Source: a virus (taxonomy: Duplodnaviria; Caudoviricetes). From it: a stretch of DNA of 57,376 nt. The stretch covers positions 1-57,376 of IMG/VR virus record IMGVR_UViG_3300023197_000044; one strand, 5' to 3'. The position numbers and the translations under genes are program-made. The notes under the pieces were generated by a model. The model saw only the letters and a list, made by a program, of their open reading frames with translations, had not been told where the DNA came from and ran no database searches. Below, one piece after another: positions 1 to 57,376 of the stretch. Positions within the stretch are counted from its first letter, which is position 1; every line of letters starts with the position of its first letter.

Positions 1-10
1 CCCCACAGTC

Positions 11-45
11 AAAACCCGCCACCCCTGGGGGACGAGGGATGGCGG
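11..45 (-). terminator. Probable intrinsic terminator downstream of tRNA-Phe
   Basis: Minus strand CCGCCATCCCT...AGGGGTGGCGG stem followed by GTTTT. Confidence 0.55.
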
Positions 46-53
46 AGAGAAGG

Positions 54-126
54 TGGCCAGGGGCAGATTCGAACTGCCGACACACGGCTTTTCAGGCCGT
101 TGCTCTACCACCTGAGCTACCTGGCC
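54..126 (-). tRNA. tRNA-Phe(GAA), intact copy at the left junction
   Basis: Acceptor GGCCAGG/CCTGGCC, D arm GCTC..GAGC, anticodon loop CTGAAAA, T loop TTCGAAT. Confidence 0.96.
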
Positions 127-127
127 C
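77..127 (+). repeat. att core, left copy (51 bp; 5' two-thirds of tRNA-Phe)
   Basis: CCGACACACGGCTTTTCAGGCCGTTGCTCTACCACCTGAGCTACCTGGCCC is identical to 57270-57320. Confidence 0.97.
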
Positions 128-186
128 TGTACGTTTGTGGGCGTTCAGGCCCGATTCTGTGAAGAAGATCGACCCTGATTTTGCCC

Positions 187-208
187 ATGGGCAAATAATG
201 GTAAAAAC
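187..208 (+). repeat. Putative integrase arm-type site (ATGGGCAAATAATGGTAAAAAC)
   Basis: Identical 22-mer at 57137-57158 and a variant at 57064; all lie just inside the att cores. Confidence 0.7.
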
Positions 209-375
209 GGCTTTCCAAAACGGCCCTCAGCGCCGTCTAAGCGGGGTACCCCCGAATTTGCCTTTTTACCAGCCATGGGCCTCTGTCGGGCTCGATTTCC
301 CATCTATTACGCTCTCTGGAATTTGCCGACGTGGGATCTGTTTCCCAAGTCGGGTCTCGTTTTTTCTAATTTCCT

Positions 376-1605
376 CTAAGGTTCAGTTGCCGCACCCGGC
401 TTCGCCCCTGCACCGTGCCGCGAGTCGAAGAACCCGAATCCCTCGACCTTCTCAGCGAACTTCCGGTAGCGATCTCCCATGTTGCGGTCGAGCGCCCCAG
501 GCGACACGTGCATGTACCGCTCCGTCACCGTAAGGGAGGAGTGTCCCATAACGTGCTTGATCGTCACTGCGTCGTAGCCCAACATCGCAAGCCACGACGC
601 GAAGGTGTGCCGGGTGGCTCCGTACAGGTCCATGTCGTCGTCCACGCCCTTGGCGTCTTCGATGTAGGACTTCACGTTGCGGGACAGGGTGCGGGTGCAG
701 AACGTCTCGCTCCGTGAGCCGGAGAACAGGTAGTCCGGGTCTCGCTTGCCCTCCATCGCGTCGGCAGCGACCTTTTCAGCCATCGCGCACATGGGCACCT
801 CGCGCCCGCGTCCCTTGTTACCGTCGAGAACGGGGGCCTTCACCCTACCCATTTCAAAGTTGATGTCCCCAACCTTGAGCTTCTGGATCTCCGAGGGGCG
901 CATTCCGGTTGCGGTCCCAAATTTGAGGATTGGCAAGATCCAGATGATTTCGTTCTCCTGGAGGCCGCTACGGCTCCCGTTCTCAACCCTCGCCTCGTAG
1001 TCCTCCCGGATCTCCTTTACCAGGGCGGCCCACTCGCTCGGCTCCAGGTACGAGGCCGTCTTGTCGCGCACCCTCGGCTTGCTTAGGGCCGACATTGGAT
1101 TGTCCGACTCCAGGATTAGGTCCTCCTCTTCCATCCACGCAAAGGCGGCGTGCAGGCGTGAGTACAGCGACTTCCGGTACGAGTCACTAAGCTCCTGGCG
1201 GTACACGTAGCCCTTCACGTCGTCCTCAGTGATACCGCCCGCCATTGGGCTCTCCTCTACGTAGTCGGACTGGAACTCCCGGAGCGTCACCCGAATGGTG
1301 CGCCTCGTGTTGTCGGTGATCCCTTCCCGTTCGATGTACCTGTCCAGGGCCTCGTCGAACGACACGCTCTCTCGCTTCTCCTTCGGTTCCCAGGGGTCGT
1401 AGGCGCCCCGCATGTAGGGGTCATGGTACTCCTGGTAGAATGTGCCCGCAACAGAGGCAGGGACCTCATCTACGGGGTTCTCCAGGTCCTCCTCAATCAC
1501 AACTCCCAGGTAGACCTTCTTTTGTGACGGGCTCCGGTGCGGGTCGTAAAAGTAGGCGTACAGAGACCCGTTGCTTCGCTGGCGCAACTTCGGCGATCTC
1601 GGCAT
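376..1605 (-). CDS. int: Tyrosine recombinase / phage integrase
   Basis: TGMRPSEI (catalytic R), TRHTFAS, MGHSS and TERYMH (catalytic Y); adjacent to att. Start taken at ATG 1605. Confidence 0.95.
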   Translation of the reverse strand: MPRSPKLRQRSNGSLYAYFYDPHRSPSQKKVYLGVVIEEDLENPVDEVPASVAGTFYQEYHDPYMRGAYDPWEPKEKRESVSFDEALDRYIEREGITDNTRRTIRVTLREFQSDYVEESPMAGGITEDDVKGYVYRQELSDSYRKSLYSRLHAAFAWMEEEDLILESDNPMSALSKPRVRDKTASYLEPSEWAALVKEIREDYEARVENGSRSGLQENEIIWILPILKFGTATGMRPSEIQKLKVGDINFEMGRVKAPVLDGNKGRGREVPMCAMAEKVAADAMEGKRDPDYLFSGSRSETFCTRTLSRNVKSYIEDAKGVDDDMDLYGATRHTFASWLAMLGYDAVTIKHVMGHSSLTVTERYMHVSPGALDRNMGDRYRKFAEKVEGFGFFDSRHGAGAKPGAATEP

Positions 1606-1628
1606 GGGGAGGAGGATAGGGGGCAAAT

Positions 1629-1660
1629 AAAAAAGGGCGACCGCCGTTAAGCAGCCGCCC
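1629..1660 (-). terminator. Intrinsic terminator between the replication operon and integrase
   Basis: Minus strand GGGCGGCTGC-TTAACG-GCGGTCGCCC followed by TTTTTT. Confidence 0.8.
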
Positions 1661-1689
1661 TGTGAATGAAGAATCCTTGTGCTCGGTTC

Positions 1690-2181
1690 CTATGAGATCC
1701 CGAGCACATGATCCCGAATCGTGTTCGCCAAAAGCAGTTCGGCGTCGGTGAACTCGCACCCGTCCTCCTGTATCTTCTGAGTGAGTAAGTTATTTGCAGC
1801 GACCAGAAGATCACTCTCGTCGTCCGGGTCGATGTCGAACATCCGTGCGGCTCTCTGCTTCTGCCGGTCCCGAATCCAACGCTTCACGAAGCGCAGTTCT
1901 CTCTTCTTTGCCGTTAGGGCCTTGACTGCTTGTCTTCTCCACTTGTGGTACTTTTCAGGGGGAAGGCGGTTGCCCTCGTCGTCTGTCTTGTTCGGCTCAG
2001 AGAGTTGGTACTGGATCGCCTCAATATCGTCCTGGAGTGTAGCCTTTCGCTCTCTCGCCTCTTCTATAGTTGAGGGCGGGTCGAACTTTATGTCATCCTG
2101 CTCGGTCGCATCTGCCTCCTTTTCGGCGGTCATAGCTGAGGTGACTGGTTGATTGGGCTGTCTTTTGGTGGAGTGCATCAT
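1690..2181 (-). CDS. Hypothetical phage protein (true start probably ATG 2133)
   Basis: Acidic, coiled-coil-like ORF in the operon. Confidence 0.7.
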   Translation of the reverse strand: MMHSTKRQPNQPVTSAMTAEKEADATEQDDIKFDPPSTIEEARERKATLQDDIEAIQYQLSEPNKTDDEGNRLPPEKYHKWRRQAVKALTAKKRELRFVKRWIRDRQKQRAARMFDIDPDDESDLLVAANNLLTQKIQEDGCEFTDAELLLANTIRDHVLGIS

Positions 2182-2193
2182 ATATAATAGGAA

Positions 2194-2880
2194 TTAGAAT
2201 TTGCGAATGTGCTCGCCACGCTCACCGAGTTCGGCAAATTCCTCGACCTCTTCAAGCTCCTTGATCCTTCCGCCCACTTCTCGGGCCTTCTCCGCGATCT
2301 CGGCCTCTTCGGCGGGGCTATTAGCGCTCCCGTAACCATCCCGAAGCTGTTTGTATTGCTTACGAAGGCGAGCAAGCTCTTTCAGGGCGTCCCGGATCGC
2401 AGACTTATCCAAGCTCGTGCGAGTGAACTCCTCGGACACATCCTCCGGGCCGGTTCCGGGGGAGATGTCAACGCTTCGACGCCCACCATTTGACTGTCTG
2501 CGGAACCGAAAGTTGTCACCCTCGACACGCTCCTTGCCGAGTTCACGGAGGTAGACCATAAGGCGCTCCTTCATCTTGTCCCGGTTGCGCTGGAGGGCCT
2601 TGCGCCGGGACCGGAGGTTCTTCTTCATGTCCTTAATCGGTTGCTCACGGCCCTTCACGGCTTCGATCTCCTGCTCCAGTTCGGTCATTACCGCACCGTA
2701 GCCGTCAATCTTCTTCTCGACAGAGCCCTCAAGCGTCAGTAGCTTGTCGAGTGCCGCGTCGTGACGGGCGTCCAGTTCGTCGGTGACCTCGCCGTCGTTG
2801 TCGATGATCTCTTGCTCAACGGCGCGAAGCTCGTCGAGCACATCCTTCTGCGTTACCATAATTTCTGTGAGAGTAGACAT
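2194..2880 (-). CDS. Siphovirus Gp157-family protein
   Basis: Coiled coil KKIDGYGAVMTELEQEIEAVK...KERLMVYL..LGKERVEGDNFRF, typical of Sipho_Gp157. Confidence 0.8.
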   Translation of the reverse strand: MSTLTEIMVTQKDVLDELRAVEQEIIDNDGEVTDELDARHDAALDKLLTLEGSVEKKIDGYGAVMTELEQEIEAVKGREQPIKDMKKNLRSRRKALQRNRDKMKERLMVYLRELGKERVEGDNFRFRRQSNGGRRSVDISPGTGPEDVSEEFTRTSLDKSAIRDALKELARLRKQYKQLRDGYGSANSPAEEAEIAEKAREVGGRIKELEEVEEFAELGERGEHIRKF

Positions 2881-2934
2881 ACTGTTGGTTGTCTTCGTGT
2901 GAATAGAGTGACTGCCCGGTAGGGCAGGGTGGTG

Positions 2935-3465
2935 CTACACCATTGCCTCTTTCTCGGCTTCCGTATCGCGCTCCAGGGCATCCTCCTGGGTGAACTCCTC
3001 CGGGAAGCGCTCACGGAGCTTACGGTTGTTCGCCTGCATGATCTCCAGGAGGGAGGTGTCCAGGGCGTCGGCGAGGCGGGCGGCGTAGTAAAGGATGTCG
3101 CCAAGCTCCTCTTTCAAGTTCTCCTCATCCGGCTCCTCCCCCTCTGCGAGTACGGCACGGAAGCTCTCCATAACCTCGCCGCCCTCCGTTCCGAGCCCGA
3201 GTACGGCGTGCAGCATGTCCCAGGTCTCTTCGTCGAGTTCCCCCAGGATGTAATCCTCGCCCCCGGCACCGCGCAGCACCCTTGCATTGTCGTCTCCGTA
3301 GAAAAGGGCTCGCTTGTGCTCGTCGAGGCGACCGTCGAGAACCTGATCGGCCTTCGTTAGGTCCCTCACAAGCTCCTCACCACGCGAAAGGGCAGGATGG
3401 GGGTCAGTGGTCCAGGTGCGTCGTCCCTGTTTCTGGAAGTCCTGTGCGTCGCTTACGTTATCCAT
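2935..3465 (-). CDS. MazG-like nucleotide pyrophosphohydrolase
   Basis: GLGTEGGEV...EELGDILYY...ANNRKLRERFP motif. Confidence 0.88.
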   Translation of the reverse strand: MDNVSDAQDFQKQGRRTWTTDPHPALSRGEELVRDLTKADQVLDGRLDEHKRALFYGDDNARVLRGAGGEDYILGELDEETWDMLHAVLGLGTEGGEVMESFRAVLAEGEEPDEENLKEELGDILYYAARLADALDTSLLEIMQANNRKLRERFPEEFTQEDALERDTEAEKEAMV

Positions 3466-3471
3466 GGTTGT

Positions 3472-3912
3472 CTAATTTCTCCTTGTTTGAAGTGTAATGG
3501 CACGCTCGATTAGGTCCAGCGTGTGTTCTTTGAAGAGGTCGTCCGGCACTGTCCTGATGAGAACGAAGCCGTGCAGGGCCACCTCGTTGTATTTCTCAAC
3601 ATCCTTCATAAACCCGGAGCCCCGTGTGTGTCCGCCGCGTGTCCAGACGCCACCCTCTACCTCCACGGCTACCCTCTCGTCGGGCCATGCGTAGTCGATC
3701 CGCCACTTTCGCGTATCGTGGAACTGGTGCTCGGGCTCAGGGCAGGGAAGTCCGCGCCCCTGGAGCAGCCCGCAAAACTTCCGTCGACGGGCGCGTTTCT
3801 TCTTCTTTCGCGCTTCTCGCTTCGCAGCCTTCACCTGTTTCTCGGCGTCAGTATCTTTGCGCCTGCGGTTGCGCCGCTTCGCTTCACGTAGCTGCTCCTT
3901 GGGGGACTTCAT
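3472..3912 (-). CDS. PD-(D/E)xK endonuclease (Vsr/DUF559-like phage nuclease)
   Basis: EHQFHDTRKWRIDYAWPDERVAVEVEGGVW...DVEKYN; start taken at MKSPKE. Confidence 0.78.
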   Translation of the reverse strand: MKSPKEQLREAKRRNRRRKDTDAEKQVKAAKREARKKKKRARRRKFCGLLQGRGLPCPEPEHQFHDTRKWRIDYAWPDERVAVEVEGGVWTRGGHTRGSGFMKDVEKYNEVALHGFVLIRTVPDDLFKEHTLDLIERAITLQTRRN

Positions 3913-3916
3913 CTGC

Positions 3917-4600
3917 TTAGGCGGGATCGTTCTGTTGGTTGTCGTCACCAAACAAGGACCCGAATTGCGCCTCACGCTGCAACCGCTTATCCCGGTGCTC
4001 CACGTCTAAATCTTCGAGGCGATCACCGGCCCCGAGCCAACGAATGATCCTCCGTGCCGGGGCGAGCTTGCCCTGATCTACGACGAGGCGAAGCCCGAAG
4101 CCGAAGTCCCTTTCCTGGCACTTCGAGCGGAACTTGTCCCCGGAGATCCCGCCGATGATCCTCATGGATTCCAGGTCGTCGCCGTAGATGAGGACGTAGA
4201 TGTCGGCGCCGGGGATGCGGTTCGGGTCGTAGCGCATGTCCCATGTCGGATCTCCGATCCAGGAGGCGTTCAGCGTCACATCCCGATACACCGGGAAGGA
4301 GTTCTCGTCAAGCTCGCCGGTTGGCACCTCGACCTCGACGTGCTTGCCCTCGTTACCGCCCAGCTTGATCTCCCTGTCCGGATCGACGCCCAGGGCCTTG
4401 GCGAGGGCGTATTCGGCTGCGAAAGCCATTACGTGCCCGTCTGTGCCGTACTGGTGGTCGGCCTCAAGCTGCGTGTCACTGTAAATGCCGGACGCCTCTT
4501 TCGCCCCCCGCCTTGATGATCCGATCTGAATGATCTCTTCTTGCTCCTCTTCGTCGATGTGGACTGGAACCCAGGCCGAGTCTGTGTTGAGCTTTTTCAT
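3917..4600 (-). CDS. Hypothetical phage protein (possible nuclease fold)
   Basis: Start MKKLNTD overlaps the dNMP kinase stop (ATGA coupling). Confidence 0.65.
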   Translation of the reverse strand: MKKLNTDSAWVPVHIDEEEQEEIIQIGSSRRGAKEASGIYSDTQLEADHQYGTDGHVMAFAAEYALAKALGVDPDREIKLGGNEGKHVEVEVPTGELDENSFPVYRDVTLNASWIGDPTWDMRYDPNRIPGADIYVLIYGDDLESMRIIGGISGDKFRSKCQERDFGFGLRLVVDQGKLAPARRIIRWLGAGDRLEDLDVEHRDKRLQREAQFGSLFGDDNQQNDPA

Positions 4601-5244
4601 TGGGCCTTGCGCTTGAGTGAGATGTTTGCGAGAAGTGCGTCTGCCGTCGTTTCGAGGTCGTCCAGCGAGCCGTTGTTGTCGACGAACCATTCTGGGATCA
4701 CCGAGGCGATTGCGCCTTCGCTGGCATGGGCATCGGCCCCGTCCCAGGAGCAGCCGTCGCGCTGCACACGGATGATGCTGCCGCCGTGCCAGCGAACCGC
4801 CTTGACCTCGTTGGGGAACCGCACGTCGTCGATCATAGCGATCTTGCCCATGCTGCGGGCCTTGCGGGCCTTGTTGATCGTGAGGCCGAGCCAGATGTCC
4901 TCGCCGACGACCTCCCGGCCCCACTCGGTTCCGAGCGTTTGCATGAGGGACCGTGAGGTGATGCCCTCGACGGGGAAGGGGGCAAGCTCCTCCTCCTTCC
5001 GGCTACCGTCAATGAACTCGTCGACCGGCTCAACACCGGCTTCCATGAGTAGCTGCCCGACCATGCGCTTGATCGGTCCCGCGAAGCGCATACGGTGCGC
5101 CATGCTGGGGTTATTGAGGCAAGACTGAATCGCCCTGGCGAGACTGGACTTCCCCGAGCCCTTCGGCCCGATAATCCCGAGTAAGAGTGGCATTGCCTTC
5201 CCCGAATAGGGAGAGAGCTTTGCGCTGAGTCCTGTGCGTTCCAT
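4597..5244 (-). CDS. Deoxynucleoside monophosphate kinase
   Basis: P-loop GPKGSGKS, FAGPIK, RSLMQTLGTEWGR, IDDVRFPNE. Confidence 0.92.
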   Translation of the reverse strand: MERTGLSAKLSPYSGKAMPLLLGIIGPKGSGKSSLARAIQSCLNNPSMAHRMRFAGPIKRMVGQLLMEAGVEPVDEFIDGSRKEEELAPFPVEGITSRSLMQTLGTEWGREVVGEDIWLGLTINKARKARSMGKIAMIDDVRFPNEVKAVRWHGGSIIRVQRDGCSWDGADAHASEGAIASVIPEWFVDNNGSLDDLETTADALLANISLKRKAQ

Positions 5245-5303
5245 GGTGTCTGGTTGTCTACTGAAAAAGGTAGGGGCTGGTAGGCCCCCGTGAAATGAGT
5301 TGC

Positions 5304-6464
5304 CTATGCCACAGCAGCTTGAAGCTCCTCGTCCTGATCGAACTCCTCAAGCTCTTCACCGGGCTGGAGGTACATGAGGGCGACAGCGCCACGCACTTCC
5401 GGCGTCTCCCCCTCGATGCGAACCCTCGTGGGCTCCTCCTCAATCGGAATGAACATCGACATGGATCGGCCCTTCATCGGCTTCACCACCTCAAGCATCC
5501 GGTCGGCGCTGCACTTGAGGCGCATCCGACCCATTTCGACAGTCTCAACGGGCACTGTGTAGGACGCGGAACCTCCCTCGCCCTCCGTCGCGCTCACGGT
5601 GAGCTTGTCGCCGTCGAAGTCGAGGAATACGCTACTGAAATCCTCCGTGTACTCCTGGCAAATCCGTAGCCCGGTCTCGAAGTCGTCAGAGGGCATCTTG
5701 AACTCCTGGGTGTTCTTCCGGTCGGGCATGATCGCCGGGTAATTCGGGTACTTCTCGGCGACGAGGCGGGCGCAGACAGCGCCGACCTCTGACACGAAAC
5801 TCGCCTCGCGCTCCCCCAGGTACAGGTTCACCGCCTGGTCTCCGTCAAGGATCGTGCGGATCTGCTTGAGGGCCTGCGCCGGGACAATCGACTCCCCGGA
5901 GAAGTTTTCCGCATCGCCCGCCTCGCCCATCTCGACCTCGACGAGGGAGGTGGTGTTGCATCCCACACACCGGATGCTGCCAGGGGAGTGGCGGTCGCCA
6001 ATGTAGATCCCGGCGAAGCGCTGGTTAGGGGCGTTGTCGTCAACGGCGCTTTCTGCCTGCTTGAGGGCGTCGGACAACCCACCCTCGTCCTCCAGGAGCA
6101 CCGGGTCGGCCTCTTGCTCCGGGAAGTCGATGAAGTCCTCGCCGTCGAGGCACGTGTGCTGAACCTCAATCGGCCCGCTGATCTCCAGGCCGCGCCTGCC
6201 CACGTCGAGAGTGAGTTCGCCGTTTACGCGACGGATCGCGCCGAGCAAGGGGGTAGGGTCGAAGAGCATCCGAACCGGCTTTTGGGCCTCGCGGGACACC
6301 AGGGCAAGCGTGTGGCTCATCTGGTTAAAGGAGCGGAGCCAAACACCCTTCGGCCCCATCTCCATGCAGACCTTCTGGTACATGAGGCCCATGCCCCGAT
6401 TCATCGTCCCGTCCTTGACGAAGGACAGCCGCTCATAGAATGTCTTTGCGTCAATCTTAATCAT
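5304..6464 (-). CDS. dnaN: DNA polymerase III beta sliding clamp homologue
   Basis: ~386 aa; DGEDFIDFP, ARLVAEKYPNYPAIMP and a C-terminal ALM motif; start refined to ATG 6464 using the shared leader motif. Confidence 0.85.
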   Translation of the reverse strand: MIKIDAKTFYERLSFVKDGTMNRGMGLMYQKVCMEMGPKGVWLRSFNQMSHTLALVSREAQKPVRMLFDPTPLLGAIRRVNGELTLDVGRRGLEISGPIEVQHTCLDGEDFIDFPEQEADPVLLEDEGGLSDALKQAESAVDDNAPNQRFAGIYIGDRHSPGSIRCVGCNTTSLVEVEMGEAGDAENFSGESIVPAQALKQIRTILDGDQAVNLYLGEREASFVSEVGAVCARLVAEKYPNYPAIMPDRKNTQEFKMPSDDFETGLRICQEYTEDFSSVFLDFDGDKLTVSATEGEGGSASYTVPVETVEMGRMRLKCSADRMLEVVKPMKGRSMSMFIPIEEEPTRVRIEGETPEVRGAVALMYLQPGEELEEFDQDEELQAAVA

Positions 6465-6516
6465 GTTGTGGTTGTCTTTTGAGTGGGGGGGTGTGGCGAG
6501 GTAACGCCACCGAAAT

Positions 6517-6822
6517 CTATCGAAGCTCCCGAGTGACCTCTTCCCAGGCTTGCGCATACATCGCCTCGTTCTCCAGCCTATGCTCGTGCAGCCCCCGGTG
6601 ATGGGCGACTGTCGAGTGATCCATGTCCAGGGCGCCCGCTACGTCTTGCAGGGTGTGCCCGACGTATCGGGTCGTCCACACCATAGCGATAGCGCGGGCC
6701 TGAACGGCTCGCCAGTGGCGGGTTTTTGCCAGGGCTGCGCGGTAGGGGATGCTAAAGGCCCGAGCGGAGGTGAGAAGCGTTTCCTCAACCGCCTCCGTGG
6801 GATCTTTCATCTTACGTGTCAT
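6517..6822 (-). CDS. Stand-alone DnaA domain IV-like HTH protein
   Basis: ARAIAMVWTTRYVGHTLQDVAGALDMDHSTVAH resembles the DnaA C-terminal RQIAMYL...SL..IG..FG.RDHTTV.H signature. Confidence 0.75.
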   Translation of the reverse strand: MTRKMKDPTEAVEETLLTSARAFSIPYRAALAKTRHWRAVQARAIAMVWTTRYVGHTLQDVAGALDMDHSTVAHHRGLHEHRLENEAMYAQAWEEVTRELR

Positions 6823-7502
6823 GCTCTTAGTAGTCCTTTGCTGAAAAGATTGTGGTTGTCTTCGTGCCCTCGCCAACGGCGGAAGTCCTCGTTGTCCACG
6901 ACAAGAACAGCGTCGTGGTAACGAGCGCCGTCTACCTCACCCTCCTGGATTGCCAGTCCAAGGTCAGAGCGCTCCCCCTTCGACCCCACAACTGACCCGA
7001 TGGGGCGGAAGGCGGGGCAGGGATGTAGACCCTGCGTGTACGCCTGGGTGCCGGTGAAAATGCGCTTTTGGTAGACCGGGCGCCCCATCCGAAGCGCACG
7101 CCGCACATCGTTCACCAAGAACTCCGTGTAGACGTTACCGTCTATCGAGCCGCGCTGCTGATTGAGCAGGAGTTCCATGTTCTCTTCGCGGACGGGAACG
7201 ATATCCCACCCCGCTGCCTGCCCTCTCGCGGTACTTGCGGTCTCCTTCCCAAGCTGGGCTCGCTCGACGCCTATTCGGATCGTGGTCGTGTAGGTCCGTG
7301 CCATGTTGACCTCGTAGCTCAGGTCCTCTACTGGCACAACCGGCATCCAGCCTTCGAACGCCTCATTCCACACAACACGGTCGCCCTCAGATGACAGGGG
7401 GCCGGTGCGGATTGCATCCTCGACCGTACCCACGGTGGAGGACTTAATGTGGGCGGCATCACCCACCCCAATGAGTCGAAGATCCTTTGGAGGGCGTATC
7501 AT
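6819..7502 (-). CDS. Hypothetical phage protein
   Basis: ORF translationally coupled to both neighbours. Confidence 0.7.
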   Translation of the reverse strand: MIRPPKDLRLIGVGDAAHIKSSTVGTVEDAIRTGPLSSEGDRVVWNEAFEGWMPVVPVEDLSYEVNMARTYTTTIRIGVERAQLGKETASTARGQAAGWDIVPVREENMELLLNQQRGSIDGNVYTEFLVNDVRRALRMGRPVYQKRIFTGTQAYTQGLHPCPAFRPIGSVVGSKGERSDLGLAIQEGEVDGARYHDAVLVVDNEDFRRWRGHEDNHNLFSKGLLRA

Positions 7503-9145
7503 CTGCGCACCTCCCGGCTCACAGTCCGCCGAGCGGACTTGAACCGGCCCTCAAGCTCGCGCTCCCGCATTGGGGGCTCGCACTTCTCATTAACGTCTTT
7601 CAGTTTGCGCCATGCCTTGCGCTCGCCGTGCTCCCGGAGGAGTTGGCATCCTGCCATAAACAGGAGCTTCGAGCGCCCACGGTGGAGCTTGTCGCCTTTG
7701 TCCCACCAGACGACACCCTCTGCGCAGCCCTCCATGGCGCGGTTCATTACGCCGCTCTGTTTTGGTTTGCCCGAGGCTTTCTTCGCCTCGCCAAAGGAGG
7801 GGATGGTAGCCTTGCGCGTCGTGTCCATCGCTCCGACCATTGCCTCGACGAGGCTCGGTACTGCGGCTATCGACATCGGCTGAACGTGCCCAATATCGTA
7901 AAGCGAGTGCGTCTTTGACTCGTTGAGGACGTGCTGGAGCGTCATGTTCTCCGCTGAGAACTCCTTCGCGTCCCAGGCGGTCACGTGGTACCCGTTCGCC
8001 CGGACACTCCCGATCAGGCGAATGTTCTGCCTGGGATCACACGTCGAGAGGTCAACGTCCTCATCGGCTACCGCTTCGCAGAAGCGCCTAAGTATGCGTT
8101 CCGCCTCTGCGGAGTTGGCAAAGACGGGGGCGCCCGCCATTCCACTCGGAATGCGGATATGGAACCCCTTCTTGCCTGAGAAGGACACGTGGACCTTCTC
8201 CAGAGGGGCGCCGAGGTTGCCCAGCCGATCAACGATCCGTCGTGCGACCTCCCACGCCTCCCAAAGGTCTTCTCTGTCGATGTCGAACGTGATCCAGGGC
8301 ACCGCCTGGGCTTTGTTCGCAAGGCCCTCTTCGCCCTGTCTCCAGGCTCCTATTGTCGTGAAGCGAACGCCGTTCGCTCCGGTGCTTGCCACTTGACGGG
8401 ACCAGCCGAAGATGTTGCCGTAGTTGCCCCGTCCGTACTTCGACAGGCTCGTGACGACCTCGCCCTCAGTAAAAACAGTGGGATTGTCGGCTACGAATGC
8501 CTCGCCGATCACGTCAACCACGTTCGTAAGGCCCTCGCCAGCGCCGTAGACTTCTTCGTCCGGCGCTGCCCCGGAGTGAAGGAGACGAGCCCCGGTGTAG
8601 CGACACTGCGGAAGCTCCTCCGCAGCCCCGGCGAGGAACGTCCCCTCGAAGCTCCACACGTAGCCGAAGCATCGGTTGCCGTGCGGGTGCTCTACGCGCC
8701 GTAGCCAGCCGTCGTCTTCCAGGCGACCTACGGCCTTGCGCATCCGGTCATAAAAGCGGTCGAAGGTGTCCCCGTCCCCGTCCTGATGAAACCAGCGCTG
8801 CCACAGGTCCCGCGCAATGCGCTCAATGGAGAGGATGAATGTACCCTTCGGCTTGGTGTACTCCCCGAAGCCCTGGAATTTCACCACGCGCTCGGACGTG
8901 TCCCGGACTTTCTCCTCGAACAAGAGGCGGGCGAGTACAGCGCACTCGATCCGGGCACCCATGTGAGTGAAGAGCCCAATCTTCTCTGCGACCACCTCTG
9001 GCAGGGCCAAAAACGCCGAGGGGTTGTTGCCTGTCTTGTCGTATCCTCTTTGCTGTAGCTTCTTAAATGTATCCTTGTCAATCGGCGCACTTGCCTCCAG
9101 ATAGGAGGGGAACCCGCCTTCCTGCGTTGCCTGCTTAGTAGTCAT
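7499..9145 (-). CDS. Replication protein with archaeo-eukaryotic primase (AEP/prim-pol) domain and PriCT-like C-terminus
   Basis: ITFDID (DxD), SFSGKKGFHIRI (SGxKGxH), IRL and a C-terminal NEKCEPPMRERELE. Confidence 0.85.
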   Translation of the reverse strand: MTTKQATQEGGFPSYLEASAPIDKDTFKKLQQRGYDKTGNNPSAFLALPEVVAEKIGLFTHMGARIECAVLARLLFEEKVRDTSERVVKFQGFGEYTKPKGTFILSIERIARDLWQRWFHQDGDGDTFDRFYDRMRKAVGRLEDDGWLRRVEHPHGNRCFGYVWSFEGTFLAGAAEELPQCRYTGARLLHSGAAPDEEVYGAGEGLTNVVDVIGEAFVADNPTVFTEGEVVTSLSKYGRGNYGNIFGWSRQVASTGANGVRFTTIGAWRQGEEGLANKAQAVPWITFDIDREDLWEAWEVARRIVDRLGNLGAPLEKVHVSFSGKKGFHIRIPSGMAGAPVFANSAEAERILRRFCEAVADEDVDLSTCDPRQNIRLIGSVRANGYHVTAWDAKEFSAENMTLQHVLNESKTHSLYDIGHVQPMSIAAVPSLVEAMVGAMDTTRKATIPSFGEAKKASGKPKQSGVMNRAMEGCAEGVVWWDKGDKLHRGRSKLLFMAGCQLLREHGERKAWRKLKDVNEKCEPPMRERELEGRFKSARRTVSREVRR

Positions 9146-9210
9146 GCACAAATGCCAGATCCCCACCGCCCCGCCTGGTAGGGCAGGGAAGCGGGTCCGG
9201 GCGGATATGA

Positions 9211-9456
9211 TTACTTGCCAGTGTCGGTGCCTGCGTCCTCTTCGTCAGGAAACAGGGCTCCCTCTTCGGCGGGTACCTCATCGGCGGTATCCCCCTCAGA
9301 AGGGGCGTCGTCTGTGGACGCCTCAAGGCCGCGCTCGTACGCCTCGTCGATCTTGTCCTCGACGTAGGCGACCGTCTTGGATACATTGAAGAGCCGCGAC
9401 TTCACGGCCCGCTCAATGTGATGTGTTTGCGGGTGTGGACACTTGCGTTCACTCAT
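9211..9456 (-). CDS. Small acidic hypothetical protein
   Basis: Preceded by the shared hairpin (9490-9507) and TAAGACAACC motif. Confidence 0.65.
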   Translation of the reverse strand: MSERKCPHPQTHHIERAVKSRLFNVSKTVAYVEDKIDEAYERGLEASTDDAPSEGDTADEVPAEEGALFPDEEDAGTDTGK

Positions 9457-9508
9457 TGGCTTGGGTTGTCTTAGTGAGGGAATTATGGGCTGGGGGAGTA
9501 GCCCCAGG

Positions 9509-11359
9509 TTACGCTTCCGCCTTCTCTCTACGGAGGAGCGCCTTCTTCGCGTCGATCAGGGCACTTGCTTCCCCCTTGCTGATGTTCGAGGGGTAGTCGA
9601 CGCCCAGGCGGTCGAGGAAACCCTTCTGACCGCTCGTTGCCTGCCCGGAGTGCCACCGAGCCGTGTGCTTCATGATTTTCCTGATGTCGCCGTGCTCGTC
9701 CGTGATGCGCTTGTCGATCTTTCCAATCGCATCTTCGAGGCTGCCATAGGTCACGTCGGGGTTGTAGGTCGCCCCCTTGATCTTCTTTCGGGAACCGTCC
9801 TGCTCGACGTACTGCGTTGGGTAGTGGAACGACACTTCCCAATCCCCGAGCATGTCCTGCTCGACGCGGACATCAAATTGCCGGTCAGCCGGGACACTTA
9901 GCTGGTAAACACCCTGCCCCATGTCCATCCATCGGTACTCGCTGACATCCTTGATGTCGTCGCTGGGGTTCGCCACGTCGAAGACGGTGATCTCGTCGGC
10001 CTCGACCTCCATCTCTTCGATGCTCGCGGCGTCCCTGATCTCCTCCTCTTTAAACGGGTTCTCCTCGACGATCTCCTCGACTTTCGGCACTACGTCCTGC
10101 ACCATGCGGGCCGGGGTCTCGTTGTCGAGCGAGGTGGAGTCGAAGTCCGACGACATGCCGAACAGGTCCGGCGCACGAACGATGTCGTGGTCCCCGATCA
10201 GGTCTGCGAAGTCGATCAGCGTCATGTACGGCTTATCCGACTCCTCAATTGCCTGGAGCCGTTCCGGCTTCGTGTCCAGGTTCCCAATCGAGGGCGGCAT
10301 TGTGCGCGTGCCTCGACCGAGCATCTGGATGTAGAGCGGGGTCGACTGCGTGGGGCGGGCCATCAAGATTGACTGCGTGCCGGGGGCGTCGAAGCCCTCG
10401 GTCAGCACCATACAGTTCGTGACGACCTGAATCGTGCCGTCCTTGTACTGCTCAATGATCTTGTCGCGCTCGCCCTTCGGCGTCTTGCCATCGACTGCGA
10501 CCGCCGCAACGCCACTCTCACGGAACTGCTCTGCGAGGTCATGGGCGTGGGCTACGTCGACGCAAAATGCAATCGACGAATCCCCGCAGTATTGGCGCCA
10601 TCCCTCGACGATCACCTGATTCCTTTCCGGCGTGTTTGTCGCGTTGGAAAGCTCACCGACCGCAAAGTCCCCAGCCCGACTCGTCACCTCGTCAATGTGC
10701 TGGTTCGTGTTGACCTGGAGGGCGCGAACGTCGGCGAGGTAGCCGTTTTCGATGCCCCACTGTAGGTCGTAGTTAGACGCGATCTGCCCGTAGAAGTAGT
10801 TCAGGGCGATCCCGTCGTTGCGATTCGGCGTTGCCGTCACCCCCACGCTAAGGCGCGGCTGGTCGTTGGGCAACAGGTCGTCGTATGCGTCGTCGGTGCC
10901 GAGGCCGAGAGGGGAGAGGATGTTGTCGTAGGTGCCACCGGGCTTGACGTGGTGGGCTTCGTCAGTCACCACAATTCCGATCTGGCGGTGCTTCATTAGC
11001 CGGTTGAGGCGGCTCCGGGTCCGCCCGAGCGTCTGCCTGCTCGTGACAATGATGTCGGCGGTCGGATCGGCGCTGTACTCGGCCTTCTCCAGGTCAACCC
11101 GAAGGCTGGGGCATACCCACTGGAGGGAGTCTTGCGCCTGATAGGCAAGCTCGGTCGTGTGAACGACCACGACCATTCCGTACCGAACAAGCTCCGGGAA
11201 GAAGGCAGGGAGGTGGGCGAACGTGATCGTCTTACCCAGCCCCGTCGCCTGTGAGACGAGTTGGCGGTTCACACCGCTGTCATACCCCCTACGGATGCTC
11301 TCCAGCGTCTCTCGCTGGTAGTCCCGCAGGACTATATCTGGATTCGTGGTTACTTGCAT
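9509..11359 (-). CDS. Superfamily 2 DExH helicase (IRC3/RadD-like)
   Basis: LRDYQ, ATGLGKT, DEAHH, TATP, TEGFD, QMLGRGTR motifs. Confidence 0.95.
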   Translation of the reverse strand: MQVTTNPDIVLRDYQRETLESIRRGYDSGVNRQLVSQATGLGKTITFAHLPAFFPELVRYGMVVVVHTTELAYQAQDSLQWVCPSLRVDLEKAEYSADPTADIIVTSRQTLGRTRSRLNRLMKHRQIGIVVTDEAHHVKPGGTYDNILSPLGLGTDDAYDDLLPNDQPRLSVGVTATPNRNDGIALNYFYGQIASNYDLQWGIENGYLADVRALQVNTNQHIDEVTSRAGDFAVGELSNATNTPERNQVIVEGWRQYCGDSSIAFCVDVAHAHDLAEQFRESGVAAVAVDGKTPKGERDKIIEQYKDGTIQVVTNCMVLTEGFDAPGTQSILMARPTQSTPLYIQMLGRGTRTMPPSIGNLDTKPERLQAIEESDKPYMTLIDFADLIGDHDIVRAPDLFGMSSDFDSTSLDNETPARMVQDVVPKVEEIVEENPFKEEEIRDAASIEEMEVEADEITVFDVANPSDDIKDVSEYRWMDMGQGVYQLSVPADRQFDVRVEQDMLGDWEVSFHYPTQYVEQDGSRKKIKGATYNPDVTYGSLEDAIGKIDKRITDEHGDIRKIMKHTARWHSGQATSGQKGFLDRLGVDYPSNISKGEASALIDAKKALLRREKAEA

Positions 11360-11429
11360 GGGCGCATGGTTGTCTTATTCGCCTTTCAGTGAAGCGCCGG
11401 GTAAGGCGCTGTACCCCTTACAGTTGCGG

Positions 11430-11526
11430 TGGAAAGGGCGGGACTCGAACCCGCATTAGCCGTTTCGGAGGCTGCTTTCTCCAGCCGATCTTCGAGCCTT
11501 CACAATAGGCGACCTCCGACCTCTCC
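11430..11526 (-). ncRNA. Atypical tRNA-like element (expanded D region, non-canonical anticodon arm)
   Basis: Acceptor GGAGAGG/CCTTTCC, T arm GCGGG-TTCGAGT-CCCGC, extra hairpins between them. Confidence 0.6.
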
Positions 11527-11597
11527 AGGTGCCCCTCTTTTCATCCACGTGGGGGCTTACGTGCCCAGGAATTTGCGCCCCTGGTCGGCGCGTAAAA

Positions 11598-11668
11598 TGC
11601 AGTCGGGAAGGGACTCGAACCCCTCGGCCTCCGTCTTCGCGGTGTTCTGCCTCTGAACTACCGACCGC
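11598..11668 (-). ncRNA. Degenerate tRNA with shortened anticodon arm
   Basis: Acceptor GCGGTCG/CGACTGC, D arm GTTC-AGAGGCA-GAAC, T loop TTCGAGT; anticodon arm reduced to CCG-CGAAGA-CGG. Confidence 0.65.
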
Positions 11669-11716
11669 CCACAGGGGCAGGGATTCGGCCCTGCTCTTGT
11701 GAGGCTAACTTGGCGC

Positions 11717-12349
11717 TTAGAACGGGAAGCCGTCGTCGGCCTGCTCGGCGGGGGCGCCGTCTCCCGCCGGGGCGCCGTCCCCCTCGTATTCCGGGAATCC
11801 GTTCTCCTCGGCAGGTGCCTCGGCCTGTCCTGGCGTCAAGTTCGGGACCTCCGACTTGTTTTTCGGTTCGCTGTAGCCGACGATCTCCGCGCTGATGCGG
11901 CCCTTGCCGCCGCCGTCGACGTGCTCCCGGTAGTCCTCCTCCTCTACGTCGTTCTTCCAGCCGCGCTCGGTCTCAATCGAGTATTCGTGACGAACCTCGA
12001 CACCGAAGCGCATGGGCGTCTCACGGACGAACTGCTCGGCGAACTCGTCCCACGAGCTAACGTCCTGCGACCACTCGTAGCCATCCGGCAACTCGTGGGT
12101 GCGGGTGTTCGAGCACATGGAGAACAGCCGGTCCTCGCCGATTCCGTACTCGGTGCCCATCGTGAGGTATTCCGTCATTTCCAGGCGGCAATCCGGGCCG
12201 TTGTCAATGACGAGCGTGGCGACGAGCATGTCGTTGCCGTTCTTGCTCACGTCGGCCTTCATGTTCTTGATGCTGACATCCTGGTGCCCCTCACTCGGTA
12301 CGCTGGAGGAGCCAAATTCGGATGCGTCGTTCATGTCGGGAAAATTCAT
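11717..12349 (-). CDS. Putative ssDNA-binding protein (DUF669-like)
   Basis: Beta-rich N-terminus with SKNGNDML; acidic tail ending DDGFPF; near the Sak4-like ATPase. Confidence 0.72.
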   Translation of the reverse strand: MNFPDMNDASEFGSSSVPSEGHQDVSIKNMKADVSKNGNDMLVATLVIDNGPDCRLEMTEYLTMGTEYGIGEDRLFSMCSNTRTHELPDGYEWSQDVSSWDEFAEQFVRETPMRFGVEVRHEYSIETERGWKNDVEEEDYREHVDGGGKGRISAEIVGYSEPKNKSEVPNLTPGQAEAPAEENGFPEYEGDGAPAGDGAPAEQADDGFPF

Positions 12350-12418
12350 GGTTGTGGTTGTCTTTCGGTTGATAGATTATGAACGCCTCGTGCGGGCGGA
12401 AACCCGCTTAGGATGATC

Positions 12419-12835
12419 CTAATTGGCGAGGCGGGCTTTCATGCTGGCTCTTCGGTTCTTCAAGATGGAGAACCAGTCTTCTTCGTCGATCTGGGCATCA
12501 CCGAGCCAGTATTCCCACTTCTCGTCGTCAACCTCGATCATCAAGTTGTCCGGTGAGAAGTCAAGCTCGATAGTGCGCACCAGGAGCGGTTCCCATCCCG
12601 GTGTGTGGAGCCACCTACCGAACGTGGCGCCAGGGGAGGACTTTAGGGTCGAAACCCATCCGTCCCCGCAAAGCCCGCATTGAAACGTCTTCTGCTCGCG
12701 GGTCTCGACGCCGTTGCTCTTTTCGTTCATGCCTTGCATCACCCGCAGGGCCTTTGCTCCGCAGCACTTGCATCGTGCGTCGGAGGTAGCGGAAAACGGA
12801 TTGGAGGGGGAGCTATTCATCGTCACCCCCGCCAT
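12419..12835 (-). CDS. Hypothetical zinc-finger protein
   Basis: CKCC...CGLC. Confidence 0.6.
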   Translation of the reverse strand: MAGVTMNSSPSNPFSATSDARCKCCGAKALRVMQGMNEKSNGVETREQKTFQCGLCGDGWVSTLKSSPGATFGRWLHTPGWEPLLVRTIELDFSPDNLMIEVDDEKWEYWLGDAQIDEEDWFSILKNRRASMKARLAN

Positions 12836-13751
12836 TTAGGCGATTCCCGAGTTCCTGAATCCGGGCCTTTACGCCCTCCAGTGTGTCGGGTACGTGGCGC
12901 TTCGCTTCAAGGCCCTTGTTCTCGTAGTGCTTATATGCGGCCTTGAGGCGCTTGAGCGCCTGTCGCATCGGTCGTGCGTCCTTCTCGACCGGCTGAGGCT
13001 CCGTGACCGTGCTAAACTTTGGGTCGTAGATCAACCGTCCGTGGTTGACGCCCTTCGTCACCGCCCCGACGCGCTTCTGCCCCAGGGCAGGGCGGCTAAT
13101 CCAGATGATGCTTTCGGCGAGGTACGGCCCGGTCTTCCAGAGGTCGATCACTTTCTCGCCCGTTTTCGAGTCGTCAATGTACTCGTCCTTGATTCGGGAG
13201 CACATCACGACGTTGTGCTGCTTGCGTATCTCGCCAATCCAGCCGTCGAGAATCGGGTAAAGCTGCCCATACATCATCGGCGGGATCGGGTCGTCGCCGC
13301 GCTTCATTTGGTAGTTAAAGCTCGCGGCGGCAATGCCCAACAGGTCCGAGGCTGAGTCGATAACGACCGTCCCCCGCTCTGCGTCGGCAAGGACCGACAC
13401 TGCCTGATTCATCTTCTTGTCGACGCCGAACCAGGGTGCGAACCAAATGTCTTCGGCGTCCCCATCGGCCTTCGGCTCCAGTGCAAGGTGCCGGATGTCC
13501 TTCTCCGGGAACGACTTGACGAGGGTTGCGACCTCATGACCGGCTTCGGTGCCAATCACGTGGAGTGGGCCAGGGGCGGTAGCCGCGAAGTGGGTCTTGC
13601 CGCTTCCCTCTGGCCCAATCGCAATCACCACCTCGTTCGGGTGCTCAACCGGCTCAAAGAGCGCGTTGTACCTGGAACTCTGACCCGGCGCCGCGTCAGC
13701 CTCGGGCGGTTCGGGCTGGGACATAACATCCTCTGCTGTTGATGTGCTCAT
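12813..13751 (-). CDS. AAA_24 / Sak4-like ATPase (recombination)
   Basis: Walker A GPEGSGKT, Walker B VVIDS; start refined to ATG 13751 by the leader motif. Confidence 0.8.
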   Translation of the reverse strand: MSTSTAEDVMSQPEPPEADAAPGQSSRYNALFEPVEHPNEVVIAIGPEGSGKTHFAATAPGPLHVIGTEAGHEVATLVKSFPEKDIRHLALEPKADGDAEDIWFAPWFGVDKKMNQAVSVLADAERGTVVIDSASDLLGIAAASFNYQMKRGDDPIPPMMYGQLYPILDGWIGEIRKQHNVVMCSRIKDEYIDDSKTGEKVIDLWKTGPYLAESIIWISRPALGQKRVGAVTKGVNHGRLIYDPKFSTVTEPQPVEKDARPMRQALKRLKAAYKHYENKGLEAKRHVPDTLEGVKARIQELGNRLNGGGDDE

Positions 13752-13806
13752 GGTTGTCCTCCGTGATTTGGGAGTGGGGCAGGGGTAACTGCCCACGGGC
13801 TGCGGA

Positions 13807-14079
13807 TTATTGGAGAAGGATCTGCTCAAGTTCGGCAAGCTCCTTCGTGAGCGCTTCCCTCGCAATCTTCGCGTTACTGATTGCCGCCTGGACCTTACCC
13901 GGCAAGTTGTTGGGTAAATCCCTGTCGTAGGGCGAGCTATTGGCGAACTTGTTGACCTCTGCGATCTCCTCAATTGCGTCGTCGAGGCGACCGATCAGGG
14001 CTCGGTAAAGCCCGAGTCGGTAGTTGGCTCCCTGCCGCATGAAGTCTTCGGCGCTATTAGCTTTGACCGTGGTAGCCAT
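13807..14079 (-). CDS. Hypothetical protein
   Basis: Preceded by hairpin 14118-14133 and a motif variant. Confidence 0.7.
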   Translation of the reverse strand: MATTVKANSAEDFMRQGANYRLGLYRALIGRLDDAIEEIAEVNKFANSSPYDRDLPNNLPGKVQAAISNAKIAREALTKELAELEQILLQ

Positions 14080-14146
14080 GGGATTGGTGTCTTTTGGTGT
14101 GAAGGAGTTGGGTACTCGCGCCGGGTAGGGCGCTTGCGCTTATCCG

Positions 14147-14220
14147 TGCCCCCGGCAGGAGTCGAACCTACGGCACGCGGCTTAGGAAGCCACCGCTCTG
14201 TCCGTCTGAGCTACAGGGGC
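14147..14220 (-). tRNA. tRNA-Arg(CCT), phage-encoded
   Basis: Cloverleaf with anticodon arm GTGGC-TTCCTAA-GCCGC and T loop TTCGACT. Confidence 0.93.
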
Positions 14221-14230
14221 GAATCTCCTC

Positions 14231-14539
14231 CTACTCGCTGGGTAGGTTTTCGCTTGCGTAGATACGGCGGCGCTCTTGAATGCCCAGGTTTTTCAGGCGG
14301 TAGGTGCGCTCGGTGGAGAAGCCCAGGGCTCGGGCCATGCGGAGGAGGGTGCCGATGCGCTCGTGACCGTCGGCCTTCATGGCGGCGTAACAGGCGTTCC
14401 GATGGATGCCTTTGCCACGGTCGGGGTCGGGGTTGTCGCATCGACGTGCGACAGCACAGGGGTTGAGATCGCGCCGCTCCATCTCCTCAGAGACGAGCGT
14501 GCGCAGTTGGGGCGCAGTCAGGTTCATGGGGACGTGCAT
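14231..14539 (-). CDS. Small putative HTH regulator (first gene of the replication operon)
   Basis: XRE-like pattern LRTLVSEEMERRDLNPCAVARR...IGTLLRMARALG. Confidence 0.55.
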   Translation of the reverse strand: MHVPMNLTAPQLRTLVSEEMERRDLNPCAVARRCDNPDPDRGKGIHRNACYAAMKADGHERIGTLLRMARALGFSTERTYRLKNLGIQERRRIYASENLPSE

Positions 14540-14578
14540 GGTTGTTTCGATGTAAGCGGGCGGTAACCCGCGAATGAA

Positions 14579-14615
14579 CTACAATTAATGTAGAGCCTAT
14601 CGTTAGCACAAGCAA
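14579..14615 (-). promoter_or_regulatory. Sigma70-like promoter with an overlapping inverted repeat
   Basis: Minus strand TTGCTT (14615-14610), 17 nt, TACATT (14592-14587); inverted repeat CTACA-ATTAA-TGTAG at 14579-14593. Confidence 0.65.
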
Positions 14616-14823
14616 GGGCATTATCTTAATTCACTCTGCCCCTTTGGGTCTTCATGACCCCTTCGAGTACGTCCTAAACGTGACCCCGCTCAGAGCCCCA
14701 ATAGGAGCTTTCCGATAGGTGTGGTAGAGCAGGGATATATAGTACATAGTACAGTGTATCAGTGAGTGGGTCGTGGGCGGGGGCGTGATCGTGTGTGGGT
14801 GCACACACGCGGGGCGTGTGTGC

Positions 14824-15102
14824 CTATGGGCCTGTGTACGTGGGCGTGATTGCCCGTGCTTGCATGGGCTCGGCCCGCAACTCGTGCTCGACACGTGCCT
14901 GGAACAGAACCTCCAGTCGCTTGAAGAGCTTCGTTGACACGCTCCACCAGGGGTGGCTATTGCATGTCGGCTGTTCAGCCTCCCAGGTGACTTCGTTGCT
15001 GGAGTAGCTGTAAGTTCGCCGGTACACCCTGCCCCCCATGCTCATTTTTGAGCGCTGGGAGGGGGCATTGATCTCGGTAATCTTGGGGTTTTCTTCTGGC
15101 AT
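14824..15102 (-). CDS. Hypothetical protein
   Basis: ORF co-oriented with the early genes. Confidence 0.5.
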   Translation of the reverse strand: MPEENPKITEINAPSQRSKMSMGGRVYRRTYSYSSNEVTWEAEQPTCNSHPWWSVSTKLFKRLEVLFQARVEHELRAEPMQARAITPTYTGP

Positions 15103-15182
15103 GGGCTGAGTCTGTTATCATGTCCGAGGGCTTACGAGGCTGGCCCAGGTGGGGCGATCTCCCCGCCCCCGAGCCAGGGTAC

Positions 15183-15446
15183 CTAATCGAACGCAATCGT
15201 CTTACCGGCGAACGTCAGGCGCTCTACGGTGTCGGCGGTGATCGTGCGGAATCCGCCCTTCTGCACGTCCCACACGAGCTTCATACCACGCTCTTCCGGG
15301 CTCCAGTTGGGAGGCTGGTCGTTGGGGTGCGTGCGAGCGTTCATTTCACGAGTCTCGCCGTCTTTCTTGGTGAAGGTGATGCCGAAGAACTTGCCTTCGG
15401 TGCCGTTGATTGCGTCGAGTACGCGCTGCGACTTCGTGTTAGTCAT
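15183..15446 (-). CDS. Small SH3/Sm-like beta-barrel protein (WYL_2/DUF2693-like)
   Basis: FFGITFTKKDGETREMNA...LVWDVQKGGFRTI pattern; start ATG 15446 follows the hairpin and motif. Confidence 0.72.
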   Translation of the reverse strand: MTNTKSQRVLDAINGTEGKFFGITFTKKDGETREMNARTHPNDQPPNWSPEERGMKLVWDVQKGGFRTITADTVERLTFAGKTIAFD

Positions 15447-15586
15447 GGTTGATCTTTTGTGGAATGGTTGTGGAGTAGGGGCCGGTAAGCCCCATCGGAA
15501 AGCAAGGCCGAAGGCCCTGCGTAGACCCCAGGGGCGGGCTTGAACCGCTCCCATCGGAAAGCTCCCGATCTATCCATTTGGGGTGC

Positions 15587-15910
15587 TTAGTTGGCGCGAG
15601 AGATCACAATGATGCCCTTGAATTTCTCGGCGTAGTAGGAGCGCCATTCGCCCCCGATCTCGGCCCGGAATACTGCCAGATTACTCTCCAGGTCGCCTCG
15701 GTTCATAGCGCTCATGTAGACCATTTCCCACAGTGCCCGGTCCTTGTCCGCCAGGGTGGGGGAGTGGGCGTCGAGTGTCCGCATGACGGGGCCGGTAGCG
15801 TACACCGGCATGTCGTAGATGCGGGTAAGGTCGATGCTGGGGTCATTGGGCTCCAGCTTGACGATCTGGTGCCCTTGATAGGTGTCCGGGGTTGCGGTCT
15901 GTGTCGGCAT
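15587..15910 (-). CDS. Hypothetical protein
   Basis: AAAACAACCATG at start. Confidence 0.7.
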   Translation of the reverse strand: MPTQTATPDTYQGHQIVKLEPNDPSIDLTRIYDMPVYATGPVMRTLDAHSPTLADKDRALWEMVYMSAMNRGDLESNLAVFRAEIGGEWRSYYAEKFKGIIVISRAN

Positions 15911-16097
15911 GGTTGTTTTGCTGTATGAGTGCGTAGTTGGCGGTGTCGTGAAGCGCCCGGTTGATCCTGTTCCTGCACTGCGAGAGGTCCACAGTATCTC
16001 CCTGCTCCTCTCCGTGTTCGTACAGGGCCTCCAGGGCCTCGTGTAGGCTCAGGATTGCCTGCTCAAGGTGGTCCATGTTGCTGCCCCCGGTAAGGGG

Positions 16098-16463
16098 TTA
16101 GGTGAGTGATTCGTTGAGTTCTTCGTCCCTCGTCATGCGCTCGAAGAGGCGCGGGTGAATCTTGCGAGCGGCTTTCTCTGGGATCTCGGCCCCCAGGCAT
16201 TCACGGGCGGCCCCGCACCAACTCACGCCGCTGTTGTCGTGGAAGAACGTCGCGCCGTAGCCTTCGAACTGCCCGTAGCACGGATAGCCTTGGGCGGGGT
16301 GCCGGAAGGCGGCCTCGGGCTGTTTGTTGACGCCGTATTCCGGCGTGTTGTATCCAAACATACCGTAGTTCGTCACGGCTGCGAATACGTTCAGGGAGTC
16401 CGTTTCCTCCTCGTGGTCGATGAAGAATACCCACTCTCGCGGGGTGTCTTTCGCATCTGGCAT
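16098..16463 (-). CDS. Hypothetical protein
   Basis: AAAGACAACCATG at start. Confidence 0.75.
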   Translation of the reverse strand: MPDAKDTPREWVFFIDHEEETDSLNVFAAVTNYGMFGYNTPEYGVNKQPEAAFRHPAQGYPCYGQFEGYGATFFHDNSGVSWCGAARECLGAEIPEKAARKIHPRLFERMTRDEELNESLT

Positions 16464-16499
16464 GGTTGTCTTTCCTGTTGAGTGAGTGTTGAATGATTG

Positions 16500-16784
16500 T
16501 TAGCTGCCCGGTTCGTAGGGCGCCAGGCAGACGAGCGCATACCACCCGGTCACTTTCTTGATGTCCGATTCTACCCAGGCAGAGGCGCCTTCAATCCGGC
16601 GTATGTAGCCGGTGCGCTTCCGTGTTCGAGTCGCCTTGTGGGGGATCTCCACCACGTCGCCCACGCTCACGTCGGGCGGTTCCGGCTGTGGAATCGGCTC
16701 GGGCCATTCGGGCTCGGGCGCCGGTTCAGGTTCCGCCTCGGGGGCCGGGTCCTTTGCTGTAGGGTTTCCGAAGATGTCGGGCAT
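16500..16784 (-). CDS. Hypothetical protein (Pro/Glu-rich N-terminus, possible SH3/KOW-like C-terminus)
   Basis: GACAACCATG at start with hairpin 16813-16828. Confidence 0.7.
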   Translation of the reverse strand: MPDIFGNPTAKDPAPEAEPEPAPEPEWPEPIPQPEPPDVSVGDVVEIPHKATRTRKRTGYIRRIEGASAWVESDIKKVTGWYALVCLAPYEPGS

Positions 16785-16804
16785 GGTTGTCGGGGGATTT
16801 AGGG

Positions 16805-17041
16805 TTAGCGACGCGCCCGGTAGAGCGCTTCGTCTTTGGCTTCTTCGACTGCGTGATCGGCAAGGGCCTCCTCTTCGTCCACGAATACCTCTTCGGGCAT
16901 GGGGAGCCCTTCGGACTCGGACTTGATAGATTCAAAGCCAACTGAGTAGCTTCGGTGATCGGGGGCGTCGGACACGACGGTCGCTTCGACCGTGTAGTGC
17001 GTTTCGTCCTCGCCAGCGATGTAGAGGAAAGAGACGTGCAT
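16805..17041 (-). CDS. Small acidic hypothetical protein
   Basis: AGACAACCATG at start with hairpin 17068-17081. Confidence 0.72.
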   Translation of the reverse strand: MHVSFLYIAGEDETHYTVEATVVSDAPDHRSYSVGFESIKSESEGLPMPEEVFVDEEEALADHAVEEAKDEALYRARR

Positions 17042-17134
17042 GGTTGTCTGGTATTGCAGGAAACGATGCCCCGGTAAGGGCGCGAATTGAACCCTGCCCC
17101 GGATTTGAACCAGGGAGGAGGCTCCATGCCAGGG

Positions 17135-17569
17135 TTAGGCGGGGACCTTTTCGGTCTCCATTGCGAGCGTGCCGTTCGGGCGGAACCGGACCTTACCGTA
17201 TCCCGGCGTCCACGTCTCTGCCCGCTCGTACGGCGTGCCGCTTTCCCACGAGCCGTTGATGTACCACGCATAATCCTTCTGCGTAATTCGGGCGTGGGGG
17301 CTGTACTTGTTGATTCGATTCTTCGTCGTGACCGTCTGCCAGCCGCCCGTTCGGATCTCGGAGGAGCCGTTCGGGTGTAGGATCACGACGCACGTGTTGT
17401 GGAGCTTGATGCCGAACGAGCTGCCACGCTTGACGAGGCGCGTATTATTTTCCAGCCGTACGCCTTCGTACTTGCCGGACTGGTAGCAGATGCGCTCTTC
17501 GTACTCGGCCTTCGCCTCTTCGTACGTGGTGCCACGATACTCGCCGTTGATGGGGTTCTTGGAAGCCAT
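17135..17569 (-). CDS. Hypothetical phage protein
   Basis: AAAGACAACCATG at start with hairpin 17593-17608. Confidence 0.75.
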   Translation of the reverse strand: MASKNPINGEYRGTTYEEAKAEYEERICYQSGKYEGVRLENNTRLVKRGSSFGIKLHNTCVVILHPNGSSEIRTGGWQTVTTKNRINKYSPHARITQKDYAWYINGSWESGTPYERAETWTPGYGKVRFRPNGTLAMETEKVPA

Positions 17570-17679
17570 GGTTGTCTTTCTGTCTGAATTGGGCGCCCGG
17601 TAAGGCGCTTTTGCGGATTCGAGCCCCGCCCGGTAACGATCCGGGCCGATGCTCCATGCCGGGGCTTATCAGTGTAGGG

Positions 17680-18234
17680 TTAGCGGCACAGGTCCGCTAT
17701 CGCTTCGCGGGCTTGCTTGACTGCGTGGTGAACCAAATCGGAAGCGTAGCCGCCCCCTTGGCAAAACTCTTCGTACGAGTTGTAAATGCAGCCGCCCAAC
17801 CTATCGGAGCCCAGGACGGCGCCGCTTGCCTTGTGGATCACTTCGACGACAGCGACGAAGATTTGCGCGTCGTCACTGAGACCGACGTAGGAGCGGATAA
17901 TTTCCGCCATTTCGCGCCGGTCCTCGTTGATCCACTCGATCACTTGCTCTTCGCCGTACTCGTCAACCTCTCGCTGCCCGTAGCGCTGAGATTCGCGGAT
18001 CACGAGCCCGCCACCGTCCCGGATGAATGCCTTCGTGAGGAGCCAGGATAGGTCAAGGTGCCGCTCAGTCTTCGCCGTGAAGCGCACGATGAACCGATCC
18101 GTTTCGATCTCCCGCATTACCTCTGATTCGTCGAGGTGGTTGTAGTAGGCCGTCTCCATGTCGTTGTCGATTCGAATGTTGTGATCCCTCGCAATGCAGA
18201 CGAGCGGGGACTGAATTTCGGCTGTGCTTTCCAT
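17680..18234 (-). CDS. Hypothetical phage protein
   Basis: AGACAACCATG at start with hairpin 18259-18272. Confidence 0.75.
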   Translation of the reverse strand: MESTAEIQSPLVCIARDHNIRIDNDMETAYYNHLDESEVMREIETDRFIVRFTAKTERHLDLSWLLTKAFIRDGGGLVIRESQRYGQREVDEYGEEQVIEWINEDRREMAEIIRSYVGLSDDAQIFVAVVEVIHKASGAVLGSDRLGGCIYNSYEEFCQGGGYASDLVHHAVKQAREAIADLCR

Positions 18235-18298
18235 GGTTGTCTGTGTCGGTTAGTGAGTGCCCCGGTAAGGGCGGATCGGTGCGGTCGGGGATTTCGGC

Positions 18299-18769
18299 CT
18301 ACCCTTCCAGGTAGAGGAACGATTCCACTTCGCTGATGTCGTCGCGGACGGCGAACACGTCGCCGCTTCGCTCCATGAAGAATACTTCGGTCCCGAATCC
18401 TTCGTCTTCGACCTTGAAGCCCATGAGCACATCGTCCCAGGCGTCCCAATAGTGCTCGTTAATCTCCTCGGTGGGCTGATTCCAGTCCGTGCAAGGCCCT
18501 TCCAGGAGGATGTCGCGGTCTTCGTCGGGCAGTGCGTACTTCTCGGCGAACTGCTGGGGGACGTAGCGCCCTGCCGCCCCGTTCACCGTACAGTAGAGCA
18601 CGTCTTCGGTGGGTCGGAGCTTGGGGATGTGATCCATGTCGACCTCCTCGTGGAAGTGCATGAACGCCTTCCACAGTGTCTCCGTCACTTCACCCTGTGG
18701 GGGCGTCGGGTCGTGCCCCAATTGGATGCAGTAGTTCTCGAAACGGTGCCAAATTCTGCTGTAGTTCAT
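18299..18769 (-). CDS. Acidic hypothetical phage protein
   Basis: GAAGACAACC upstream with hairpin 18797-18810. Confidence 0.75.
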   Translation of the reverse strand: MNYSRIWHRFENYCIQLGHDPTPPQGEVTETLWKAFMHFHEEVDMDHIPKLRPTEDVLYCTVNGAAGRYVPQQFAEKYALPDEDRDILLEGPCTDWNQPTEEINEHYWDAWDDVLMGFKVEDEGFGTEVFFMERSGDVFAVRDDISEVESFLYLEG

Positions 18770-18876
18770 GGCGGTTGGTTGTCTTCGTTGAGATGTGCCC
18801 CGGTAAGGGCTCGGATGTTGGCGCCGGGTAGGGAGTCGAACCCTACCACGTGCCCGGTGTCGGCGCGTCGTGCGGT

Positions 18877-19464
18877 TTACAGTGCGTGCTCGTCGAATAC
18901 GTGGACGGTCTCGAATGCCACGTCGCAGAATCGCATGTCCCCGCTGATCCGCACGTCACGAGCGAACGCCTCGTAGTCGAAGTAATACCGGAGATTTTCC
19001 GGCATGTCGTTCAGCAATCCTGCGGATTCGACGTATTCCATTGCCCAATACTCGGCGCTCTTGAAAGTGCCCCGGTAAGCCCGTGCGAATCCATCTTCCC
19101 ATTCTTCGGGATCGTAGCCGATGTCTTCGGCTATCTCGACGAATTTCTCTGCCGACGACGAATCATCCGTGTAGCTCAGGAGCTCGACGTAGCAGAGCAT
19201 AGCGCGGAGCCCGTCACGGCCCGGATACTCGGAATACAGTGCCCGTGGGAAGCCTTCGAAGTCGTGGACTGCCCATTCTTCAACGGGTCCCGTCATTCCG
19301 TCGAGCAAGTCCCGATCCCACTCGTCCAACAGGCACGAGATAGCATTCATCAACTCGTCAACGTCCTCGTATTCGGGAAGGTAGAGCCAACGGCCTCGGA
19401 GGTGTCCGGCATTGTATGCTGCAAGATCGGCGACGTAGATTTTCGGCGTCGTGTGGTGTCGCAT
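18877..19464 (-). CDS. ardA: Antirestriction protein ArdA
   Basis: PKIYVADLAAYNAGHLRGRWL, EEWAVHDFE and YYFDYEAFARD; start refined to ATG 19464. Confidence 0.93.
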   Translation of the reverse strand: MRHHTTPKIYVADLAAYNAGHLRGRWLYLPEYEDVDELMNAISCLLDEWDRDLLDGMTGPVEEWAVHDFEGFPRALYSEYPGRDGLRAMLCYVELLSYTDDSSSAEKFVEIAEDIGYDPEEWEDGFARAYRGTFKSAEYWAMEYVESAGLLNDMPENLRYYFDYEAFARDVRISGDMRFCDVAFETVHVFDEHAL

Positions 19465-19553
19465 GGTTGTCTTCGCTCTCGTGTTAGAATGAGCCCCGGT
19501 AAGGGCGTGAGTGTTGGCGTAGGGGGCGGGGAACCGCCCCGTGCCCGTCCAGG

Positions 19554-19886
19554 CTACGCGGCGCCGTAGTGCTCGTCTTCGTATGCTCGGAATCGCTTGC
19601 GCACCGGCTCGACTGAATCCGGTTCGATGCGTCGGAGTCCGCCCTTCGCGGCCCACGATTCTACCTCATCACACGAGCCCCAAGAATCGGCGGGAATGTA
19701 GTTGAACATGAAGGCCCAAAGCGCCGGAATGCCTTTGACGTTGTTGCTGTCCGCATTGCGGAACGTGCGGCTCAGGTCGTTCTTGAGTGCCGACGTGAGG
19801 AATCCACCCGGCATTTCGCCGTCGATTACGTAATCCTCCAGGGATTCGAGCGTGTAGAACGGGATAACAGGCTTGTTCGATAGCAT
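19554..19886 (-). CDS. Hypothetical phage protein
   Basis: PGGFLTSALKNDL...PADSWGS; hairpin 19916-19931 upstream. Confidence 0.72.
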   Translation of the reverse strand: MLSNKPVIPFYTLESLEDYVIDGEMPGGFLTSALKNDLSRTFRNADSNNVKGIPALWAFMFNYIPADSWGSCDEVESWAAKGGLRRIEPDSVEPVRKRFRAYEDEHYGAA

Positions 19887-19934
19887 GGTTTTTCGATTCG
19901 ATTCGTGGGGGGAAGGGCGCCGGTAAGCGCCTCG

Positions 19935-20018
19935 TTAGATGCTCAGGGATGCGCGGAGAAAGTGCCCGATGTCCGTGTACCCTGCTGCCTCTGCGTAGCT
20001 GTCCAGATCGTCTTTCAT
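19935..20018 (-). CDS. 27-aa peptide MKDDLDSYAEAAGYTDIGHFLRASLSI (not in the ORF track)
   Basis: Has both the hairpin (20042-20055) and AAAACAACCATG; read by hand. Confidence 0.55.
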   Translation of the reverse strand: MKDDLDSYAEAAGYTDIGHFLRASLSI

Positions 20019-20085
20019 GGTTGTTTTCGGTCGGTTGTGGTGCGCCGGTAAGCGCTTCGTTGAGTTGGTGTCAGCATGGTTAGGC

Positions 20086-20328
20086 TTATATCATCTGCCC
20101 AAGGTGCGACCTTTTCAGGGGGACATTAACGTGCCCCTCAATTACAGCAAGGGCATGGGCGGTATCCTCAACATCCTCCAGTTGAAGGGTGTCCCTGTAT
20201 TCGTGTGCTTCGGAGAAACGGCATACACCTTTGACTGCGGCTCGCTCGGGATCTTGCGCCGTTATTTTGGTGGATTGTATGCCGTTTTGGAACGGCGTCT
20301 CAGAATGTACGATCACAGTGTATTTCAT
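20086..20328 (-). CDS. Hypothetical protein
   Basis: Co-oriented ORF; partial motif ACACCATG. Confidence 0.6.
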   Translation of the reverse strand: MKYTVIVHSETPFQNGIQSTKITAQDPERAAVKGVCRFSEAHEYRDTLQLEDVEDTAHALAVIEGHVNVPLKRSHLGQMI

Positions 20329-20402
20329 GGTGTTAGATTGGATGAATGAGGAAGCTCTAAAGTCTTAATGCCTTGCTTATATCGGGGTTCGGCTCTGTCT
20401 GA

Positions 20403-20744
20403 TTAGCGGTAAATTGCTTGCTTGCCCCATCGGGCGAATTTGTCGGCGTCTACGGCGTTCTTCCATCTCGTGTACGGTTCCGGCGCTTCTCCGCGCTTTG
20501 TGTATTTCCGGTACTGTATCATTCCGTCACGGACCCGGATTTCAGCCTTGCGCCCCGTCCACCAATCGGACGGGTCGAAGATGCCGATGATAGCGCCCAG
20601 TCCTTTCATGCGCTTAAAGTGCGTGTTCTGGTAGTGCGCCACGGTCGTGGTGCCGAAATTTGGCCCGAATCCCATCCGTGCGCTCCAGGATAGGAGGCTG
20701 CGCAGTTCGTCGTTGTCGTTCGTGTCCGGTGGAAGCGTTGGCAT
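20403..20744 (-). CDS. Hypothetical protein
   Basis: AAAGACAACCATG defines the start at 20744; hairpin 20764-20775. Confidence 0.7.
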   Translation of the reverse strand: MPTLPPDTNDNDELRSLLSWSARMGFGPNFGTTTVAHYQNTHFKRMKGLGAIIGIFDPSDWWTGRKAEIRVRDGMIQYRKYTKRGEAPEPYTRWKNAVDADKFARWGKQAIYR

Positions 20745-20796
20745 GGTTGTCTTTAGGTTAGGTGCGTGGTAACGCGGTTCGGTGCCCCTACTCGTG

Positions 20797-21408
20797 TTAG
20801 CAGTTGTTCGCAATCAGGGCGTGAAGTGCCGATTTTTTCAGCATCTCGGCGTGCTCGTCGTCGTTGATCTGATTCGATGGGCTCCAGTATTCCATTACTT
20901 CCAGATCGTCGCCGATCTGTAGGAAAAAATCCCGGTAGGGCGGTCGGTCGTTGTGCCGGTTGTTTGCCCACAGGTGCATCCATCCGTCACGCCCGAATTT
21001 CAGTTCGGTGTGGAAGTGCTCAATGTCTTCGATGTCGAACGTGGACACAATCGTCGTCGAACCGTCGATGTCGAACGGTTCACTGGCATTGCCAAGACGG
21101 ATGAAAAACTGCCCCTGCCCCTCCGCTTCGCGGGCTTCGTCCTCGGCAATCTGTAGCTCGTCGAGCACACCAAAATCGGCGAGATAATTCCACGCCGCCT
21201 GTTCGTGCCCCGCAATGACTGCGACGGTGCGGAAATACGACGATTCGAACAGATACATCGTCGACGATCCGTAGGAGTCCGCCACGAGGCTCGTAAGCGT
21301 GTCGTCGCCTTCGATAACCGGCACATCCTCCGCTCGGCGTTCGTGCTTGTGCGGCATACTGTGCGCCGTTACAGTGATTCGCGGGCAGTTCTGCGTTGTG
21401 TCTTCCAT
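20797..21408 (-). CDS. Acidic hypothetical phage protein
   Basis: AAAAGACAACCATG at start. Confidence 0.75.
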   Translation of the reverse strand: MEDTTQNCPRITVTAHSMPHKHERRAEDVPVIEGDDTLTSLVADSYGSSTMYLFESSYFRTVAVIAGHEQAAWNYLADFGVLDELQIAEDEAREAEGQGQFFIRLGNASEPFDIDGSTTIVSTFDIEDIEHFHTELKFGRDGWMHLWANNRHNDRPPYRDFFLQIGDDLEVMEYWSPSNQINDDEHAEMLKKSALHALIANNC

Positions 21409-22265
21409 GGTTGTCTTTTGTTGATAAGTAGGGGAATGCGCCTTCGGTGCGATAGCACGTTCGGCGCCGTGCTTAGGTACTTATTCAGCGTCCAAAATCG
21501 TGGACACTGTATCGTTGGAACGGGCGGAACTGCCCCGCCTCCGTTACATCCGGCTAAAGCCGGTTCGCGGTTGTCTATTCCGTTCCAAATCCACTGAGGG
21601 TAACGCTGGGGTGAACCGCCTTTGGTGCCCGTAGAGGGCGGTTGGGGCGGTCAATTTTCCACAGATTCAGCGCTCTGTCTTCTTTCACGATTCCTGTATT
21701 TTCACGGCCCAGGAGTCGGCCCGGCACAATCCGGCGCCTACATGTTCGGCACCGGCACGCGCCCCACTTGACAGAGTGATATAAGGGGCGGTTATGTGCG
21801 CTTCTATGTGTAGGGAAGGGCTTGCGACGGCAGAGCATTAGGGGTGTCCCCCATCCAGGTCCACGAACACGCCATTTCTGACGCTTCCATTAGGAGTGGA
21901 TTATGCTTCGCAGTCCCTACACGCAATATGTAAAGAACAGGTGAGTCAAGGTGCGCTTCAGCGTACAGGTACAGGGATCGCATCCACTGTGCCCGCTTCA
22001 GAGTGCGGACCTTGCGCATGTGCTGCCACACGTTCACCGTGGGATGAGCCTTGTTCTCCGCTTCAACGTACCCACTAAAGAGCGTTCACCGTTGCGGCAC
22101 GGAGACTTGTGCCCACGTACAGCGCTTGTTCTCGGCGCCGCACATGCCCCGCCTATGGTCGGGCGGAATCACACTACAATTTCAAGGAACGGTAAGGTGC
22201 TTGACTTGGGGGCACCGGGCGGGATTGAACCGCCCGACAGTGCGCCAGCGTGCCCGGTCGCGTTC

Positions 22266-22400
22266 CTACCTATTCTTCCGTTCGCTATTCTGTAGCGCGA
22301 CTGAAATTCCGCCCAGGAGCATGTCAATTCCCAGCGTGGTGCCGAACAACAGGGCCGGAATGAGAATGAGGTGCGCGAGAATCTGACCAGCGAAGATCAT
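22266..22400 (-). CDS. 44-aa hydrophobic membrane peptide (not in the ORF track)
   Basis: MIFAGQILAHLILIPALLFGTTLGIDMLLGGISVALQNSERKNR; preceded by hairpin 22434-22451 and TAAGACAACC. Confidence 0.6.
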   Translation of the reverse strand: MIFAGQILAHLILIPALLFGTTLGIDMLLGGISVALQNSERKNR

Positions 22401-22704
22401 AACAAATCGGTTGTCTTATTTGTGGATGAATGTCGAGCCCGGTAAGGCCCGTTTCCGTTTCCCGTTTCCGTTGCCCCCTTTCCCCTTTCCTCGCAAGCTT
22501 ACACGGGGGGGAGGGGGGGGCGGTTGTGGTAGTTGGGTGAAGCCGTGGTATGTGAATATGTTCACACACATGCCGTTTATGGGGGCTGGAGTGCGGAAAA
22601 ATCATAAAGGGGGCGGGGGAGGGTTACTTGGCTTGCCCCGCTCTCAGACCAGCTCAATATATCACAGATCACCCCCCTATTAGCCCCCTCCATGACCCAT
22701 TGTT

Positions 22705-22730
22705 TGTACGTATATACGTACAGGTATAAT
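22705..22730 (+). promoter_or_regulatory. Perfect 18-bp palindrome next to a TATAAT box in the divergent early/late region
   Basis: TGTACGTATATACGTACA (22705-22722), then GG and TATAAT (22725-22730). Confidence 0.6.
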
Positions 22731-22884
22731 TAACTGCGACCCACACCGCAAAACCGATTGCCGCATTATGAAATTACCTGTACCATGATGGTACGCTGAC
22801 GCCGGAAGGCACAGCCTCTCAGAGGCCCTTTACTCTCTTACCGGAAATTAGAGGGTCTGAACACGCACATACACAAAGACAACC

Positions 22885-23451
22885 ATGCACAACTCAAACG
22901 AAGGCATCCTCGACGATCTGCGGGGCGCACGGTACAGTTATTTGGCGTGCCCCTACACTCACGACAGCCCCGCCGTTGAGGAGCACAGGGCGACGGCAGC
23001 TACCCGTCTTGCGACGTGGCTCACCGAGCGATATGTGACTGTATTCAGCCCGCTCACGCAGTCGAAGGAGATGGTAGAGCAGGGAGCCAGGGACGGTATC
23101 TCGCTCCCGACCGAATACGACTTCTGGCAGAAGCATGACCGGGCGTTCGTATCGCTCTCCTCGGCGCTCGTGATTCTGGCACTGGAGGGATGGGCGCAGT
23201 CCACGGGAGTCACTGACGAGATCCACACGGCCCTCGACAATTCCCTGCCCGTCTTCTTGGCGATCCCGCACCCACCGGAAAGCGGTGACGAACGGTACTC
23301 GATCAAGCGGGCTCCCTACAGCATCGACGGCAACCGGAACGAGGTTGACGTTGAGGGTCACGTCTACACGGAGCCCTTCGAGTACGCGGCAGAGGAGGTT
23401 GCGGAGGACGCGATCACCCTCAAGTCACTCGGCTTCGACCCGATCCCGTAG
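22885..23451 (+). CDS. DUF1937-family protein (nucleoside deoxyribosyltransferase-like fold)
   Basis: YLACPYTH, VFSPLTQS, FW..HD, LEGWAQSTGVTDEI. Confidence 0.8.
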   Translation: MHNSNEGILDDLRGARYSYLACPYTHDSPAVEEHRATAATRLATWLTERYVTVFSPLTQSKEMVEQGARDGISLPTEYDFWQKHDRAFVSLSSALVILALEGWAQSTGVTDEIHTALDNSLPVFLAIPHPPESGDERYSIKRAPYSIDGNRNEVDVEGHVYTEPFEYAAEEVAEDAITLKSLGFDPIP

Positions 23452-23472
23452 CCCCGCACAACTCCCTGCCCG

Positions 23473-23670
23473 ATGGCAAACAAGAGAGCCTGTCGCAACT
23501 GCCGATTCAGTGAACAAACCTACTACCCCTGCGAGGCCCTGCCCAAGTGCGGGCACCCCGAGGAGCCGAAGGGGAAGGTCCGCAAGGACCACTTCTGCCT
23601 GAAGTGGCGCGAGCGAGACGAGGAAGAGACCGCACCCCGAGACGAATTTGATAACCCCTACGATGGCTAA
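23473..23670 (+). CDS. Small Cys-rich protein
   Basis: CRNC...C...C...C pattern. Confidence 0.6.
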   Translation: MANKRACRNCRFSEQTYYPCEALPKCGHPEEPKGKVRKDHFCLKWRERDEEETAPRDEFDNPYDG

Positions 23671-24250
23671 CCGATCAATACCACACGAGACCGTTCTGCG
23701 GGGCTTCGTGATGTACCTGGAGTACATGAGCTTCGCGGAAATCTCGCGCTACGACGACATGCCCCACGAGGATACGCTTTCCCGCTGGGCAAAGGAGGGA
23801 GAGGGGACCGAGGGCTACCCATGGCACAAGATCCGCGAAATGACTGCCTCACGGCGAGCCATGGTGTCCTACCACCGGGAGATAGGGGAGAGGGCGCAGA
23901 AGCCGTGGGAGGAGAAGGTCGACGAGATGGCACAGGACCTCCTCGACGCCCGCGATACCGTCATGCAGGCTATCGAGGACGGCACGCACAAGGAGGTGAA
24001 GATCAAGGACCTCATCGACATCATCAAAGCCGAATCCCTGATCCACGGGAAGGCGACGCAGCGCACCGAGGAGATGGCAGACATGACGCAGATGCTCGCC
24101 ACTATCGTTGCGAACCGCGTCCGCCAGAACCTCCAGGACCAGAACCTCGCCGACCGCATCTTGGATCTCATTGCCCAGGACTTCGAGGCTGCACGCGCCT
24201 CTGGTGGCGACCTCAGCGACATCAACCAGATAGGTCCCAGCGGACAATGA
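23663..24250 (+). CDS. Putative terminase small subunit (N-terminal HTH)
   Basis: MSFAEISRYDDMPHEDTLSRWAKEG HTH followed by a helical region; upstream of the large terminase. Confidence 0.55.
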   Translation: MANRSIPHETVLRGFVMYLEYMSFAEISRYDDMPHEDTLSRWAKEGEGTEGYPWHKIREMTASRRAMVSYHREIGERAQKPWEEKVDEMAQDLLDARDTVMQAIEDGTHKEVKIKDLIDIIKAESLIHGKATQRTEEMADMTQMLATIVANRVRQNLQDQNLADRILDLIAQDFEAARASGGDLSDINQIGPSGQ

Positions 24251-24426
24251 TTTCAGAAGGAGACACCGTTATCGTTTCGAGCGGCCCGCCGCACTATCGC
24301 GGCAAAACCGGAGTCGTCTCTAAGGTCCTCTCGAAGCGGAACAGGTACGATTTCATGGTGGAACTCGACTCGAAGCACTACGGGCTTGCCTTCCACGACT
24401 CCGAACTCGCATCCCTGCCCCATTAA
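24247..24426 (+). CDS. 59-aa KOW-motif protein
   Basis: MISEGDTVIVSSGPPHYRGKTGVVSKV fits the KOW consensus; ATGA-coupled to the upstream gene. Confidence 0.7.
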   Translation: MISEGDTVIVSSGPPHYRGKTGVVSKVLSKRNRYDFMVELDSKHYGLAFHDSELASLPH

Positions 24427-24469
24427 CAGCCCGCAGTGGCGCTTACCGGCGTTCAGGGCAAAGACAACC

Positions 24470-24655
24470 ATGCTGATAGACCACTTCTCTCCGATCCGGC
24501 GCACTACCCACCGCACGCCCCCGAAATACCGGCGCATTGCGGTCAAGCTGGCGAAGGGCTACCCGCTTGCCGAGGTAGGCTACCTGTTTGGCGTTTCAGG
24601 CGCCGCAGTGCAGAAGTGGGTAGAGGATGATAAGCGGTACAACCCCAACTCATAA
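24470..24655 (+). CDS. Small HTH protein
   Basis: GYPLAEVGYLFGVSGAAVQKWV; hairpin and AAAGACAACCATG at start. Confidence 0.75.
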   Translation: MLIDHFSPIRRTTHRTPPKYRRIAVKLAKGYPLAEVGYLFGVSGAAVQKWVEDDKRYNPNS

Positions 24656-24683
24656 CTGAGGGCTTACCGGCCCCAAGACAACC

Positions 24684-25358
24684 ATGCAAAACGCACTATT
24701 CGTACCCATCACACCGTCCATTTTGACGGATATTCGGGTCCCCGAGGACCGGGCAAAGAAGTCCTCGACGCCGATCTCGCAGACAATGGGGCAGTACGGC
24801 GTGTGCGGCCCCACCGAACAGGCGCACTTTCTCGGACAGATCCTCGTTGAGAGCGCCAATCTGCGCTACACAGAAGAGGTTTGGGGGCCTACAGCGGCCC
24901 AGCGGCGCTACGACACCCGCACCGACCTCGGAAACACCCCTGAGCGGGACGGAGACGGGCGGAAATACTCTGGTCGAGGCATCATTCAGGTCACCGGGAA
25001 GGACAACTATCGGCGATTCCAGGAGCACCTGCGGAATCACCACGGAATGACCTACGATCTCGTGGACGACCCCTCGCCGGTCGCCGAGGCGCCCCTGAAT
25101 TGCATGTGTGCGGGCTGGTATTGGGCCTCTCACGGCATTAGCGAGGTCGCAGCGAAGGGCGTGGAGCTTCGGTGGGCTCGCCGAGTGACCGAGATCATCA
25201 ATGGCGGGCACAACCACCTGAAAGAGCGGAGCCAGATCACCATGCGGGCCTACGAGGTGCTACTGGAGGGCCTAAAGCGGAAGCACGACGAGAAAGTCAC
25301 CGTGTTCTCGCCCGAGACGGCTTCGACCAGGATAGAAGTGCCGCACGTACCCCTCTAA
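24684..25358 (+). CDS. Endolysin, glycoside hydrolase family 19
   Basis: AHFLGQILVES, YSGRGIIQVTGKDNY, AGWYW, INGGHN. Confidence 0.93.
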   Translation: MQNALFVPITPSILTDIRVPEDRAKKSSTPISQTMGQYGVCGPTEQAHFLGQILVESANLRYTEEVWGPTAAQRRYDTRTDLGNTPERDGDGRKYSGRGIIQVTGKDNYRRFQEHLRNHHGMTYDLVDDPSPVAEAPLNCMCAGWYWASHGISEVAAKGVELRWARRVTEIINGGHNHLKERSQITMRAYEVLLEGLKRKHDEKVTVFSPETASTRIEVPHVPL

Positions 25359-25392
25359 TCGGCCCTTACTGGGGCCTCAACCTCAAGACACC

Positions 25393-27225
25393 ATGCGCAG
25401 ACGGAATAGCGGGCAAAAAGACCCCATAACGGACGCTTTCAAGCAGGGATTAGGCACCGACAGCCGCCCGGACTACAAAAACCCTGCTTCCCCGAGCTTC
25501 TTCGGCCCCCTGGACATGCCCTGGGGCCACGGCAAGATGCCCCGCGAGTATCCGCGTGATGGCGCCCCTCTATGGGCTCGATTCGCCTGGAACGGGCTCG
25601 ATGGCTACCGAAACCCGAAGAATGAGCAGGGGGTCGTCAAGCCGACCGAGTGCGCACAGAAGCGGAAGGACTTCTTCGCCTCTGAAGGCGTCCACGTCGA
25701 CCCTGAGCCCGGCATCCTCGGAGACTACGCCGAGGTGGGGGCGGTCGGGGCGAAGGGCTCAGGCAAGTCATTCACGTTCGGCATGGCGTCGAACGCCCGA
25801 GTGCAGAAGTACCCCGGCTTCAAGATGGCGATTGTCGCCAACTCGTACGATCAGGCTTGGGGCTCCGGGGCCGAGAAGCTGGCGAAGGTCGCCCGCGCTA
25901 TGGGAATCGAGTTCCAGGTGCGCGGCGAAATGATGATCGACGACTTCAAGCACCGCAACGTCTACTACTTCCCGAAATTCAACTCGAAGGTCTGCATCCT
26001 CTCCTTCGACAACATCGACCTGATCGAGGGGACGGAGTGGGATGGCTTCTGGTTCGAGGAGATCCAGGACTGCGACATCGCAGACATCCAGACCGCCGTG
26101 TCCCGTGCCCGTCGAGGCGTCTGCCCGCCGTTCTTCTACTACGCCGGGATGCCCGACGACAAGAACCACCCTATGTACGACTACTTCGAGGAGCGGGGCA
26201 TCCCCGTCTACGAGCCGCCCTTCGAGGAGAACCAGCACAACGTCGAGCCCACCTACAAGGCCCAACTGAAGCGGACCTACCGGGGCACCGACGTAGATCG
26301 CTACCTCGACGGCAAGCGTGTCGCCCTGTTCAAGCAGGAGGTGGTACCGGACATGCGCTGGGGAATGCACGTCGAGGGGCGCCACGAGTCCGTCAACGCC
26401 CGCGCTGCGACACTCACAGAGCGCCTATGCACCTACGACCCGTACCGCAAGTTCATCCTGGGCATTGACTTCAACGTCGCCCCGATGTGCATGTCCGTAT
26501 GGCAGATCAAGGAGTGGGACTTCGCCCAGCACACCGCCGAGGACCGGCGCGTGAAGCCTGTGCTCTGCCAAGTCGACGAGTACGAGCTATGGAATGCCAC
26601 CACGAAGATTATGATGGAGGATTTCCTGAACGACTACGAGGATCACCCCGGAGGAGGGATGATCGTCGGTGACGCCACCGGAAACCGTCGTGACACGAGG
26701 AGCCCATCGGAAACCGACTGGACGATCATCAAGAAGGCCCTTGCACCCCTCTATAGCTTCGGCGTCGTGCCGGGGCTCGTCAAGAAACGGAAGCAGGGAC
26801 AGAACAAGGGCGGCGGACGGCGCGGAAGCGGCGGGATCACGTACTCGAACCCGAATAGGAGGGAGACGATCAACCTCCTCAACAACTTTATGATCGACGG
26901 CGACGGGGACCCGCGCATCCTCTTCCTGCCCGACAGCAATTTTGAGTCCGGGGGCGCGGCCTCGTCAGTCGGGAACGCCGAATACGACATGACCTCGAAG
27001 GTCGACGACTCCAACGACAAGTCCGACGACCGCTCCCTGCCCCGGACGCACTTCTTCGATGGTGTGCGCTACGTGGTCTACTTCGTCAACGGGCGCCTCA
27101 TCCACCCCGACAAGGACGAGGTGAGGGGCAACATGGGCGGGGCCGAGGTAGAGACGAAGAATACCTTCCGTGGAGAACCGGACAAGGCCGACCACCTCAA
27201 GGCGTACCTGAACAAGCGCACATAG
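25393..27225 (+). CDS. terL: Terminase large subunit
   Basis: Walker A GAKGSGKS, Walker B FWFEE, nuclease GIDFN, GDATG and HFFDGVRY. Confidence 0.9.
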   Translation: MRRRNSGQKDPITDAFKQGLGTDSRPDYKNPASPSFFGPLDMPWGHGKMPREYPRDGAPLWARFAWNGLDGYRNPKNEQGVVKPTECAQKRKDFFASEGVHVDPEPGILGDYAEVGAVGAKGSGKSFTFGMASNARVQKYPGFKMAIVANSYDQAWGSGAEKLAKVARAMGIEFQVRGEMMIDDFKHRNVYYFPKFNSKVCILSFDNIDLIEGTEWDGFWFEEIQDCDIADIQTAVSRARRGVCPPFFYYAGMPDDKNHPMYDYFEERGIPVYEPPFEENQHNVEPTYKAQLKRTYRGTDVDRYLDGKRVALFKQEVVPDMRWGMHVEGRHESVNARAATLTERLCTYDPYRKFILGIDFNVAPMCMSVWQIKEWDFAQHTAEDRRVKPVLCQVDEYELWNATTKIMMEDFLNDYEDHPGGGMIVGDATGNRRDTRSPSETDWTIIKKALAPLYSFGVVPGLVKKRKQGQNKGGGRRGSGGITYSNPNRRETINLLNNFMIDGDGDPRILFLPDSNFESGGAASSVGNAEYDMTSKVDDSNDKSDDRSLPRTHFFDGVRYVVYFVNGRLIHPDKDEVRGNMGGAEVETKNTFRGEPDKADHLKAYLNKRT

Positions 27226-27243
27226 AGGGGGGTAGGGGGCTCC

Positions 27244-27435
27244 TCAATCGGAGACGACTACAAGGAATATGGCGAGGAGCGTGAGGCCGATAGCCTGGAG
27301 GGCGTACCCCGCTGCGATTCCGGCGGCGATTATTAGCGCGAAGGCGGCGATGCCGATTCCCTTCCAGGGCATATCCGGGCTTGGAATGACTTCGCGGTCG
27401 GTGATCTCCTGCCTGTTCTGATTGAAGTTAGACAT
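27244..27435 (-). CDS. Small membrane protein
   Basis: Two hydrophobic segments; TAGACAACCACCATG leader. Confidence 0.65.
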   Translation of the reverse strand: MSNFNQNRQEITDREVIPSPDMPWKGIGIAAFALIIAAGIAAGYALQAIGLTLLAIFLVVVSD

Positions 27436-27735
27436 GGTGGTTGTCTATGCTGAATAAGGAGCTTTGAGCGCACGATAACGCCCATCAGGATTATATGTAT
27501 CAGACTTGCCAATAGCGAGTCTGGAAACGCACTGGGGGGCAGGGGGGGGCGATAAAATGGGAGGGATGCCCGTCCCCGCAAGATGCCGTTAAAACTACCT
27601 TGATGATGGAGTCTCCTATGTCCTTTCAGGCTCACGTTGAGTAGCTTGCACGAGTTGTTAATTGGGCCTTATTGGCTGCGGCTAACATCCTCTCCCAAAA
27701 AGCTACTCTTTGCATAAAGCGCACAGTCGCCCTCC

Positions 27736-29034
27736 ATGTCCATTCTCTCTTACTTTGAGGACGTTCCGTGCGGGATCAATGATGGGTCAGCGAAAGCATC
27801 TTTGAGAGAAAAAATTTCCGGCCTACAGGAGAATCTAATCAGAATACCATCCGGTAATCCTGACGATGTAGTTGATACTTTCCTGGATAGCTATAAGGAG
27901 TTGAGGAATAATGGCTATACTGTGTCTCCCAACTCTGCTTTTGCTTGCCTGTTTGACCTATTGGTTAGTGCCAAATACGCTGAAAGACTGGTATCTGACG
28001 ACGGGTGGACCTACTGCGCGGGACATGATATTAATGAAGGACCCTCACTTTATTTTCCATACATGAAGACATGTCCAAGATGTAGTGTGAGTAAGGGAAT
28101 AAAGCCAAAGATTGATTCGAATAAACCTACGTCAGGTAGTATAGGAGATATAAGTGAGAATAGTAACTATCAGATTTTCAGACATATACTATCTCACATA
28201 TCTCCAGATGTAAAAATGGGGAAGGATAAAAGAACGCGGTCAGATGTTGACGTAGTTATATATAATAATGATCGGTTGATTTTGGGCGAAACTAAATCAT
28301 CTCCACTTGTCCTGTACCCACTGGAGATACAGCTTGGGAGACAGCTTACAGAAGTTAAGGAGGGCGAATCTGTGGGGAAGACAGACCATACCCCTGCCAC
28401 TAAGGATGTTATGGATAATGATATTTATATGTTTATACCACATCGTGCAGAGCGTATTCCGTTAGGTGATGCGAGTGGTGACGATTGGCCTTATGAAGGT
28501 ATTAATGAATATATAGATGAACCTTCGAATATAAGATTTCTAATTGATGCTTGGAATGAGCTTTACGATGTGTACAAGTCTAACCCTCGTGGTGATGAGG
28601 ATCTGAAAAGATATATTTTATGTGGTAACGGGTCCAGTTTGGATGATGCCAGTACATCAATAGACGATTCAAAAAACAAACCTGGCATGGACCGAACAGA
28701 TGACATTAAAAAGGGAACATACCAGTCACTAAAATATGGCACATACTTCAAGGAGAAGTCAGAAAACCGAAAAATAAGTGCAGTTATAGCAACAAATATG
28801 TTCCCATTAAGGACTTATAAAAGGTATTTAGCGGAAATGGTGAGGGTGGTCTGGACGAAAGAAAAATATTCCCAAAATGTAAATATAGATTTAGACAACT
28901 ATGACCTAAAAGCATTTAAAAAAGATGATCTTTTCTATTTATATGATGCTATAATTGGCCTAAGCGAATCTATATACATGGACGAGGGTATTAAGTCCCT
29001 AATTAGTATTGATGAGTACATGTCACAAGAATAA
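27736..29034 (+). CDS. Putative type II restriction endonuclease (PD-(D/E)xK with Zn-binding Cys)
   Basis: DVDVVIY...GETKSS, CPRC; AT-rich; directly upstream of a methyltransferase. Confidence 0.72.
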   Translation: MSILSYFEDVPCGINDGSAKASLREKISGLQENLIRIPSGNPDDVVDTFLDSYKELRNNGYTVSPNSAFACLFDLLVSAKYAERLVSDDGWTYCAGHDINEGPSLYFPYMKTCPRCSVSKGIKPKIDSNKPTSGSIGDISENSNYQIFRHILSHISPDVKMGKDKRTRSDVDVVIYNNDRLILGETKSSPLVLYPLEIQLGRQLTEVKEGESVGKTDHTPATKDVMDNDIYMFIPHRAERIPLGDASGDDWPYEGINEYIDEPSNIRFLIDAWNELYDVYKSNPRGDEDLKRYILCGNGSSLDDASTSIDDSKNKPGMDRTDDIKKGTYQSLKYGTYFKEKSENRKISAVIATNMFPLRTYKRYLAEMVRVVWTKEKYSQNVNIDLDNYDLKAFKKDDLFYLYDAIIGLSESIYMDEGIKSLISIDEYMSQE

Positions 29035-29035
29035 T

Positions 29036-30922
29036 ATGAAAAACAGTATGGAGGTGCTTCTTAAACTTCGCCACAACATCGACCTTGAGGGAGATGTGAC
29101 CCTGGCGGAAATGGAGATTGAGAGCCTAATTCAGGGTGATGCTCGCCCAGTCAAGGACTTTAGTGATCTCACGATTGCAAGTGACTGTGCCTCTCAGCTT
29201 AACGGCCCTGGTAGACCTGATGAGTTTGTTCGTGATAGTGGGGTGCTGGGCTACGTAGCGACAGTTACGGGTGAAGAGTTAGCAGCACTTATCGAGCGGT
29301 CTTCATTCGTACAGAATATCTACTTCACACTTCCGGTAGGCTCTGATGAGCAGTCCTTCCTGAACTCGTTAAGGGATCGGGTCGGCCCCGTAGTCCATGA
29401 CGTGCAGGGGCCGGAGAGCGTGGTGGTGAATGCGGTACCGCACTATGCCCTCATAGAACTATCGGACCCGGTTGCTCGGCGGGCCAATCATCGGCGAGGG
29501 GTAAGGAGAAAACTCAATGCTCTCCTTGAGGCCCTTCTTGGTCGCTCCGGTGATGACCTGCTTCGGCTTACCGAAAAGGCTATTGCAGCCAAAAATACGA
29601 CATCTCACCTTACTCACGACATCCACTACTACAAGGCAAAGTTTTTTCCGCGATTGGCTCGGGCAGCTCTCAACGTCAGTGCTGCGCGTCATGGTAGGGG
29701 CAGTCAGCGGGTTGTCGACAACTTCGTTGGGAGCGGTACGACATTGGTTGAGGCATCCTTGCTTGGCATGCCCAGTGTAGGTATCGACATTGATCCTCTC
29801 TCCGTTCTCATATCAAGGACGAAAATTGAGGTGTTAAGCCGATCTCCAGACTTGGTAGCAAATCAGGCTGATAGCGTTCTTGGGATTCTGGACTCACTCG
29901 ATTCGGGCCAAGCCAGTTTATTTAGTGACAATGGAGTATCGCAATCAGATTACGCCATGTCGTTCCCCTCATGGCTTATGAAAAATAGCAATATGAATGA
30001 GGAGAAAGCAGAGGAGCTGATACATCAAATCAATATCGTAAGGAGGTCTCTCGATCAAGCAGGATTGGGAGATGATCCGATGTTGAGGACTATTATGTCC
30101 GACGCGATTGACAGAAAGATCAAGCTGCGGTTTTTAGGGACTGGAGTTGGAAGATTCTCTCTTAGATTCACAAAGGCGAGTATTCCCACCAGATTTTCTC
30201 GCTCACTGAGAAAGTACGTAAGGGTGTCAGAGGCTATTGACTGGCTCAAAGATACGCTCGGAATTACTTTTGCCGATGCTGAGGTATTTCACGATGACAC
30301 CCGCGACCTTCGGGGTGACTACGGGAAATTCGATGTCCTCCTCACATCCCCACCGTATCTGCCCGCTGCAAGTGGGCGAGAGAGTTATTCAAAAGCGAGG
30401 GCAGCATCGTTGATAGCTCTCGGAATGGAAGATGCGGAGAGCGTCAACGACTTGATAGATGGGGCTGTTGGAGCAATGGGTGACAGTGACATAGACCAAG
30501 ACTCTCTCACCGAGGATCAGCGAGACCTTGTGGAGTGGCTTGAAAATGATGAACTTAGGCAGATTAAAGCAGCACCAACGGCTCGCTACTTCCAGGACAT
30601 GAGGAAGACATTTAATGAGATGAGAGGGTTGGTAAAAGGGGGTGGGACTGCTATAATGGTAAGTGGAAAACAGAGCACATTCTACGAGTTTGAGTCGCGT
30701 GAAAAGCTGTATGTTGTGGAGTCAGCGGAACTGCTGTCCGATGAGGCAAAGATGAGTGGTTTCGAGGTTGAAAAACTACAAGATGTTAAGCTGCAAAAAT
30801 CTAATAGTAACGCAAGGCCAAGGTCATTGGATGATTACTATGAAACACTTATATACTTGAAGAATCCACAGCCCACGGGACTTAGAGCAGAGACAGAAGA
30901 AGGCAAGTATGCGTCGGCTTGA
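29036..30922 (+). CDS. DNA amino-methyltransferase (probably N4-cytosine)
   Basis: HYYKAKF, motif I DNFVGSGTT, GIDIDP, motif IV TSPPY. Confidence 0.9.
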   Translation: MKNSMEVLLKLRHNIDLEGDVTLAEMEIESLIQGDARPVKDFSDLTIASDCASQLNGPGRPDEFVRDSGVLGYVATVTGEELAALIERSSFVQNIYFTLPVGSDEQSFLNSLRDRVGPVVHDVQGPESVVVNAVPHYALIELSDPVARRANHRRGVRRKLNALLEALLGRSGDDLLRLTEKAIAAKNTTSHLTHDIHYYKAKFFPRLARAALNVSAARHGRGSQRVVDNFVGSGTTLVEASLLGMPSVGIDIDPLSVLISRTKIEVLSRSPDLVANQADSVLGILDSLDSGQASLFSDNGVSQSDYAMSFPSWLMKNSNMNEEKAEELIHQINIVRRSLDQAGLGDDPMLRTIMSDAIDRKIKLRFLGTGVGRFSLRFTKASIPTRFSRSLRKYVRVSEAIDWLKDTLGITFADAEVFHDDTRDLRGDYGKFDVLLTSPPYLPAASGRESYSKARAASLIALGMEDAESVNDLIDGAVGAMGDSDIDQDSLTEDQRDLVEWLENDELRQIKAAPTARYFQDMRKTFNEMRGLVKGGGTAIMVSGKQSTFYEFESREKLYVVESAELLSDEAKMSGFEVEKLQDVKLQKSNSNARPRSLDDYYETLIYLKNPQPTGLRAETEEGKYASA

Positions 30923-31066
30923 GGTAATGAATTAGAGGTGCGCCTCTCCTGATTCGTTAACAAGTAGAAGGGGGGTAGATAGCTCCGGAGGCTTGAAAGG
31001 AGACTGGCCCGATGGCGGGTGTGGGGCTCTTTATCCTCTTTCCCAATAAGATCGACCAGATTACAG

Positions 31067-31705
31067 GTGAATTACCTCCGACACGTTCTTGCAGCCTCAT
31101 TTTTACTCTTTCTCGCTGCCCCTGCCCCCGCACAGGTAGAGCCAGGGCAGACCTTCGCCGGAAAGGTTGTAGAGGTCACAGATGGGGACACGTACGACGT
31201 GCGCCGCTCAGATGGGCAGACGCTGACGGTCCGGCTCCACGGGATAGATGCGCCCGAAAGCGCACAGTCCTATGGCACGCAGGCGACGAGGGCAGCCCGA
31301 CGCTACGTAGGAGGGAAGCGGGTTCGCGTCTCAGTTGAGGACATAGGCCGGTACGGGCGTACCGTAGCCACTATCAGGGTGCAAGGCGGAGACTTGGGAG
31401 AGATGCTGATCCGTGACGGCCTTGCATGGTACTACGAAGATTACGCTCCCGGTGCAACTGACTATGCTCGACTGGAGCGACAGGCCCGCAACGCGAACCG
31501 TGGTTTGTGGTCCCAGCCCTCACCTACGCCTCCGTGGGAGTGGAGGAGTAGGAGTTCTGAGGAACCGGAAAAAGACCGTAACTGCTCCGACTTTGATACT
31601 CAACCGGAGGCCCAGGCTTTCTTTGAGAGGCACCAGCCGGGTGATCCTCACAATTTAGATGGTGACGGAAATGGCGAGGCGTGTGAGGGTCTACCTGGAG
31701 GTTGA
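31067..31705 (+). CDS. Secreted thermonuclease (SNase) with a C-terminal Excalibur Ca-binding domain
   Basis: Signal peptide, [27 protein letters not shown]; NCSDF...[15 protein letters not shown]. Confidence 0.9.
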
Positions 31706-31840
31706 CGAGACCCCGAGCGGATTTCGTAGTGGGGCCGAGAGGTGTTTTTGAAAATGCGGGGGGAGGCGCGTTATAGTTACGTTAGTGTCAGCGGGGACAT
31801 GCTCATGAAGGTATAAGTTCAATTCTCGACTTAGCAGATC

Positions 31841-34120
31841 ATGATTCGCGTCTGCAAGAAGATAAAGCGTGTCGGTCGTTTTGTCGATTTTAGCTCACAG
31901 GGAGAGGACTTTAGGGAACTGACCCTTATATACGGCGAAAATGGTAGTGGCAAAACAACCTTAGCACGTCTCTTCCGCTCACTTGGCACAGGGGATACGA
32001 ATATACTTCAAGCTCTGCATACGTTTGGGAAGAGCGACCCTGCGCGAGTAAAAATAAGTACTGATCAGGGAAATGCAGTATTAAGTAATTGGGCGTGGAG
32101 TAGTACTATAGATGGAATAAAGATATACGATTCAACGTTTATATATGATAATGTATTTGCAGGTGATGTTGTTGAGAATAGGCATAAGACAAATATGTAC
32201 CGTTTAGTAGTCGGCGAAAAGGGGGTTGAGTTGAGTAGACAAGAGGAGGAATTAAAAAAGACAGTTAAGTCGTTAAAAGACAAGTTAGATAGTATAGGTT
32301 TAAAAATTAAAAATAAAATAGAAAGTGACTTAGATATAGACGATTATGTAGAAATTGAGAAAGATGGAAAAATAGATAATAGAATAGAAAACAAGAAAAG
32401 CGAACTAGAAAGGGCTAAAAGTATAAAAAATATATTGACCAAGGATGGGCTTAAAAGTATTGATGGGGTGGATATAAGCACGGACTTGCTGGAGGATGTT
32501 CTGGAAGAGTCAATTGATGATGTATCAAGGAGGGCGAGGGAGAAAGTACAGGATCACTTGGATGAGCATCTGGGGAGTGGGGCAGAGCGATGGGTAGAGA
32601 GAGGTTACAAGTATTCGGGGGAGGAGGGGGATGAGTGCCCGTACTGCGGGCAGGATACCACAGGCGTGGATTTAGTTGAAGCGTATGATGACTATTTTAG
32701 TGATGAATATGATGAGCTAAAAAAGAAGATTTCGAGACGAAAAGACGAGGTGGTAGATAAGCTAGGAGCCCAAAAACTCGGAAAGATAAGGGAAACATTG
32801 AATGTAAACAATGAGAGATTTAATTTTTGGAGTGATCACATTGAAGGGGATTTACCTAATCTAGGATTTGATGAGGTCGAGCAGGTATGGAAAAATACTA
32901 GAGAGGAGGTAATAAATAACATAGAAAGAAAGGACAAAAATGTACTTGAGAGTATATCAATAAGTGAAGAGCTAAAAAGTGCACTGGAGGAATTTAAGAG
33001 AATAAAAAATAGAATAGAAAAATACAACGATAAAATAGATAAGTTAAACAGCAAAATAGAAAGCGCTAAAGAGGATACGGAAAAGGGTGATAGGCGGAGC
33101 ATAAGAAGGGAGTTAGACAAGCTAAAGGATGTTAAGAATAGACACAAGGAGCACATCAATGCCTTATGTGCAACTTATAAAAAAGTAGATAATGAGATTG
33201 AGAGGGCTAAGAGTGAAAGGGAGGAGGCAAGAAAAAAGTCAGATAAGCACACAAAAAGGGTATTTGAAGAATATGAAAAAGATATAAACAATCTTTTGGA
33301 TAAATTTGGTGCCAATTTTGGCGTATCAGATATAAGAGCCTCAAGAAGAGGTAAGAGGGTTAGCTCTAAATATGACATCGAAGTAGGGGGAGAATATGTC
33401 GGACTTGAAGGGTCTGGGGTGGAAGAGGGGGATCCTGAGTTTAGGACAGCCCTTAGTATTGGTGACAGGAATACCCTTGCTTTTACACTATTTTGCGTTA
33501 AAATGAGAAACTTATCTCTTGATGATAAAATTGTTATTATTGATGATCCCGTAACAAGCCTGGATATACACAGGGAAGAAAATGCAGCACGAGAAATTAT
33601 AAAGATAGCAAACGAGGCACAACAGGCTATTGTCTTATCACACAATCCCCACTTTTTAAATGTTATACGTAACCATAGAAAAAATGGTCTCAACAACCAG
33701 CTTCTTAAGGTTAACATGAAAGGTGAGCAAAGTGTCGTAAGGGAGTGGGATATAAATGAAGACCTAAGAAATGCATTCAGAAGAGACGTTAATAAGATTA
33801 AATCGTTTGTTCATAATGGGCAAGGTGAAGAAATGTCTGTATTAAGGTCTATAAGGCCCATGCTTGAAACATATATTCAAGTTGTGTACCAGGGTGAGGT
33901 GAACCCCAATGATACTATTGGTAGCTATATTGACGATATAAAGGGTGCAAGTGGTAATGATCCTCTCACCAAGTTACAGGGCGTAGTAGATGAGCTTGAG
34001 GATATCAAGGATTTCACAGATCCCTACATGCACGGAAGCGCCTCTCCGCGCCCAAAACCACCGCAACACAATCTTGTCGAGAGCTATGCCAGCAGAGCAC
34101 TCGACATAATCGCACCGTAG
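31841..34120 (+). CDS. AAA_13 / RloC-like SMC-type ATPase with zinc hook and probable C-terminal HEPN domain
   Basis: GENGSGKT, coiled coil, CPYCGQ, LSIGDR, IDDPVTSLD, LSHN; C-terminal RPMLETY...PYMHG; AT-rich. Confidence 0.82.
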   Translation: MIRVCKKIKRVGRFVDFSSQGEDFRELTLIYGENGSGKTTLARLFRSLGTGDTNILQALHTFGKSDPARVKISTDQGNAVLSNWAWSSTIDGIKIYDSTFIYDNVFAGDVVENRHKTNMYRLVVGEKGVELSRQEEELKKTVKSLKDKLDSIGLKIKNKIESDLDIDDYVEIEKDGKIDNRIENKKSELERAKSIKNILTKDGLKSIDGVDISTDLLEDVLEESIDDVSRRAREKVQDHLDEHLGSGAERWVERGYKYSGEEGDECPYCGQDTTGVDLVEAYDDYFSDEYDELKKKISRRKDEVVDKLGAQKLGKIRETLNVNNERFNFWSDHIEGDLPNLGFDEVEQVWKNTREEVINNIERKDKNVLESISISEELKSALEEFKRIKNRIEKYNDKIDKLNSKIESAKEDTEKGDRRSIRRELDKLKDVKNRHKEHINALCATYKKVDNEIERAKSEREEARKKSDKHTKRVFEEYEKDINNLLDKFGANFGVSDIRASRRGKRVSSKYDIEVGGEYVGLEGSGVEEGDPEFRTALSIGDRNTLAFTLFCVKMRNLSLDDKIVIIDDPVTSLDIHREENAAREIIKIANEAQQAIVLSHNPHFLNVIRNHRKNGLNNQLLKVNMKGEQSVVREWDINEDLRNAFRRDVNKIKSFVHNGQGEEMSVLRSIRPMLETYIQVVYQGEVNPNDTIGSYIDDIKGASGNDPLTKLQGVVDELEDIKDFTDPYMHGSASPRPKPPQHNLVESYASRALDIIAP

Positions 34121-34223
34121 AAGAAGTTATCTCTTCTCGGTTTGTTATTCCTCGCCAAATAGCCTCCTTCAATTTGGGTTTTCCTACGAGGGTGAAGGTG
34201 GCCTACGCGAAGTACAAGGGACT

Positions 34224-35057
34224 TTAGAGATCAATAGGAATGAACTGTCCCTGCTCATTCTTCGGTGCATGGGAGGGCGAGGCCGTGCCGTACTTATCCC
34301 GCGCCGACTTGGCGAGTCGCATCCCCTCGGTCCTAAGCTCAGTCTTCTCCGAGGGAGTAAGCAGGGCGAAGTGGTTCTGATAGCGCGTGGCTTGCCACCG
34401 GGCTATTCGCCACGAGGACTGCGTGCTGAACCCGACCTTGAGATGAATAGAGGCGATCACCTCTGCCAGATCGAAGTCGAGATCGAAGGACTTGCTAAAG
34501 CCAGAGGACACCCTGCCCGACCCGATCTTGCCGCCGCCGACCATGGTAGCCGCAGCGGACATGCCGCGCTCACCGAACTTCTCGATCACCGGCTTCACGA
34601 CCAGATCCTCCATAAGGCGCCCGGTGAAGGAGAGGGTGACATTGCCCGAGGGCAGTCCCGCAATCGAGCGAAGACGGGAGTAGCCACCCGGCACGTAAAC
34701 CCACGGATTGCCGCTCTTAGAACGCCAGGAGCTTACCCCACTGCTTGACTGCGATGCCTGAGATTGAACCCTGCCCATCATGCTCTCATAGCGGCTTGAA
34801 CGGGTGCGTGAGGCGTCCCCGTGCCTGAACATCGGAAAGCTCCGCGAGCCGGTCGAATAGGACTTCTGGCGCACCGGGCCGGTGCCGTCCGGGTTGCCCG
34901 GAAACTTGCCCGAGGACACCCGGCTTATGATCTTTTCCTGAGCGCTCTCAGCAAGCTCTTTCGCCATAACGTCCACCACTTTTTTCGGGATGAACTGCTC
35001 GGCCTGGAGGCTCGAAGAGACCTGTATCGAGTCCGGTTTGAAGAGATTGAAGCTCAT
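34224..35057 (-). CDS. Putative virion morphogenesis / tail completion protein
   Basis: TLSFTGRLMEDL resembles the L..TG.L..S motif of Mu G-like proteins; basic; follows the portal. Confidence 0.5.
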   Translation of the reverse strand: MSFNLFKPDSIQVSSSLQAEQFIPKKVVDVMAKELAESAQEKIISRVSSGKFPGNPDGTGPVRQKSYSTGSRSFPMFRHGDASRTRSSRYESMMGRVQSQASQSSSGVSSWRSKSGNPWVYVPGGYSRLRSIAGLPSGNVTLSFTGRLMEDLVVKPVIEKFGERGMSAAATMVGGGKIGSGRVSSGFSKSFDLDFDLAEVIASIHLKVGFSTQSSWRIARWQATRYQNHFALLTPSEKTELRTEGMRLAKSARDKYGTASPSHAPKNEQGQFIPIDL

Positions 35058-35239
35058 AGGGAGTCCTAAACTATCTTGTTTGCACCGCGCTATCTGTGGG
35101 GCTGTATTCTCGTTCTGCGGGACGTAGAATGCCGGTAGTGTCTACCCCCTTGATTGCAGAGATCGCCAGCAACGGCGCGGGCGCAAGCGCGAGCGCAGGA
35201 TTTTATCCTCAAGAGTCGTGTTTACACCCCACCCGAAGC

Positions 35240-36637
35240 CTATTCAGGCTCCTCGGCTGGCGAGGTTTGCCCAGGCTCGGTCGAGTCCTTGTCCGAGGGG
35301 GATGGCTCCTCTTTATCCGCCGCTGTCTCCTGGGTCTTCGTGCGGGCCTCAGCGAGGTCTTCCTGAGTAAGCACCTCGTCAGTGTCCTTCGGCATCGGGA
35401 TGCCCAACTCGTCGTAGGCGTGCTGGCGTGGGACCTCCATGCCCATGCCCAGGGCCTTCTCAAACAGGTCGGCCTTTTTGGACTTCTCCTCGGGGTTCGG
35501 CACCACGATGTAGACCCGTGGCACATCCATGATCGGGAAGTCCGGCGCGATGTTCGTCTTGCACAGGAAGTGGACGGTCGGGTGAAGTGCCTCCTCCGTC
35601 ATGCCTGCAATCGCTTTAACGATCTCGTAGCGGATCGAGTCGAGCATGATGCCCTCCCCGTAGGACCCGTTCTCCGAGCGCCCGGAGGAGCCGATCTGAC
35701 CGACGATAGCCTTCGAGACTTGCTGGTCGGCGACTTGAACCACGTCCTCGTAGGTTTTGACCTGTCCCATGTCCGGCATGATGAACTCGAACTCGTTCGA
35801 CGAGGGCAGGATTGCCCACGCGGCGCGTCCAAGCTGCTTGAGGAACTTGCGCATCTCCGTCCGATCCTCCTCCGCGCTCCAGGCGTCGTAGTAGCCGACC
35901 CGAATGGGCTCTCCGTAGGTCTCGTTAAATTCGTTCCACCACTTCGCATTGAAGTGTTTTGCGCAGTACCAGAACAGGCATGTGCGGCCCACGCCCGCCA
36001 GATCCCAAAACCCGTCGCGCTCTGCGTCAGAGATTTTGGTAAGCGAGCCAGCGGGCAGGGAGGAGAGCGGCGTGCCTTCCGGGGTGTCGCGGTCCAGGAT
36101 GCGGAGATTGCCGTAGTCCTCTTCGTCGTGACGCATCTCCATCTCGTAGCGAGTCGGCGGCACGAGGTCGAGCCCTTCGAGGAGCGTGATGCCGTCCTCG
36201 CCGCCCTGAACCCGGTAGTTATTTTCGTAGAGGCGGACGCCCGTGAAATGAACCTTTGCCATCGAGCGGATCGCTTGCCGCGTCTTGAGGGCGGGGTTTT
36301 GGAGCACCGTTTCGATCATCTCAGCCGCTTCGAGGGCCTGCGGGGACCGCGAGGCGGCAGGTGAGACGCGCAGGGGGTAGTCCGAGAGCGCCATGCCCAG
36401 CTTGTTCACCTCGCCGCGAAGGTGCGGGTCGGTGGCGATCATCTTCATGTAGGACTCCTGGAGGAGCCCGATGCTGCCCTTGTTCGCTTGGCGCACAGCC
36501 CGAGAAATGAACTCCGGGGTTAGCTCTTCGGGAATGACTCCGAGCCGGTCCTGTCCCTGGGGCGCGAGCATACCGCCGCCAGAGGACCAGCCCATGTAGT
36601 CGCCCACTTTCTTTTGCAGCGATCCGACAATGGACAT
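35240..36637 (-). CDS. Portal protein (Mu gp29 / DUF935 family)
   Basis: WNEFNETYGEPIRVGYY, VSKAIVGQ, YDELGIPMP; start refined to ATG 36637 by the leader motif. Confidence 0.9.
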   Translation of the reverse strand: MSIVGSLQKKVGDYMGWSSGGGMLAPQGQDRLGVIPEELTPEFISRAVRQANKGSIGLLQESYMKMIATDPHLRGEVNKLGMALSDYPLRVSPAASRSPQALEAAEMIETVLQNPALKTRQAIRSMAKVHFTGVRLYENNYRVQGGEDGITLLEGLDLVPPTRYEMEMRHDEEDYGNLRILDRDTPEGTPLSSLPAGSLTKISDAERDGFWDLAGVGRTCLFWYCAKHFNAKWWNEFNETYGEPIRVGYYDAWSAEEDRTEMRKFLKQLGRAAWAILPSSNEFEFIMPDMGQVKTYEDVVQVADQQVSKAIVGQIGSSGRSENGSYGEGIMLDSIRYEIVKAIAGMTEEALHPTVHFLCKTNIAPDFPIMDVPRVYIVVPNPEEKSKKADLFEKALGMGMEVPRQHAYDELGIPMPKDTDEVLTQEDLAEARTKTQETAADKEEPSPSDKDSTEPGQTSPAEEPE

Positions 36638-37099
36638 GGGGTAGGTTGTCTTCGGTGAATGGGAGGCAGGGCCGGTAAGCCCCGGAATAGCGTACTCCCA
36701 AGGTACGACATGGGGCAGGGATCGCAAGCGGTTGGGCGAGGGCGGGCACAGAGCACGCACTCACGTATGCACAGGTGCGCCCCTCGCGCATGCATGTACG
36801 ACTGCACGCAGGCACGCCCCTACGCATGGGCGCCCCCACGTCCCACTCACCATACGCTGTCCTGCCATCCCTGTCCCCTGCTCTCTTTCGCACCTATCGG
36901 AAAGCCCCCCTCCAAGGCGCCTTCGTGTGCGCGTGCGTCCGTGGAAGGCTCCCCACCCAGCGGGGGACCCTCACTCAGGGGCCACTTTTCTTCACAGTCG
37001 GGGGCCTGTATCCGCTATCGCAATCGGGCGCGGAAGGGTACATTGGGTTGAAGTTGAAAGCAAGGATTCGCGGCACCCTCTTTACACCGCACTCAGCGA

Positions 37100-37648
37100 A
37101 TGGCAGGCAAGGCGCTCACATACAGCGAGCCGAACGAGTTACGGGACCGAATGCCGGACTCGGACCTCGTTGAGCTTACGACTGAGGGCAGCGAGGCGCC
37201 GTCTGACATTGAGGCGTTCCTGGATGCTGCGATTGAGGCGGCGAACGGAACCGCCACGGACCCCACGGACGACGAGGAGAAGGTAGGACGGCTGATTCGT
37301 CAAGCCCTGGTCCATGGGGAGGGTCGAGTCAATAGCCGCGTAGGGGCCGCCTATGACCTCCCTGCGCTCGGCCCGGATGGCACGCCGCCCCCAGAGATTC
37401 AGGATGCGGTGCTCGTCTTGGCAGAGGAGAAGATCCGTGACCGGCGCCCCAGGCGTAGCCGAATGAACAACGACGTTGCGGACATCACGCGACGCGCCGA
37501 CGAGATTCGGAGGTGGTTAAAGGCAGTCTCCAACGGCAACGCAATCATCGCACGTCTCAACGAGACCAGCACCGAGGAGACCGAGAAGAGCGGGGCCGAC
37601 ACCGGCATTGCCTCTCGCGGTAACCGCTCATTTTCCCACGGCTGGTAA
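37100..37648 (+). CDS. Mu gp36-like head-tail adaptor (DUF1320)
   Basis: YSEPNELRDRMPDSDLVELT, VNSRVGAAYDLP, RWLKAVSNG. Confidence 0.82.
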   Translation: MAGKALTYSEPNELRDRMPDSDLVELTTEGSEAPSDIEAFLDAAIEAANGTATDPTDDEEKVGRLIRQALVHGEGRVNSRVGAAYDLPALGPDGTPPPEIQDAVLVLAEEKIRDRRPRRSRMNNDVADITRRADEIRRWLKAVSNGNAIIARLNETSTEETEKSGADTGIASRGNRSFSHGW

Positions 37649-37677
37649 CCCCATCGGAAAGCACCCCATCGGAAAGC
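37648..37677 (+). repeat. Tandem 15-bp repeat ACCCCATCGGAAAGC x2
   Basis: Direct observation; related copies occur at 14707, 15490, 15550, 34850 and 36891. Confidence 0.85.
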
Positions 37678-37694
37678 ACAAGTAAGTTAGCGAG

Positions 37695-38231
37695 ATGGAC
37701 CACGTAACCGCCATTGAGACCCACATCCGGGACGTGCTCGACACGAAGATGTCGGCGCTTTTCCCTGGTGACTCAAAGCCGCCCATCATTGGGCTGTACG
37801 GCGGGGAGTTCGGGACCGACGACATTATCGGCACCCTCGACGACATGGTATCTCGCGGAACGCACGTCCTGGTGTCCTACATGGGCGGGAACGAGGTGGA
37901 CCACAACAACACCGGGTCGTACCAGGAGGGCGGTTCAAATTTCAGCATTTACGTAGCAGGGCGCAATCTCCGCGACGAAGCAGAGCAGCGCCGAGACATC
38001 TATCCCGTGATCCAGGCGTCCCGGATCATCACCCGTATGACCGACGACGTGGTACTGAGCGGGAGCATGGGGGCGGCGTCTTGGGAAGTGAAGCTCTCGA
38101 ACATCTGGCCTGGAGAGGATTCCGTGGTTGCCAGCGTACCGGGCGTGGCTTGCCTGATGCTTGAGGTGTCTTGCTCGGTGAAGGTCCTATGGGACCTCCC
38201 GGACGATTTCTCCGACCCGCAACTAACCTAA
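37695..38231 (+). CDS. Mu gp37-like tail terminator/neck protein
   Basis: LYGGEF...VLVSYMGG...VAGRNLR; follows the gp36-like gene. Confidence 0.7.
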   Translation: MDHVTAIETHIRDVLDTKMSALFPGDSKPPIIGLYGGEFGTDDIIGTLDDMVSRGTHVLVSYMGGNEVDHNNTGSYQEGGSNFSIYVAGRNLRDEAEQRRDIYPVIQASRIITRMTDDVVLSGSMGAASWEVKLSNIWPGEDSVVASVPGVACLMLEVSCSVKVLWDLPDDFSDPQLT

Positions 38232-38235
38232 CGAT

Positions 38236-39615
38236 ATGTCTAATTTACTGGACGCTCTTTACTCTAACGCATGGGCGATCACGGACGGGAAGATCCGTGA
38301 CATCGAAGCCATGCTCCAGCGCCACTCCGCTGGCGTCTCCCTGCCCGACCACAAGATTCAGGAGATCGTCGATCAGAATGACACCGCCTCTTTCGAAGGG
38401 CTGTCGGACTTCGACCAGATCACGAGCGGGGGCTACCTCCGCAAGGGCGACACCGCCTACGTGCCCATTCACGGGACGATTGTGAGCCGTGCGGGCTTCA
38501 TTGCGAAGGCGAGTGGGGCCGTGAGCCCGCAGGCCGTACAGGAGCGCCTGCGTAGCGCAGCCGCCGACGAAGAGGTGGAGCGCATTGTGCTCGACATCGA
38601 CAGCCCCGGTGGCACTGTCGCCGGGACGATCCCGACCGCCAACACCGTGGCGAGGGTCGCCGAGGACAAGGAGGTGGTCGCAGTTGGCGAGAACATGATC
38701 GCCAGCGCAGCCTACTGGATCGGCTCGCACGCCGACCGGCTGATCGTGGGAGAAGGCGCCCAGGTGGGCTCCATCGGCGTGATCGCCGTCCACCGGGACC
38801 ACACCGGCAAGCTGGAAGAGGAGGGCATCGAATCCACAATTGTACGAGTGCAGGGTGATAAGGCCCTTGGGCACCCCGAGGAGGCGTTTTCCGACGAAGC
38901 CCGCGAGGTGTGGGAGGAGCGCCTGAAAGGGTACTATGACCTGTTTACAGAAGCGGTTGCGAGGTCGATGGGTATTCCCGAAGATGACCTTCGCAGCGAG
39001 ATCGGTTCTCGCTCTTACATGGGCAGAGACGCCGTAGAAGCCGGACTCGCGGACCAGATTGGCTCCCTTGCTGCCGTGCTTCGTTCGAGCAATACTTACG
39101 AACCCAAAGACAACCAATTTACCATGAGTGACGCCAACGAAGAGAGCGCCGAGAAATCGGTACAGGATCGTATTGAGGCCCTTGAGGCACGGCTGGAAGC
39201 GGAAGAGCAGCGGGCAGAGCAGGCAGAGGCGCAGGCAGAGAAAGCCGCGCAGCTTGCCGAGCAGCAGTCCGAAGCGCTCGCCGAGCAGCGACGCGATTCC
39301 GTCCGCCAGGAGGCGACTTCCCTGGTTGACGACGAGATCATCGGCAAGGGCAAGGCGAAGCAGTCGCAGCGCGACAGCCTCCTCGCCGAATGCACCGACG
39401 AGGGCGGCAATTACGACTCGTCCCGCATTAGCCTCGTCCGCACGATGTACCAAGGCATCGCCGAAGGCAGTGCTGTTCCGGTCAACGGAGCGGGCATCTC
39501 CGACGAAGCTAATCGAAGCGACGAGGACGCGGCCTCCGATGTTGAGGACTATGACATCCGGCAGGACCTCGTAAGCAACCTTCCCAGCCGACACCGGCAG
39601 ACGGTGGCGCGGTAA
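38236..39615 (+). CDS. Head maturation protease, S49 family, with a C-terminal scaffold region
   Basis: LDIDSPGG, ASAAYWIGS, GSIGV, AGLAD. Confidence 0.93.
   Translation: MSNLLDALYSNAWAITDGKIRDIEAMLQRHSAGVSLPDHKIQEIVDQNDTASFEGLSDFDQITSGGYLRKGDTAYVPIHGTIVSRAGFIAKASGAVSPQAVQERLRSAAADEEVERIVLDIDSPGGTVAGTIPTANTVARVAEDKEVVAVGENMIASAAYWIGSHADRLIVGEGAQVGSIGVIAVHRDHTGKLEEEGIESTIVRVQGDKALGHPEEAFSDEAREVWEERLKGYYDLFTEAVARSMGIPEDDLRSEIGSRSYMGRDAVEAGLADQIGSLAAVLRSSNTYEPKDNQFTMSDANEESAEKSVQDRIEALEARLEAEEQRAEQAEAQAEKAAQLAEQQSEALAEQRRDSVRQEATSLVDDEIIGKGKAKQSQRDSLLAECTDEGGNYDSSRISLVRTMYQGIAEGSAVPVNGAGISDEANRSDEDAASDVEDYDIRQDLVSNLPSRHRQTVAR
39124..39615 (+). CDS. Predicted nested in-frame scaffolding protein
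   Basis: Internal AAAGACAACCAATTTACCATG leader; acidic coiled coil MSDANEE... Confidence 0.65.
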   Translation: MSDANEESAEKSVQDRIEALEARLEAEEQRAEQAEAQAEKAAQLAEQQSEALAEQRRDSVRQEATSLVDDEIIGKGKAKQSQRDSLLAECTDEGGNYDSSRISLVRTMYQGIAEGSAVPVNGAGISDEANRSDEDAASDVEDYDIRQDLVSNLPSRHRQTVAR

Positions 39616-39685
39616 GGCGCGGGGCTGGAAGGCCCCTTCACGCACGAAATTCTTTCACACGAAAACTGGCATATAGCCAAACACC

Positions 39686-40147
39686 ATGACTACTGATCTT
39701 GGAGGTCGCGTGGCGCCGAAACTCAGCCGCCCGACCGGATTCTACACGACGCACGACGTTAAGCTCGGGGAGGCCGTGAAGGTAGGGACCCTCGCGCTCA
39801 TTCAGGGCGGTGAGCTTGTCGATGCCGACCCGACCGCCGTTGGAAATGGCGGGACCCCCGTGGTCGTTGATCGCGGCGAGCACACGATCCCGGAGGACGG
39901 GGAGACGCAGTTGGACAACCGCAACGGAACGGACGGCGAGCCCGTCCGCGCCCGAGTGGTGAACGGAGAGGTCTTCCTGTTCAACACCGACACCGCCGTC
40001 ACGACCGCCGACGAGGGCACCGATGTCTACATGCTGGACAACGATACCGTCCAGAAGGCGCAGCCCACAGGCGAGCCCCGCGTTGGGCACATCGTGCGCG
40101 TCGAGGACACGAACCTGGCCTTTGTCAAGGTCGACGGCCTCTCGTAA
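39686..40147 (+). CDS. Head decoration/cement-like protein
   Basis: Lies between the protease and capsid genes; beta-rich. Confidence 0.6.
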   Translation: MTTDLGGRVAPKLSRPTGFYTTHDVKLGEAVKVGTLALIQGGELVDADPTAVGNGGTPVVVDRGEHTIPEDGETQLDNRNGTDGEPVRARVVNGEVFLFNTDTAVTTADEGTDVYMLDNDTVQKAQPTGEPRVGHIVRVEDTNLAFVKVDGLS

Positions 40148-40239
40148 GGCCCCTTCACCACACTCACTCATTACCGGCGCCTGGGGCCTAGCGCTCCAGG
40201 GGCTTACCGGCCCCGGCGCCACAGACCACACAAACAACC

Positions 40240-41187
40240 ATGGATGTCAACCGCCAGAATCTTGAGCGCATCCGAGAGAACTTTTCTCGGCTGTTCTTCG
40301 AGGTTCTTCAGTCGAATCAGAATCAGGGACGAGAGTTCGTCGAGAAGCTGGGCCGCATCGTGCCGTCTAGCGCCTCGAAGGAGACGTATCAGTGGATGGT
40401 CCGCACCGGCGGCCTCCGTAAGTTCGAGGGCGAGCGTGTCCTGAACCGCTTCAAGTCCTACGACCTCACGATTGAGGCCGACGAGTACGAGGACAGCCTG
40501 GAGGTCGACCTTCGGGACATCGAGCGGGATCGCCTCGGGATGCACGCCCCCGGAATCGCCTCGATGGCTGAGAGCGTCTTCTGGCACTACGCCGTGCTGT
40601 TCACCGACCTCCTGGAGGGCGGGTTCAGCGTCACGGCCTACGACGGCGCCAACTTCTTCGGCACCGATCACCCGTGCCACGACGACAAAGACGTGTTCTC
40701 GAACACCTCCGACCTGGAGCTTAGTGTCGAGGCGTTCCGTGCGATGAAGCTCGCGCCCACGAAGATCCTCGACCGCAACGGTCGCCGGATGGGCGTGAAG
40801 TACGACACGCTGTTCGTCCCGACCGAGCTTGAGGAGAAGGCCACCTCGCTCAACAACGACGAGTACCTTCTGAAGGACCAGTCGGACCCGTCGCTGGGCT
40901 CCTACAAGAACCCGGTGCGCGGTCAGTTCGACGAGATCGTCGAGCTTGAGTACACGTCGCCTTCCGCGTCCACCAAGTATTGGGCAGCGGACTCGCGGCT
41001 CGTGGAGACCGTTCCTCCGATGCTGCTCCAGCAGGTCAAGACCCCGGACTACTCGGCGGTCACGAACCCGCAGGACTTCCAGGTCTGGAACAGCCGGAAG
41101 GTCTACCACGGCACGCACTGCGAGCACGGCGCCGGGTACGGGCTCCCGCACGCAATCTTCGGCGGCACGGGCACGGTTACGCCCTAA
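40240..41187 (+). CDS. Major capsid protein (Mu-like gpT family)
   Basis: VPSSASKETYQWM...FEGER...YEDSLEV..RDIERDRLG, YDGANFFGTDHP, GAGYGLP. Confidence 0.92.
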   Translation: MDVNRQNLERIRENFSRLFFEVLQSNQNQGREFVEKLGRIVPSSASKETYQWMVRTGGLRKFEGERVLNRFKSYDLTIEADEYEDSLEVDLRDIERDRLGMHAPGIASMAESVFWHYAVLFTDLLEGGFSVTAYDGANFFGTDHPCHDDKDVFSNTSDLELSVEAFRAMKLAPTKILDRNGRRMGVKYDTLFVPTELEEKATSLNNDEYLLKDQSDPSLGSYKNPVRGQFDEIVELEYTSPSASTKYWAADSRLVETVPPMLLQQVKTPDYSAVTNPQDFQVWNSRKVYHGTHCEHGAGYGLPHAIFGGTGTVTP

Positions 41188-41294
41188 GCTGAAGGTGGGT
41201 AGTGCCTAAGCAGAACTCCGGGGGTGGGGTGTTTCCTCCTTTCCGCCCTGCCCCCGGCCCCTTTTGGGGTTCACACTGAAACCGATGCGCAAAG

Positions 41295-41762
41295 ATGGAT
41301 CTGACCGGACTTGAGGCAAGCATACAGAAGGTCGAGGAGCGGCGAGGTGTTGTCGTGGTCCGACCGAGCGGGTCCGGCAAGGATTACCGGCATGGGGGTA
41401 TCATGCGCGACACAGAGGTCCAAATAGACCCCATCGAGACGCCGGAAGACGAGAATGGAGAGACGAGACAGGTTGGTGGCTTGATTGAGCTTGAAACCAA
41501 CCTGATGCAGACGGAGGCAACTACCTCCTTGCGCCTGATGAAGGAGATTACATCGGGTCGTGTTGACATCATCCTAATACCGAACGAGGTCGCGGCAACG
41601 ACGCTAACGGCGTCCGGCGCTGAGGCCGCAGGGGACCTAAAGTTCCCTGGGCGTCACCTGAAAGTAGGTGCCCGAATCAAGTATGACGGGAGCGAAGGAC
41701 ATTTGCCCGCCAGCATGGGGTTTCGCGCCCCGAAGAGTGACCTCGAATCGTTTACCCTCTAA
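41295..41762 (+). CDS. Tail tube-like protein, divergent paralogue 1
   Basis: EASIQKVEERRGVVV, GIMRDT and MQT align with the next two genes. Confidence 0.55.
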   Translation: MDLTGLEASIQKVEERRGVVVVRPSGSGKDYRHGGIMRDTEVQIDPIETPEDENGETRQVGGLIELETNLMQTEATTSLRLMKEITSGRVDIILIPNEVAATTLTASGAEAAGDLKFPGRHLKVGARIKYDGSEGHLPASMGFRAPKSDLESFTL

Positions 41763-41801
41763 CCGAGGCGCTTACCGGCGCCGTAGACCACACAGACAAC
41801 C

Positions 41802-42347
41802 ATGGCTACCAATGCAACGCTCGATGCCTTTGAAGAGCGGATCGACAACATCAAGCAGCGTCGGGGCGTCGTCGTGTTTGCTCAGGCGAGCGACTATATC
41901 GACTGGAGCGACGGCACCACAACCAGCCTCGCCCTGAACACTGCCGGGATCATCAAGGACACCAATGTCCAGGGAGAGCCCAACCAGTTCGGCCCCGACA
42001 ACCAGGGCCGCACGTTCACCAAAGGCTTCGATATCACGGCACAGTTCGCTGCGATGCAGACCGGGGCACAGGAACTCCAGAACCTCCCGGCCCTCGCCGA
42101 GCCCACGGGCAACGGTCTCTACATCGCTTTCGTGGATAACCCGTTCCCGATTGCCGACCAGACGGCGGGCATTATGATGTCGGACATCGACGTGCTCGAC
42201 AAGGTGGAACTCCTGAACGCATCGGTCAACCCGTCCTTCTCCCTCGACTTTAGCCGAGAGGAGTCCGAGATCGGCAACGAGATCAACGGCTATGTGTCGG
42301 TCGACGAGTTGGAGAAGATGTACATTGAGCCGATTCTGATGGGCTAA
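41802..42347 (+). CDS. Tail tube-like protein, paralogue 2
   Basis: Position before the chaperone and tape measure; near-identical to 42406-43158. Confidence 0.62.
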   Translation: MATNATLDAFEERIDNIKQRRGVVVFAQASDYIDWSDGTTTSLALNTAGIIKDTNVQGEPNQFGPDNQGRTFTKGFDITAQFAAMQTGAQELQNLPALAEPTGNGLYIAFVDNPFPIADQTAGIMMSDIDVLDKVELLNASVNPSFSLDFSREESEIGNEINGYVSVDELEKMYIEPILMG

Positions 42348-42405
42348 TTCGATAGGGGCCTTACCGGGCTCCTCTCTCCTTCACCTCTAAGACCACAAGA
42401 CAACC

Positions 42406-43158
42406 ATGAGCAACGCAAAGCTATCCGCCTTCGAAGAGCGGATCGAGAATATCAAGCAGCGTCGGGGCGTTCTGCTGTTCGCGGATGCGAGCACGTATAT
42501 CACCCAGCGCGAGGAGATTACTGCCGTTGACGACGGAACGAACACCGTGGACGTTGCGGCGGACCTGAGCGGGCTTTCTGTCGGGGTCGGGGTGCCGATC
42601 ATCGACGCACCTACGGACCCGAATACGGGCACGTACACGCTCACAGACGCCACCTACGACGGCACCACGTACACCACACTTACTTTCGACGAGGCGCTTG
42701 GAGGCGCCACCGTAGAGGGCTACGTTGTTGATCCGCGCTTCGCCCTCAACACCGCTGGGATCGTCAAGGACACCAACATTGGCGGCGAGCCCAATCAGTT
42801 TGGGCCGGACAACCAGGGCCGAACCTTTACCAAGGGGTTCGACATCACCGGGCAGTTTGCCATGATGCAAACTGGAGCCCCGGAGCTTCAAAACCTTCCC
42901 GCGCTTGCGGAGCCTGCCGGAAACGGGCTCTACGTCGCCTTCGTCGACAACCCCTTTCCCGTGGCAGACCAGGGTGCCGGGGTTCAGTTCACGGACATCG
43001 CCTTGCAGGACAAGGTAGAGCTTCTGAACGCCGCCGTGAACCCGACCTTTGCGCTAGATTTCAGTCGGGAAGAGTCCGACATCTCCAGCGAGATCACGGG
43101 CTACGTTTCCGTCTCGGAGCTTGAAAAGATGTACTCCGCGCCCATTCTCATGGGCTAA
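42406..43158 (+). CDS. Tail tube-like protein, paralogue 3 with ~70-aa insertion
   Basis: Shares NIKQRRGV and GEPNQFGPDNQGRTFTKGFDIT...PILMG with paralogue 2. Confidence 0.62.
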   Translation: MSNAKLSAFEERIENIKQRRGVLLFADASTYITQREEITAVDDGTNTVDVAADLSGLSVGVGVPIIDAPTDPNTGTYTLTDATYDGTTYTTLTFDEALGGATVEGYVVDPRFALNTAGIVKDTNIGGEPNQFGPDNQGRTFTKGFDITGQFAMMQTGAPELQNLPALAEPAGNGLYVAFVDNPFPVADQGAGVQFTDIALQDKVELLNAAVNPTFALDFSREESDISSEITGYVSVSELEKMYSAPILMG

Positions 43159-43185
43159 TTCACACACACATAGACCCAGCGAGAT

Positions 43186-43662
43186 ATGCCAGTCAAGGAA
43201 TTTTCTGGCAACGCAACGGTCGAGATTAGGGATGGGCAGGGCACGACGCTTTCGTCGCACGCCCTGCCCTTTTCTGATGGGAGGATCGCTGCGAAGCCAA
43301 AGCGACCAGGCGGACTCCCTTTCAGGGAGCTTGTCGACGGGCGGCGCAAGGAGCGCCGTGCGGACGGCTTCTATCGAGACGTGGAGTTGGATTGGGCAGA
43401 GCTATCCATTGATGCACACGCGGTCCTCGTGGGCCTGATTGATGCCCTGCACCTCCGCGCAGACGCCGACGAGGTGTACTTTTGCCCGGAGAACCCGGTG
43501 CCTACCGGGGCCTGGGACGACGACTTCATTTGGAGGGTCGTGCCCGCAATCAGCGGGGGCGACATCGACCTGATTTATGAGGACCGGGTGCGGGCTCGCG
43601 GCGCATCCCTTACCCTGAAAGCACATGACGCAATAACCACCCTACCGGGTTGGTTCGAGTAG
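43186..43662 (+). CDS. Hypothetical tail-module protein
   Basis: Position within the tail operon. Confidence 0.6.
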   Translation: MPVKEFSGNATVEIRDGQGTTLSSHALPFSDGRIAAKPKRPGGLPFRELVDGRRKERRADGFYRDVELDWAELSIDAHAVLVGLIDALHLRADADEVYFCPENPVPTGAWDDDFIWRVVPAISGGDIDLIYEDRVRARGASLTLKAHDAITTLPGWFE

Positions 43663-43685
43663 CTTTTCACCCAAGGAGGACAACC

Positions 43686-44054
43686 ATGAGTTCATACCGA
43701 CGACCGAAGTACGATGAGCAGGGCAAAACCTTCACGCTCGTCAAGACATCTCAGCACAATCGCGCCAAGCTCCGGGAGTACATGGACGAGCGCAACGACA
43801 GGATGTTGGAGCGGGAGGAGGCCCTGGAAGAGCAGGCAAACGGCAACCTGGACGTGAAGCTGCCGGACCCGATCAACCAGTACGAGATGTATTGGGACTG
43901 GTTCGTGATGCTCACCGATGGCCCGCACGACGAGATCGACCGAGAGCACTTCGATGAAAAGCTCGGCGAGAAGGTACTGTCGGATTTCGTGCCGCAAGCC
44001 ACAAGGACTCTGCTCGTGCAGCAAGGACTTTTGCCGCCTCTGACAGCGATGTAA
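43686..44054 (+). CDS. Tail assembly chaperone (G), probably extended by a -1 frameshift to 44254 (GT)
   Basis: Directly upstream of the tape measure; the -1 frame is open 43958-44254. Confidence 0.7.
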   Translation: MSSYRRPKYDEQGKTFTLVKTSQHNRAKLREYMDERNDRMLEREEALEEQANGNLDVKLPDPINQYEMYWDWFVMLTDGPHDEIDREHFDEKLGEKVLSDFVPQATRTLLVQQGLLPPLTAM

Positions 44055-44253
44055 GCGACGACCTCCAGGAGCCCTCCTGGAGCGGGCACTTGAAGGACAT
44101 TATTGGCGAGCCCATGCGGTTCGTCACCTTGAGGCTTGCTGACTACGACCCCGCTCGCGCCGCAGAGATCGAGCGGGACTGCACTATCACTGAGATCGCC
44201 GAAGCTGCCATGGTGAAGCAGCACGACAATGACACCGAGGTTGAGTTAGACTA

Positions 44254-47200
44254 ATGGATAAAGATGCGGGACGAGAAGTAAGCATTCACTTAACGCTTGG
44301 TGACAGCGACTTCGCCGACCAGTTCAACAAGGTTATCGGGGGCCTCACCGACCAGTTGAACCAGTCTGGCAAGCAGTTCGCCTCGCACATGGCGTCGGCG
44401 GAAAAGTCTATCCGCCAATCCACTGAGGCCCTGTCAGACACGATCTCCGATGAGCCGGGTCGACAGGCCCGCTCTAAGGGGCCGAGTGCTGGGCCTGGGC
44501 GTGGGGTCAAGAACGCCGAGGGCTCCATGGCTCGCGCCAACAAGCTGATGCAGCAGATGGAGAAGCGGTCCATCGACGCCAGCGAGGGAGCTATGCGAAT
44601 GGGCACCGAATACGAGGAGGTCCAGAAGGTCGTGAATGACCTCGTGACCGCGACGGAGAAGTTGAAGGACGGGTCTCGCGTCACGCACGACTTGAAGGCG
44701 CAGAACCGGCTCCGCAAGCAGGCCGGGAAGACGATCAACCAACTCACCAAGAAGATCAAGGAGCTTGCCCGCACGGAGCAGATCAGCCGTGAGCAAGCCG
44801 AGCGAATGCTGGGGGACCTACGGGACGGAGCGGCCCGCTACTCCGACGAGCGCATCAAGGCAGAGAAGGCGATCCAGTCTGTCCAGCGCAAAAGCATGAC
44901 GGAGTTCCGTCGCCAAATGAAAAGCCGGATCGCCCTCGTCGACGCCCTGCCCGAGAAGCATGATCGCATCCGGGACCAGTTAGAGGCCGAGCGCAAGACG
45001 CTCGTGCAGAAGGTCGAGGCGAACGAGGACAACATTCAGGCTATCGAGCGCCTTGCCGAGGTGAAGAAGACGATTGGCAAGCTCGACAAGCAAGAGCAGA
45101 AGCGTAGACAGGCCCAGGCGAAGCTACGCCAGGAACGCGAGACCCAAAAGGCTGCGGGCTCGGAGATGGCGTTCGGGGTCAACATGAAGCAGCAGAAGAA
45201 GCGGGTTAAGCAGGAGCTTGATGAGATGAGGCAGATCATTGCAAGCAGGAACCCCTTCGAAGCCCTCAAGGACTCCTTCGGGGCCGGGGACAGCTTGAAG
45301 AAGCAGAAGGGGGAGCTTGAGGAGATATTCCGGCTCATGGACAAGGAGGGCGAAGAGGCCGCGAAGGGTCTAAAGCAGGCCCAGCAGCAAAAGCTCGCCA
45401 TGCTTGACGAGGAGATTGACCGCCTCATTCAGCGAGACCAGATCGGCGAGGCGACCGAGCAGGAGCAGATCAGGCTCAACGAGCTTGAGGAGCAGCGCCT
45501 TCGTACCCTGAAAAACATCGAAAACACCGAGGAACAGATTAAGCGAGAGAAGGCGGGGCAGACCGCTCGGCAGCAGGGGCAGGGCGCGGGCCGGAAGGCG
45601 GTTCGTCGCAGGATGCGCCAGGACGGCTCCTTTGCTCAGTACAACGCCTCTCTACAGATGTCGCGTCTTGTCCAGGACGCTCCCTTCGGGCTAATGGGCA
45701 TGATGAACAACATTGACATGGCGGTCGACTCCATGCAGAAGCTCCGCAAGCAGACGGAGAGCACCGGGCAGGCGATGAAGAAGCTGTTCTTCGGCAGCAC
45801 TGCCTCGACGATGCTGTGGATCAACGCCCTCACGGCGGCGACACTCATCCTTTCGAGGCACGTCGACATCGCGGGCCGATTCGAGCAGCAGTGGGAGGAC
45901 ACGAAGGCGGCAATCTTCGGCGCGGGAGACGCGATGGAAAACCTCAAGGAGCAGATTGACGAGGCTACGAAGTCGAACCTCGTAATCATGGACAACATCT
46001 CTGCGGAGAAGGCGAAGGGTACCCTGGAGGACGTGACTCAGAAGCTCCACGACTTGCGCATGGAGCGCCGTGAGTACGTGAAGGGGCCGGAGGTGCTTGG
46101 CGGGCCGAACATTCCGGGGACGGAGACCTGGGGTGTAGGCGGGATCAAGCAATACCTCTTCCCGGACGAGGATATGCAGGAGTTCAATGAGCAGATCAGC
46201 GAGATGGAGCAGTATGAGGAGCAGTTAGGCGAGTTTGTCGCCGAGGGCTTCGGGATGAAAGAGGCGTACGAGAGGTCCGCCGAGTTCGGTGTTCTCACTG
46301 TGAAGGAGCACGCCAAAGTGCTCGACGAGATTCAGAGTCACCAGTCCGAGATGGCAGACATCATGCTGCGCGGGCGAGACGGGGAAGAGGCGATCCCCTA
46401 CAAGAAAGACAAGATCCGGGCGCGGTACGAGGAGGAGACCCGTGAGATCGAGGCCCTGATGCAGAAGAGGGCGAAGCAGTTGCGGGCTGCGCGGGACGCC
46501 AATGCCGAGGAGGAGGCGAAGAGACTACAGAAAAATCTACTGCTGCTCACGGACAAGCTCGGTGGCCTGCCCGCTGCACGTGAGCGTGAGCTTGCCAATG
46601 TCGGCGAGGACGGGTCCGGTGACGACGACCCGGCTGATGGGCTCCGTGAACTGATCGACATGCGCCACGAGGTAAAGCGGCGCGAGATCGAGATTTCGGA
46701 GGAGGGCCTGGAGGAGAAGAAGCAAATCATCGACCACGAGTTGAAGGTCCAGAAGGTCGCCCTTGACAGGCGCTTAGAGGACTTCGAGGGTACAGTTACA
46801 CAGGAGGCCGAGTTTGCCGAGTTGATCGCAGAGCGCAAGGCCCAGGCCGAGGAGCAGGCCGAGAGGGACAAGACGGACGCCGTAGAGGAGCACGCCCGGA
46901 AGCGTCGGCAAATCCGCATGGAGAATGCCCAGGTCGAACTCGACCTCCAGAAGAAGCGCCTATCCCTGCAAGACGACACCAACCGGACTGCCATTGAGCG
47001 CTCCCGGCTCCAGATGAAGAGCAAGGTGCTCTCGATGAACGAGAAGATCGCCAAGGCTGAGGACGAGGGCTACACCGAACGCGCCGAGAATTTGCGTAAG
47101 ATCCGGGATCTACAGTCTCGCGTCCACGACCAGCGCGTTGCCGACATCCGGGCTCAGACTCAGGAGCGGGCGCGTCAGATGGAAGAGGAGATCAATTCGA

Positions 47201-48171
47201 TGGTCGACGGAGCCGAGCGCTATAGTCAGCGCATTGCCACCTTCCAGACCGGGATGTACCGGGGCGCCATTCAGGGCGAGGTGGAGCGCATCCAGATGGG
47301 ACGGGAGGAGGCGATCCGCTCTGCCAGGGACGAGTTCGGAAGCCGCATGTCGGAGATTGACGAAATGGAGAAGCAGGCCGAGGACACCTACGCGAACGAG
47401 CAGAAGTTCTACCAGCAGCGGCTCGCCCTCTACGAGTGGTTTCGAGAAGAGAAGGAGGCGATCAGGGAGGACTACGACGACCAGGAGGAGCAGGCAATCA
47501 AGGAGAGCCAGAGGGCATTTGCCAGCATGGTAGGTGGGCAACTGTCCAGCCGTCTCAGCGATGTGTCCAGTGGGCTGAATGATCTCCAGCGCGTGTTCGT
47601 CGCCAATCGCAAGAAGCACCTGATGGAGCAGGGCGTCGCGGAGGAGGAGGCCGCAGCGAGGGCCGAGGAGGCCGGTCGCAGGCGCTTCGCTATCAAGAAG
47701 AAAATCGCCATTGCAGAGGCGACGGTGAACACCTTCAATGCCGCGATGAACGCCTACAATCAGGCGTCGCAGTTTGGCGGGCTCGCTGGCGGGATCGCAG
47801 CCTTCACGACCGCACTCACATTCGGCTTCGCCCAGGTGGCTAAAATTCGGGCTATGGGAATCGAGAGTGCGGGCAAAAGCGGTGGTGGGGTCGACGCTTC
47901 GGGGTTAGGTTCCGGTACGGATGCAACGGGGTCCCAGGTGACAGATCCGAATAGCTCGTTCGCTCCGAGCGGCGCCGGAATGTCCACCAGCGGGAAGAGG
48001 CAGTCTGCTCAACAGGATAGCGTCGAAGGGCAGATCAAGGGGCTCCGGGGCGACATGGAGCGCCACACGGCGGCGATAGAGAATATGAAGCCCGAGGCTA
48101 CGATGAGCGACGATACCGCCATCGAGGCTGGGGAGAAATACTCCGACCACAAAAGCGAAGACACATACTAA
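44254..48171 (+). CDS. Tail tape measure protein
   Basis: 1305 aa, helical; LVQDAPFGLMGMMNNI and KKIAIAEATVNTF..A motifs. Confidence 0.92.
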   Translation: MDKDAGREVSIHLTLGDSDFADQFNKVIGGLTDQLNQSGKQFASHMASAEKSIRQSTEALSDTISDEPGRQARSKGPSAGPGRGVKNAEGSMARANKLMQQMEKRSIDASEGAMRMGTEYEEVQKVVNDLVTATEKLKDGSRVTHDLKAQNRLRKQAGKTINQLTKKIKELARTEQISREQAERMLGDLRDGAARYSDERIKAEKAIQSVQRKSMTEFRRQMKSRIALVDALPEKHDRIRDQLEAERKTLVQKVEANEDNIQAIERLAEVKKTIGKLDKQEQKRRQAQAKLRQERETQKAAGSEMAFGVNMKQQKKRVKQELDEMRQIIASRNPFEALKDSFGAGDSLKKQKGELEEIFRLMDKEGEEAAKGLKQAQQQKLAMLDEEIDRLIQRDQIGEATEQEQIRLNELEEQRLRTLKNIENTEEQIKREKAGQTARQQGQGAGRKAVRRRMRQDGSFAQYNASLQMSRLVQDAPFGLMGMMNNIDMAVDSMQKLRKQTESTGQAMKKLFFGSTASTMLWINALTAATLILSRHVDIAGRFEQQWEDTKAAIFGAGDAMENLKEQIDEATKSNLVIMDNISAEKAKGTLEDVTQKLHDLRMERREYVKGPEVLGGPNIPGTETWGVGGIKQYLFPDEDMQEFNEQISEMEQYEEQLGEFVAEGFGMKEAYERSAEFGVLTVKEHAKVLDEIQSHQSEMADIMLRGRDGEEAIPYKKDKIRARYEEETREIEALMQKRAKQLRAARDANAEEEAKRLQKNLLLLTDKLGGLPAARERELANVGEDGSGDDDPADGLRELIDMRHEVKRREIEISEEGLEEKKQIIDHELKVQKVALDRRLEDFEGTVTQEAEFAELIAERKAQAEEQAERDKTDAVEEHARKRRQIRMENAQVELDLQKKRLSLQDDTNRTAIERSRLQMKSKVLSMNEKIAKAEDEGYTERAENLRKIRDLQSRVHDQRVADIRAQTQERARQMEEEINSMVDGAERYSQRIATFQTGMYRGAIQGEVERIQMGREEAIRSARDEFGSRMSEIDEMEKQAEDTYANEQKFYQQRLALYEWFREEKEAIREDYDDQEEQAIKESQRAFASMVGGQLSSRLSDVSSGLNDLQRVFVANRKKHLMEQGVAEEEAAARAEEAGRRRFAIKKKIAIAEATVNTFNAAMNAYNQASQFGGLAGGIAAFTTALTFGFAQVAKIRAMGIESAGKSGGGVDASGLGSGTDATGSQVTDPNSSFAPSGAGMSTSGKRQSAQQDSVEGQIKGLRGDMERHTAAIENMKPEATMSDDTAIEAGEKYSDHKSEDTY

Positions 48172-51100
48172 TGGACGTATTCGTTAAGACGTATCGGATT
48201 GAAGGCGGCAATATCCAGGGTGGTAAGTCCATCCAGGAGGTGCCCCTTCTAGAGGTCTCCGAGTTTGGCGAGGTGAAGAAGTACCTCGAAGAGGAGGCTA
48301 CGGAGTTCCGCATGGACTCAATCAGCCTCAAGACGGAGTTTCTGCCGAAGAGCTTCTTCGCCGACTACACGCCCCAGACGCCCTACCTCGTCGAGGTACA
48401 GGTCGGGTCGGGGTGGGATGCCTCGGACAGCCGGTGCATCTTCTACGGCCCCATCAAGAAGAAGTCCATCAAGTACAACGAGCGCACTGGCGTCACCTCG
48501 TTCGAGGTCTCGTCTTGGGAGCGCTCTGTTAAGCAGGCCGGTAGCGTCGTCGCCCGCGAGCGGATTCCCGTGAAGGTCGCCAAGCAGTATGTGAGTGACG
48601 GGAGCAACGTCGGCCCCTTGGCGCAGTGGCTCGGCTTTGGCCCCAAGGTTCGCGTAGCGGGCGAGGACCCGGACATCCCGGATATAATCGAGCGCGGGAT
48701 GATTCTCAAAACTAAAGCGAAGCTCGGGGACAACACGATCCCGTTCCATTTTCTCTGTAACACCACCCTGACGGAGCCTGAGACAGATGGTGTCACGGCG
48801 GGCGGTCAGACGATCTATCAGTTTCCGGTCCTAAGCGGAAGCAGTGGCCTTTTCCGGGGCGAAGGCTCGACGGAGGACAGGGCGTATTTCCCCTTGAAGC
48901 ATACCGGGCCGGTCAAAAGGCATAACAACTTGGGGCAGCATGTCGGTTGGAATGATAAGTGGTTGATGAGCGAGAAGAAGATCGCCCTGCCGCTTTCGTC
49001 TTTCGACTCCGATGTCACCGAGTTGGTGGGGGCAGAGGTTGAGATCACCGTCGACGAGAGCGTCTACGGTGCCGGGGTGAAGACGACGAAGACGAAGGTG
49101 ACTAACGCCTTCGTGGCGCCCCTAATTGACGGCCCGAAGGGGGCAATAGCCAACTTGGATACCAGCGGTCTTGAGCGGGGTGAGTACGGGATATTGGTTT
49201 TCGAGGACAAGGTGGGCGGTAGTGTGCAGCGAGGGACCTTCGAGGTTCCCACCAACTACAGCGGGGACCCGATTGGGCTTCCCGACATGATTGGGGCAAC
49301 CTGGACGTACAACAAGCTTCTCACCGTTGAGCCCGGTACGGACGGCACCCTGCTCTCTTCGGAAGCCTATGGTCGAGAGGGCGGGTCAATGCAGCCGTAC
49401 GGGGCAGTGCCCCTCGCCGAGGGGGTTGCGACTCGAACCCCGGCACTCGCCGACCTCCTGGATGGGAGCCCCGTCGTTAAAGGGACACCCGGTAGCCTGA
49501 GCAGGCGAATCCAGTTTGACGAGGACCTTATCAAGGCGCTCGGAGACATTCAGCGCTCCGCAGAAGCGCACATATCGTTTCAGGCCCGGTCGCGTGACCT
49601 GGAAGGGGGTGAGCGCAAGGACGTTACAGACGCAAACAATAATAAGATCGGGGAGGGCGCTCGGCGGGTGAAGATGGTCGTTGCCACAAGGGATTACCAG
49701 GCCCAACAGCCGACCCTTGACCTCCCGGACGCAATCGAGTGGAAAGGGGAGGCCCTGGGCGCGAAGCCCGACGTTGTGGTCGTAGAGGGGCCTAAGATCA
49801 TAAATGCAAGCTCCGATCGGGACAAAGCCGTGGGGTGGTTCCCGAAGGACGCCATCGACGACCCTGATAGGGCTGATGAGGGCGGCAATGAAGTCGTGAA
49901 GATTGAGGCCCCTCTTATCGAGGCTTCGGTCGAGGGCAATGGGCTCACTGTGCCGGAAAATATCTCCTCGGTGGCGGGGAGGGCAGAGCGCTACTACAAC
50001 TTCTACTCGCAGTATTTCCGCGAGAAGGAGGTCGTCGTTGATGGCGTGTTCGATCAGGTTGCCGGTGGCGCATACGAGGACCCCGTGATTGGCTCTACCG
50101 TGTCGGAGGACGAGTCGGTATTCGAGACCGGGGTAGTCACGAGCCAGTCGGTCGACTACGGGAAAGAGGAGACGACCCTAAACGTCTTAGTGGCGACGAG
50201 CTACGTTGCCCCCACCAATGCGGACCCGGTGGCGCTCCTACAGGCCCCAAGTGCGCTCCAATCCAACGACGGAGCAGTCCCCATCACTCTGGACGCCACC
50301 TCCTCCTACGACCCCAACGGAGACCCCATCTCCTTTAGGTGGCTCAAGAACGGGAGTGTGATTACCGGCGAGACCGGGCGCTACCTTGAGACCGATGCGC
50401 AGGACGGGGATCAGTACGAGGTCGAGGTGAAGGACCCGGAAGGGGCAATCGACGTGGACACAGTGACGATCAATGTCTCTACCGCAACCACGGGGTCAAG
50501 CGGGGGCGAACCGTACCTTTCCGTCCGCCTCGACGAGGGCTCTACAACAGACACCACAGAGGTCTATGATGTCGAGTCGCAGAAGAGGGGCGGCGACCTG
50601 AAAGTCGAATACAAGGTTCTCAGGGGCGACGAACTACTCAGCGAGGGGGAGATCGGGACAGGAGGGCCGGAAGCGTCCGGCTCGATTTCCGTAGACCGGA
50701 ATAATAGGTTCCTGAAGACTATCACGGTCAAGTCTTACGACCAGACGGACGGCACTGTCGCCAGGGCCGTGAGGACTGTTGCGCCTGCCTCTGAGGCGTC
50801 TACGGGGACAACACTGGGCAACTTCTTTACCGCCAACGGGGACGCAATAGAAGACGAGTGGGCTGGATTCTACGTTGATCGGGGGCGCAGGGAGGACGGC
50901 ACCGGGTCCGGCCTAATTTCGAGAGCGGTGGCATGGAACCCAACTACAGATCGCTTTGGAGTTGCCGACCTCGACGCCGCTAATGGTGGAGGGGCTGTTG
51001 AGTCGACTTTCGAGCAGTTCGCCCTGGCAAGTGCAGACGAGACAATAGATGGATCATGGAAATTTGGTGCTCAGACAGAATTTCGCGCTGAGGCGGATTT

Positions 51101-53252
51101 TCTCACGAACGGGGCGAAGTTCAACAATCACATCATTTACTCGCCCGACACCACGTACGACGTACTGAACATGCGGCGGTACGGGAAGGACTTCACCCTA
51201 CTCAACATGATGGCTCCCCCGCAGACTTCATGGGGCGGGGCAAGGGAGTGTACGCTTGCCCTCGTTAGGGGTGACGGTAACGAATACTTCATGGACCTCT
51301 ACAACATGGACTATGGGGACTCCGATCAGGGTAATTACTTGGATTATGGGAATGCCAGGATGGGGTTGAGGCTCCAGAAAAGGGGAACGGGGGTCTACAC
51401 TCCGTTCTTCTTTGAATACAGTGACGGCACGCGGGGCGAAGAGATCGAGGCGATGGTGATGTACCCCCAGCAGTCAACGAACAGCACCAACGATACCAAG
51501 ATCGAGGTAGTCAACGAATTTGAGGTTGGCGGTACCGCTGTAATTGGTGAGCATATTGGCAGCCCCTCCTACACGAGCGGGATTCTTGGGGCAGGGTGGA
51601 GGGTGGATAATACCCCAGCGGAGGGGTCGTTCTTCGAGGTCGACAACATGCGTGTGCGTAATGAATTTCGCACGCACATTTTCAAGAAGGACATCGTGAA
51701 GGCGAGCAACGGCTACTTGCTCATTACCGACTCTGCGAAGGTTGCCGAAGGGAAGGCGATGTTCCAGGACGGGCAAACCCTTGATGTGGAGTCTGGAGAG
51801 GGCAATGCCAGCTTCTCGGTCAATGACCTTCTCTGGGTAAAGACGCTCGACGACGCCGGATCAACTGTCTACGAAATCAAGCTCACTGTAACGGCTGTAG
51901 ATGCCTCCCCAGGCGATAAGGACATCTTGACGGTCAACGTGCAGTCAGCGGGTGACGTGTACGAGGGCGATACCCTCGTTCGCGTGTCGGGCGGCTACTT
52001 GCTCAATGACGCAAGCAGCCAGTATGCCCCCTTCATTGACGTGTATGACGGAGTGAGTACGTGGTCTGACTTCCGGCACCCTAACAAGCTAAAGGCTCGG
52101 TACGGCAACCTGGAGGGGGTCAGTCACCCGACCATGAACCCAAGTGGGTACGGGCTCTATAGCGAGAATACCTACCTCGAAGGGGAGTTCGTAGCCGGTA
52201 GTGGGACCACGCACATCAAGTCCAACGGGGACCTCTACCTTGCAGATGGAGACATCACCTACAATGGCATAACCCTTGAGGTTAGCGCCAAAATCACGGC
52301 CCTGAGTGGTGACATCGCAGGATGGAGCATCACCCACAACAGCCTGGATAAGAGCTTCACCAACACAACGCTCAACCTTGGCACCCTTCCGAGTGCCAGT
52401 GACTACGGGTTCCGCGCAGCCTCATCCAGCGGTCGAGAGGTGTTCATGCGTGTAGATGAGAGTGCAGATCAGGCGGAAATTGGCGCGTACAAGGACTCCG
52501 CGAACCACGTGGCTATAGGCGAGGACTTTTGGGGGATAATGAACGGGGTTGGTGTGCGGATTCGGTCTGCGGGTACGGATGTGCTACAGGCAGACGAGGA
52601 TGGGTTGAAGGTCGACGCGCTCTTCACTGACGAAATTTTCTCCAATGAGGCCACTATCAGTGAGAGATTGACAATTGGCTCAACTGGAGAGATTACCAAT
52701 GGGGCGGGAGACTACACAATAGACAGCGATGGGATCGCTTTGAACACCGGCTCCGGCATTCTTGCCAGGGCAATAACCTGGAACGAGAGTGGCACTGAGA
52801 TTGCCCGCATTGCCGCCGACAATGGGAGCTACGTTCAGAGCGTCTATGGGGATGCGAACTCCAGCTACTCAGGGCAAACACTCCAGGCCCGCTCCGCGAA
52901 GGGGTCGACGGGTTCGTATAGTTACTGCGAGATTGCGATTAGCTACCGCCCGACAGGAAGCGACAGTATCCAATTAAATACGTCGGACTCAGATGGAGTC
53001 TACACCAATGACTCGCCAAGGGTGGAGATCGGTACTGTTCTTGGCGGGAATACCGATGTGATGCTCCAGTTCTTGCCGAACGAGAAGGTAATGAAGTTCC
53101 CGAACTATCGCACTTCTCACTACCCCTGGAGCGCACTCAATCAGGGAGAGGCCGTGCTGTACGTCATGAAAAAGGGGGACGGAGACATCGACCTAATGTG
53201 GCGAGAGAAGACAGACGATGGCAGTACGTACCAGACGAATCTTGGCTCGTAA
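48171..53252 (+). CDS. Large tail tip / central fibre protein with a PKD-like domain
   Basis: 1693 aa, beta-rich; NADPVA...ITLDATSSYDPNGDPISFRW; GYGLYSENTYLEG. Confidence 0.82.
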   Translation: MDVFVKTYRIEGGNIQGGKSIQEVPLLEVSEFGEVKKYLEEEATEFRMDSISLKTEFLPKSFFADYTPQTPYLVEVQVGSGWDASDSRCIFYGPIKKKSIKYNERTGVTSFEVSSWERSVKQAGSVVARERIPVKVAKQYVSDGSNVGPLAQWLGFGPKVRVAGEDPDIPDIIERGMILKTKAKLGDNTIPFHFLCNTTLTEPETDGVTAGGQTIYQFPVLSGSSGLFRGEGSTEDRAYFPLKHTGPVKRHNNLGQHVGWNDKWLMSEKKIALPLSSFDSDVTELVGAEVEITVDESVYGAGVKTTKTKVTNAFVAPLIDGPKGAIANLDTSGLERGEYGILVFEDKVGGSVQRGTFEVPTNYSGDPIGLPDMIGATWTYNKLLTVEPGTDGTLLSSEAYGREGGSMQPYGAVPLAEGVATRTPALADLLDGSPVVKGTPGSLSRRIQFDEDLIKALGDIQRSAEAHISFQARSRDLEGGERKDVTDANNNKIGEGARRVKMVVATRDYQAQQPTLDLPDAIEWKGEALGAKPDVVVVEGPKIINASSDRDKAVGWFPKDAIDDPDRADEGGNEVVKIEAPLIEASVEGNGLTVPENISSVAGRAERYYNFYSQYFREKEVVVDGVFDQVAGGAYEDPVIGSTVSEDESVFETGVVTSQSVDYGKEETTLNVLVATSYVAPTNADPVALLQAPSALQSNDGAVPITLDATSSYDPNGDPISFRWLKNGSVITGETGRYLETDAQDGDQYEVEVKDPEGAIDVDTVTINVSTATTGSSGGEPYLSVRLDEGSTTDTTEVYDVESQKRGGDLKVEYKVLRGDELLSEGEIGTGGPEASGSISVDRNNRFLKTITVKSYDQTDGTVARAVRTVAPASEASTGTTLGNFFTANGDAIEDEWAGFYVDRGRREDGTGSGLISRAVAWNPTTDRFGVADLDAANGGGAVESTFEQFALASADETIDGSWKFGAQTEFRAEADFLTNGAKFNNHIIYSPDTTYDVLNMRRYGKDFTLLNMMAPPQTSWGGARECTLALVRGDGNEYFMDLYNMDYGDSDQGNYLDYGNARMGLRLQKRGTGVYTPFFFEYSDGTRGEEIEAMVMYPQQSTNSTNDTKIEVVNEFEVGGTAVIGEHIGSPSYTSGILGAGWRVDNTPAEGSFFEVDNMRVRNEFRTHIFKKDIVKASNGYLLITDSAKVAEGKAMFQDGQTLDVESGEGNASFSVNDLLWVKTLDDAGSTVYEIKLTVTAVDASPGDKDILTVNVQSAGDVYEGDTLVRVSGGYLLNDASSQYAPFIDVYDGVSTWSDFRHPNKLKARYGNLEGVSHPTMNPSGYGLYSENTYLEGEFVAGSGTTHIKSNGDLYLADGDITYNGITLEVSAKITALSGDIAGWSITHNSLDKSFTNTTLNLGTLPSASDYGFRAASSSGREVFMRVDESADQAEIGAYKDSANHVAIGEDFWGIMNGVGVRIRSAGTDVLQADEDGLKVDALFTDEIFSNEATISERLTIGSTGEITNGAGDYTIDSDGIALNTGSGILARAITWNESGTEIARIAADNGSYVQSVYGDANSSYSGQTLQARSAKGSTGSYSYCEIAISYRPTGSDSIQLNTSDSDGVYTNDSPRVEIGTVLGGNTDVMLQFLPNEKVMKFPNYRTSHYPWSALNQGEAVLYVMKKGDGDIDLMWREKTDDGSTYQTNLGS

Positions 53253-53355
53253 CGTGAGGCACACCCGGTTGACGGCTGGGCCTGAGCCCCTATATTGGAG
53301 TACACTCTTACTCACCGGCCCTTACCGGGGCTTATTGCAAACAAAGGAGGCAACC

Positions 53356-53832
53356 ATGACAGATCAGCCAGAAGCACACACGCAGTCACCACGAGCGCCC
53401 CAGGACGCGCCGGAAGGCGAGGCAGGGGAGCAGGGCAACCCGAGCAACCGGGAGCTTATCCAGCGCTTCAACACACTCCAGGCCGTGAAGCCGTGCTTCA
53501 CTGTGCCGAAGATCAAGTACGCAATGACGAAGAACATGACTCGCATTGAACAGGCCCTCAAGCCGTTCCATCGGGCTGACGAGGAGCTTCGGGGTGAGTT
53601 CGGTATCTCGGGTCAGGAGCCCCTTCGTACCAAGGATGGAGAGCCCCGCGAGGGCATCGACCAGGAGTTCTACGACCGCCGCCAGGGCCTCCTCGGAGAA
53701 GAGGGCGACCCCTACGACGAGTACAATGTCTCAGATCGGTTCCTCGACAAAGAGGAGGGGCGTATGCGTGACGGAAGCAGGGGGCTTCCTGAGGGCGCCA
53801 TTTCGCCTATCATGTGGCTCTTCTCCGAATAA
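53356..53832 (+). CDS. Hypothetical protein (possible tail-fibre-associated)
   Basis: Hairpin and GGAGGCAACCATG define the start. Confidence 0.68.
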   Translation: MTDQPEAHTQSPRAPQDAPEGEAGEQGNPSNRELIQRFNTLQAVKPCFTVPKIKYAMTKNMTRIEQALKPFHRADEELRGEFGISGQEPLRTKDGEPREGIDQEFYDRRQGLLGEEGDPYDEYNVSDRFLDKEEGRMRDGSRGLPEGAISPIMWLFSE

Positions 53833-53943
53833 TGAGCACAGGTGTAAGCGGAACCCCTGGCGAGGACGTGCCCGATTGGGTACCTTGGGAGTGTAGTTGA
53901 TTGAGGGGCTTACCGGCCCCCATAATCCCAAGACAACCATGAC

Positions 53944-54564
53944 ATGCACCCCCTCTTTTTTGCCCTCCTGGGCACGTCCTGCCTTTGGGTTTTCGGCTAT
54001 TGGATATCACGTAGCCCGAGCCTGGAGGTTACTCGTTTCTTGTCCCCCATCGTCTCTCTTGGGCAGCACGCCCAGGTGAAAGGCACACTTTCCTTTCTTG
54101 CAATCGAGACGGGTTTTATTGACTCCCTGCTCACTTTCATGCAGGGAGTTTTTGAGGTAAGGGCCGAGGCCGCGTTTGCCCTGGGGCTCGTACTCCTGTT
54201 CGACTTTGCCTCCGGGGTCTACGCCTCGTGGTGGCGCAAGTCCGACGAGCTTGGGCGCCCCGCAGCCTTCAATCAGTTCTTGTCGTCGAGGCGACTGCGG
54301 GACTCGATCATCAAGATCGGGGAGTACCTGTCTGTCCTAATCCTCTTCACGGTCGCCGCTAACGTGTGGGAGGTGGAGCTTGGGTGGGCGAAGCGCTGGA
54401 CCTACCTGATGATCTTTCTAACGGAGTTCTGGAGCACCCGAGAGAACTTCCAGGACGTTCCGATCCGGGGTGTCATGGACCAGATGCGGCAACTCATCAA
54501 CAAGGGCACGGCAAAGGACATCTCAGTCGACTCACAAGGCCCCGGTGCCAATGACGATGAATAA
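53944..54564 (+). CDS. Holin (Phage_holin_4_1-like)
   Basis: Several TM segments; LFDFASGV...SRRLRDSIIK...TEFWSTREN. Confidence 0.82.
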   Translation: MHPLFFALLGTSCLWVFGYWISRSPSLEVTRFLSPIVSLGQHAQVKGTLSFLAIETGFIDSLLTFMQGVFEVRAEAAFALGLVLLFDFASGVYASWWRKSDELGRPAAFNQFLSSRRLRDSIIKIGEYLSVLILFTVAANVWEVELGWAKRWTYLMIFLTEFWSTRENFQDVPIRGVMDQMRQLINKGTAKDISVDSQGPGANDDE

Positions 54565-55162
54565 CAACATGCCCACGCGATCCGACAGCGGGGTCTCCTT
54601 CTTTCTAATCCTCGTTGTCCTCGCCCTGCTTCTATCCCTGCTGGCCTGTTCATCTACGGGCACCGAGCACGTTCGCATCGACCAGACGGACCGGAGGGAT
54701 GCGGTGCAGACCGAGGCCCCGGACACGGTAACCGTTGAGCGAGTCCGCACAGACACGCTCTGGATGCCGGGAATGACGCTCACGGTACCCGAGACTGTGG
54801 AGGTAGCGCGGGAGGAGCCGACCGCCAGGGATACGACCGATGCCTTCCCCCTGAAAGAGGTCGCCGTAGACAGCGCACAGGTACGCCTATCGGGCCTCAC
54901 TGAGCGGCACATCCTCGCTGCGCCGTGCCTCGGGCAGCGCCTCATTGGACGCTCGGTGCAAGGGGAGATGGAGTTCTACGTCGAAGGCGATTGCGTGGCG
55001 AGGGACACGACCATAGAATGTACCTACGAAAAGGAGTCGTGGATAGAGCGCACGACTGATAAGCTCGCCCGCTGGTTCAGCCTCGTAGCCCTGGTTGGCT
55101 TCGGCATGTACCTCTTGTGGGGCACGCTGGAGACCGCCATACGGGCGGCGCTTCCCTGGTAG
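54557..55162 (+). CDS. Lipoprotein with a C-terminal TM helix; u-spanin-like
   Basis: Lipobox LLA-C, then a C-terminal WFSLVALVGFGMYLLW; directly after the holin. Confidence 0.68.
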   Translation: MNNNMPTRSDSGVSFFLILVVLALLLSLLACSSTGTEHVRIDQTDRRDAVQTEAPDTVTVERVRTDTLWMPGMTLTVPETVEVAREEPTARDTTDAFPLKEVAVDSAQVRLSGLTERHILAAPCLGQRLIGRSVQGEMEFYVEGDCVARDTTIECTYEKESWIERTTDKLARWFSLVALVGFGMYLLWGTLETAIRAALPW

Positions 55163-55226
55163 CGAGCACGCGACGAACTCACTCTACGGGTGCTTACCGG
55201 CGCCCTACAACAACCAATAGACAACC

Positions 55227-56594
55227 ATGGATATCAGCTATCAGGAATTGCGCAACCGAATGGCGAATCAGTACCGCAGAAAGATTCTGGAGGACGGTTG
55301 GGGCCGTCACCGGATCGCCGACGACGCCTCGGCGAAGTACGGTTTCGGGGTGTCCCGGAAGCAGGCCCGCAAGGTAATCAACCGGGTCCGGGAAGAGGCC
55401 GACGCCCCGCCCGAGGTTGGCGACGTGGTAGAGGTTCACACCCCGGAGTCCGATGTGGACTACGAGAACGGCGAGGCGAGCACCGTATCGGCCCGCCCCA
55501 TGACGATGGACGAGGCTATCGAGCACCTGGGCATCAACGAAGAGGACTGGAGGATCATCCGTCCGAAGGTGGGCACGTACGAGGGGCAGTGCAAGGTGGA
55601 TGTGGTGACCGGCTACGACGCCGAGGACGAACCGATCACCGAGCAGGAGCACCGCGTCAAGACGATGTATAAGTTCGAGTTCGCCCTGGAGCGGCGCCAC
55701 CCTGCCGAGACTGAGGCATTCGCCGACAAGCTCCTCGAACAGGTCGCCGACGAGGCCCCGATCTACCGAGCCAACATCCAGCAGCCGAAGACGGGGAACC
55801 TGATGCGGCTGCACATCCCGGATCTCCACGTGGGCAAGGAGGGGTACCAAGCTGACTGGTCTCCCGACTCGGTCCGTGAGCGCGTCTTTCGCGTCCTCGA
55901 CGAGTTCGTTGCCCTGGCAGAGCAACACGGAGTGGACCGGATCTCCTGGCCCCTGGGGCACGACATCCTCCAGGTAGACCGCACCTTCGAGCAGGGCAGG
56001 GCGGGAGGAGGGGGTACCCTCAGCACCACGTCCAGCGGCACGCCGGTCACCTCGGCAATGCCGTGGATCGAACAGTTCCTCCTTGGCTGCGACCTCGCAG
56101 AGCAGATCGCCCGTCGCCTATTGGAGGTAGCGCCCCTGGACATCAACGTCGTTCCCGGCAACCACTCCGAGCAGTCCGAGATTGCCATTGGGCGCGTGAT
56201 GATCGCGGAGTTCAGGAATAGCCCGGACGTGCGGGTCAACCTCGACTCCAGCCGAGACAAATACTACGAGTGGGGCGTCAATGGCTTCATGGACACGCAT
56301 GGAGACACCGTGAGCTTCAAGAAGCTCGCTATGGCATTCGCCACCTCCAACGGAGAGCTTTGGGGCAAGAGCAAGTGGCGAGAGGTCAACGTGGGGCACA
56401 AGCACGTCACCAAGAAGCGCCCGGTGGGTATCCGAAGCAATGAGACAGGCGGGTGCTGCGTTTACATCTCGCCCTCACTGAGCCCACAGGACGAGTGGCA
56501 CGCGAAGTACCACTACCACGGAATGCCGGGTGCCCAGGCGTTTATGTACCACAAGGAGCGCGGCCCCTTTGCCAACTACGAGCGGTTCTTTTAG
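55227..56594 (+). CDS. Calcineurin-like metallophosphoesterase with an N-terminal extension
   Basis: DLHVGK, GHDIL, PGNH, HGD, GHKH motifs. Confidence 0.85.
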   Translation: MDISYQELRNRMANQYRRKILEDGWGRHRIADDASAKYGFGVSRKQARKVINRVREEADAPPEVGDVVEVHTPESDVDYENGEASTVSARPMTMDEAIEHLGINEEDWRIIRPKVGTYEGQCKVDVVTGYDAEDEPITEQEHRVKTMYKFEFALERRHPAETEAFADKLLEQVADEAPIYRANIQQPKTGNLMRLHIPDLHVGKEGYQADWSPDSVRERVFRVLDEFVALAEQHGVDRISWPLGHDILQVDRTFEQGRAGGGGTLSTTSSGTPVTSAMPWIEQFLLGCDLAEQIARRLLEVAPLDINVVPGNHSEQSEIAIGRVMIAEFRNSPDVRVNLDSSRDKYYEWGVNGFMDTHGDTVSFKKLAMAFATSNGELWGKSKWREVNVGHKHVTKKRPVGIRSNETGGCCVYISPSLSPQDEWHAKYHYHGMPGAQAFMYHKERGPFANYERFF

Positions 56595-56664
56595 TGCGGA
56601 TTGTGGGCTTAACCACCTATTCACCGGAATCTTGGGGTTGTGGCACAGGTCAGGCTTGAGAAGA

Positions 56665-56718
56665 ACTTGCAACTACGACCCGGTGACTTGCAACTACACC
56701 CCGACCATGTTATATAAA
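56665..56718 (+). promoter_or_regulatory. Predicted promoter of sRNA-A with an overlapping direct repeat
   Basis: TTGCAA (56688-56693), 17 nt, TATATA (56711-56716) with extended TG; ACTTGCAACTAC at 56665 and 56686. Confidence 0.65.
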
Positions 56719-56720
56719 TA

Positions 56721-56814
56721 TGCCTGCTTAGGCAAAACAAAGGCGGTTTTAGCATGGTTGTCTTCCCGCCTGATAGTGCCCGCATCGCCCCAACGGTGTG
56801 GGCATTTTCTATTT
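56721..56814 (+). ncRNA. Predicted sRNA-A, antisense to the phage-wide AAGACAACCATG start motif
   Basis: Hairpins TGCCT-GCTT-AGGCA and AGGCGG-[TTTTAGCATGGTTGTCTTC]-CCGCCT; terminator TGCCCGCATCG-CCCCAA-CGGTGTGGGCA-TTTTCTATTT. Confidence 0.7.
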
Positions 56815-56833
56815 GTGTGCAGCCTAAGCAAGC

Positions 56834-56958
56834 AAAGAAAAGGGCCGCAGCCGATACCTTCCCTGGCTACGACCCGAGCGGTATAGGGCCGTTGGCGCCG
56901 GTAGGCACCCTCTCATTTCTCTTCGGCCCTCTGGTTGTCTTCGCCGTCTACTTGTCTG
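56834..56958 (-). ncRNA. Predicted sRNA-B carrying the sense motif and the YUACCG hairpin (decoy-like)
   Basis: Minus strand CGGC-[GAAGACAACCAGAGG]-GCCG and GGTGC-CTACCG-GCGCC; terminator GGGTCGTAGCC/GGCTGCGGCCC-TTTTCTTT; TATATT at 56968-56963. Confidence 0.58.
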
Positions 56959-57136
56959 CGACAATATAGAGGATCTTAAACCGCATTGTACTCCAGCGGC
57001 GCGAGTTCACGTGGTCCTCTTAGTCTTCGGTCGCAGGCGCCCGCGCACGAGAGAGCCCTGCTCATGGGCAATATGGGAAAAGCATCTCGCACCAACTCCG
57101 ACTCAGCGCCCACAGACCCGGGTTTTCGCGTTTCCT

Positions 57137-57158
57137 ATGGGCAAATAATGGTAAAAAC
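57137..57158 (+). repeat. Putative integrase arm-type site, right copy
   Basis: Identical to 187-208. Confidence 0.7.
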
Positions 57159-57183
57159 AGGTTCATTTTCCGGGACGATCAAT

Positions 57184-57220
57184 AAAAAAAGCCCGCCCCC
57201 GGCAATTCGGGATCGGGCTT
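57184..57220 (-). terminator. Intrinsic terminator just inside the right att
   Basis: Minus strand AAGCCCGATCCCG-AATTGC-CGGGGGCGGGC followed by TTTTTTT. Confidence 0.75.
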
Positions 57221-57269
57221 GAGCGTTTCTGTGGGCTGATTGGTGGTTCTGAGGGGCGCCAGTGCATAC

Positions 57270-57320
57270 CCGACACACGGCTTTTCAGGCCGTTGCTCTA
57301 CCACCTGAGCTACCTGGCCC
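57270..57320 (-). repeat. att core, right copy: truncated tRNA-Phe 5' fragment lacking the T arm and 3' acceptor strand
   Basis: Identical to 77-127; the sequence diverges at the start of the T arm. Confidence 0.97.
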
Positions 57321-57376
57321 CAGCTGATTGCAGATCAGCGGTGGTGGGCACGCGGCCCACGCGTATCGAATGTAGG

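Follow-up and report, generated by a model that had tools for sequence, protein, structure and literature searches.

A repeated nine-letter word and hairpin before start codons of a Salinibacter-type prophage: a candidate translation-start module

A word tied to start codons

Why should one nine-letter word, AAGACAACC, recur on both strands of a phage genome, so often directly before a start codon? The question is raised by the window analysed here, the whole 57,376-nt stretch of the virus record IMGVR_UViG_3300023197_000044, which contains a prophage integrated in a tRNA-Phe gene of a salt-loving, Salinibacter-type host. The attachment core is a 51-nt direct repeat within the tRNA-Phe gene, and matches to this core are confined to Salinibacter and Salinivenus genomes. 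The gene map used here is our own and rough, and holds 61 predicted genes; no genes were assigned at the right end of the window, and about 850 nt (21420-22265) lack a convincing gene. Coordinates are collected in Table 1.

Counting both strands, there are 22 exact copies of the word, whereas 100 dinucleotide shuffles gave 0.26 on average and never more than 2; with at most one mismatch, 41 matches stand against 10.36 expected and a shuffle maximum of 17. When all 8-mers were ranked by an order-3 Markov test, the top 12 words all derived from the motif or from the top of the hairpin described below; AGACAACC occurs 30 times where 1.88 copies are expected (z 20.5), and CTTACCGG 22 times where 1.55 are (z 16.4). 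The initial annotation had described the word as phage-wide and tied to start codons, and this is borne out: a frame of 40 codons or more opens with ATG within 12 nt after 20 of the 22 exact copies, and the same holds for 10 of the 19 sites with one mismatch and for 15 of the 135 with two. Likewise, ATG follows immediately after 20 of 41 GACAACC cores and begins within 12 nt of 30. All starts and variants listed in that annotation, on the minus and the plus strand, were recovered, and its claim that the word always lies in the coding sense agrees with the local strand blocks, relative to which exact copies are 20 sense, 2 in the unassigned right end and none antisense, and one-mismatch copies 18 sense and 1 antisense. 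Copies beyond its list are one with an ATG (56756-56764, minus) and three orphans (6854-6862, 21569-21577 and 56933-56941, all minus).

Of the 45 start-linked sites, 25 have no gap between word and ATG, and the spacing is bimodal (0 and 5-8 nt); at spaced sites, the letters abutting ATG are often ACC or CC again. When a motif gene is defined by a word that ends in ACC, deviates at no more than two positions and lies no farther than 12 nt from ATG, 30 of the 61 predicted genes, about half, qualify, all 30 beginning with ATG, and positions -3 to -1 are ACC in 20 of 31 motif genes. As had been proposed, the word corrects several starts of the ORF track (6464, 13751, 19464, 20744, 36637 and 53356). 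The proposal that genes without it are mostly translationally coupled or belong to a lysogeny and defence set holds only roughly: among 31 such genes, 8 start within 4 nt of the upstream gene and 6 come from the set formed by the integrase and the low-GC island (one of these is also among the closely spaced 8), but about five carry degenerate variants and about a dozen fit no category. The alignment between the window and one run X6 contig breaks off just past the hairpin at 17593-17608, and the unaligned letters beyond it read GGAGGAAACAACCA in the gene sense; this relative thus keeps the core.

One exact copy lies inside the head-protease gene. The ATG that follows it (39124) is codon 297 of that gene, in the same frame, and would begin a nested product of 163 residues with a high content of Glu, Ala and Gln, which looks like a scaffold protein from its predicted sequence. 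In phage lambda (C/Nu3), a nested scaffold gene is read from an internal start in the protease gene, and the word copy sits where the nested scaffold of the head-protease gene would start.

Table 1. Word copies, hairpins and integration features of the window (gap, nt between word and ATG).
Feature	Position	Strand	Gap	ATG	Remarks
Prophage	77-57320	.			bounded by 51-nt direct repeat
tRNA-Phe	52-126	-			contains attachment core
Direct repeat, copies	77-127; 57270-57320				attachment core
Integrase gene	376-1626	-
Exact word	2887-2895	-	6	2880	Gp157-like gene 2194-2880
TAGACAACC	3466-3474	-	0	3465	MazG-like gene; GGAG farther upstream
TAGACAACC	5252-5260	-	7	5244	dNMP kinase-like gene
Exact word	6470-6478	-	5	6464	sliding-clamp-like gene; start 31 codons inside longest ORF
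Exact word	6854-6862	-			orphan; in 3' end of ORF 6819-7502; no ATG-ORF within 12 nt
Exact word	9464-9472	-	7	9456
Exact word	11368-11376	-		11365; 11359	11365, 5-codon mini-ORF; 11359, helicase, 8 nt past word
Exact word	12356-12364	-	6	12349	gap letters ACAACC
AGGACAACC	13752-13760	-	0	13751	GG precedes, giving GGAGGACAACC; Sak4-like gene
GAAACAACC variant	14540-14548	-	0	14539
AAAACAACC	15911-15919	-	0	15910
Exact word	16464-16472	-	0	16463
CCGACAACC variant	16785-16793	-	0	16784
CAGACAACC	17042-17050	-	0	17041
Exact word	17570-17578	-	0	17569
CAGACAACC	18235-18243	-	0	18234
Exact word	18777-18785	-	7	18769
Exact word	19465-19473	-	0	19464	ArdA anti-restriction gene; start shifted 64 codons in
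AAAACAACC	20019-20027	-	0	20018	ORF <40 codons
Exact word	20745-20753	-	0	20744
Exact word	21409-21417	-	0	21408
TAGACAACC	21569-21577	-			orphan; in stretch 21420-22265
Exact word	22409-22417	-	8	22400	44 codons; first leftward gene of divergent region
Exact word	22876-22884	+	0	22885	DUF1937 gene; first rightward gene
Exact word	24461-24469	+	0	24470	61-codon ORF
Exact word	24675-24683	+	0	24684	endolysin-like gene
TAGACAACC	27439-27447	-	3	27435
Exact word	36644-36652	-	6	36637	Mu-type portal gene; start shifted 41 codons in
Exact word	39107-39115	+	8	39124	inside head-protease gene 38236-39615
CAAACAACC variant	40231-40239	+	0	40240	major head protein gene
CAGACAACC	41793-41801	+	0	41802
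Exact word	42397-42405	+	0	42406	gene related to 41802-42347; repeats D1 and D4
AGGACAACC	43677-43685	+	0	43686	reads GGAGGACAACC
GAGGCAACC variant	53347-53355	+	0	53356	reads GGAGGCAACC; ATG in frame, 46 codons inside longest ORF 53218-53832
Exact word	53930-53938	+		53939; 53944	53939, 46 codons; 53944, other frame, 206 codons
TAGACAACC	55218-55226	+	0	55227	exonuclease-like gene
Exact word	56756-56764	-	0	56755	44 codons; right-end region
Exact word	56933-56941	-			orphan; right-end region
Hairpin GGGCU/AGCCC	13998-14013	-			loop UUACCG; sole one without word or start just downstream
Hairpin GCGGG/CCCGC	14556-14571	-		14539
Hairpin GGGGC/GCCCC	15478-15493	-		15446	variant AAGATCAACC
Hairpin CCCC/GGGG	16084-16097	-		16076	7 nt before ATG; CAGCAAC, no full word
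Hairpin GCCC/GGGC	17068-17081	-		17041
Hairpin GCGCC/GGCGC	17593-17608	-		17569
Hairpin GCCC/GGGC	18259-18272	-		18234
Hairpin GCCC/GGGC	18797-18810	-		18769
Hairpin GCCC/GGGC	19493-19506	-		19464
Hairpin GGCGC/GCGCC	19916-19931	-		19886	degenerate word AAAAACC
Hairpin GCGC/GCGC	20042-20055	-		20018
Hairpin CGGGCC/GGCUCG	22434-22451	-		22400	internal G-U pair
Hairpin GGCGC/GCGUU	24438-24453	+		24470
Hairpin GGGC/GCCC	24660-24673	+		24684	stem-to-word distance 1 nt
Hairpin GGCCC/GGGCC	25361-25376	+		25393	loop UUACUG; AAGACACC; 610-residue protein
Hairpin CGGGGC/GCCCUG	36667-36684	-		36637	portal start; internal G-U pair
Hairpin GGGGC/GCCCC	40199-40214	+		40240	major head protein start
Hairpin GGCGC/GCGCC	41767-41782	+		41802
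Hairpin AGGGGCC/GGCUCCU	42354-42373	+		42406	internal G-U pair
Hairpin GGCCC/GGGCU	53317-53332	+		53356
Hairpin GGGGC/GCCCC	53905-53920	+		53939; 53944
Hairpin GGGUGC/GCGCCC	55188-55205	+		55227	internal G-U pair

Hairpins and accessibility of start regions

The word is one half of a larger element, the other half of which, a hairpin, is absent from the initial annotation. Twenty-two sense-strand hairpins combine covarying G/C stems with a constant CUUACCGG top, nine different 4-letter stem sequences occurring beneath the one loop, and 21 of them are followed, after 1-32 nt, by the word or a start. Because four internal G-U pairs extend stems on the sense strand, and none of the 22 gains length from an A-C pair (the counterpart of G-U on the opposite strand), the hairpins appear to act on the sense strand. 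The full order is the preceding gene's stop codon, the G/C hairpin, a G-poor, C/A-rich spacer of 1-32 nt, the word and, mostly directly, ATG. Ten of the 22 modules were folded; every centroid structure contained the hairpin, and in 7 the word was unpaired.

The start regions of motif genes are G-poor and predicted to be unpaired. Mean unpaired probability from -15 to -1 is 0.73 for motif genes (n=31), 0.54 for other phage genes (n=30) and 0.49 for host proxies (n=546), and over -15 to +3 Mann-Whitney tests of motif genes give p = 6e-11 for the comparison with host proxies and p = 1e-4 for that with other phage genes. The G content from -30 to -10 is 0.16 in motif genes and 0.24 in both other sets.

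Host comparison and alternative readings

The word is not a generic host initiation context. GACAACCATG has 4, 2, 0, 2 and 3 copies in five Salinibacter and Salinivenus genomes of 2.1-3.7 Mb, in which a control word has 5, 3, 1, 1 and 3, and ACAACC abuts ATG at 1 of 546 host starts, a proxy set that may include wrong starts; the objection that host genes carry the motif at similar frequency, raised in the initial annotation itself, therefore fails. Since the word is missing both from host genes and from the phage's own low-GC island genes, it is not required for translation in this host. The annotation was right that the word does not complement the anti-Shine-Dalgarno sequence, and pairing with 16S rRNA is unsupported altogether, as no other 16S stretch complements it beyond chance. 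Its phrase "in place of a Shine-Dalgarno" is nevertheless misleading, because the 546 host-lineage proxy starts show no Shine-Dalgarno enrichment and are depleted in such words nearby; Salinibacter ruber is reported to have no Shine-Dalgarno logo (PMC3155529).

The word may also belong to DNA rather than to the message, as a promoter, an operator or a recombination linker. Two cultured Salinibacter phages carry other repeated words before their starts, a pattern equally compatible with phage promoters or copied cassettes, which counts against a role in translation. A promoter of host type, however, has no room here: information content upstream of the word never rises above 0.6 bit, and the positions above 0.2 bit fall mostly in the G-poor tract, at -14 to -8 and -5 to -1; where word and ATG abut, placing a -10-type element at the word would also set the transcript start past the ATG. 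A purely intrinsic effect of an unstructured leader leaves unexplained why the 9-mer is exact and its G conserved.

A possible translation-start module

A role in translation is the best-supported reading of the word. We put at roughly 0.55 the probability that word and hairpin form an mRNA-level start module independent of Shine-Dalgarno pairing. The anatomy of the element, its strand rule, its tie to start codons, its absence from host genomes above control level and the predicted lack of structure are established. The bimodal spacing counts against such a module, since one fixed ribosome contact does not easily fit it, as do the three or four orphan copies. The closest likeness is to the start-associated sequences of Cluster K mycobacteriophages, which are functionally unsolved.

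The nine letters, including the single G, are kept far tighter than low structure alone demands and are missing from host genes; from this we infer a sequence-specific reader, either a host protein associated with the ribosome, bS1 for example, or an RNA-binding protein encoded by the phage. Pfam scans of 39 phage proteins found no candidate reader, the sole RNA-related hint being a borderline WYL_2 Sm-like match at 15183-15554 (26.3 bits against a cut-off of 26.7).

In the proposed start module, an effect on translation would arise as follows. Phage genes would be transcribed as long messages that pass through the modules, in each of which the hairpin would sequester the spacer's only G-rich letters, and might additionally shield the message or punctuate it. 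Leader and start codon would thereby be left single-stranded, and the word would supply adenines in register with AUG, at positions -3, -6 and -9. These adenines fit known determinants of initiation, in that A at -3 and -6 favours initiation in Flavobacterium johnsoniae and Escherichia coli according to one study (PMC6847099). A 30S subunit could then load at the word without recourse to Shine-Dalgarno pairing.

Start-linked copies of the word and its hairpin

The nine-letter word AAGACAACC has 22 exact matches in the window against 0.26 expected, and 41 matches with at most one mismatch against about 10.4 expected; the 12 words that rank highest when all 8-mers are put to a Markov test derive without exception from AAGACAACC or from the CTTACCGG element. 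Within 12 nt downstream, an ATG opening at least 40 codons is present for 20 of the 22 exact copies; the figures are 10 of 19 for copies with one mismatch and 15 of 135 for copies with two. An ATG directly follows 20 of 41 GACAACC cores. The gap, that is, the number of nucleotides between word and ATG, is 0 in 25 of the 45 start-linked sites and mostly 5-8 in the remainder, where the letters directly before the ATG are often ACC again. Relative to the local genes, no antisense placement is seen among the exact copies and a single one among the 19 copies with one mismatch. Within the word, conservation is lowest in the first two letters, with TAG, CAG, AGG and AAA among the variants, and highest in ACAACC; at gap-0 sites the word gives A at positions -3, -4, -6, -8 and -9.

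In a rough gene map, which was built from codon-usage scoring and not with a validated gene finder, the word is carried by 30 of 61 genes, all 30 with an ATG start. About eight extra starts, with a degenerate word or outside the map, lie at 24470, 39124, 53356, 25393, 15446, 19886, 20018 and 16076. The sites that the initial annotation had read by eye all hold, its figure of about 40 agrees with the 30 mapped genes plus these further starts, and its remark that the word corrects gene starts is borne out. Structural genes with the word include those of the portal (start 36637), the putative scaffold protein (39124) and the major head protein (40240), as well as three in the tail region (41802, 42406 and 43686). 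Among the genes that lack it, eight start at most 4 nt from the upstream gene; the integrase gene and its neighbour lack it as well, and the low-GC island has no copy at any gene start (coordinates in the table).

The helicase gene is overlapped at its start by a mini-ORF, opened by a word-abutting ATG, that could be a small upstream ORF. A single word is followed by two ATGs in different frames, at 53939 and 53944, which open 46 and 206 codons, respectively. Two neighbouring tail-region genes share stretches of about 75% identity (repeats D1 and D4), and because each has its own hairpin and word, the pair looks like a tandem duplication that included both.

The hairpin, a short G/C stem-loop with the constant top CUUACCGG, is usually found upstream of the word. 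There are 22 hairpins with the loop UUACCG (UUACUG in one) on G/C stems of 4-7 bp, all 22 on the sense strand, and 21 of them sit 1-32 nt upstream of a word or start. Nine different four-letter stem sequences occur under the constant top; four internal G-U pairs extend stems on the sense strand, and A-C pairs, which would be G-U pairs on the opposite strand, extend none of the 22. Among 584 hairpins in the window with a six-letter loop and at least 4 Watson-Crick pairs (both strands counted), the UUACCG loop occurs 17 times per strand and the next commonest loop 3 times. In ViennaRNA centroid predictions, all 10 modules (hairpin plus word) that were folded retain the hairpin, shown as a UACC tetraloop closed by a U-G pair, and 7 leave the word unpaired; the folding z-scores of short module stretches are unremarkable (-2.3 to +1.1). 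The layout of the module is thus an upstream stop codon, the hairpin, a G-poor, C/A-rich spacer, the word and the ATG.

Coordinates of features in the window
Feature	Position	Strand	Remark
51-nt direct repeat, left copy	77-127		falls within the tRNA-Phe gene
51-nt direct repeat, right copy	57270-57320		
tRNA-Phe gene	52-126	-	
Tyrosine-integrase gene	376-1626	-	adjoins tRNA-Phe
Neighbour of the integrase gene	1690-2181		
Spacer before the helicase gene	11360-11716	-	357 nt
Borderline tRNA match in this spacer	11600-11666		29.0 bits, at the cut-off
Weak tmRNA-like match in this spacer	11427-11526		
Mini-ORF at the helicase start (11359)	11365-11348	-	5 codons
Phage-borne tRNA-Arg (CCU)	14146-14220	-	
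Borderline Sm-like WYL_2 match	15183-15554		
T-arm-like words	18826-18844 and 49423-49441		resemble those of the helicase spacer
Stretch between leftward genes	21420-22265		about 850 nt, no convincing ORF
Sole ORF in this stretch	21575-21838	-	no family
T-arm-like stem in this stretch	around 22216-22236	+	
Palindrome GTACGTATATACGTAC	22707-22722		divergent control region; read by eye
Palindrome GTACCATGATGGTAC	22780-22794		divergent control region; read by eye
Low-GC island	about 27.7-34.1 kb (27700-34120)		38-52% G+C
Head-protease gene	38236-39615		exact word copy inside
Neighbouring genes with repeats D1 and D4	41802-42347 and 42406-43158		

The prophage and the start signals of its host lineage

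The window, which is the whole record of 57,376 bases, is an integrated prophage: it carries a 51-nt direct repeat, one copy of which lies in a tRNA gene adjoined by the integrase gene. Its replication and recombination genes (helicase, clamp-like, Sak4-like and exonuclease-like), together with those for ArdA, an endolysin-like protein, a Mu-type portal, the head protease, the major head protein and the tape measure, are consistent with a temperate tailed phage. The low-GC island encodes a 432-residue protein of no family, a methylase-like protein and an AAA_13 ATPase, and looks like acquired defence-type cargo. In a search of one genome per prokaryote species, a 50-nt core of the tRNA has an exact match in only eight contigs, all titled Salinibacter, Salinivenus or 'Bacteroidetes bacterium' from hypersaline samples, and the best portal matches in the phage collection are Salinibacter ruber phages (26-28% identity) with the same head-module layout. 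These matches place the host in the Salinibacteraceae.

Several possible RNA features were noted beside the modules. Metagenome depth peaks over the bin of the phage-borne tRNA-Arg, probably because host tRNA genes map there too. The spacer before the helicase gene holds a borderline tRNA match and a weak tmRNA-like match, and ARAGORN calls neither a tRNA nor a tmRNA there; T-arm-like words resembling those of this spacer recur at two other places. The long stretch between leftward genes contains an orphan word copy and a T-arm-like stem, and may encode a non-coding RNA. The Rfam search of the window returned nothing but tRNAs and two sub-threshold matches, and a look for RNA data sets covering 14001-24000 gave none.

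The initial annotation had described the word as a phage-wide motif, with a generic initiation context of the host as the alternative, and the host genomes speak against this alternative. Counts of GACAACCATG in the five tRNA-matching genomes (4, 2, 0, 2 and 3) are at the level of a control word (5, 3, 1, 1 and 3). In 1.2 Mb of an uncultured Salinivenus MAG (G004), AAGACAACC occurs 5 times and CTTACCGG 14 times, compared with 22 times each in the 57-kb phage, and ACAACCATG has four copies, one of which opens a long ORF. As a stand-in for annotated host starts, 546 proxy starts were used. To qualify, an ORF had to span 100 codons or more, be G+C-rich at third codon positions and have a stop in the same frame no more than 150 nt upstream of its first ATG, which was taken as the start. 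The set is ATG-only; an earlier set with GTG and TTG starts was dropped as too noisy, and a self-training host start finder was discarded since it had locked onto codon periodicity. Because the proxy set surely includes some wrong starts, weight is placed only on its strong negative, namely that there is no word-level signal: ACAACC abuts the ATG at 1 of 546 proxy starts, so that a frequency similar to that upstream of phage genes was not found, and no upstream position exceeds 0.12 bit. Adenine has frequencies of 0.17 (-3) and 0.22 (-6), the background being 0.19, and CACA and CAAC are mildly enriched near host starts at no fixed position.

Shine-Dalgarno (SD)-like words are depleted before these starts (GAGG 41 vs. 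88, GGAG 33 vs. 58), and GGAG, GAGG or AGGA lies at -18 to -4 in 49 of the 546, compared with 96 of 546 in a far-upstream control window. In line with this, Salinibacter ruber and Rhodothermus marinus are reported to have neither an SD logo nor the usual Bacteroidetes logo (PMC3155529). No 16S gene was present in any of the five tRNA-matching genomes; six 16S genes were taken from other Salinibacteraceae genomes, and three of these genes were scanned for pairing. In these three no stretch pairs with at least 8 of the 9 letters of the word, which upholds the earlier claim that the word is not complementary to the anti-SD. An SD sequence is complementary to the 16S 3′ tail (CCUCC core) and lies about 5-9 nt upstream, whereas the word shows no such complementarity in the three family genes and abuts the ATG at the gap-0 sites. 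The 16S 3′ tails read CACCTCTTAAAGAG in four of the six genes, which gives an anti-SD core of CCUCU rather than CCUCC, CACCTCCTAAAGAG in one and CACCTCCAAAAC in one.

Two candidate pairings with 16S rRNA were rejected. Over 12 letters, the word agrees best with the helix-34 region (CATGGCTGTCGT), at 10 of 12 positions; this is at chance level, with about 2.5 expected by our estimate. The six-letter loop of the hairpin is complementary to CGGUAA of the universal 530 loop (primer 515F), but chance alone predicts about 0.4 occurrences per 1.5 kb. At the starts 13751, 43686 and 53356, GGAGG stands in place of AAG (GGAGGACAACC or GGAGGCAACC) at an SD-like distance, which is unexpected where the host lineage makes no use of the SD; a fourth start, 3465, has a GGAG farther ahead of its word.

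Function of the module

The best-supported reading, with a probability of roughly 0.55, is that the module is an mRNA-level, SD-independent translation-start element. The motif start regions are G-poor, and the modelled unpaired probability from -15 to -1 is 0.73 at motif starts, compared with 0.54 at other phage genes and 0.49 at host proxy starts. Positions above 0.2 bit upstream of the word mostly fall in a G-poor tract (-14 to -8 and -5 to -1). In F. johnsoniae and E. coli, initiation is reported to be favoured by an A at -3 and at -6 (PMC6847099); the gap-0 word sets A at -3, -6 and -9. The ATG at 39124, which follows the exact copy inside the head-protease gene, is in frame, at codon 297, and would yield a 163-residue product rich in Glu, Ala and Gln. 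From its sequence and its place, which are those expected, this product appears to be a nested scaffold protein made from an internal start. Phage lambda C/Nu3 is a precedent for a scaffold gene nested in a protease gene.

A sequence-specific reader of the word is favoured, since low structure would not call for an exact 9-mer with a conserved G and since the host makes no use of the word. In Pfam scans of 39 phage proteins, no reader was found and the only RNA-related hint was the borderline Sm-like WYL_2 match, and no GGTTGTC, as expected of an anti-word small RNA, lies in the window outside coding sequence or the antisense of word sites. A more speculative proposal, which we consider doubtful as a whole, is that the hairpin top CUUACCGG and the word AAGACAACC form a private address recognised by a reader of its own, the likeliest being an RNA-binding protein that the phage encodes or a host protein that sits on the ribosome and has been recruited by the phage. 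Such a reader would steer SD-blind Salinibacter ribosomes onto phage messages, or shut these messages off in the lysogen, and different Salinibacter phages would each have a word of their own.

Transcription-level explanations fit the same sites less well. If the module were a terminator-plus-promoter cassette, one transcript would stop at the hairpin and the word would serve RNA polymerase, under a phage factor, as a promoter element of the initiator type, so that messages would have no leader or a very short one; we regard this as unlikely. A comparable layout, a GGGG...CCCC stem-loop followed by promoter, SD and ATG in ORFan-rich spacers, is seen in the PeSL cassettes of T4-type phages (PMC2839356); module density peaks in the small-ORF region (14 to 22.5 kb), and cultured Salinibacter phages carry gene-class-specific words before starts, such as CCCCCTACAG in M8CC-19. 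However, the sequences ahead of the word share no element at a constant distance from it, sigma-70-like promoter sites are about as frequent as after shuffling (5 vs. 5.4), and a gap of 0 leaves no room for a -10-type element ahead of the ATG and would place the transcript start past it. Downstream of the hairpins the letters are C/A-rich, with no U tract, the CUUACCGG top is absent from all 16 terminator-like sites in 12000-28000, the stem-to-word distance goes down to 1 nt (24660-24683), no RNA polymerase or sigma family was found in the part of the phage protein set that was scanned, and the copy within the protease gene is better explained by an internal ribosome start than by an internal promoter. 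Stoperators are DNA repressor sites, asymmetric and oriented, that are not fixed to a start codon. An operator of this type, by which a phage repressor bound to the asymmetric word genome-wide would block lytic transcription in the lysogen while lysogeny-expressed genes lack the word, would account for the strand rule and for the word-free integrase gene, its neighbour and the low-GC island, and the many 13-bp stoperators of Cluster A mycobacteriophages act in transcription control (PMC3203893). It is nevertheless improbable here, since it offers no reason for abutting the ATG or for an adjacent hairpin with covarying stems and G-U pairs on the sense strand only; the divergent control region has ordinary palindromes with the look of classical operators, and no repressor was identified among the phage proteins scanned.

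It is also unlikely that the modules are merely recombination linkers or copied leaders, that is, boundaries of cassette swaps or duplications kept alike by copying and gene conversion and with no specific reader. PeSL-mediated shuffling is documented (PMC2839356), and the phage encodes Sak4-like and exonuclease-like recombination proteins. Metagenome contigs were compared with the window over the best-supported 40 of 1,877 differences, with uncovered parts of the window left out of the evidence, and two single-contig breakpoints fall at modules: one hypersaline-lake contig skips 18268-18815, a stretch bounded by the hairpins 18259-18272 and 18797-18810, and the similarity of another, from a relative, stops just past the hairpin 17593-17608, where its unaligned letters read GGAGGAAACAACCA in the gene sense. 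Recent copies, however, ought to share whole leaders, whereas the modules have nothing constant but the 9-mer and the 8 letters of the hairpin top and differ in their stems, in their spacers and in how long the spacers are, a pattern characteristic of selection on the constant letters; a linker role can in any case coexist with a role in expression. A weak SD adapted to an altered 16S tail, with AAGA pairing to the UCUU of the tail CACCUCUUAAAG of some Salinibacteraceae and CAACC as the spacer, is very improbable. The tail common to four of the six family genes, the AAGA placed 5 nt before the ATG at gap-0 sites and the GGAGG that replaces AAG at three starts would suit it, but the pairing amounts to only 4 bp, the letters involved include the two least conserved of the word whereas ACAACC is the most conserved, and both the 16S scan and the depletion of SD-like words before host starts speak against it.

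Relation to known systems and to other Salinibacter phages

Among known systems, the SAS/ESAS of Cluster K mycobacteriophages (PMC3203893) comes closest; the SAS consensus is GGGATAGGAGCCC with the core AGGAG. Like the SAS, the word is short and asymmetric, is present in many copies per genome in one orientation a few nucleotides from mostly-ATG starts, is virtually absent from the host genome, and often has a second, inverted-repeat feature just upstream. Unlike the SAS, it has no SD core, usually abuts the ATG (the SAS stands off by 3-7 nt), belongs to a host lineage without SD use, and is also found ahead of structural genes (portal, putative scaffold, head and tail), whereas the SAS is confined to the non-structural arm. 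The ESAS is an imperfect 17-bp inverted-repeat pair whose departures do not support RNA pairing, whereas the stems here are 4-7 bp, covary and have G-U pairs on the sense strand. Because the behaviour is shared but the sequence, SD core, spacing and non-structural restriction are not, the word is not a member of the SAS family. SAS function is still unverified as of 2025, with no test reported since 2011.

The PeSLs of RB49 and phi1 (PMC2839356) are likewise intergenic composites of a stop codon, a G/C stem-loop, an expression signal and an ATG, repeated through ORFan-rich regions and possibly marking cassette boundaries; they carry tested sigma-70 promoters, terminating stem-loops and an ordinary SD, unlike the modules, which have no promoter consensus, U tract or SD. 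The Kozak-like context of Bacteroidia (A at -3, -6, -12 and -13; PMC6847099) is also SD-independent, with A at -3 and -6 and a need for low structure around the start, but it is a statistical preference of low-GC Flavobacterium host genes, whereas the word is an exact, phage-private 9-mer and Salinibacter-type host genes are almost without an upstream signal. With the Cluster A stoperators the word shares the many oriented, asymmetric sites across a temperate phage genome, but it abuts the ATG and travels with an RNA-type hairpin. In the T4 RegA/RegB targets and the GcvB-targeted C/A-rich enhancer elements, one trans-acting factor reads a short sequence at many message starts. These targets have no sequence likeness to the word, and no homolog was detected among the phage proteins scanned. 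No published parallel closer than the systems named here was found.

Searches with the major head protein, helicase, portal and portal alignment gave no usable relative in viral or genome contigs, with the lone exception of a 25%-identical helicase locus in viral contigs; a portal search of 58 host-family genomes and a blastn search of the head region against the phage collection gave no match, and portal homologs at 68-82% identity lie only on short Logan, JGI or ENA contigs. Loci matching the composite pattern in viral contigs (69) and in metagenome contigs (96 stretches) were taken as chance because each has a single pattern match and never more than 6 GACAACC cores or 3 hairpin tops. The Salinibacter phage M31CR41-2 has no copy of the word or of CTTACCGG, and its top over-represented 8-mer reaches a z of only 9.5. 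Its annotated starts have G-poor, C/A-rich leaders with the recurrent words CAGCCAAC(C) and CTCTCAG; CAGCCAAC occurs 10 times in its 50 kb compared with 18 times in 1.2 Mb of host DNA, and 8 of 12 AGCCAAC copies lie 2-14 nt ahead of an ATG. AGCCAACC and AGACAACC differ by one letter. In M8CC-19, whose leaders are likewise G-poor and C/A-rich, CTAATCATAAC and CCCCCTACAG recur before annotated starts, the latter before several between 46 and 50 kb. The main text of PMC5776456, which describes these phages, makes no mention of such motifs, and a literature search gave no report of a start motif in Salinibacter phages. Because both phages have recurrent words of their own, lineage-specific start words may be common in Salinibacter phages; such words fit private readers but equally promoters or copied leaders. 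The present prophage is by far the sharpest case among the Salinibacter phages compared.

How bacteria that ignore the SD choose a start codon is a general question, and Salinibacter-type genomes have almost no start signal. A phage with a nine-letter word and a fixed-top hairpin before about half of its genes therefore offers a natural, high-contrast handle on start choice. The word can be mutated, used as bait for its reader or employed as a portable expression signal in Salinibacter or Rhodothermus genetics, and it reveals small ORFs and a putative nested scaffold gene that ORF callers miss. As a second, SD-free example of start-associated sequences, it separates the phenomenon from SD pairing, and the private-address proposal, if true, would make it a sequence-specific, non-SD mechanism of start-site selection in bacteria.

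Follow-up and report, generated by a model that had tools for sequence, protein, structure and literature searches.

The window, i.e., the whole stretch of 57,376 nucleotides analyzed here, is a complete 57-kb prophage in tRNA-Phe. From sequence comparisons, its host is probably a Salinibacter-like, Shine-Dalgarno (SD)-blind, salt-loving member of the Bacteroidota. The best helicase matches were Salinibacter phages, and the head module was syntenic with that of M8CC-19, in which the leaders are likewise CA-rich and without an SD sequence. The host assignment is indirect; the host stand-in genomes match the prophage at the tRNA only and not in its flanks.

Number of Hairpins in the Prophage

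Both strands of the window were scanned, with Watson–Crick and G·U pairs allowed, for YTACCN hexaloops closed by a stem of ≥ 4 bp, and 30 hairpins were found, as against a mean ± standard deviation of 2.91 ± 1.78 (maximum, 9) in 200 dinucleotide-preserving shuffles. This agrees with the initial annotation, which had reported about 30 copies, and all the hairpins that it listed individually (those starting at 2912, 6493, 11393, 13777, 14556, 15478, 17068, 18259, 18797, 19493, 19916, 40199, 41767, and 53905) were recovered with the same positions, arms, and loops. When hexaloops with a closing stem of ≥ 4 bp were ranked, TTACCG came first with 21 copies, and the next unrelated loop had 6. In a count blind to pairing, 21 of the 44 occurrences of TTACCG had such a stem, as did 3 of the 30 occurrences of CTACCG and 0–2 of those of the remaining six variants. 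A covariance model (R1, filters off) of the kind that the initial annotation had proposed gave 31 matches at 17.6–27.3 bits, with a clear gap below them (remainder ≤ 12 bits). Three extra copies had one-letter loop variants, namely TTACTG (25361), CTACTC (9490), and TTTCCG (12392), and the total set comprised about 33 copies, with UUACCG as the shared loop and differing stems. The proportion of paired cells was 85.6%, compared with 55.6% after shuffling, but this statistic is partly circular because the sites were selected for pairing; the fair tests are the shuffle comparison and the 21 of 44 TTACCG count. The enrichment of the hairpin is real and well above chance.

Locations of the Hairpins

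Distances below run from the 3′ end of the hairpin to the start codon, and the start motif is a non-SD sequence, AGACAACC, directly before ATG. On the minus strand, the model matches CTGCC-CTACCG-GGCAG (2912–2927) and GGGGGC-CTACCA-GCCCCT (5272–5289) lie 31 and 27 nt before ATG 2880 and ATG 5244, respectively, both with the start motif, and the model match GTGGCG-TTACCT-CGCCAC (6493–6510) lies 28 nt before the sliding clamp start (ATG 6464). The weakest member, CCCTGCC-CTACCA-GGCGGGG (9169–9188; 17.6 bits; internal U·G), is of uncertain membership because its sole start is a GTG 2 nt downstream, without the start motif. The loop variants CTGGGG-CTACTC-CCCCAG (9490–9507; 12 bits) and GCGGG-TTTCCG-CCCGC (12392–12407; 11.5 bits) precede motif-bearing starts at ATG 9456 (33 nt) and ATG 12349 (42 nt). 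AGCGCC-TTACCC-GGCGCT (11393–11410) is accompanied by the start motif and a 5-codon mini-ORF at 11367, with the helicase start at ATG 11359, and GGGCAG-TTACCC-CTGCCC (13777–13794) lies 25 nt before a Sak4-like gene (ATG 13751). GGGCT-TTACCG-AGCCC (13998–14013) is intragenic (ORF 13807–14079) and possibly a chance copy. GCGCC-CTACCC-GGCGC (14118–14133) is situated just 3′ of a tRNA-Arg, 38 nt before ATG 14079; GCGGG-TTACCG-CCCGC (14556–14571) is 16 nt before ATG 14539; and GGGGC-TTACCG-GCCCC (15478–15493) is 31 nt before the gene of a WYL_2 protein (ATG 15446). CCCC-TTACCG-GGGG (16084–16097) abuts a TAA stop, 7 nt before ATG 16076, and has no start motif.

Further along this strand are GCGCT-CTACCG-GGCGC (16813–16828; closing U·G; ATG 16784, 28 nt) and GCGCC-TTACCG-GGCGC (17593–17608; ATG 17569, 23 nt). 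The hairpin GCCC-TTACCG-GGGC occurs four times, at 17068–17081 (ATG 17041, 26 nt), 18259–18272 (ATG 18234, 24 nt), 18797–18810 (ATG 18769, 27 nt), and 19493–19506 (ATG 19464 of ArdA, 28 nt). GGCGC-TTACCG-GCGCC (19916–19931) and GCGC-TTACCG-GCGC (20042–20055) precede ATG 19886 (29 nt) and ATG 20018 of a 27-codon ORF (23 nt), respectively. A possible degenerate copy below all thresholds, GCG-TTACCA-CGC (20764–20775; 3 bp), stands before ATG 20744, a start with the motif. CGGGCC-TTACCG-GGCTCG (22434–22451; internal G·U; ATG 22400, 33 nt) is part of the first leftward gene's 5′ leader. CGGGGC-TTACCG-GCCCTG (36667–36684) is located 29 nt before the portal gene (ATG 36637), and its strand flips along with this single minus-strand gene. 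Near the right prophage end, GGTGC-CTACCG-GCGCC (56894–56909) has no start within 100 nt downstream; here, the start motif is upstream rather than downstream.

On the plus strand, UC-UUACCG-GA (22836–22845), which caps a longer, imperfect hairpin, is a possible degenerate copy that the model missed; it lies within the first rightward gene's 5′ leader (ATG 22885). It is followed by GGCGC-TTACCG-GCGTT (24438–24453; ATG 24470, 16 nt), GGGC-TTACCG-GCCC (24660–24673; ATG 24684 of the endolysin, 10 nt), and the loop variant GGCCC-TTACTG-GGGCC (25361–25376; 19.9 bits; ATG 25393, 16 nt). The top model score (27.3 bits) belonged to GGGGC-TTACCG-GCCCC (40199–40214), 25 nt before the major head protein gene (ATG 40240), and the same hairpin recurs at 53905–53920 (ATG 53939, 18 nt). 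The others are GGCGC-TTACCG-GCGCC (41767–41782; ATG 41802, 19 nt), AGGGGCC-TTACCG-GGCTCCT (42354–42373; internal G·U; ATG 42406, 32 nt), GGCCC-TTACCG-GGGCT (53317–53332; ATG 53356, 23 nt; leader GGAGGCAACC), and GGGTGC-TTACCG-GCGCCC (55188–55205; internal U·G; ATG 55227 of the exonuclease, 21 nt).

Relationship Between Hairpins and Start Codons

Every copy is on the local coding strand, including that before the lone minus-strand portal gene. Apart from 13998, inside an ORF, and 56894, the copies end 2–42 nt before a start codon (31 of 33; median, 25; measured from the 3′ end of the stem), where the initial annotation had given 10–50 nt upstream. A G-poor, CA-rich leader comes next and then usually the start motif, to which at least 24 of these 31 starts had a match of ≥ 7/8. 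Over 755 nt, the leaders consisted of 39% A, 37.5% C, 10.9% G, and 12.6% T, a composition with which a leader would be unable to fold on itself. The cassette opens with a stop codon or tRNA-like element upstream; then come a 4–7-bp GC stem capped by Y-U-A-C-C-G, a G-poor, CA-rich single-stranded leader of 2–24 nt, AGACAACC, and ATG. Since the spacing between hairpin and motif varies over 2–24 nt, the two do not form one rigid binding site. The motif is absent at hairpins 9169 and 16084, the genes at 16463, 21408, and 43686 have the motif and no hairpin, and the low-GC island at 27.7–35 kb has neither. The hairpin is part of the leader of the cistron that follows it. A stop codon lies 0–14 nt before it in 17 of the 33 copies. 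First-cistron leaders with no upstream gene also bear it (22434 and 36667), which disfavors a purely 3′-end role for the upstream gene.

Evidence for an RNA Element

Among 31 copies, 23 different stems were present, whereas loop positions 2–4 were invariant in all 30 YTACCN copies and almost invariant once the variants were included; as the initial annotation had noted, the loop is conserved while the stems change, although this covariation is drawn from paralogous copies of one genome that were themselves chosen for pairing. Because the loop is fixed and the stems vary, the pattern fits recognition via loop sequence and stem shape. The annotation had also pointed to G·U pairs that work only on the mRNA strand at 16813, 22434, 24438, 42354, 55188, and 56894. 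These six were verified, and more G·U pairs were present at 9169, 36667, 53317, and 5272. Permitting G·U gave seven more sites, with six internal wobbles flanked by Watson–Crick pairs on both sides, compared with no internal case among the 30 when A·C, the equivalent of G·U on the opposite strand, was permitted. When the hairpins were folded together with 60 nt of flanking sequence per side, 25 of the 33 appeared in the minimum free energy structure and 8 did not, and the mean pair probability was 0.77. The earlier description of a strand-specific RNA element tied to start codons is upheld, and the copies are short RNA hairpins of the mRNA strand.

Specificity of the Hairpin

The initial annotation had considered that the hairpin might be a dispersed host repeat. 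The covariance model found only one or two matches per genome in the four Bacteroidota genomes with the most similar tRNA-Phe, and across 151 genomes from the same order no genome gave more than four, so this possibility was rejected. The host-genome matches inspected were lone hairpins in coding-like sequence, and GACAACCATG occurred 2–4 times per host-like genome, compared with 0–3 times for the control. These genome searches indicate that the hairpin is specific to this prophage. No Rfam family matched it, and no promoter-like or terminator-like signal accompanies the hairpins; these identities were also rejected.

Discussion

Our best reading is that the hairpin is a phage-specific RNA element of the 5′ leader, whose loop would be read by a putative factor with a role in supporting initiation or in mRNA protection. 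In the class Bacteroidia of the same phylum, ribosomes ignore SD sequences, and what matters for initiation is A at −3 and −6 and a leader free of structure. Initiation in Bacteroidetes is described as tuned by mRNA structure and A−3 (PMC6847099). In such a host, each independently initiated phage cistron would bring its own start cassette, in which the hairpin may have two jobs. First, it would lock nearby G/C-rich sequence in a closed stem and keep the leader single-stranded. Second, its invariant loop would be bound in trans, most likely by an ORFan protein of the phage, and this factor would either help 30S subunits to load at the next cistron or guard the 5′ side of the same cistron against decay. 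We propose this full mechanism, combining start cassette, leader-opening stem, and loop-binding factor, tentatively, at somewhat below even chances. Searches of Pfam, PHROGs, and the ESM Atlas recognized no known RNA-binding regulator among about 50 phage proteins. Two basic proteins are candidates, an Arg/Lys-rich protein of 167 amino acids (3472–3975) and the WYL_2 protein (15183–15446). Both belong to families widespread in phages, and the hairpin was absent from the three Salinibacter phage genomes checked among the phages with these families. The anti-loop sequence CGGTAR was not enriched on the coding strands.

The SAS/ESAS elements of Cluster K mycobacteriophages, as far as the account in PMC3203893 goes, are similar in being repeated, one-orientation motifs just before start codons that are accompanied, at variable distance upstream, by a second element with dyad symmetry, and their role is thought to be translational. 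However, the SAS contains an SD sequence, which the motif here does not, and the ESAS has sequence-conserved 17-bp arms around a varying spacer, with no compensation for departures, for which reason its authors found little support for an RNA hairpin (PMC3203893); in this prophage, it is the loop that is conserved, and changes in the arms are compensated.

Among the other explanations, the one that survives best, though we consider it unlikely, is that the hairpins punctuate processing or stability: long early and late transcripts would be cut between cistrons, alongside tRNAs and tRNA-like elements removed by RNase P/Z, with the hairpin as a loop-specific endonuclease site or a protective end structure on the products. 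The hairpins are indeed intercistronic, often shortly after a stop codon, and those at 14118, 18797, 17068, 15478, and 11393 lie 10–40 nt past a tRNA or tRNA-like T-arm element. Precedents are the RNase III sites of T7 and the intercistronic C(UUCG)G hairpins of T4, the latter being likewise small GC hairpins with one recurrent loop between phage cistrons. However, stems of 4–7 bp are too short for RNase III, an invariant loop is needless for a structural end-protector, first-cistron leaders carry copies too, and no nuclease candidate was recognized among the phage proteins searched. The UUCG loop of T4 is conserved for its unusual stability, whereas UUACCG is not known to be among the special stable hexaloops of the nearest-neighbor tables, which makes recognition by a factor the likelier reason for its conservation.

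Somewhat less probable again is a boxB/nut-like site, at which a phage protein on the nascent hairpin would modify RNA polymerase for terminator read-through, with reloading along operons of 20 kb. Both divergent early leaders have the motif (22434 and the degenerate 22836). Lambdoid boxB, especially that of phi21 (CUAACC), shares a short GC stem, free to vary if paired and about 5 bp long here as there, and a small fixed loop read as RNA in early leaders; in phi21 this loop is a hexaloop of the form pyrimidine-U-A-x-C, with a U-turn read by the N peptide (PMC12550061). Nevertheless, this reading, raised by the initial annotation, fits poorly. There is no conserved boxA-like sequence at any fixed distance, and no position beyond −5 to +9 reaches 0.5 bit. 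About 33 copies extend over early and late operons, the structural one included, compared with two in lambdoid phages, and they track start codons rather than terminators. A hydrophobic peptide of 44 amino acids, not an Arg-rich N, is the product of the first leftward gene, and no N, Q, or NusG-like family was matched among the phage proteins searched.

A role at the DNA level, as a linker for homologous cassette exchange or as a single-stranded DNA hairpin for a recombination or replication protein, appears improbable. In run X6, a contig of a relative joined 18267 to 18816 between two identical hairpins, omitting gene 18299–18769, and another contig diverged exactly at the 3′ edge of hairpin 17593. 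The promoter-early stem-loop (PeSL) cassettes of the T4-type phages RB49 and phi1, as presented in PMC2839356, are similarly composed of a stop codon, a GC stem-loop (GGGG...CCCC, G–T pairs allowed), a ribosome site, and ATG; they are intergenic, flank ORFans and are dense among small ones, recombine, and border insertion/deletion differences between relatives. By that account, however, they contain a strong sigma-70 promoter, and termination takes place at their stem-loops, whereas here neither signal is present and the loop is the conserved part. The 17-bp dyad repeats of Cluster O mycobacteriophages and the stoperators of Cluster A likewise exceed 30 copies of a short symmetric motif genome-wide, but the description in PMC4351075 gives them the opposite anatomy, with invariant arms and a variable center, reads them as DNA sites for dimeric proteins, and reports for the Cluster O repeats no orientation bias and one third within genes. 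In our prophage, the strand always matches the direction of transcription, the wobble pairs suit the mRNA sense only, and recombination would have little to work with in 14–20 nt of homology with arms that vary. The association with start codons and CA-rich leaders would be left unexplained, the joint is a single low-depth contig of ~90% identity with 32 letters on its short side, and any shuffling more likely follows from the repeats as a side effect. Finally, we regard it as very improbable that the loop tethers the 30S subunit near the start by pairing with single-stranded rRNA in place of an SD contact: the host lineage is SD-blind, the hairpin end at about −25 is near the 5′ edge of the stretch covered by 30S, and UUACCG is perfectly complementary over 6 nt to CGGUAA, which we take to be universally conserved in the 530 loop of 16S rRNA (515F primer region). 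Against this reading, ~4.4 kb of rRNA should contain any particular hexamer about once by chance, the complementary stretch stops at the edges of the hairpin loop, the 530 loop for its part is buried in decoding functions, and the hairpin-to-start spacing varies.

Descriptively, we are confident that the hairpin is an RNA-level, phage-specific element of cistron starts. In a prophage of a probably SD-blind host, these hairpins look like a phage-specific signal for expressing each gene.

Identification of the Hairpin Family

A direct scan of the window for YTACCN hexaloops closed by at least four base pairs detected 30 hairpins, compared with 2.9 ± 1.8 (maximum, 9) in 200 dinucleotide shuffles of the same sequence. 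The commonest hexaloop closed by stems of at least four pairs was TTACCG, with 21 copies, and the next unrelated loop had six; stems flanked 21 of the 44 TTACCG hexamers in the window. When a covariance model (R1) constructed from the 30 scan copies was run on the window without filters, it returned 31 matches at 17.6–27.3 bits, and the rest scored ≤ 12 bits. The additional match and two matches at 12 bits carry the one-letter loop variants TTACTG, CTACTC, and TTTCCG, and each of these three copies is also followed by the leader and start motif described below. Two further sites are possible degenerate copies: 20764–20775, with a stem of only 3 bp, and 22836–22845, which caps a longer hairpin with imperfect pairing. 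The density of hairpins is approximately one per 1.7 kb. The initial annotation had claimed about 30 loop-conserved hairpins upstream of start codons, and all the hairpin coordinates and sequences that it quoted were correct. We consider the observation of the hairpin family to be solid.

The stems consist of 4–7 bp, of which nearly all are G-C, and the folding energies range from −5 to −12 kcal/mol; there are 23 different arm pairs among 31 copies, with compensation. In contrast, the loop is conserved. Across the 30 scan copies, U2, A3, and C4 never vary; the first loop position is a pyrimidine (U or C), the loop ends with G in 24 copies, and a C-G pair closes it in 25. When all 33 copies are taken together, the TTTCCG variant is the sole exception at position 3, and just two variants lack C at position 5. 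Because U1 or C1 is able to pair with G6, only the four bases UACC may be exposed as a tetraloop, which is how RNAfold draws it.

The strand of each copy matches that of the genes around it. The only minus-strand copy in the rightward half of the genome, 36667, precedes the portal gene (35240–36637, minus strand), which is the only minus-strand gene there. When G·U pairs were allowed, the count increased from 23 to 30, with six internal wobbles that have Watson–Crick pairs on both sides; allowing A·C pairs, which correspond to G·U on the opposite strand, added three other sites, and there were no internal cases among the 30. With 60 nt of context per side, the minimum-energy fold included 25 of the 33 hairpins. 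The placement on the gene strand, the G·U wobbles in the mRNA sense, and the folding in context support the conclusion that the hairpin is a structure formed by the transcript. Judging from the sequence, the same strand may alternatively form the hairpin as single-stranded DNA.

Position of the Hairpins and the Start Motif

In 31 of the 33 copies, the hairpin ends 2–42 nt (median, 25) upstream of a start codon, and at least 24 of these 31 starts have a match of 7/8 or better to AGACAACC at ≤ 9 nt from the ATG. The stretch between stem and start is composed of 39% A, 37.5% C, 12.6% T, and 10.9% G, and a leader of such CA-rich, G-poor composition cannot fold on itself. The start motif, AAGACAACC, is a non-Shine–Dalgarno (non-SD) sequence located directly before the ATG. 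Exact copies of AGACAACCATG number 17 in the window, among them 3463–3473 (−), 17039–17049 (−), 22877–22887 (+), 41794–41804 (+), and 55219–55229 (+), and the reversed control has none. The motif puts A at −3, −4, −6, and −8. At three starts (13751, 43686, and 53356), GGAGG occurs together with the start motif. When 31 copies were compared over 60 nt to either side of the loop, no position beyond −5 to +9 reached 0.5 bit, i.e., there was no fixed-distance conservation outside the hairpin.

On the upstream side, the stop codon of the preceding ORF is 0–14 nt from the hairpin in 17 cases, and at other hairpins the tRNA-Arg(CCT) gene (14146–14220, minus strand) or a tRNA-like T-arm element intervenes after the upstream gene. 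Since hairpins 22434 and 36667 are in the leaders of first cistrons, the hairpin belongs to the downstream gene and not to the upstream gene.

The ATG of the start motif at the helicase gene (11352–11375, minus strand) opens only a 5-codon mini-ORF (11367), and the helicase ATG itself (11359) is 8 nt past the mini-ORF ATG in a different frame; the mini-ORF may be a coupled or regulatory upstream ORF. At 41295–43158 (+), three tandem paralogous genes (41295, 41802, and 42406) have the common N-terminal motif AFEERIxNIKQRRGV, and family hairpins with differing stems precede 41802 and 42406.

Phage Genome and Putative Host

The window (57,376 nt) is an entire IMG/VR virus record. A perfect 51-nt direct repeat (76–127 and 57269–57320) is identical to the 5′ part of a tRNA-Phe gene, and the integrase gene adjoins its left copy. 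The two copies are therefore the att sites of a complete prophage of approximately 57.2 kb, flanked on either side by a few dozen host bases, and the CheckV completeness estimate of 50% is probably too low. It is unusual that the duplication covers the 5′ part of the tRNA rather than the 3′ part. The leftward genes, from about 22.4 to 1.7 kb, comprise many small ORFs and genes for ArdA, a Sak4-like protein, a helicase, a primase-like protein, a sliding clamp, a dNMP kinase, and MazG. The rightward genes, from 22.9 kb, comprise an endolysin, a low-GC island, and then the head and tail genes. The island (∼27700–35100; GC 48% vs. ∼60%) encodes a DNA methyltransferase (29009–30922), an SbcC-like ATPase (31841–34120), and unassigned ORFs; neither a family hairpin nor the start motif is present in it, and it is probably a recently acquired defense or anti-defense module. 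The divergent control region (22453–22885) contains an 18-nt perfect palindrome (22705–22722) next to TATAAT, an inverted repeat GTGAA-N4-TTCAC (22552–22565), and a run of GGAAA-type G/A-rich repeats immediately upstream of hairpin 22434. These elements are candidate operators or promoters of a lysis–lysogeny switch.

Several lines of evidence, none of which is proof, point to a Salinibacter-like host (Rhodothermia, Bacteroidota) with a salty cytoplasm. In the helicase search, Salinibacter phages ranked first (32–34% identity); the odd layout of the head module is the same in Salinibacter phage M8CC-19; and the predicted phage proteins are strongly acidic. The tRNA-Phe of the window is 93–95% identical to that of Bacteroidota genomes, in which the 3-kb loci around the tRNA have 61–67% GC, and 34–46% of the words sampled from a 9-kb stretch were present in X3 and X4, two “hypersaline lake” metagenome runs from one study. 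The four Bacteroidota genomes whose tRNA-Phe is most similar serve as stand-ins only, because their flanks do not match the host flanks of the window.

Occurrence of the Hairpin Outside This Genome

A search of Rfam at the gathering threshold gave three tRNA matches and no hairpin match in the window. At E values up to 10, no match overlapped a hairpin except a sub-threshold YrlA match (23.8 bits vs. a cut-off of 69), which covers a tRNA-like element next to hairpin 11393. The four host-like genomes had one or two model matches each (150 of about 1,000 candidates scored), and GACAACCATG was no commoner in them than its reversed control. Among 151 sampled genomes of the same order, 81 had any match, with at most four per genome (53 candidates scored in each). 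The 24 hit-centered loci inspected from these genomes contained one to three hairpins each (three in locus L237 and two in L235), followed by ordinary G-rich sequence, and the CA-rich leader was absent at all 24. With so few matches per genome in the host stand-ins and the same-order sample, a dispersed host repeat of the REP type was rejected. Three cultured Salinibacter phages (150 kb in total) gave two model matches at 18 bits and had no over-represented loop of sizes 4 to 7. On these comparisons, the hairpin and start motif are features of this phage lineage, and not of the host or of Salinibacter phages generally. The leaders of M8CC-19 are CA-rich and SD-free and are without AGACAACC; a recurrent CTAATCATAA- or TAACCATAAC-type motif occurs about 10–25 nt upstream of many of its start codons and may be that phage’s own leader or promoter signal.

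The major head protein has homologues at 57–96% identity in a protein collection and is < 30% identical to that of any cultured phage. Used alone or as a 13-row alignment, it found no locus in viral, metagenome, or genome contig collections; the helicase query found one distant locus and the clamp query none. Searches of the three contig collections with DNA patterns that combine the loop and start motif yielded 43, 66, and 96 stretches with one match each and no hairpin cluster, the best matches being a tandem coding repeat (locus L014) and scattered AT-rich chance stems. A 10-kb megablast query had no match in the phage collection.

In the lake-water metagenome run X6, a single low-depth contig (∼90% identity) joins 18267 to 18816, between two identical hairpins, and skips the gene at 18299–18769. 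In the mRNA sense, the hairpin at the joint has the 5′ arm GUCC, with a C-to-U change that leaves a U·G pair, and the loop CUACCG, with the permitted Y at position 1; these changes fit the rules seen inside this genome. Another single low-depth X6 contig keeps hairpin 17593 and diverges precisely at its downstream edge, where a new leader ends in GGAGGAAACAACC. The two contigs weakly suggest that hairpin cassettes mark the borders of modules exchanged between related phages. Among the 40 differences listed for the contigs of four DNA runs, with 1,521 more beyond these, none changed a hairpin.

tRNA-Like Elements and Terminators

Elements with an acceptor-like stem and a perfect T-arm (GGTTCRAnYCC) are present on the minus strand, with T-loops at 22229, 18840, 17109, 15544, 11619, and 11449. 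They are located between early genes, often 10–40 nt upstream of a hairpin, and may be processing signals or tRNA mimics. ARAGORN calls just two tRNAs in the window, and at the 70% threshold it reports 459 “genes,” which is uninformative for these elements; Rfam gives a borderline tRNA at 11600–11666 and sub-threshold YrlA/tmRNA matches at 11383–11526. After the first leftward ORF, the noncoding stretch 22140–22270 (−) has a stem of 10 bp whose loop resembles a T-loop; unpaired CCTTACCG comes next, and the stretch may be a small RNA gene.

A role of the hairpins as intrinsic terminators was rejected: none of the 23 hairpins in 5500–25450 was among the 20 terminator-like sites, and the 10 nt that follow the stem contained 0–5 T residues, mostly 0–3. 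Terminator-like hairpins with a T run occur at 1637–1658 (minus strand), between ORF 1690–2181 and the integrase gene, and at 41220–41270 (plus strand), after the major head gene. The loop of the former, TTAACG, is one letter from the family loop. CCGG, which is inside most copies, is neither depleted nor enriched (373 vs. 410 expected sites), and a restriction-site role was also rejected.

Possible Functions and Comparison With Known Systems

The hairpin is an RNA-sense, phage-specific element placed at cistron starts, in which the loop is conserved and the stems vary. To our knowledge, there is no thermodynamic reason for a UUACCG loop. Because the stems drift with compensation and the loop does not, and because the phage has no candidate anti-loop RNA, we infer that a trans-acting factor reads the loop. 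On the coding strands, the 20 sites of the anti-loop CGGTAR are scattered and fall almost entirely within coding sequence, and the anti-start sequence GGTTGTY has two sites, which left no candidate for an antisense partner RNA of the loop or start motif. Among approximately 50 phage proteins, no RNA-binding regulator was found by Pfam, PHROGs, or ESM Atlas. Three proteins are basic outliers in the acidic proteome, i.e., a 167-aa Arg/Lys-rich protein (3472–3975), a 61-aa HTH protein (24470–24655), and a WYL_2 protein (15183–15446), and they belong to widespread families or to no family.

Ribosomes of the class Bacteroidia are described as not using SD pairing, and initiation in Bacteroidota as being tuned by leader structure and A at −3, in three reports (PMC6847099, PMC7797042, and PMC13000453). 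The start motif AGACAACC has A at −3, −4, −6, and −8, and we therefore tentatively favor a start cassette, in which the hairpin would insulate the unstructured leader and would recruit a factor to assist loading of the 30S subunit or to shield the cistron on its 5′ side. A bolder proposal, which we regard as doubtful, is that the hairpin and AGACAACC form a phage-private translation-initiation system in a host without usable SD pairing, with the 30S subunit docked on the hairpin at about −25 to −40, either via a phage factor or by direct loop–rRNA pairing. If this were true, the phage cistrons, even internal ones on 20-kb polycistronic RNAs, would outrank host mRNAs, and the system would be equivalent, for a bacterial virus, to a viral IRES or TURBS element. 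Direct loop–rRNA pairing, taken by itself as the explanation, is highly improbable, and its 6-nt match is not significant.

The hairpin could instead be punctuation for RNA processing or stability, which we consider unlikely. Antitermination of the nut type is a still weaker possibility. The boxB hexaloop of phi21 is the nearest structural analogue of the family hairpin, which has a 4–7-bp stem and a fixed YUACCG hexaloop; the boxB of nut sites combines a stem of roughly 5 bp with a GNRA-like loop of five or six nucleotides and fixed sequence. The family loop differs from the phi21 loop, given as CUAACC in PMC12550061, and from every other verified boxB loop. What speaks against the nut-type reading is the absence of boxA, the large number of copies, and their presence in late genes: a lambdoid nut site has boxA at a fixed short distance and occurs once per early operon, whereas no such conserved element surrounds the family hairpins, and about 33 of them are distributed across early and late operons. 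In lambdoid phages the Arg-rich N is the first early gene, whereas here the first leftward ORF encodes a hydrophobic 44-aa peptide, and no phage protein matched an N or Q family.

Other repeated phage elements differ in anatomy. The start-associated sequences of Cluster K mycobacteriophages (SAS and the extended form, ESAS) are like the family in their fixed orientation and position immediately upstream of start codons, but the ESAS, as described in PMC3203893, has conserved arms and a variable spacer, with no compensation, and the family has the reverse anatomy with a conserved center. The Cluster O repeats, as described in PMC4351075, also have conserved arms and a variable center, the reverse of the family hairpin. 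The promoter-early stem-loops (PeSLs) of T4-type phages, in the description drawn from PMC2839356, carry a sigma-70-like promoter and a terminator, and the family hairpins have neither; sigma-70-like promoters were found at four sites in the window vs. 5.4 expected, none at a hairpin; the consensus of the host may differ, and a promoter not of the sigma-70 type may be present. PeSLs are also described there as marking the borders of exchanged modules, and the X6 contigs weakly suggest likewise for the family cassettes. A hairpin that is mainly a DNA-level linker for shuffling is very unlikely. We class the family with the repeated phage RNA hairpin signals that are read through the loop, loop reading being predicted here, and full-text literature searches found no described equivalent.

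As far as we know, the definition of gene starts on polycistronic mRNAs in SD-ignoring Bacteroidota is poorly understood, and almost nothing is known of how their phages handle it. In this phage, two phage-specific signals, the loop-conserved hairpin and the 9-nt start motif, front most of the independently started genes. Even as a processing or antitermination site, the hairpin would represent one RNA–protein recognition module used at unusually high density. If the hairpin recruits a factor or the ribosome, this lineage would have an expression signal that is compact and portable, and the signal would offer a way into SD-independent initiation.

What the first reader, a model, noticed from the sequence alone, without database searches (positions are those of the whole stretch)
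11393..22258. tRNA punctuation: tRNA minihelices and degenerate tRNAs between early genes, mostly just upstream of a regulon leader
Seen on the minus strand: AGCCCCG-14nt-CCCGG-ATCGTTA-CCGGG-CGGGGCT (17622-17666) and AACCCTG-14nt-CCCTGG-TTCAAAT-CCGGGG-CAGGGTT (17090-17136). Both are a 7-bp acceptor stem plus T arm with no D or anticodon arm, and share the linker GCATGGAGC. Similar elements lie at 18820-18861 (TTCGACT loop), 22214-22258 (TTCAATC; shares ACCGGGCACG with the previous one), 15525-15584 (D-armless) and 19517-19559. The usual order is stop codon, tRNA-like element, YUACCG hairpin, motif, ATG; tRNA-Arg and the 11430-11526 element occupy the same position. Established: RNase P and RNase Z recognise acceptor/T-arm minihelices. 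Inference: these are processing signals that cut the early polycistron into units, or decoys for tRNA-targeting defences.
Basis: partly seen in the sequence, partly recalled or inferred. Interest (0 to 1): 0.8.

Follow-up and report, generated by a model that had tools for sequence, protein, structure and literature searches.

The report
tRNA-like elements punctuating phage early genes
A prophage of a salt-loving bacterium carries nine tRNA-derived folded elements, only one a working tRNA, between its early genes; they probably mark where host tRNA-trimming enzymes cut the long early transcript, a trick known from mitochondria but not described for phages.

Summary
The window is a Salinibacteraceae prophage (att repeats, integrase). 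Its minus-strand early operon has 22 gene junctions, and 8 of them hold 9 tRNA-derived elements:
- one real tRNA-Arg;
- a 72-nt tRNA-like RNA with a shortened anticodon arm;
- a 100-nt acceptor/T-arm RNA with a branched insert;
- a D-armless form;
- five 43-47-nt acceptor/T-arm minihelices.

The T-arm motif GGTTCRANYCC occurs 8 times, all on the minus strand, against 0.66 expected. Seven of these lie in those junctions.

The elements are more than decaying relics:
- The helices stay paired through two-sided changes.
- The short-arm tRNA-like RNA recurs after the SSB gene of Salinibacter phage SRUTV-1 and in a prophage of a host-family genome. Ten of 20 pairs covary.
- One minihelix is an island of conservation in diverged metagenomic relatives.

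Processing by RNase P and RNase Z is the most likely mechanism, but I could not test it. No RNA data were available, fold energies are unremarkable, and two helices include the upstream stop codon.

I found no evidence for the decoy idea.

The closest analogue is the plant mitochondrial t-element. I rate this a new variant of a known kind, interest about 0.6.

The parts
22210..22255 (-). Minihelix Ea: 6-bp acceptor-like stem, 13-nt linker, 7-bp T stem, 7-nt T loop matching GGTTCRANYCC. It starts 10 nt after the stop of the 44-aa first early ORF. The bases after the helix can be read as discriminator + CCA.
19517..19559 (-). Minihelix Ef: 6-bp stem that contains the TAG stop of g6, 13-nt linker, 7-bp stem, 4-nt loop (no T-loop consensus). 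Its T-stem sequence is close to that of Ea. It lies 52 nt before the ArdA ATG.
   Evidence: (16.5 bits, rank 2 with model R2)
18821..18866 (-). Minihelix Eb: 6-bp stem, 13-nt linker, 7-bp T stem, canonical T loop. It starts 10 nt after the ArdA stop and ends 51 nt before the next ATG. An alternative register (7-bp acceptor with 6 of 7 paired, plus 5-bp T stem) also exists.
17622..17666 (-). Minihelix Ed: 7-bp acceptor, 14-nt linker sharing GCATGGAGC with Ec, 5-bp stem, 7-nt loop without T-loop consensus. It lies 52 nt before the g10 ATG.
   Evidence: its 3' part matches a diverged relative (joint 17390->17619)
17090..17136 (-). Minihelix Ec: 7-bp acceptor whose first two bases are the last two of the g10 TAA stop, 14-nt linker, 6-bp T stem with one G.U pair, canonical T loop. 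It lies 48 nt before the g11 ATG.
   Evidence: 62-nt conserved island 17080-17141 in relatives
15525..15584 (-). Ee: tRNA-like without a D stem. It has a 6-bp acceptor, a 17-nt hairpin in the anticodon-arm position, and a T arm matching GGTTCRANYCC. It starts 2 nt after the g15 stop.
   Evidence: (T arm 16 of 17 identical to Ea)
14147..14220 (-). Bona fide tRNA-Arg (anticodon CCT). It occupies the same slot as the other elements: 10 nt after the g18 stop, followed by a hairpin with a CTACCCGG loop, 67 nt before the next ATG.
   Evidence: (88-89% identical to host-family tRNAs)
11598..11669 (-). T67: cloverleaf with intact acceptor, D and T arms, but an anticodon arm reduced to 3 bp + 6 nt (CCGCRAAGACGG). 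It follows the SSB-like gene g22. Homologs exist in Salinibacter phage SRUTV-1 and in a prophage of a host-family genome.
11427..11526 (-). T100: 7-bp acceptor and canonical T arm enclosing a roughly 58-nt branched insert. It lies 67 nt before the leader ATG of the helicase. Weak, sub-threshold likeness to the tRNA-like domains of tmRNA and YrlA.
   Evidence: (tmRNA 15.7 bits, YrlA 23.8 bits, both far below gathering)
19492..19512 (-). Leader hairpin (CTTACCGG loop) after Ef. It is one of three near-identical 21-nt copies.
   Evidence: (family D13)
18796..18816 (-). Leader hairpin after Eb (family D13).
17067..17087 (-). Leader hairpin after Ec (family D13).
17577..17615 (-). Leader (hairpin with CTTACCGG loop, plus spacer) after Ed and before g10.
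   Evidence: (D19)
15472..15493 (-). Leader hairpin after Ee.
   Evidence: (D12)

Best explanation
The nine elements are tRNA genes and tRNA-derived RNA modules that are transcribed as part of the sense strand of the early/middle operon of a temperate Salinibacteraceae phage. Selection keeps their 'top half', the coaxial acceptor/T-arm helix of 12-13 bp, usually with a canonical T loop. The D and anticodon parts have been shortened, replaced or deleted.

Most likely mechanism (inferred, not shown): the host's tRNA end-processing enzymes recognise this top half. RNase P cuts at the 5' edge of the helix, and RNase Z cuts after the base that follows it. The polycistronic transcript is thereby divided at 8 of its 22 junctions. 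Each downstream mRNA then starts about 50 nt before its ATG, with the conserved CTTACCGG-loop hairpin a few bases from the new 5' end, where it could act as a protective 5' stem-loop. Small tRNA-like RNAs are released at the same time.

Shown: the elements are real, tRNA-derived, strand-specific, intergenic, structurally maintained and in part conserved between phage lineages.

Inferred: co-transcription, cleavage, and the role of the hairpin.
For: **Motif and position**
- The T-arm motif occurs 8 times on one strand against 0.66 expected. Full T arms number 7 against about 1.3 expected.
- Seven of the 8 motif hits lie in the 2774 nt of intergenic sequence of the operon. None lies in its roughly 8.1 kb of coding sequence.
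- The real tRNA-Arg sits in the same slot as the degenerate forms.
- Spacing is fixed: minihelix to ATG is 52, 51, 52 and 48 nt. For tRNA-Arg and T100 it is 67 nt each.

**Pairing is maintained**
- Ec and Ed share a 10 of 10 linker. They differ at 2 of 7 acceptor pairs, both changed on both sides, with none broken. This is read from the segments.
- G.U pairs occur on the sense strand only (Ec, Ee, T67, T100).

**Comparison between lineages**
- T67 has a homolog directly after the SSB gene of Salinibacter phage SRUTV-1, with the same truncated arm. A model built from the SRUTV-1 copy alone scores the window copy at 47.8 bits, E about 1e-10, with no gap in the mini-arm.
- A third member lies at the head of the early operon of a prophage in a host-family genome.
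- Over the three members, 96.6% of cells pair and 10 of 20 pairs change on both sides. None of 500 shuffles reached this, and slid controls gave 0-2.

**Metagenomic relatives**
- In relatives from three runs of two studies, 17080-17141 (which holds Ec) and 17619-17646 (the 3' part of Ed) match at 80% or more. Most of the g10 sequence between and around them does not (joints).

**Host and operon context**
- RNase Z is over the cut-off in 4 of 5 host-family genomes.
- The two real tRNAs in the window lack an encoded CCA, which fits an RNase Z / CCA-adding pathway.
- Neither terminator-like sites (16 against 13.2 expected) nor sigma-70-like sites (3 against 3.8) exceed chance in the operon. This is compatible with long transcripts.

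**Precedent**
- Plant mitochondrial t-elements were found with the same motif and are tied to mRNA ends made by RNase P/Z (PMC1920247, passages).
- RNase P also cuts phage M3 RNA, P1/P7 C4 RNA and operon mRNAs (PMC11143913, passages).
Against: - No RNA evidence of any kind is available.
- Fold energies are not unusual: z from -0.6 to -2.0 in all eight non-tRNA elements folded.
- The bare architecture is common: 20 instances in the window.
- Ed and Ef lack a T-loop consensus.
- Helices are mostly 13 bp, not the canonical 12.
- Only Ea is followed by something readable as CCA.
- The Ec helix starts inside the g10 stop codon, and the Ef helix contains the last codon and the stop of g6. A 5' cut there would leave mRNAs without a stop codon.
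- 14 of 22 junctions have no element, so punctuation is at best partial.
- A single-sequence model of Eb does not recover the other minihelices above noise: Ef 16.5 bits at E 0.27, Ea 12.0, Ed 11.3, and Ec not among the 27 listed. The minihelices share architecture rather than demonstrable sequence ancestry.
- The covariation count rests on three sequences in an alignment fitted to the model. Any tRNA-derived sequences would inherit part of that covariation.
- Host tRNAs score up to 54 bits with R1. Only the shared mini-arm and the shared genomic position argue for homology.
- The host's promoter type is not covered by the scan.
Confidence: 0.45

Rival explanations
1. Relics. The phage once carried more tRNA genes in these intergenic slots. 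What remains are pseudogenes at different stages of decay, with no present function.
For: - The elements form a graded series, from an intact tRNA-Arg down to hairpins that have lost the T-loop consensus.
- Degenerate, unannotated tRNAs do occur in phage tRNA clusters. One example is in Microbacterium phage BAjuniper, where the acceptor strands no longer pair.
- The minihelices are not linked by sequence with model R2.
- Fold energies are ordinary.
Against: - Decay should break stems. Here all 64 helix pairs of the five minihelices are standard pairs, although that scan selected for pairing.
- Paralogs differ by two-sided changes.
- T67 is conserved with its odd mini-arm in a phage whose helicase is only about 34% identical.
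- Ec is better conserved than the neighbouring coding sequence in relatives.
- Spacing to the ATG is fixed.
Confidence: 0.2
2. The released small tRNA-like RNAs are the point, not the cuts. They act as mimics that bind or titrate a tRNA-binding host factor, such as a defence nuclease or transferase, a modification enzyme, EF-Tu or a synthetase. Alternatively they serve as a regulatory small RNA.
For: - T67 keeps the D and T arms, and so the tRNA elbow, and is conserved across lineages.
- In the G026 prophage the homolog stands alone between two hairpins at the head of the early operon.
- The elements lie in the early region next to an ArdA anti-restriction gene.
- Phage tRNAs that counter tRNA-cleaving defences are on record. 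I saw this only in the abstract excerpts printed by the searches: PMC12409363 and PMC11455837.
Against: - None of the eight degenerate elements has a normal anticodon loop, so they cannot mimic targets of anticodon nucleases.
- No partner gene was identified. The early proteins have no informative family.
- The idea does not explain the fixed position before leaders.
Confidence: 0.15
3. The elements are structural modules that are not cleaved. They might be stable hairpins that stop 3' exonucleases and protect upstream cistrons, in the manner of REP elements. Or they might be conserved boundary sequences that promote cassette exchange between phages, with the tRNA ancestry incidental.
For: - Several elements start at or within the stop codon of the upstream gene. 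That suits a 3' protective structure better than a cut.
- Relatives are mosaics whose break points fall at the leader repeats. One relative lacks the g8 cassette, with the joint running from 18267 to 18816 between two copies of the leader (D20).
- The three leader hairpins after Ec, Eb and Ef are 86-90% identical over 21 nt (D13).
Against: - Retention of the specific T-loop sequence in 6 of 8 degenerate elements is not needed for a mere hairpin or for a recombination linker.
- Two-sided pair changes point to an RNA fold, not to DNA identity.
- No U tract follows the helices.
Confidence: 0.15
4. The elements are chance hairpins in G+C-rich intergenic DNA.
For: MFE z-scores are weak. The generic architecture is found 20 times in the window.
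Against: - Motif enrichment: none of 100 shuffles reached the observed count, and all hits are on one strand.
- T-arm enrichment.
- Shared linkers.
- A homolog in another phage genus.
Confidence: 0.03

Closest known systems
Plant mitochondrial t-elements (Forner et al. 2007, PMC1920247; passages read)
   Same: Both are non-decoding tRNA-like structures with the GGTTCRANYCC T-arm motif and an acceptor-like stem. Both lie in the sense strand next to protein genes. Some t-elements give mRNA 3' ends inside the reading frame, which parallels Ec and Ef overlapping stop codons.
   Different: t-elements sit in an organelle genome and are few and scattered. Their ends have been mapped and RNase P/Z cleavage is supported by experiment. 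The elements here are in a phage operon, are coupled to a repeated leader module at fixed spacing, are mostly reduced to a bare minihelix, and have no mapped ends.
tRNA punctuation of animal mitochondrial transcripts (recalled, not read here)
   Same: tRNAs between cistrons of a polycistronic transcript serve as cut marks for RNase P and RNase Z. Stop codons can be left incomplete at the cut.
   Different: In mitochondria the marks are functional tRNAs at nearly every junction. Here only 1 of 9 is a functional tRNA, and only 8 of 22 junctions are marked.
Phage RNase P substrates: P1/P7 C4 antisense RNA, phage M3 RNA, T4 tRNA-cluster RNAs (listed in PMC11143913; passages read)
   Same: These are phage-encoded RNAs, not decoding tRNAs, that are matured by host RNase P through acceptor/T-arm-like features.
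   Different: Those are single regulatory or stable RNAs. They are not a series of elements between early protein genes.
RNase III sites between phage T7 early genes (recalled, not read here)
   Same: Structured intercistronic elements cut an early polycistronic mRNA into units and leave a hairpin at the mRNA ends.
   Different: The enzyme and the structure differ: long double-stranded hairpins, not tRNA mimics.
tRNA-like domains of tmRNA and YrlA (Rfam RF00023, RF02553)
   Same: T100 has an acceptor and T arm around a large insert, as in these tRNA-like domains. Both families give weak hits there.
   Different: The scores of 15.7 and 23.8 bits are far below the gathering scores of 47 and 69. 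There is no tag reading frame and no Ro-binding stem.
Promoter-early stem-loop (PeSL) cassettes of T4-type phages (recalled, not read here)
   Same: A repeated regulatory module precedes each small early ORF and serves as a break point for cassette shuffling, as the leader repeats seem to do here.
   Different: PeSLs are promoter plus stem-loop and have no tRNA-like part.

Membership tests
Functional (decoding) tRNA gene | Called by a tRNA finder, with a cloverleaf including a 5-bp anticodon stem and a 7-nt loop | tested here: not met
   ARAGORN calls only tRNA-Arg and tRNA-Phe, so 0 of the 8 other elements. T67 reaches Rfam tRNA exactly at the gathering score (29.0 bits), but 5 positions of its anticodon arm are missing.
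Functional (decoding) tRNA gene | Acceptor stem plus T arm with a canonical T loop | tested here: met
   Met for Ea, Eb, Ec, Ee, T67 and T100. Not met for Ed and Ef, whose loops lack the consensus.
t-elements / tRNA punctuation signals | GGTTCRANYCC T-arm motif outside canonical tRNAs, with an acceptor-like stem | tested here: met
   There are 8 motif hits; 6 lie in non-tRNA intergenic elements that also have stems.
t-elements / tRNA punctuation signals | Lies in the sense strand of a longer precursor transcript next to coding regions | tested here: inconclusive
   Strand and position fit: all elements are on the coding strand and start between -6 and +13 nt of a stop codon in 7 of 9 cases. 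No excess of terminator-like sites was found. Transcription itself was not observed.
t-elements / tRNA punctuation signals | mRNA and small-RNA ends coincide with the element's ends; cleavage by RNase P/Z | not testable with these tools
   No RNA data were available for this.
RNase P minihelix substrate | Coaxial acceptor/T helix of about 12 bp capped by a T loop | tested here: met
   The helices are 12 bp (Ed) or 13 bp (Ea, Eb, Ec, Ef). A T loop is present in 3 of the 5.
RNase P minihelix substrate | 3' RCCA that pairs with RNase P RNA (bacterial type A) | tested here: not met
   Only Ea can be read as discriminator + CCA. The window's real tRNAs also lack CCA, so the feature may not apply in this host.
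tmRNA / YrlA | Score at or above the Rfam gathering threshold | tested here: not met
   T100 scores 15.7 bits against tmRNA (gathering 47) and 23.8 bits against YrlA (gathering 69).
Intrinsic terminator | G+C-rich hairpin followed by a U tract | tested here: not met
   None of the 16 terminator-like sites in 11000-23000 coincides with an element, and the count is at chance (13.2 expected). The sequences after the helices have no T run.
attP/attB tRNA fragment | Only one part of a tRNA, duplicated at the prophage ends or matching a host tRNA | tested here: not met
   The true att repeat is the 51-nt 5' part of tRNA-Phe at 77-127 and 57270-57320. The elements have both acceptor strands. No minihelix match to the 58 host-family genomes appears among the listed BLAST hits; 160 hits were not listed.

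The most novel reading that the evidence does not exclude
A temperate phage of Salinibacteraceae uses mitochondria-style tRNA punctuation. A set of minimised tRNA mimics (43-100 nt) is coupled to a repeated leader hairpin and directs host RNase P and RNase Z to cut its early operon into separately stabilised mRNAs. Where the cut falls inside a stop codon (Ec, Ef), it may also time the shut-off of the upstream gene.

At the same time, one of the mimics belongs to a previously undescribed family of tRNA-like small RNAs. The family has a 3-bp mini anticodon arm, is conserved in the early/replication modules of several Salinibacteraceae phages and prophages, and has a function of its own.
Probability: 0.3. 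Interest if true: 0.75.

Novelty: new variant of a known kind. Interest (0 to 1): 0.6.

Why it matters
If the elements are cut by RNase P and RNase Z, this would be a bacterial-virus counterpart of organellar tRNA punctuation. It would show how tRNA genes can be whittled down to the minimal part the processing enzymes need, and then reused as mRNA processing signals.

It would give an experimentally tractable system (one prophage, one host family) for two questions:
- How far can a tRNA be reduced and still be recognised in vivo?
- How do phages of Bacteroidota-like hosts, which lack Shine-Dalgarno-led translation, organise early gene expression?

Separately, the short-arm tRNA-like RNA recurs after the SSB gene of SRUTV-1 and in a host-family prophage. 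It is a candidate new small-RNA family that current annotation misses: it is unannotated in the three Kairosalinivirus phages (five database records). It is also not mentioned in the passages I retrieved from the paper that describes them.

Tried and rejected
**Close relatives for a covariance test of the minihelices were not obtainable**
- Megablast of the region against phages found nothing.
- Protein-anchored scans of IMG/VR with the helicase, the Sak4-like protein and g10 gave only distant loci: 1, 0 and 4.
- The metagenome scan gave 1 distant locus.
- The helicase has no match at E <= 1e-30 in 58 Salinibacteraceae genomes.
- A leader-motif pattern scan of IMG/VR gave 66 loci with one match each, which I judge to be chance level.

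**Sequencing runs**
- The run search listed no RNA holder, so expression could not be examined.
- Contigs of four DNA runs were laid. The table of base differences was cut (746 rows not shown), so variants inside the helices could not be read. Only the joints and pieces were usable.

**Models and folding**
- A single-sequence covariance model of Eb (R2) did not separate the other minihelices from noise. I therefore did not use it on other genomes and did not build a third model.
- MAFFT could not align the minihelices structurally.
- Thermodynamic folding gave no significant z-scores.

**Rejected readings and side checks**
- The weak tRNA hit at 57257-57318 is not a degenerate early-region tRNA. 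It is the att-site copy of tRNA-Phe.
- The motif hit at 7535-7545 is coding sequence without stems.
- The SRUTV-1 motif hits at 3346 and 28956 are likewise coding sequence without stems.
- The T arm in Salinibacter phage 4_22 is a 3'-half tRNA fragment with no 5' acceptor strand. It is probably an attP site.
- g22 and the SRUTV-1 SSB show no BLASTP similarity beyond the acidic C-terminal tip. The statement that both follow an SSB gene therefore rests on that tip motif and on the record's annotation.
- The early proteins gave no RNA-related family.
- Literature searches found no paper describing tRNA-like minihelices between phage genes. This covers only the held library.

- The look-up of encoding contigs was said to be closed, and I did not call it.
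- I did not ask for supplementary files. The supplements of PMC5776456 might list RNA genes of the Salinibacter phages.

Full report
**What the window is.** It is a virus record of 57,376 bases and an integrated temperate phage.
- A perfect 51-nt direct repeat lies at 77-127 and 57270-57320 (family D8). It is the 5' part of a tRNA-Phe gene whose complete copy is at 52-126.
- A tyrosine integrase gene lies next to it at 376-1626.
- A 50-base stretch of this tRNA-Phe occurs exactly in 8 contigs, all from Salinivenus, Salinibacter or related MAGs.
- The helicase at 9509-11359 is most similar to helicases of Salinibacter phages, at 32-34% identity.

The host is therefore a member of the Salinibacteraceae. 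Genes are preceded not by a Shine-Dalgarno sequence but by a conserved ACAACCATG start context. Often there is also a small hairpin whose loop reads CTTACCGG and whose stem varies. ACAACCATG occurs in 25 copies over both strands.

**The early operon.** I defined 23 minus-strand genes between 22400 and 9509. Each is an open frame starting at a leader ATG.
- The only ones with an informative family are ArdA (18877-19464), a Sak4-like ATPase, an SSB-like protein (g22, which ends in the acidic SSB tip) and the helicase.
- Terminator-like sites (16 against 13.2 expected) and sigma-70-like sites (3 against 3.8 expected) are at chance level. The host's own promoter type is not covered by that scan.

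**Checking the observation.**
- A scan for a helix of at least 12 bp in two parts, with a linker of 11-16 nt on the 5' side and a loop of 4-7 nt, returns five minus-strand minihelices. They are at 22255-22210 (Ea), 19559-19517 (Ef), 18866-18821 (Eb), 17666-17622 (Ed) and 17136-17090 (Ec).
- Their layouts are 6/13/7 bp (Ea, Eb, Ef), 7/14/6 (Ec) and 7/14/5 (Ed), using the split for Ea and the split for Ed. That gives 13 or 12 stacked pairs.
- 15584-15525 (Ee) folds as acceptor, hairpin and T arm without a D stem. 11526-11427 (T100) has a 7-bp acceptor and a canonical T arm around a branched insert.
Rfam scores it as tRNA at exactly the gathering score, 29.0 bits. Its anticodon arm is only 3 bp with a 6-nt loop.
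- ARAGORN calls none of these eight.

**Is it more than chance?** Three measures say no.
- Fold energies have z-scores from -0.6 to -2.0.
- The bare architecture occurs 7 times on the plus strand and 13 times on the minus strand.
- A model built from Eb alone does not lift the other minihelices out of noise.

The tRNA-specific signal says yes.
- The T-arm motif GGTTCRANYCC is the one Forner et al. used to find plant mitochondrial t-elements. It occurs 8 times, all on the minus strand, against 0.66 expected. None of 100 shuffles reached 8.
- Complete T arms number 7 on the minus strand and 1 on the plus strand, against 1.3-1.4 per strand in shuffles.
- Seven of the 8 motif hits fall in the 2774 nt of intergenic sequence of the operon. 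The eighth, at 7535-7545, is coding sequence without stems.
- By my own arithmetic, the background rate of the generic architecture predicts about 0.4 instances in those intergenic bases. Five minihelices are there.

**Position.** Eight of the 22 junctions hold the 9 elements, counting the real tRNA-Arg.
- Seven of the 9 elements begin between -6 and +13 nt of the upstream stop codon. T67 and T100 share one long junction and begin 49 and 190 nt after it.
- Ec starts with the last two bases of the g10 TAA. The 5' strand of Ef contains the last codon and the TAG of g6.
- Seven of 9 are followed by a leader hairpin.
- The distance from the end of the minihelix to the next ATG is 52, 51, 52 and 48 nt for Ef, Eb, Ed and Ec. 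It is 67 nt for both tRNA-Arg and T100.
- The hairpins after Ec, Eb and Ef are 86-90% identical over 21 nt (D13).

The element and the leader therefore behave as one upstream module of the following gene.

**Relics or maintained structures?** Several results point to maintenance.
- Ec and Ed share a 10-nt linker. Their acceptor stems differ at two of seven pairs, each changed on both sides, with none broken (segments printed).
- G.U pairs occur on the sense strand in Ec, Ee, T67 and T100. On the other strand they would be mismatches, which argues for an RNA fold of the sense transcript.
- In contigs of diverged relatives from three runs of two studies, the pieces that still match at 80% or more include 17080-17141, which holds Ec, and 17619-17646, the 3' part of Ed. 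Most of g10 between and around them does not match (joints 16662->17080, 17141->17291, 17390->17619).

**The strongest comparative result.**
- Salinibacter phage SRUTV-1 belongs to a different genus, and its helicase is about 34% identical. It has an unannotated 69-nt tRNA-like element directly after its SSB gene. The element carries the same shortened arm, CCGCRAAGACGG.
- It is identical in M31CR41-2, M31CR41-3 and one IMG/VR contig.
- A covariance model built from that copy alone scores the window's T67 at 47.8 bits, with no gap in the mini-arm. The window's real tRNAs score 36.7 and 29.6 bits.
- A third member, 68 nt and not called by ARAGORN, lies in a prophage of a host-family genome. It sits between a CI-like repressor region and an early operon with a RecE-like nuclease and a DnaB helicase.
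- Over the three members, 96.6% of cells pair and 10 of 20 pairs change on both sides. None of 500 shuffles reached these values, and slid controls gave 0-2.

**Caveats on that result.**
- It rests on three sequences in an alignment fitted to the model.
- tRNA-derived sequences inherit some covariation from their parent tRNAs.
- Host tRNA-Gly and tRNA-Thr score up to 54 bits with the same model. The shared mini-arm and the shared genomic position carry the argument, not the score.

**A contrast.** An unannotated degenerate tRNA in the tRNA cluster of Microbacterium phage BAjuniper has acceptor strands that no longer pair. That is what a plain relic looks like.

**Mechanism.** It is established that RNase P and RNase Z recognise the acceptor/T-arm half of tRNA, and that RNase P cuts several phage and operon RNAs (passages in PMC11143913). 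In plant mitochondria, t-elements are tied to mRNA ends, some of them inside reading frames (passages in PMC1920247).
- RNase Z is present over the curated cut-off in 4 of 5 host-family genomes searched.
- The two real tRNAs in the window lack an encoded CCA.
- I therefore think it most likely (about 0.45) that the elements are cut out of the early transcript. That would start each downstream mRNA about 50 nt before its ATG, with the leader hairpin near the new 5' end.

**Against this, or unresolved.**
- No RNA data were available.
- 14 of 22 junctions have no element.
- Ed and Ef have no T-loop consensus.
- Helices are mostly 13 bp, not 12.
- Only Ea is followed by something readable as CCA.
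- A 5' cut at Ec or Ef would remove all or part of the upstream stop codon.

**Rivals.** These are functionless relics (0.2), released tRNA mimics as the real product (0.15), uncleaved stabilisers or recombination boundary modules (0.15) and chance (0.03). The boundary-module idea has some support. One relative lacks the g8 cassette, with the joint falling between two leader copies (D20). But it does not explain why the T-loop sequence is retained.

**Comparison with what is known.**
- The elements fail the tests for decoding tRNAs, tmRNA, YrlA, intrinsic terminators and att fragments.
- They meet the sequence and structure criteria used to define t-elements. The defining functional criterion, ends that coincide with the element, could not be tested.
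- My literature searches found no description of such elements between phage genes.
- The paper describing the Salinibacter phages mentions only a tRNA-Asp for the SRUTV-1 group. The word tmRNA does not occur in its main text (supplements not seen).

I class the finding as a new variant of a known kind, with interest about 0.6.

Noticed in passing
window 77-127 and 57270-57320; 376-1626(-): A perfect 51-nt direct repeat, equal to the 5' part of tRNA-Phe, lies at both ends, with a tyrosine integrase next to the complete tRNA. The record is an integrated prophage with a few dozen bases of host flank. Unusually, the duplicated part is the 5' part of the tRNA, not the 3' part.
   Followed up: partly
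window, both strands, e.g. 17577-17615(-), 24442-24470(+), 53909-53939(+): A regulon-like leader precedes many genes of both early and late operons. It is a small hairpin with a conserved CTTACCGG loop and a covarying stem, a spacer of 5-35 nt, then ACAACCATG (25 copies of ACAACCATG). The variable spacing argues against a two-part promoter. Its function is unknown.
   Followed up: partly
window 21409-22265(-): An 857-nt stretch without a convincing gene lies between the first small early ORF (plus Ea) and g2. It has lower G+C and short repeated words. It could be a non-coding RNA or an origin of replication.
   Followed up: no
window 28000-34200(+): This is a low-G+C island (0.38-0.52, against about 0.60 elsewhere) holding four large ORFs. 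One of them has an SbcC-like PHROG match. It looks like foreign cargo inside the prophage.
   Followed up: partly
window 11359-11367(-): The leader ATG before the helicase opens a 5-codon mini-ORF. The helicase's own ATG lies 8 nt downstream in another frame.
   Followed up: no
window 22450-22530(-): A G-rich run of GGAAAC-type short repeats lies just upstream of the leader of the first early ORF, next to an A+T-rich stretch at 22700-22790. This is the likely early promoter/operator region between the divergent operons.
   Followed up: no
L095 (Salinibacter phage SRUTV-1, NC_042353.1) 10024-10399(+): An unannotated phage-encoded tmRNA scores 80 bits against a gathering score of 47. ARAGORN gives a tag peptide. 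It overlaps a CDS annotated as a hypothetical protein (9965-10183). The word tmRNA does not occur in the main text of the paper describing the phage.
   Followed up: partly
L115 (host-family genome G026, contig 29) 9029-9096(+): A prophage (terminase, CI-like repressor, RecE-like nuclease, DnaB) carries a 68-nt tRNA-like RNA with a 3-bp mini anticodon arm at the head of its early operon. The element is flanked by two hairpins.
   Followed up: partly
window 18267-18816 (run X6): A relative lacks the whole g8 cassette. The joint lies between two copies of the leader repeat, which suggests that cassettes are gained and lost by recombination between leaders.
   Followed up: no
window 17640-17660 and 17110-17130(-) versus the start regions of g10 and g11: The linker word shared by Ed and Ec contains CATGG, which is complementary to the CCATG of the conserved start context about 50-70 nt downstream. 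For g11 the complementarity is 6 nt. It might be a start-site sequestering pairing, or it might be coincidence.
   Followed up: no
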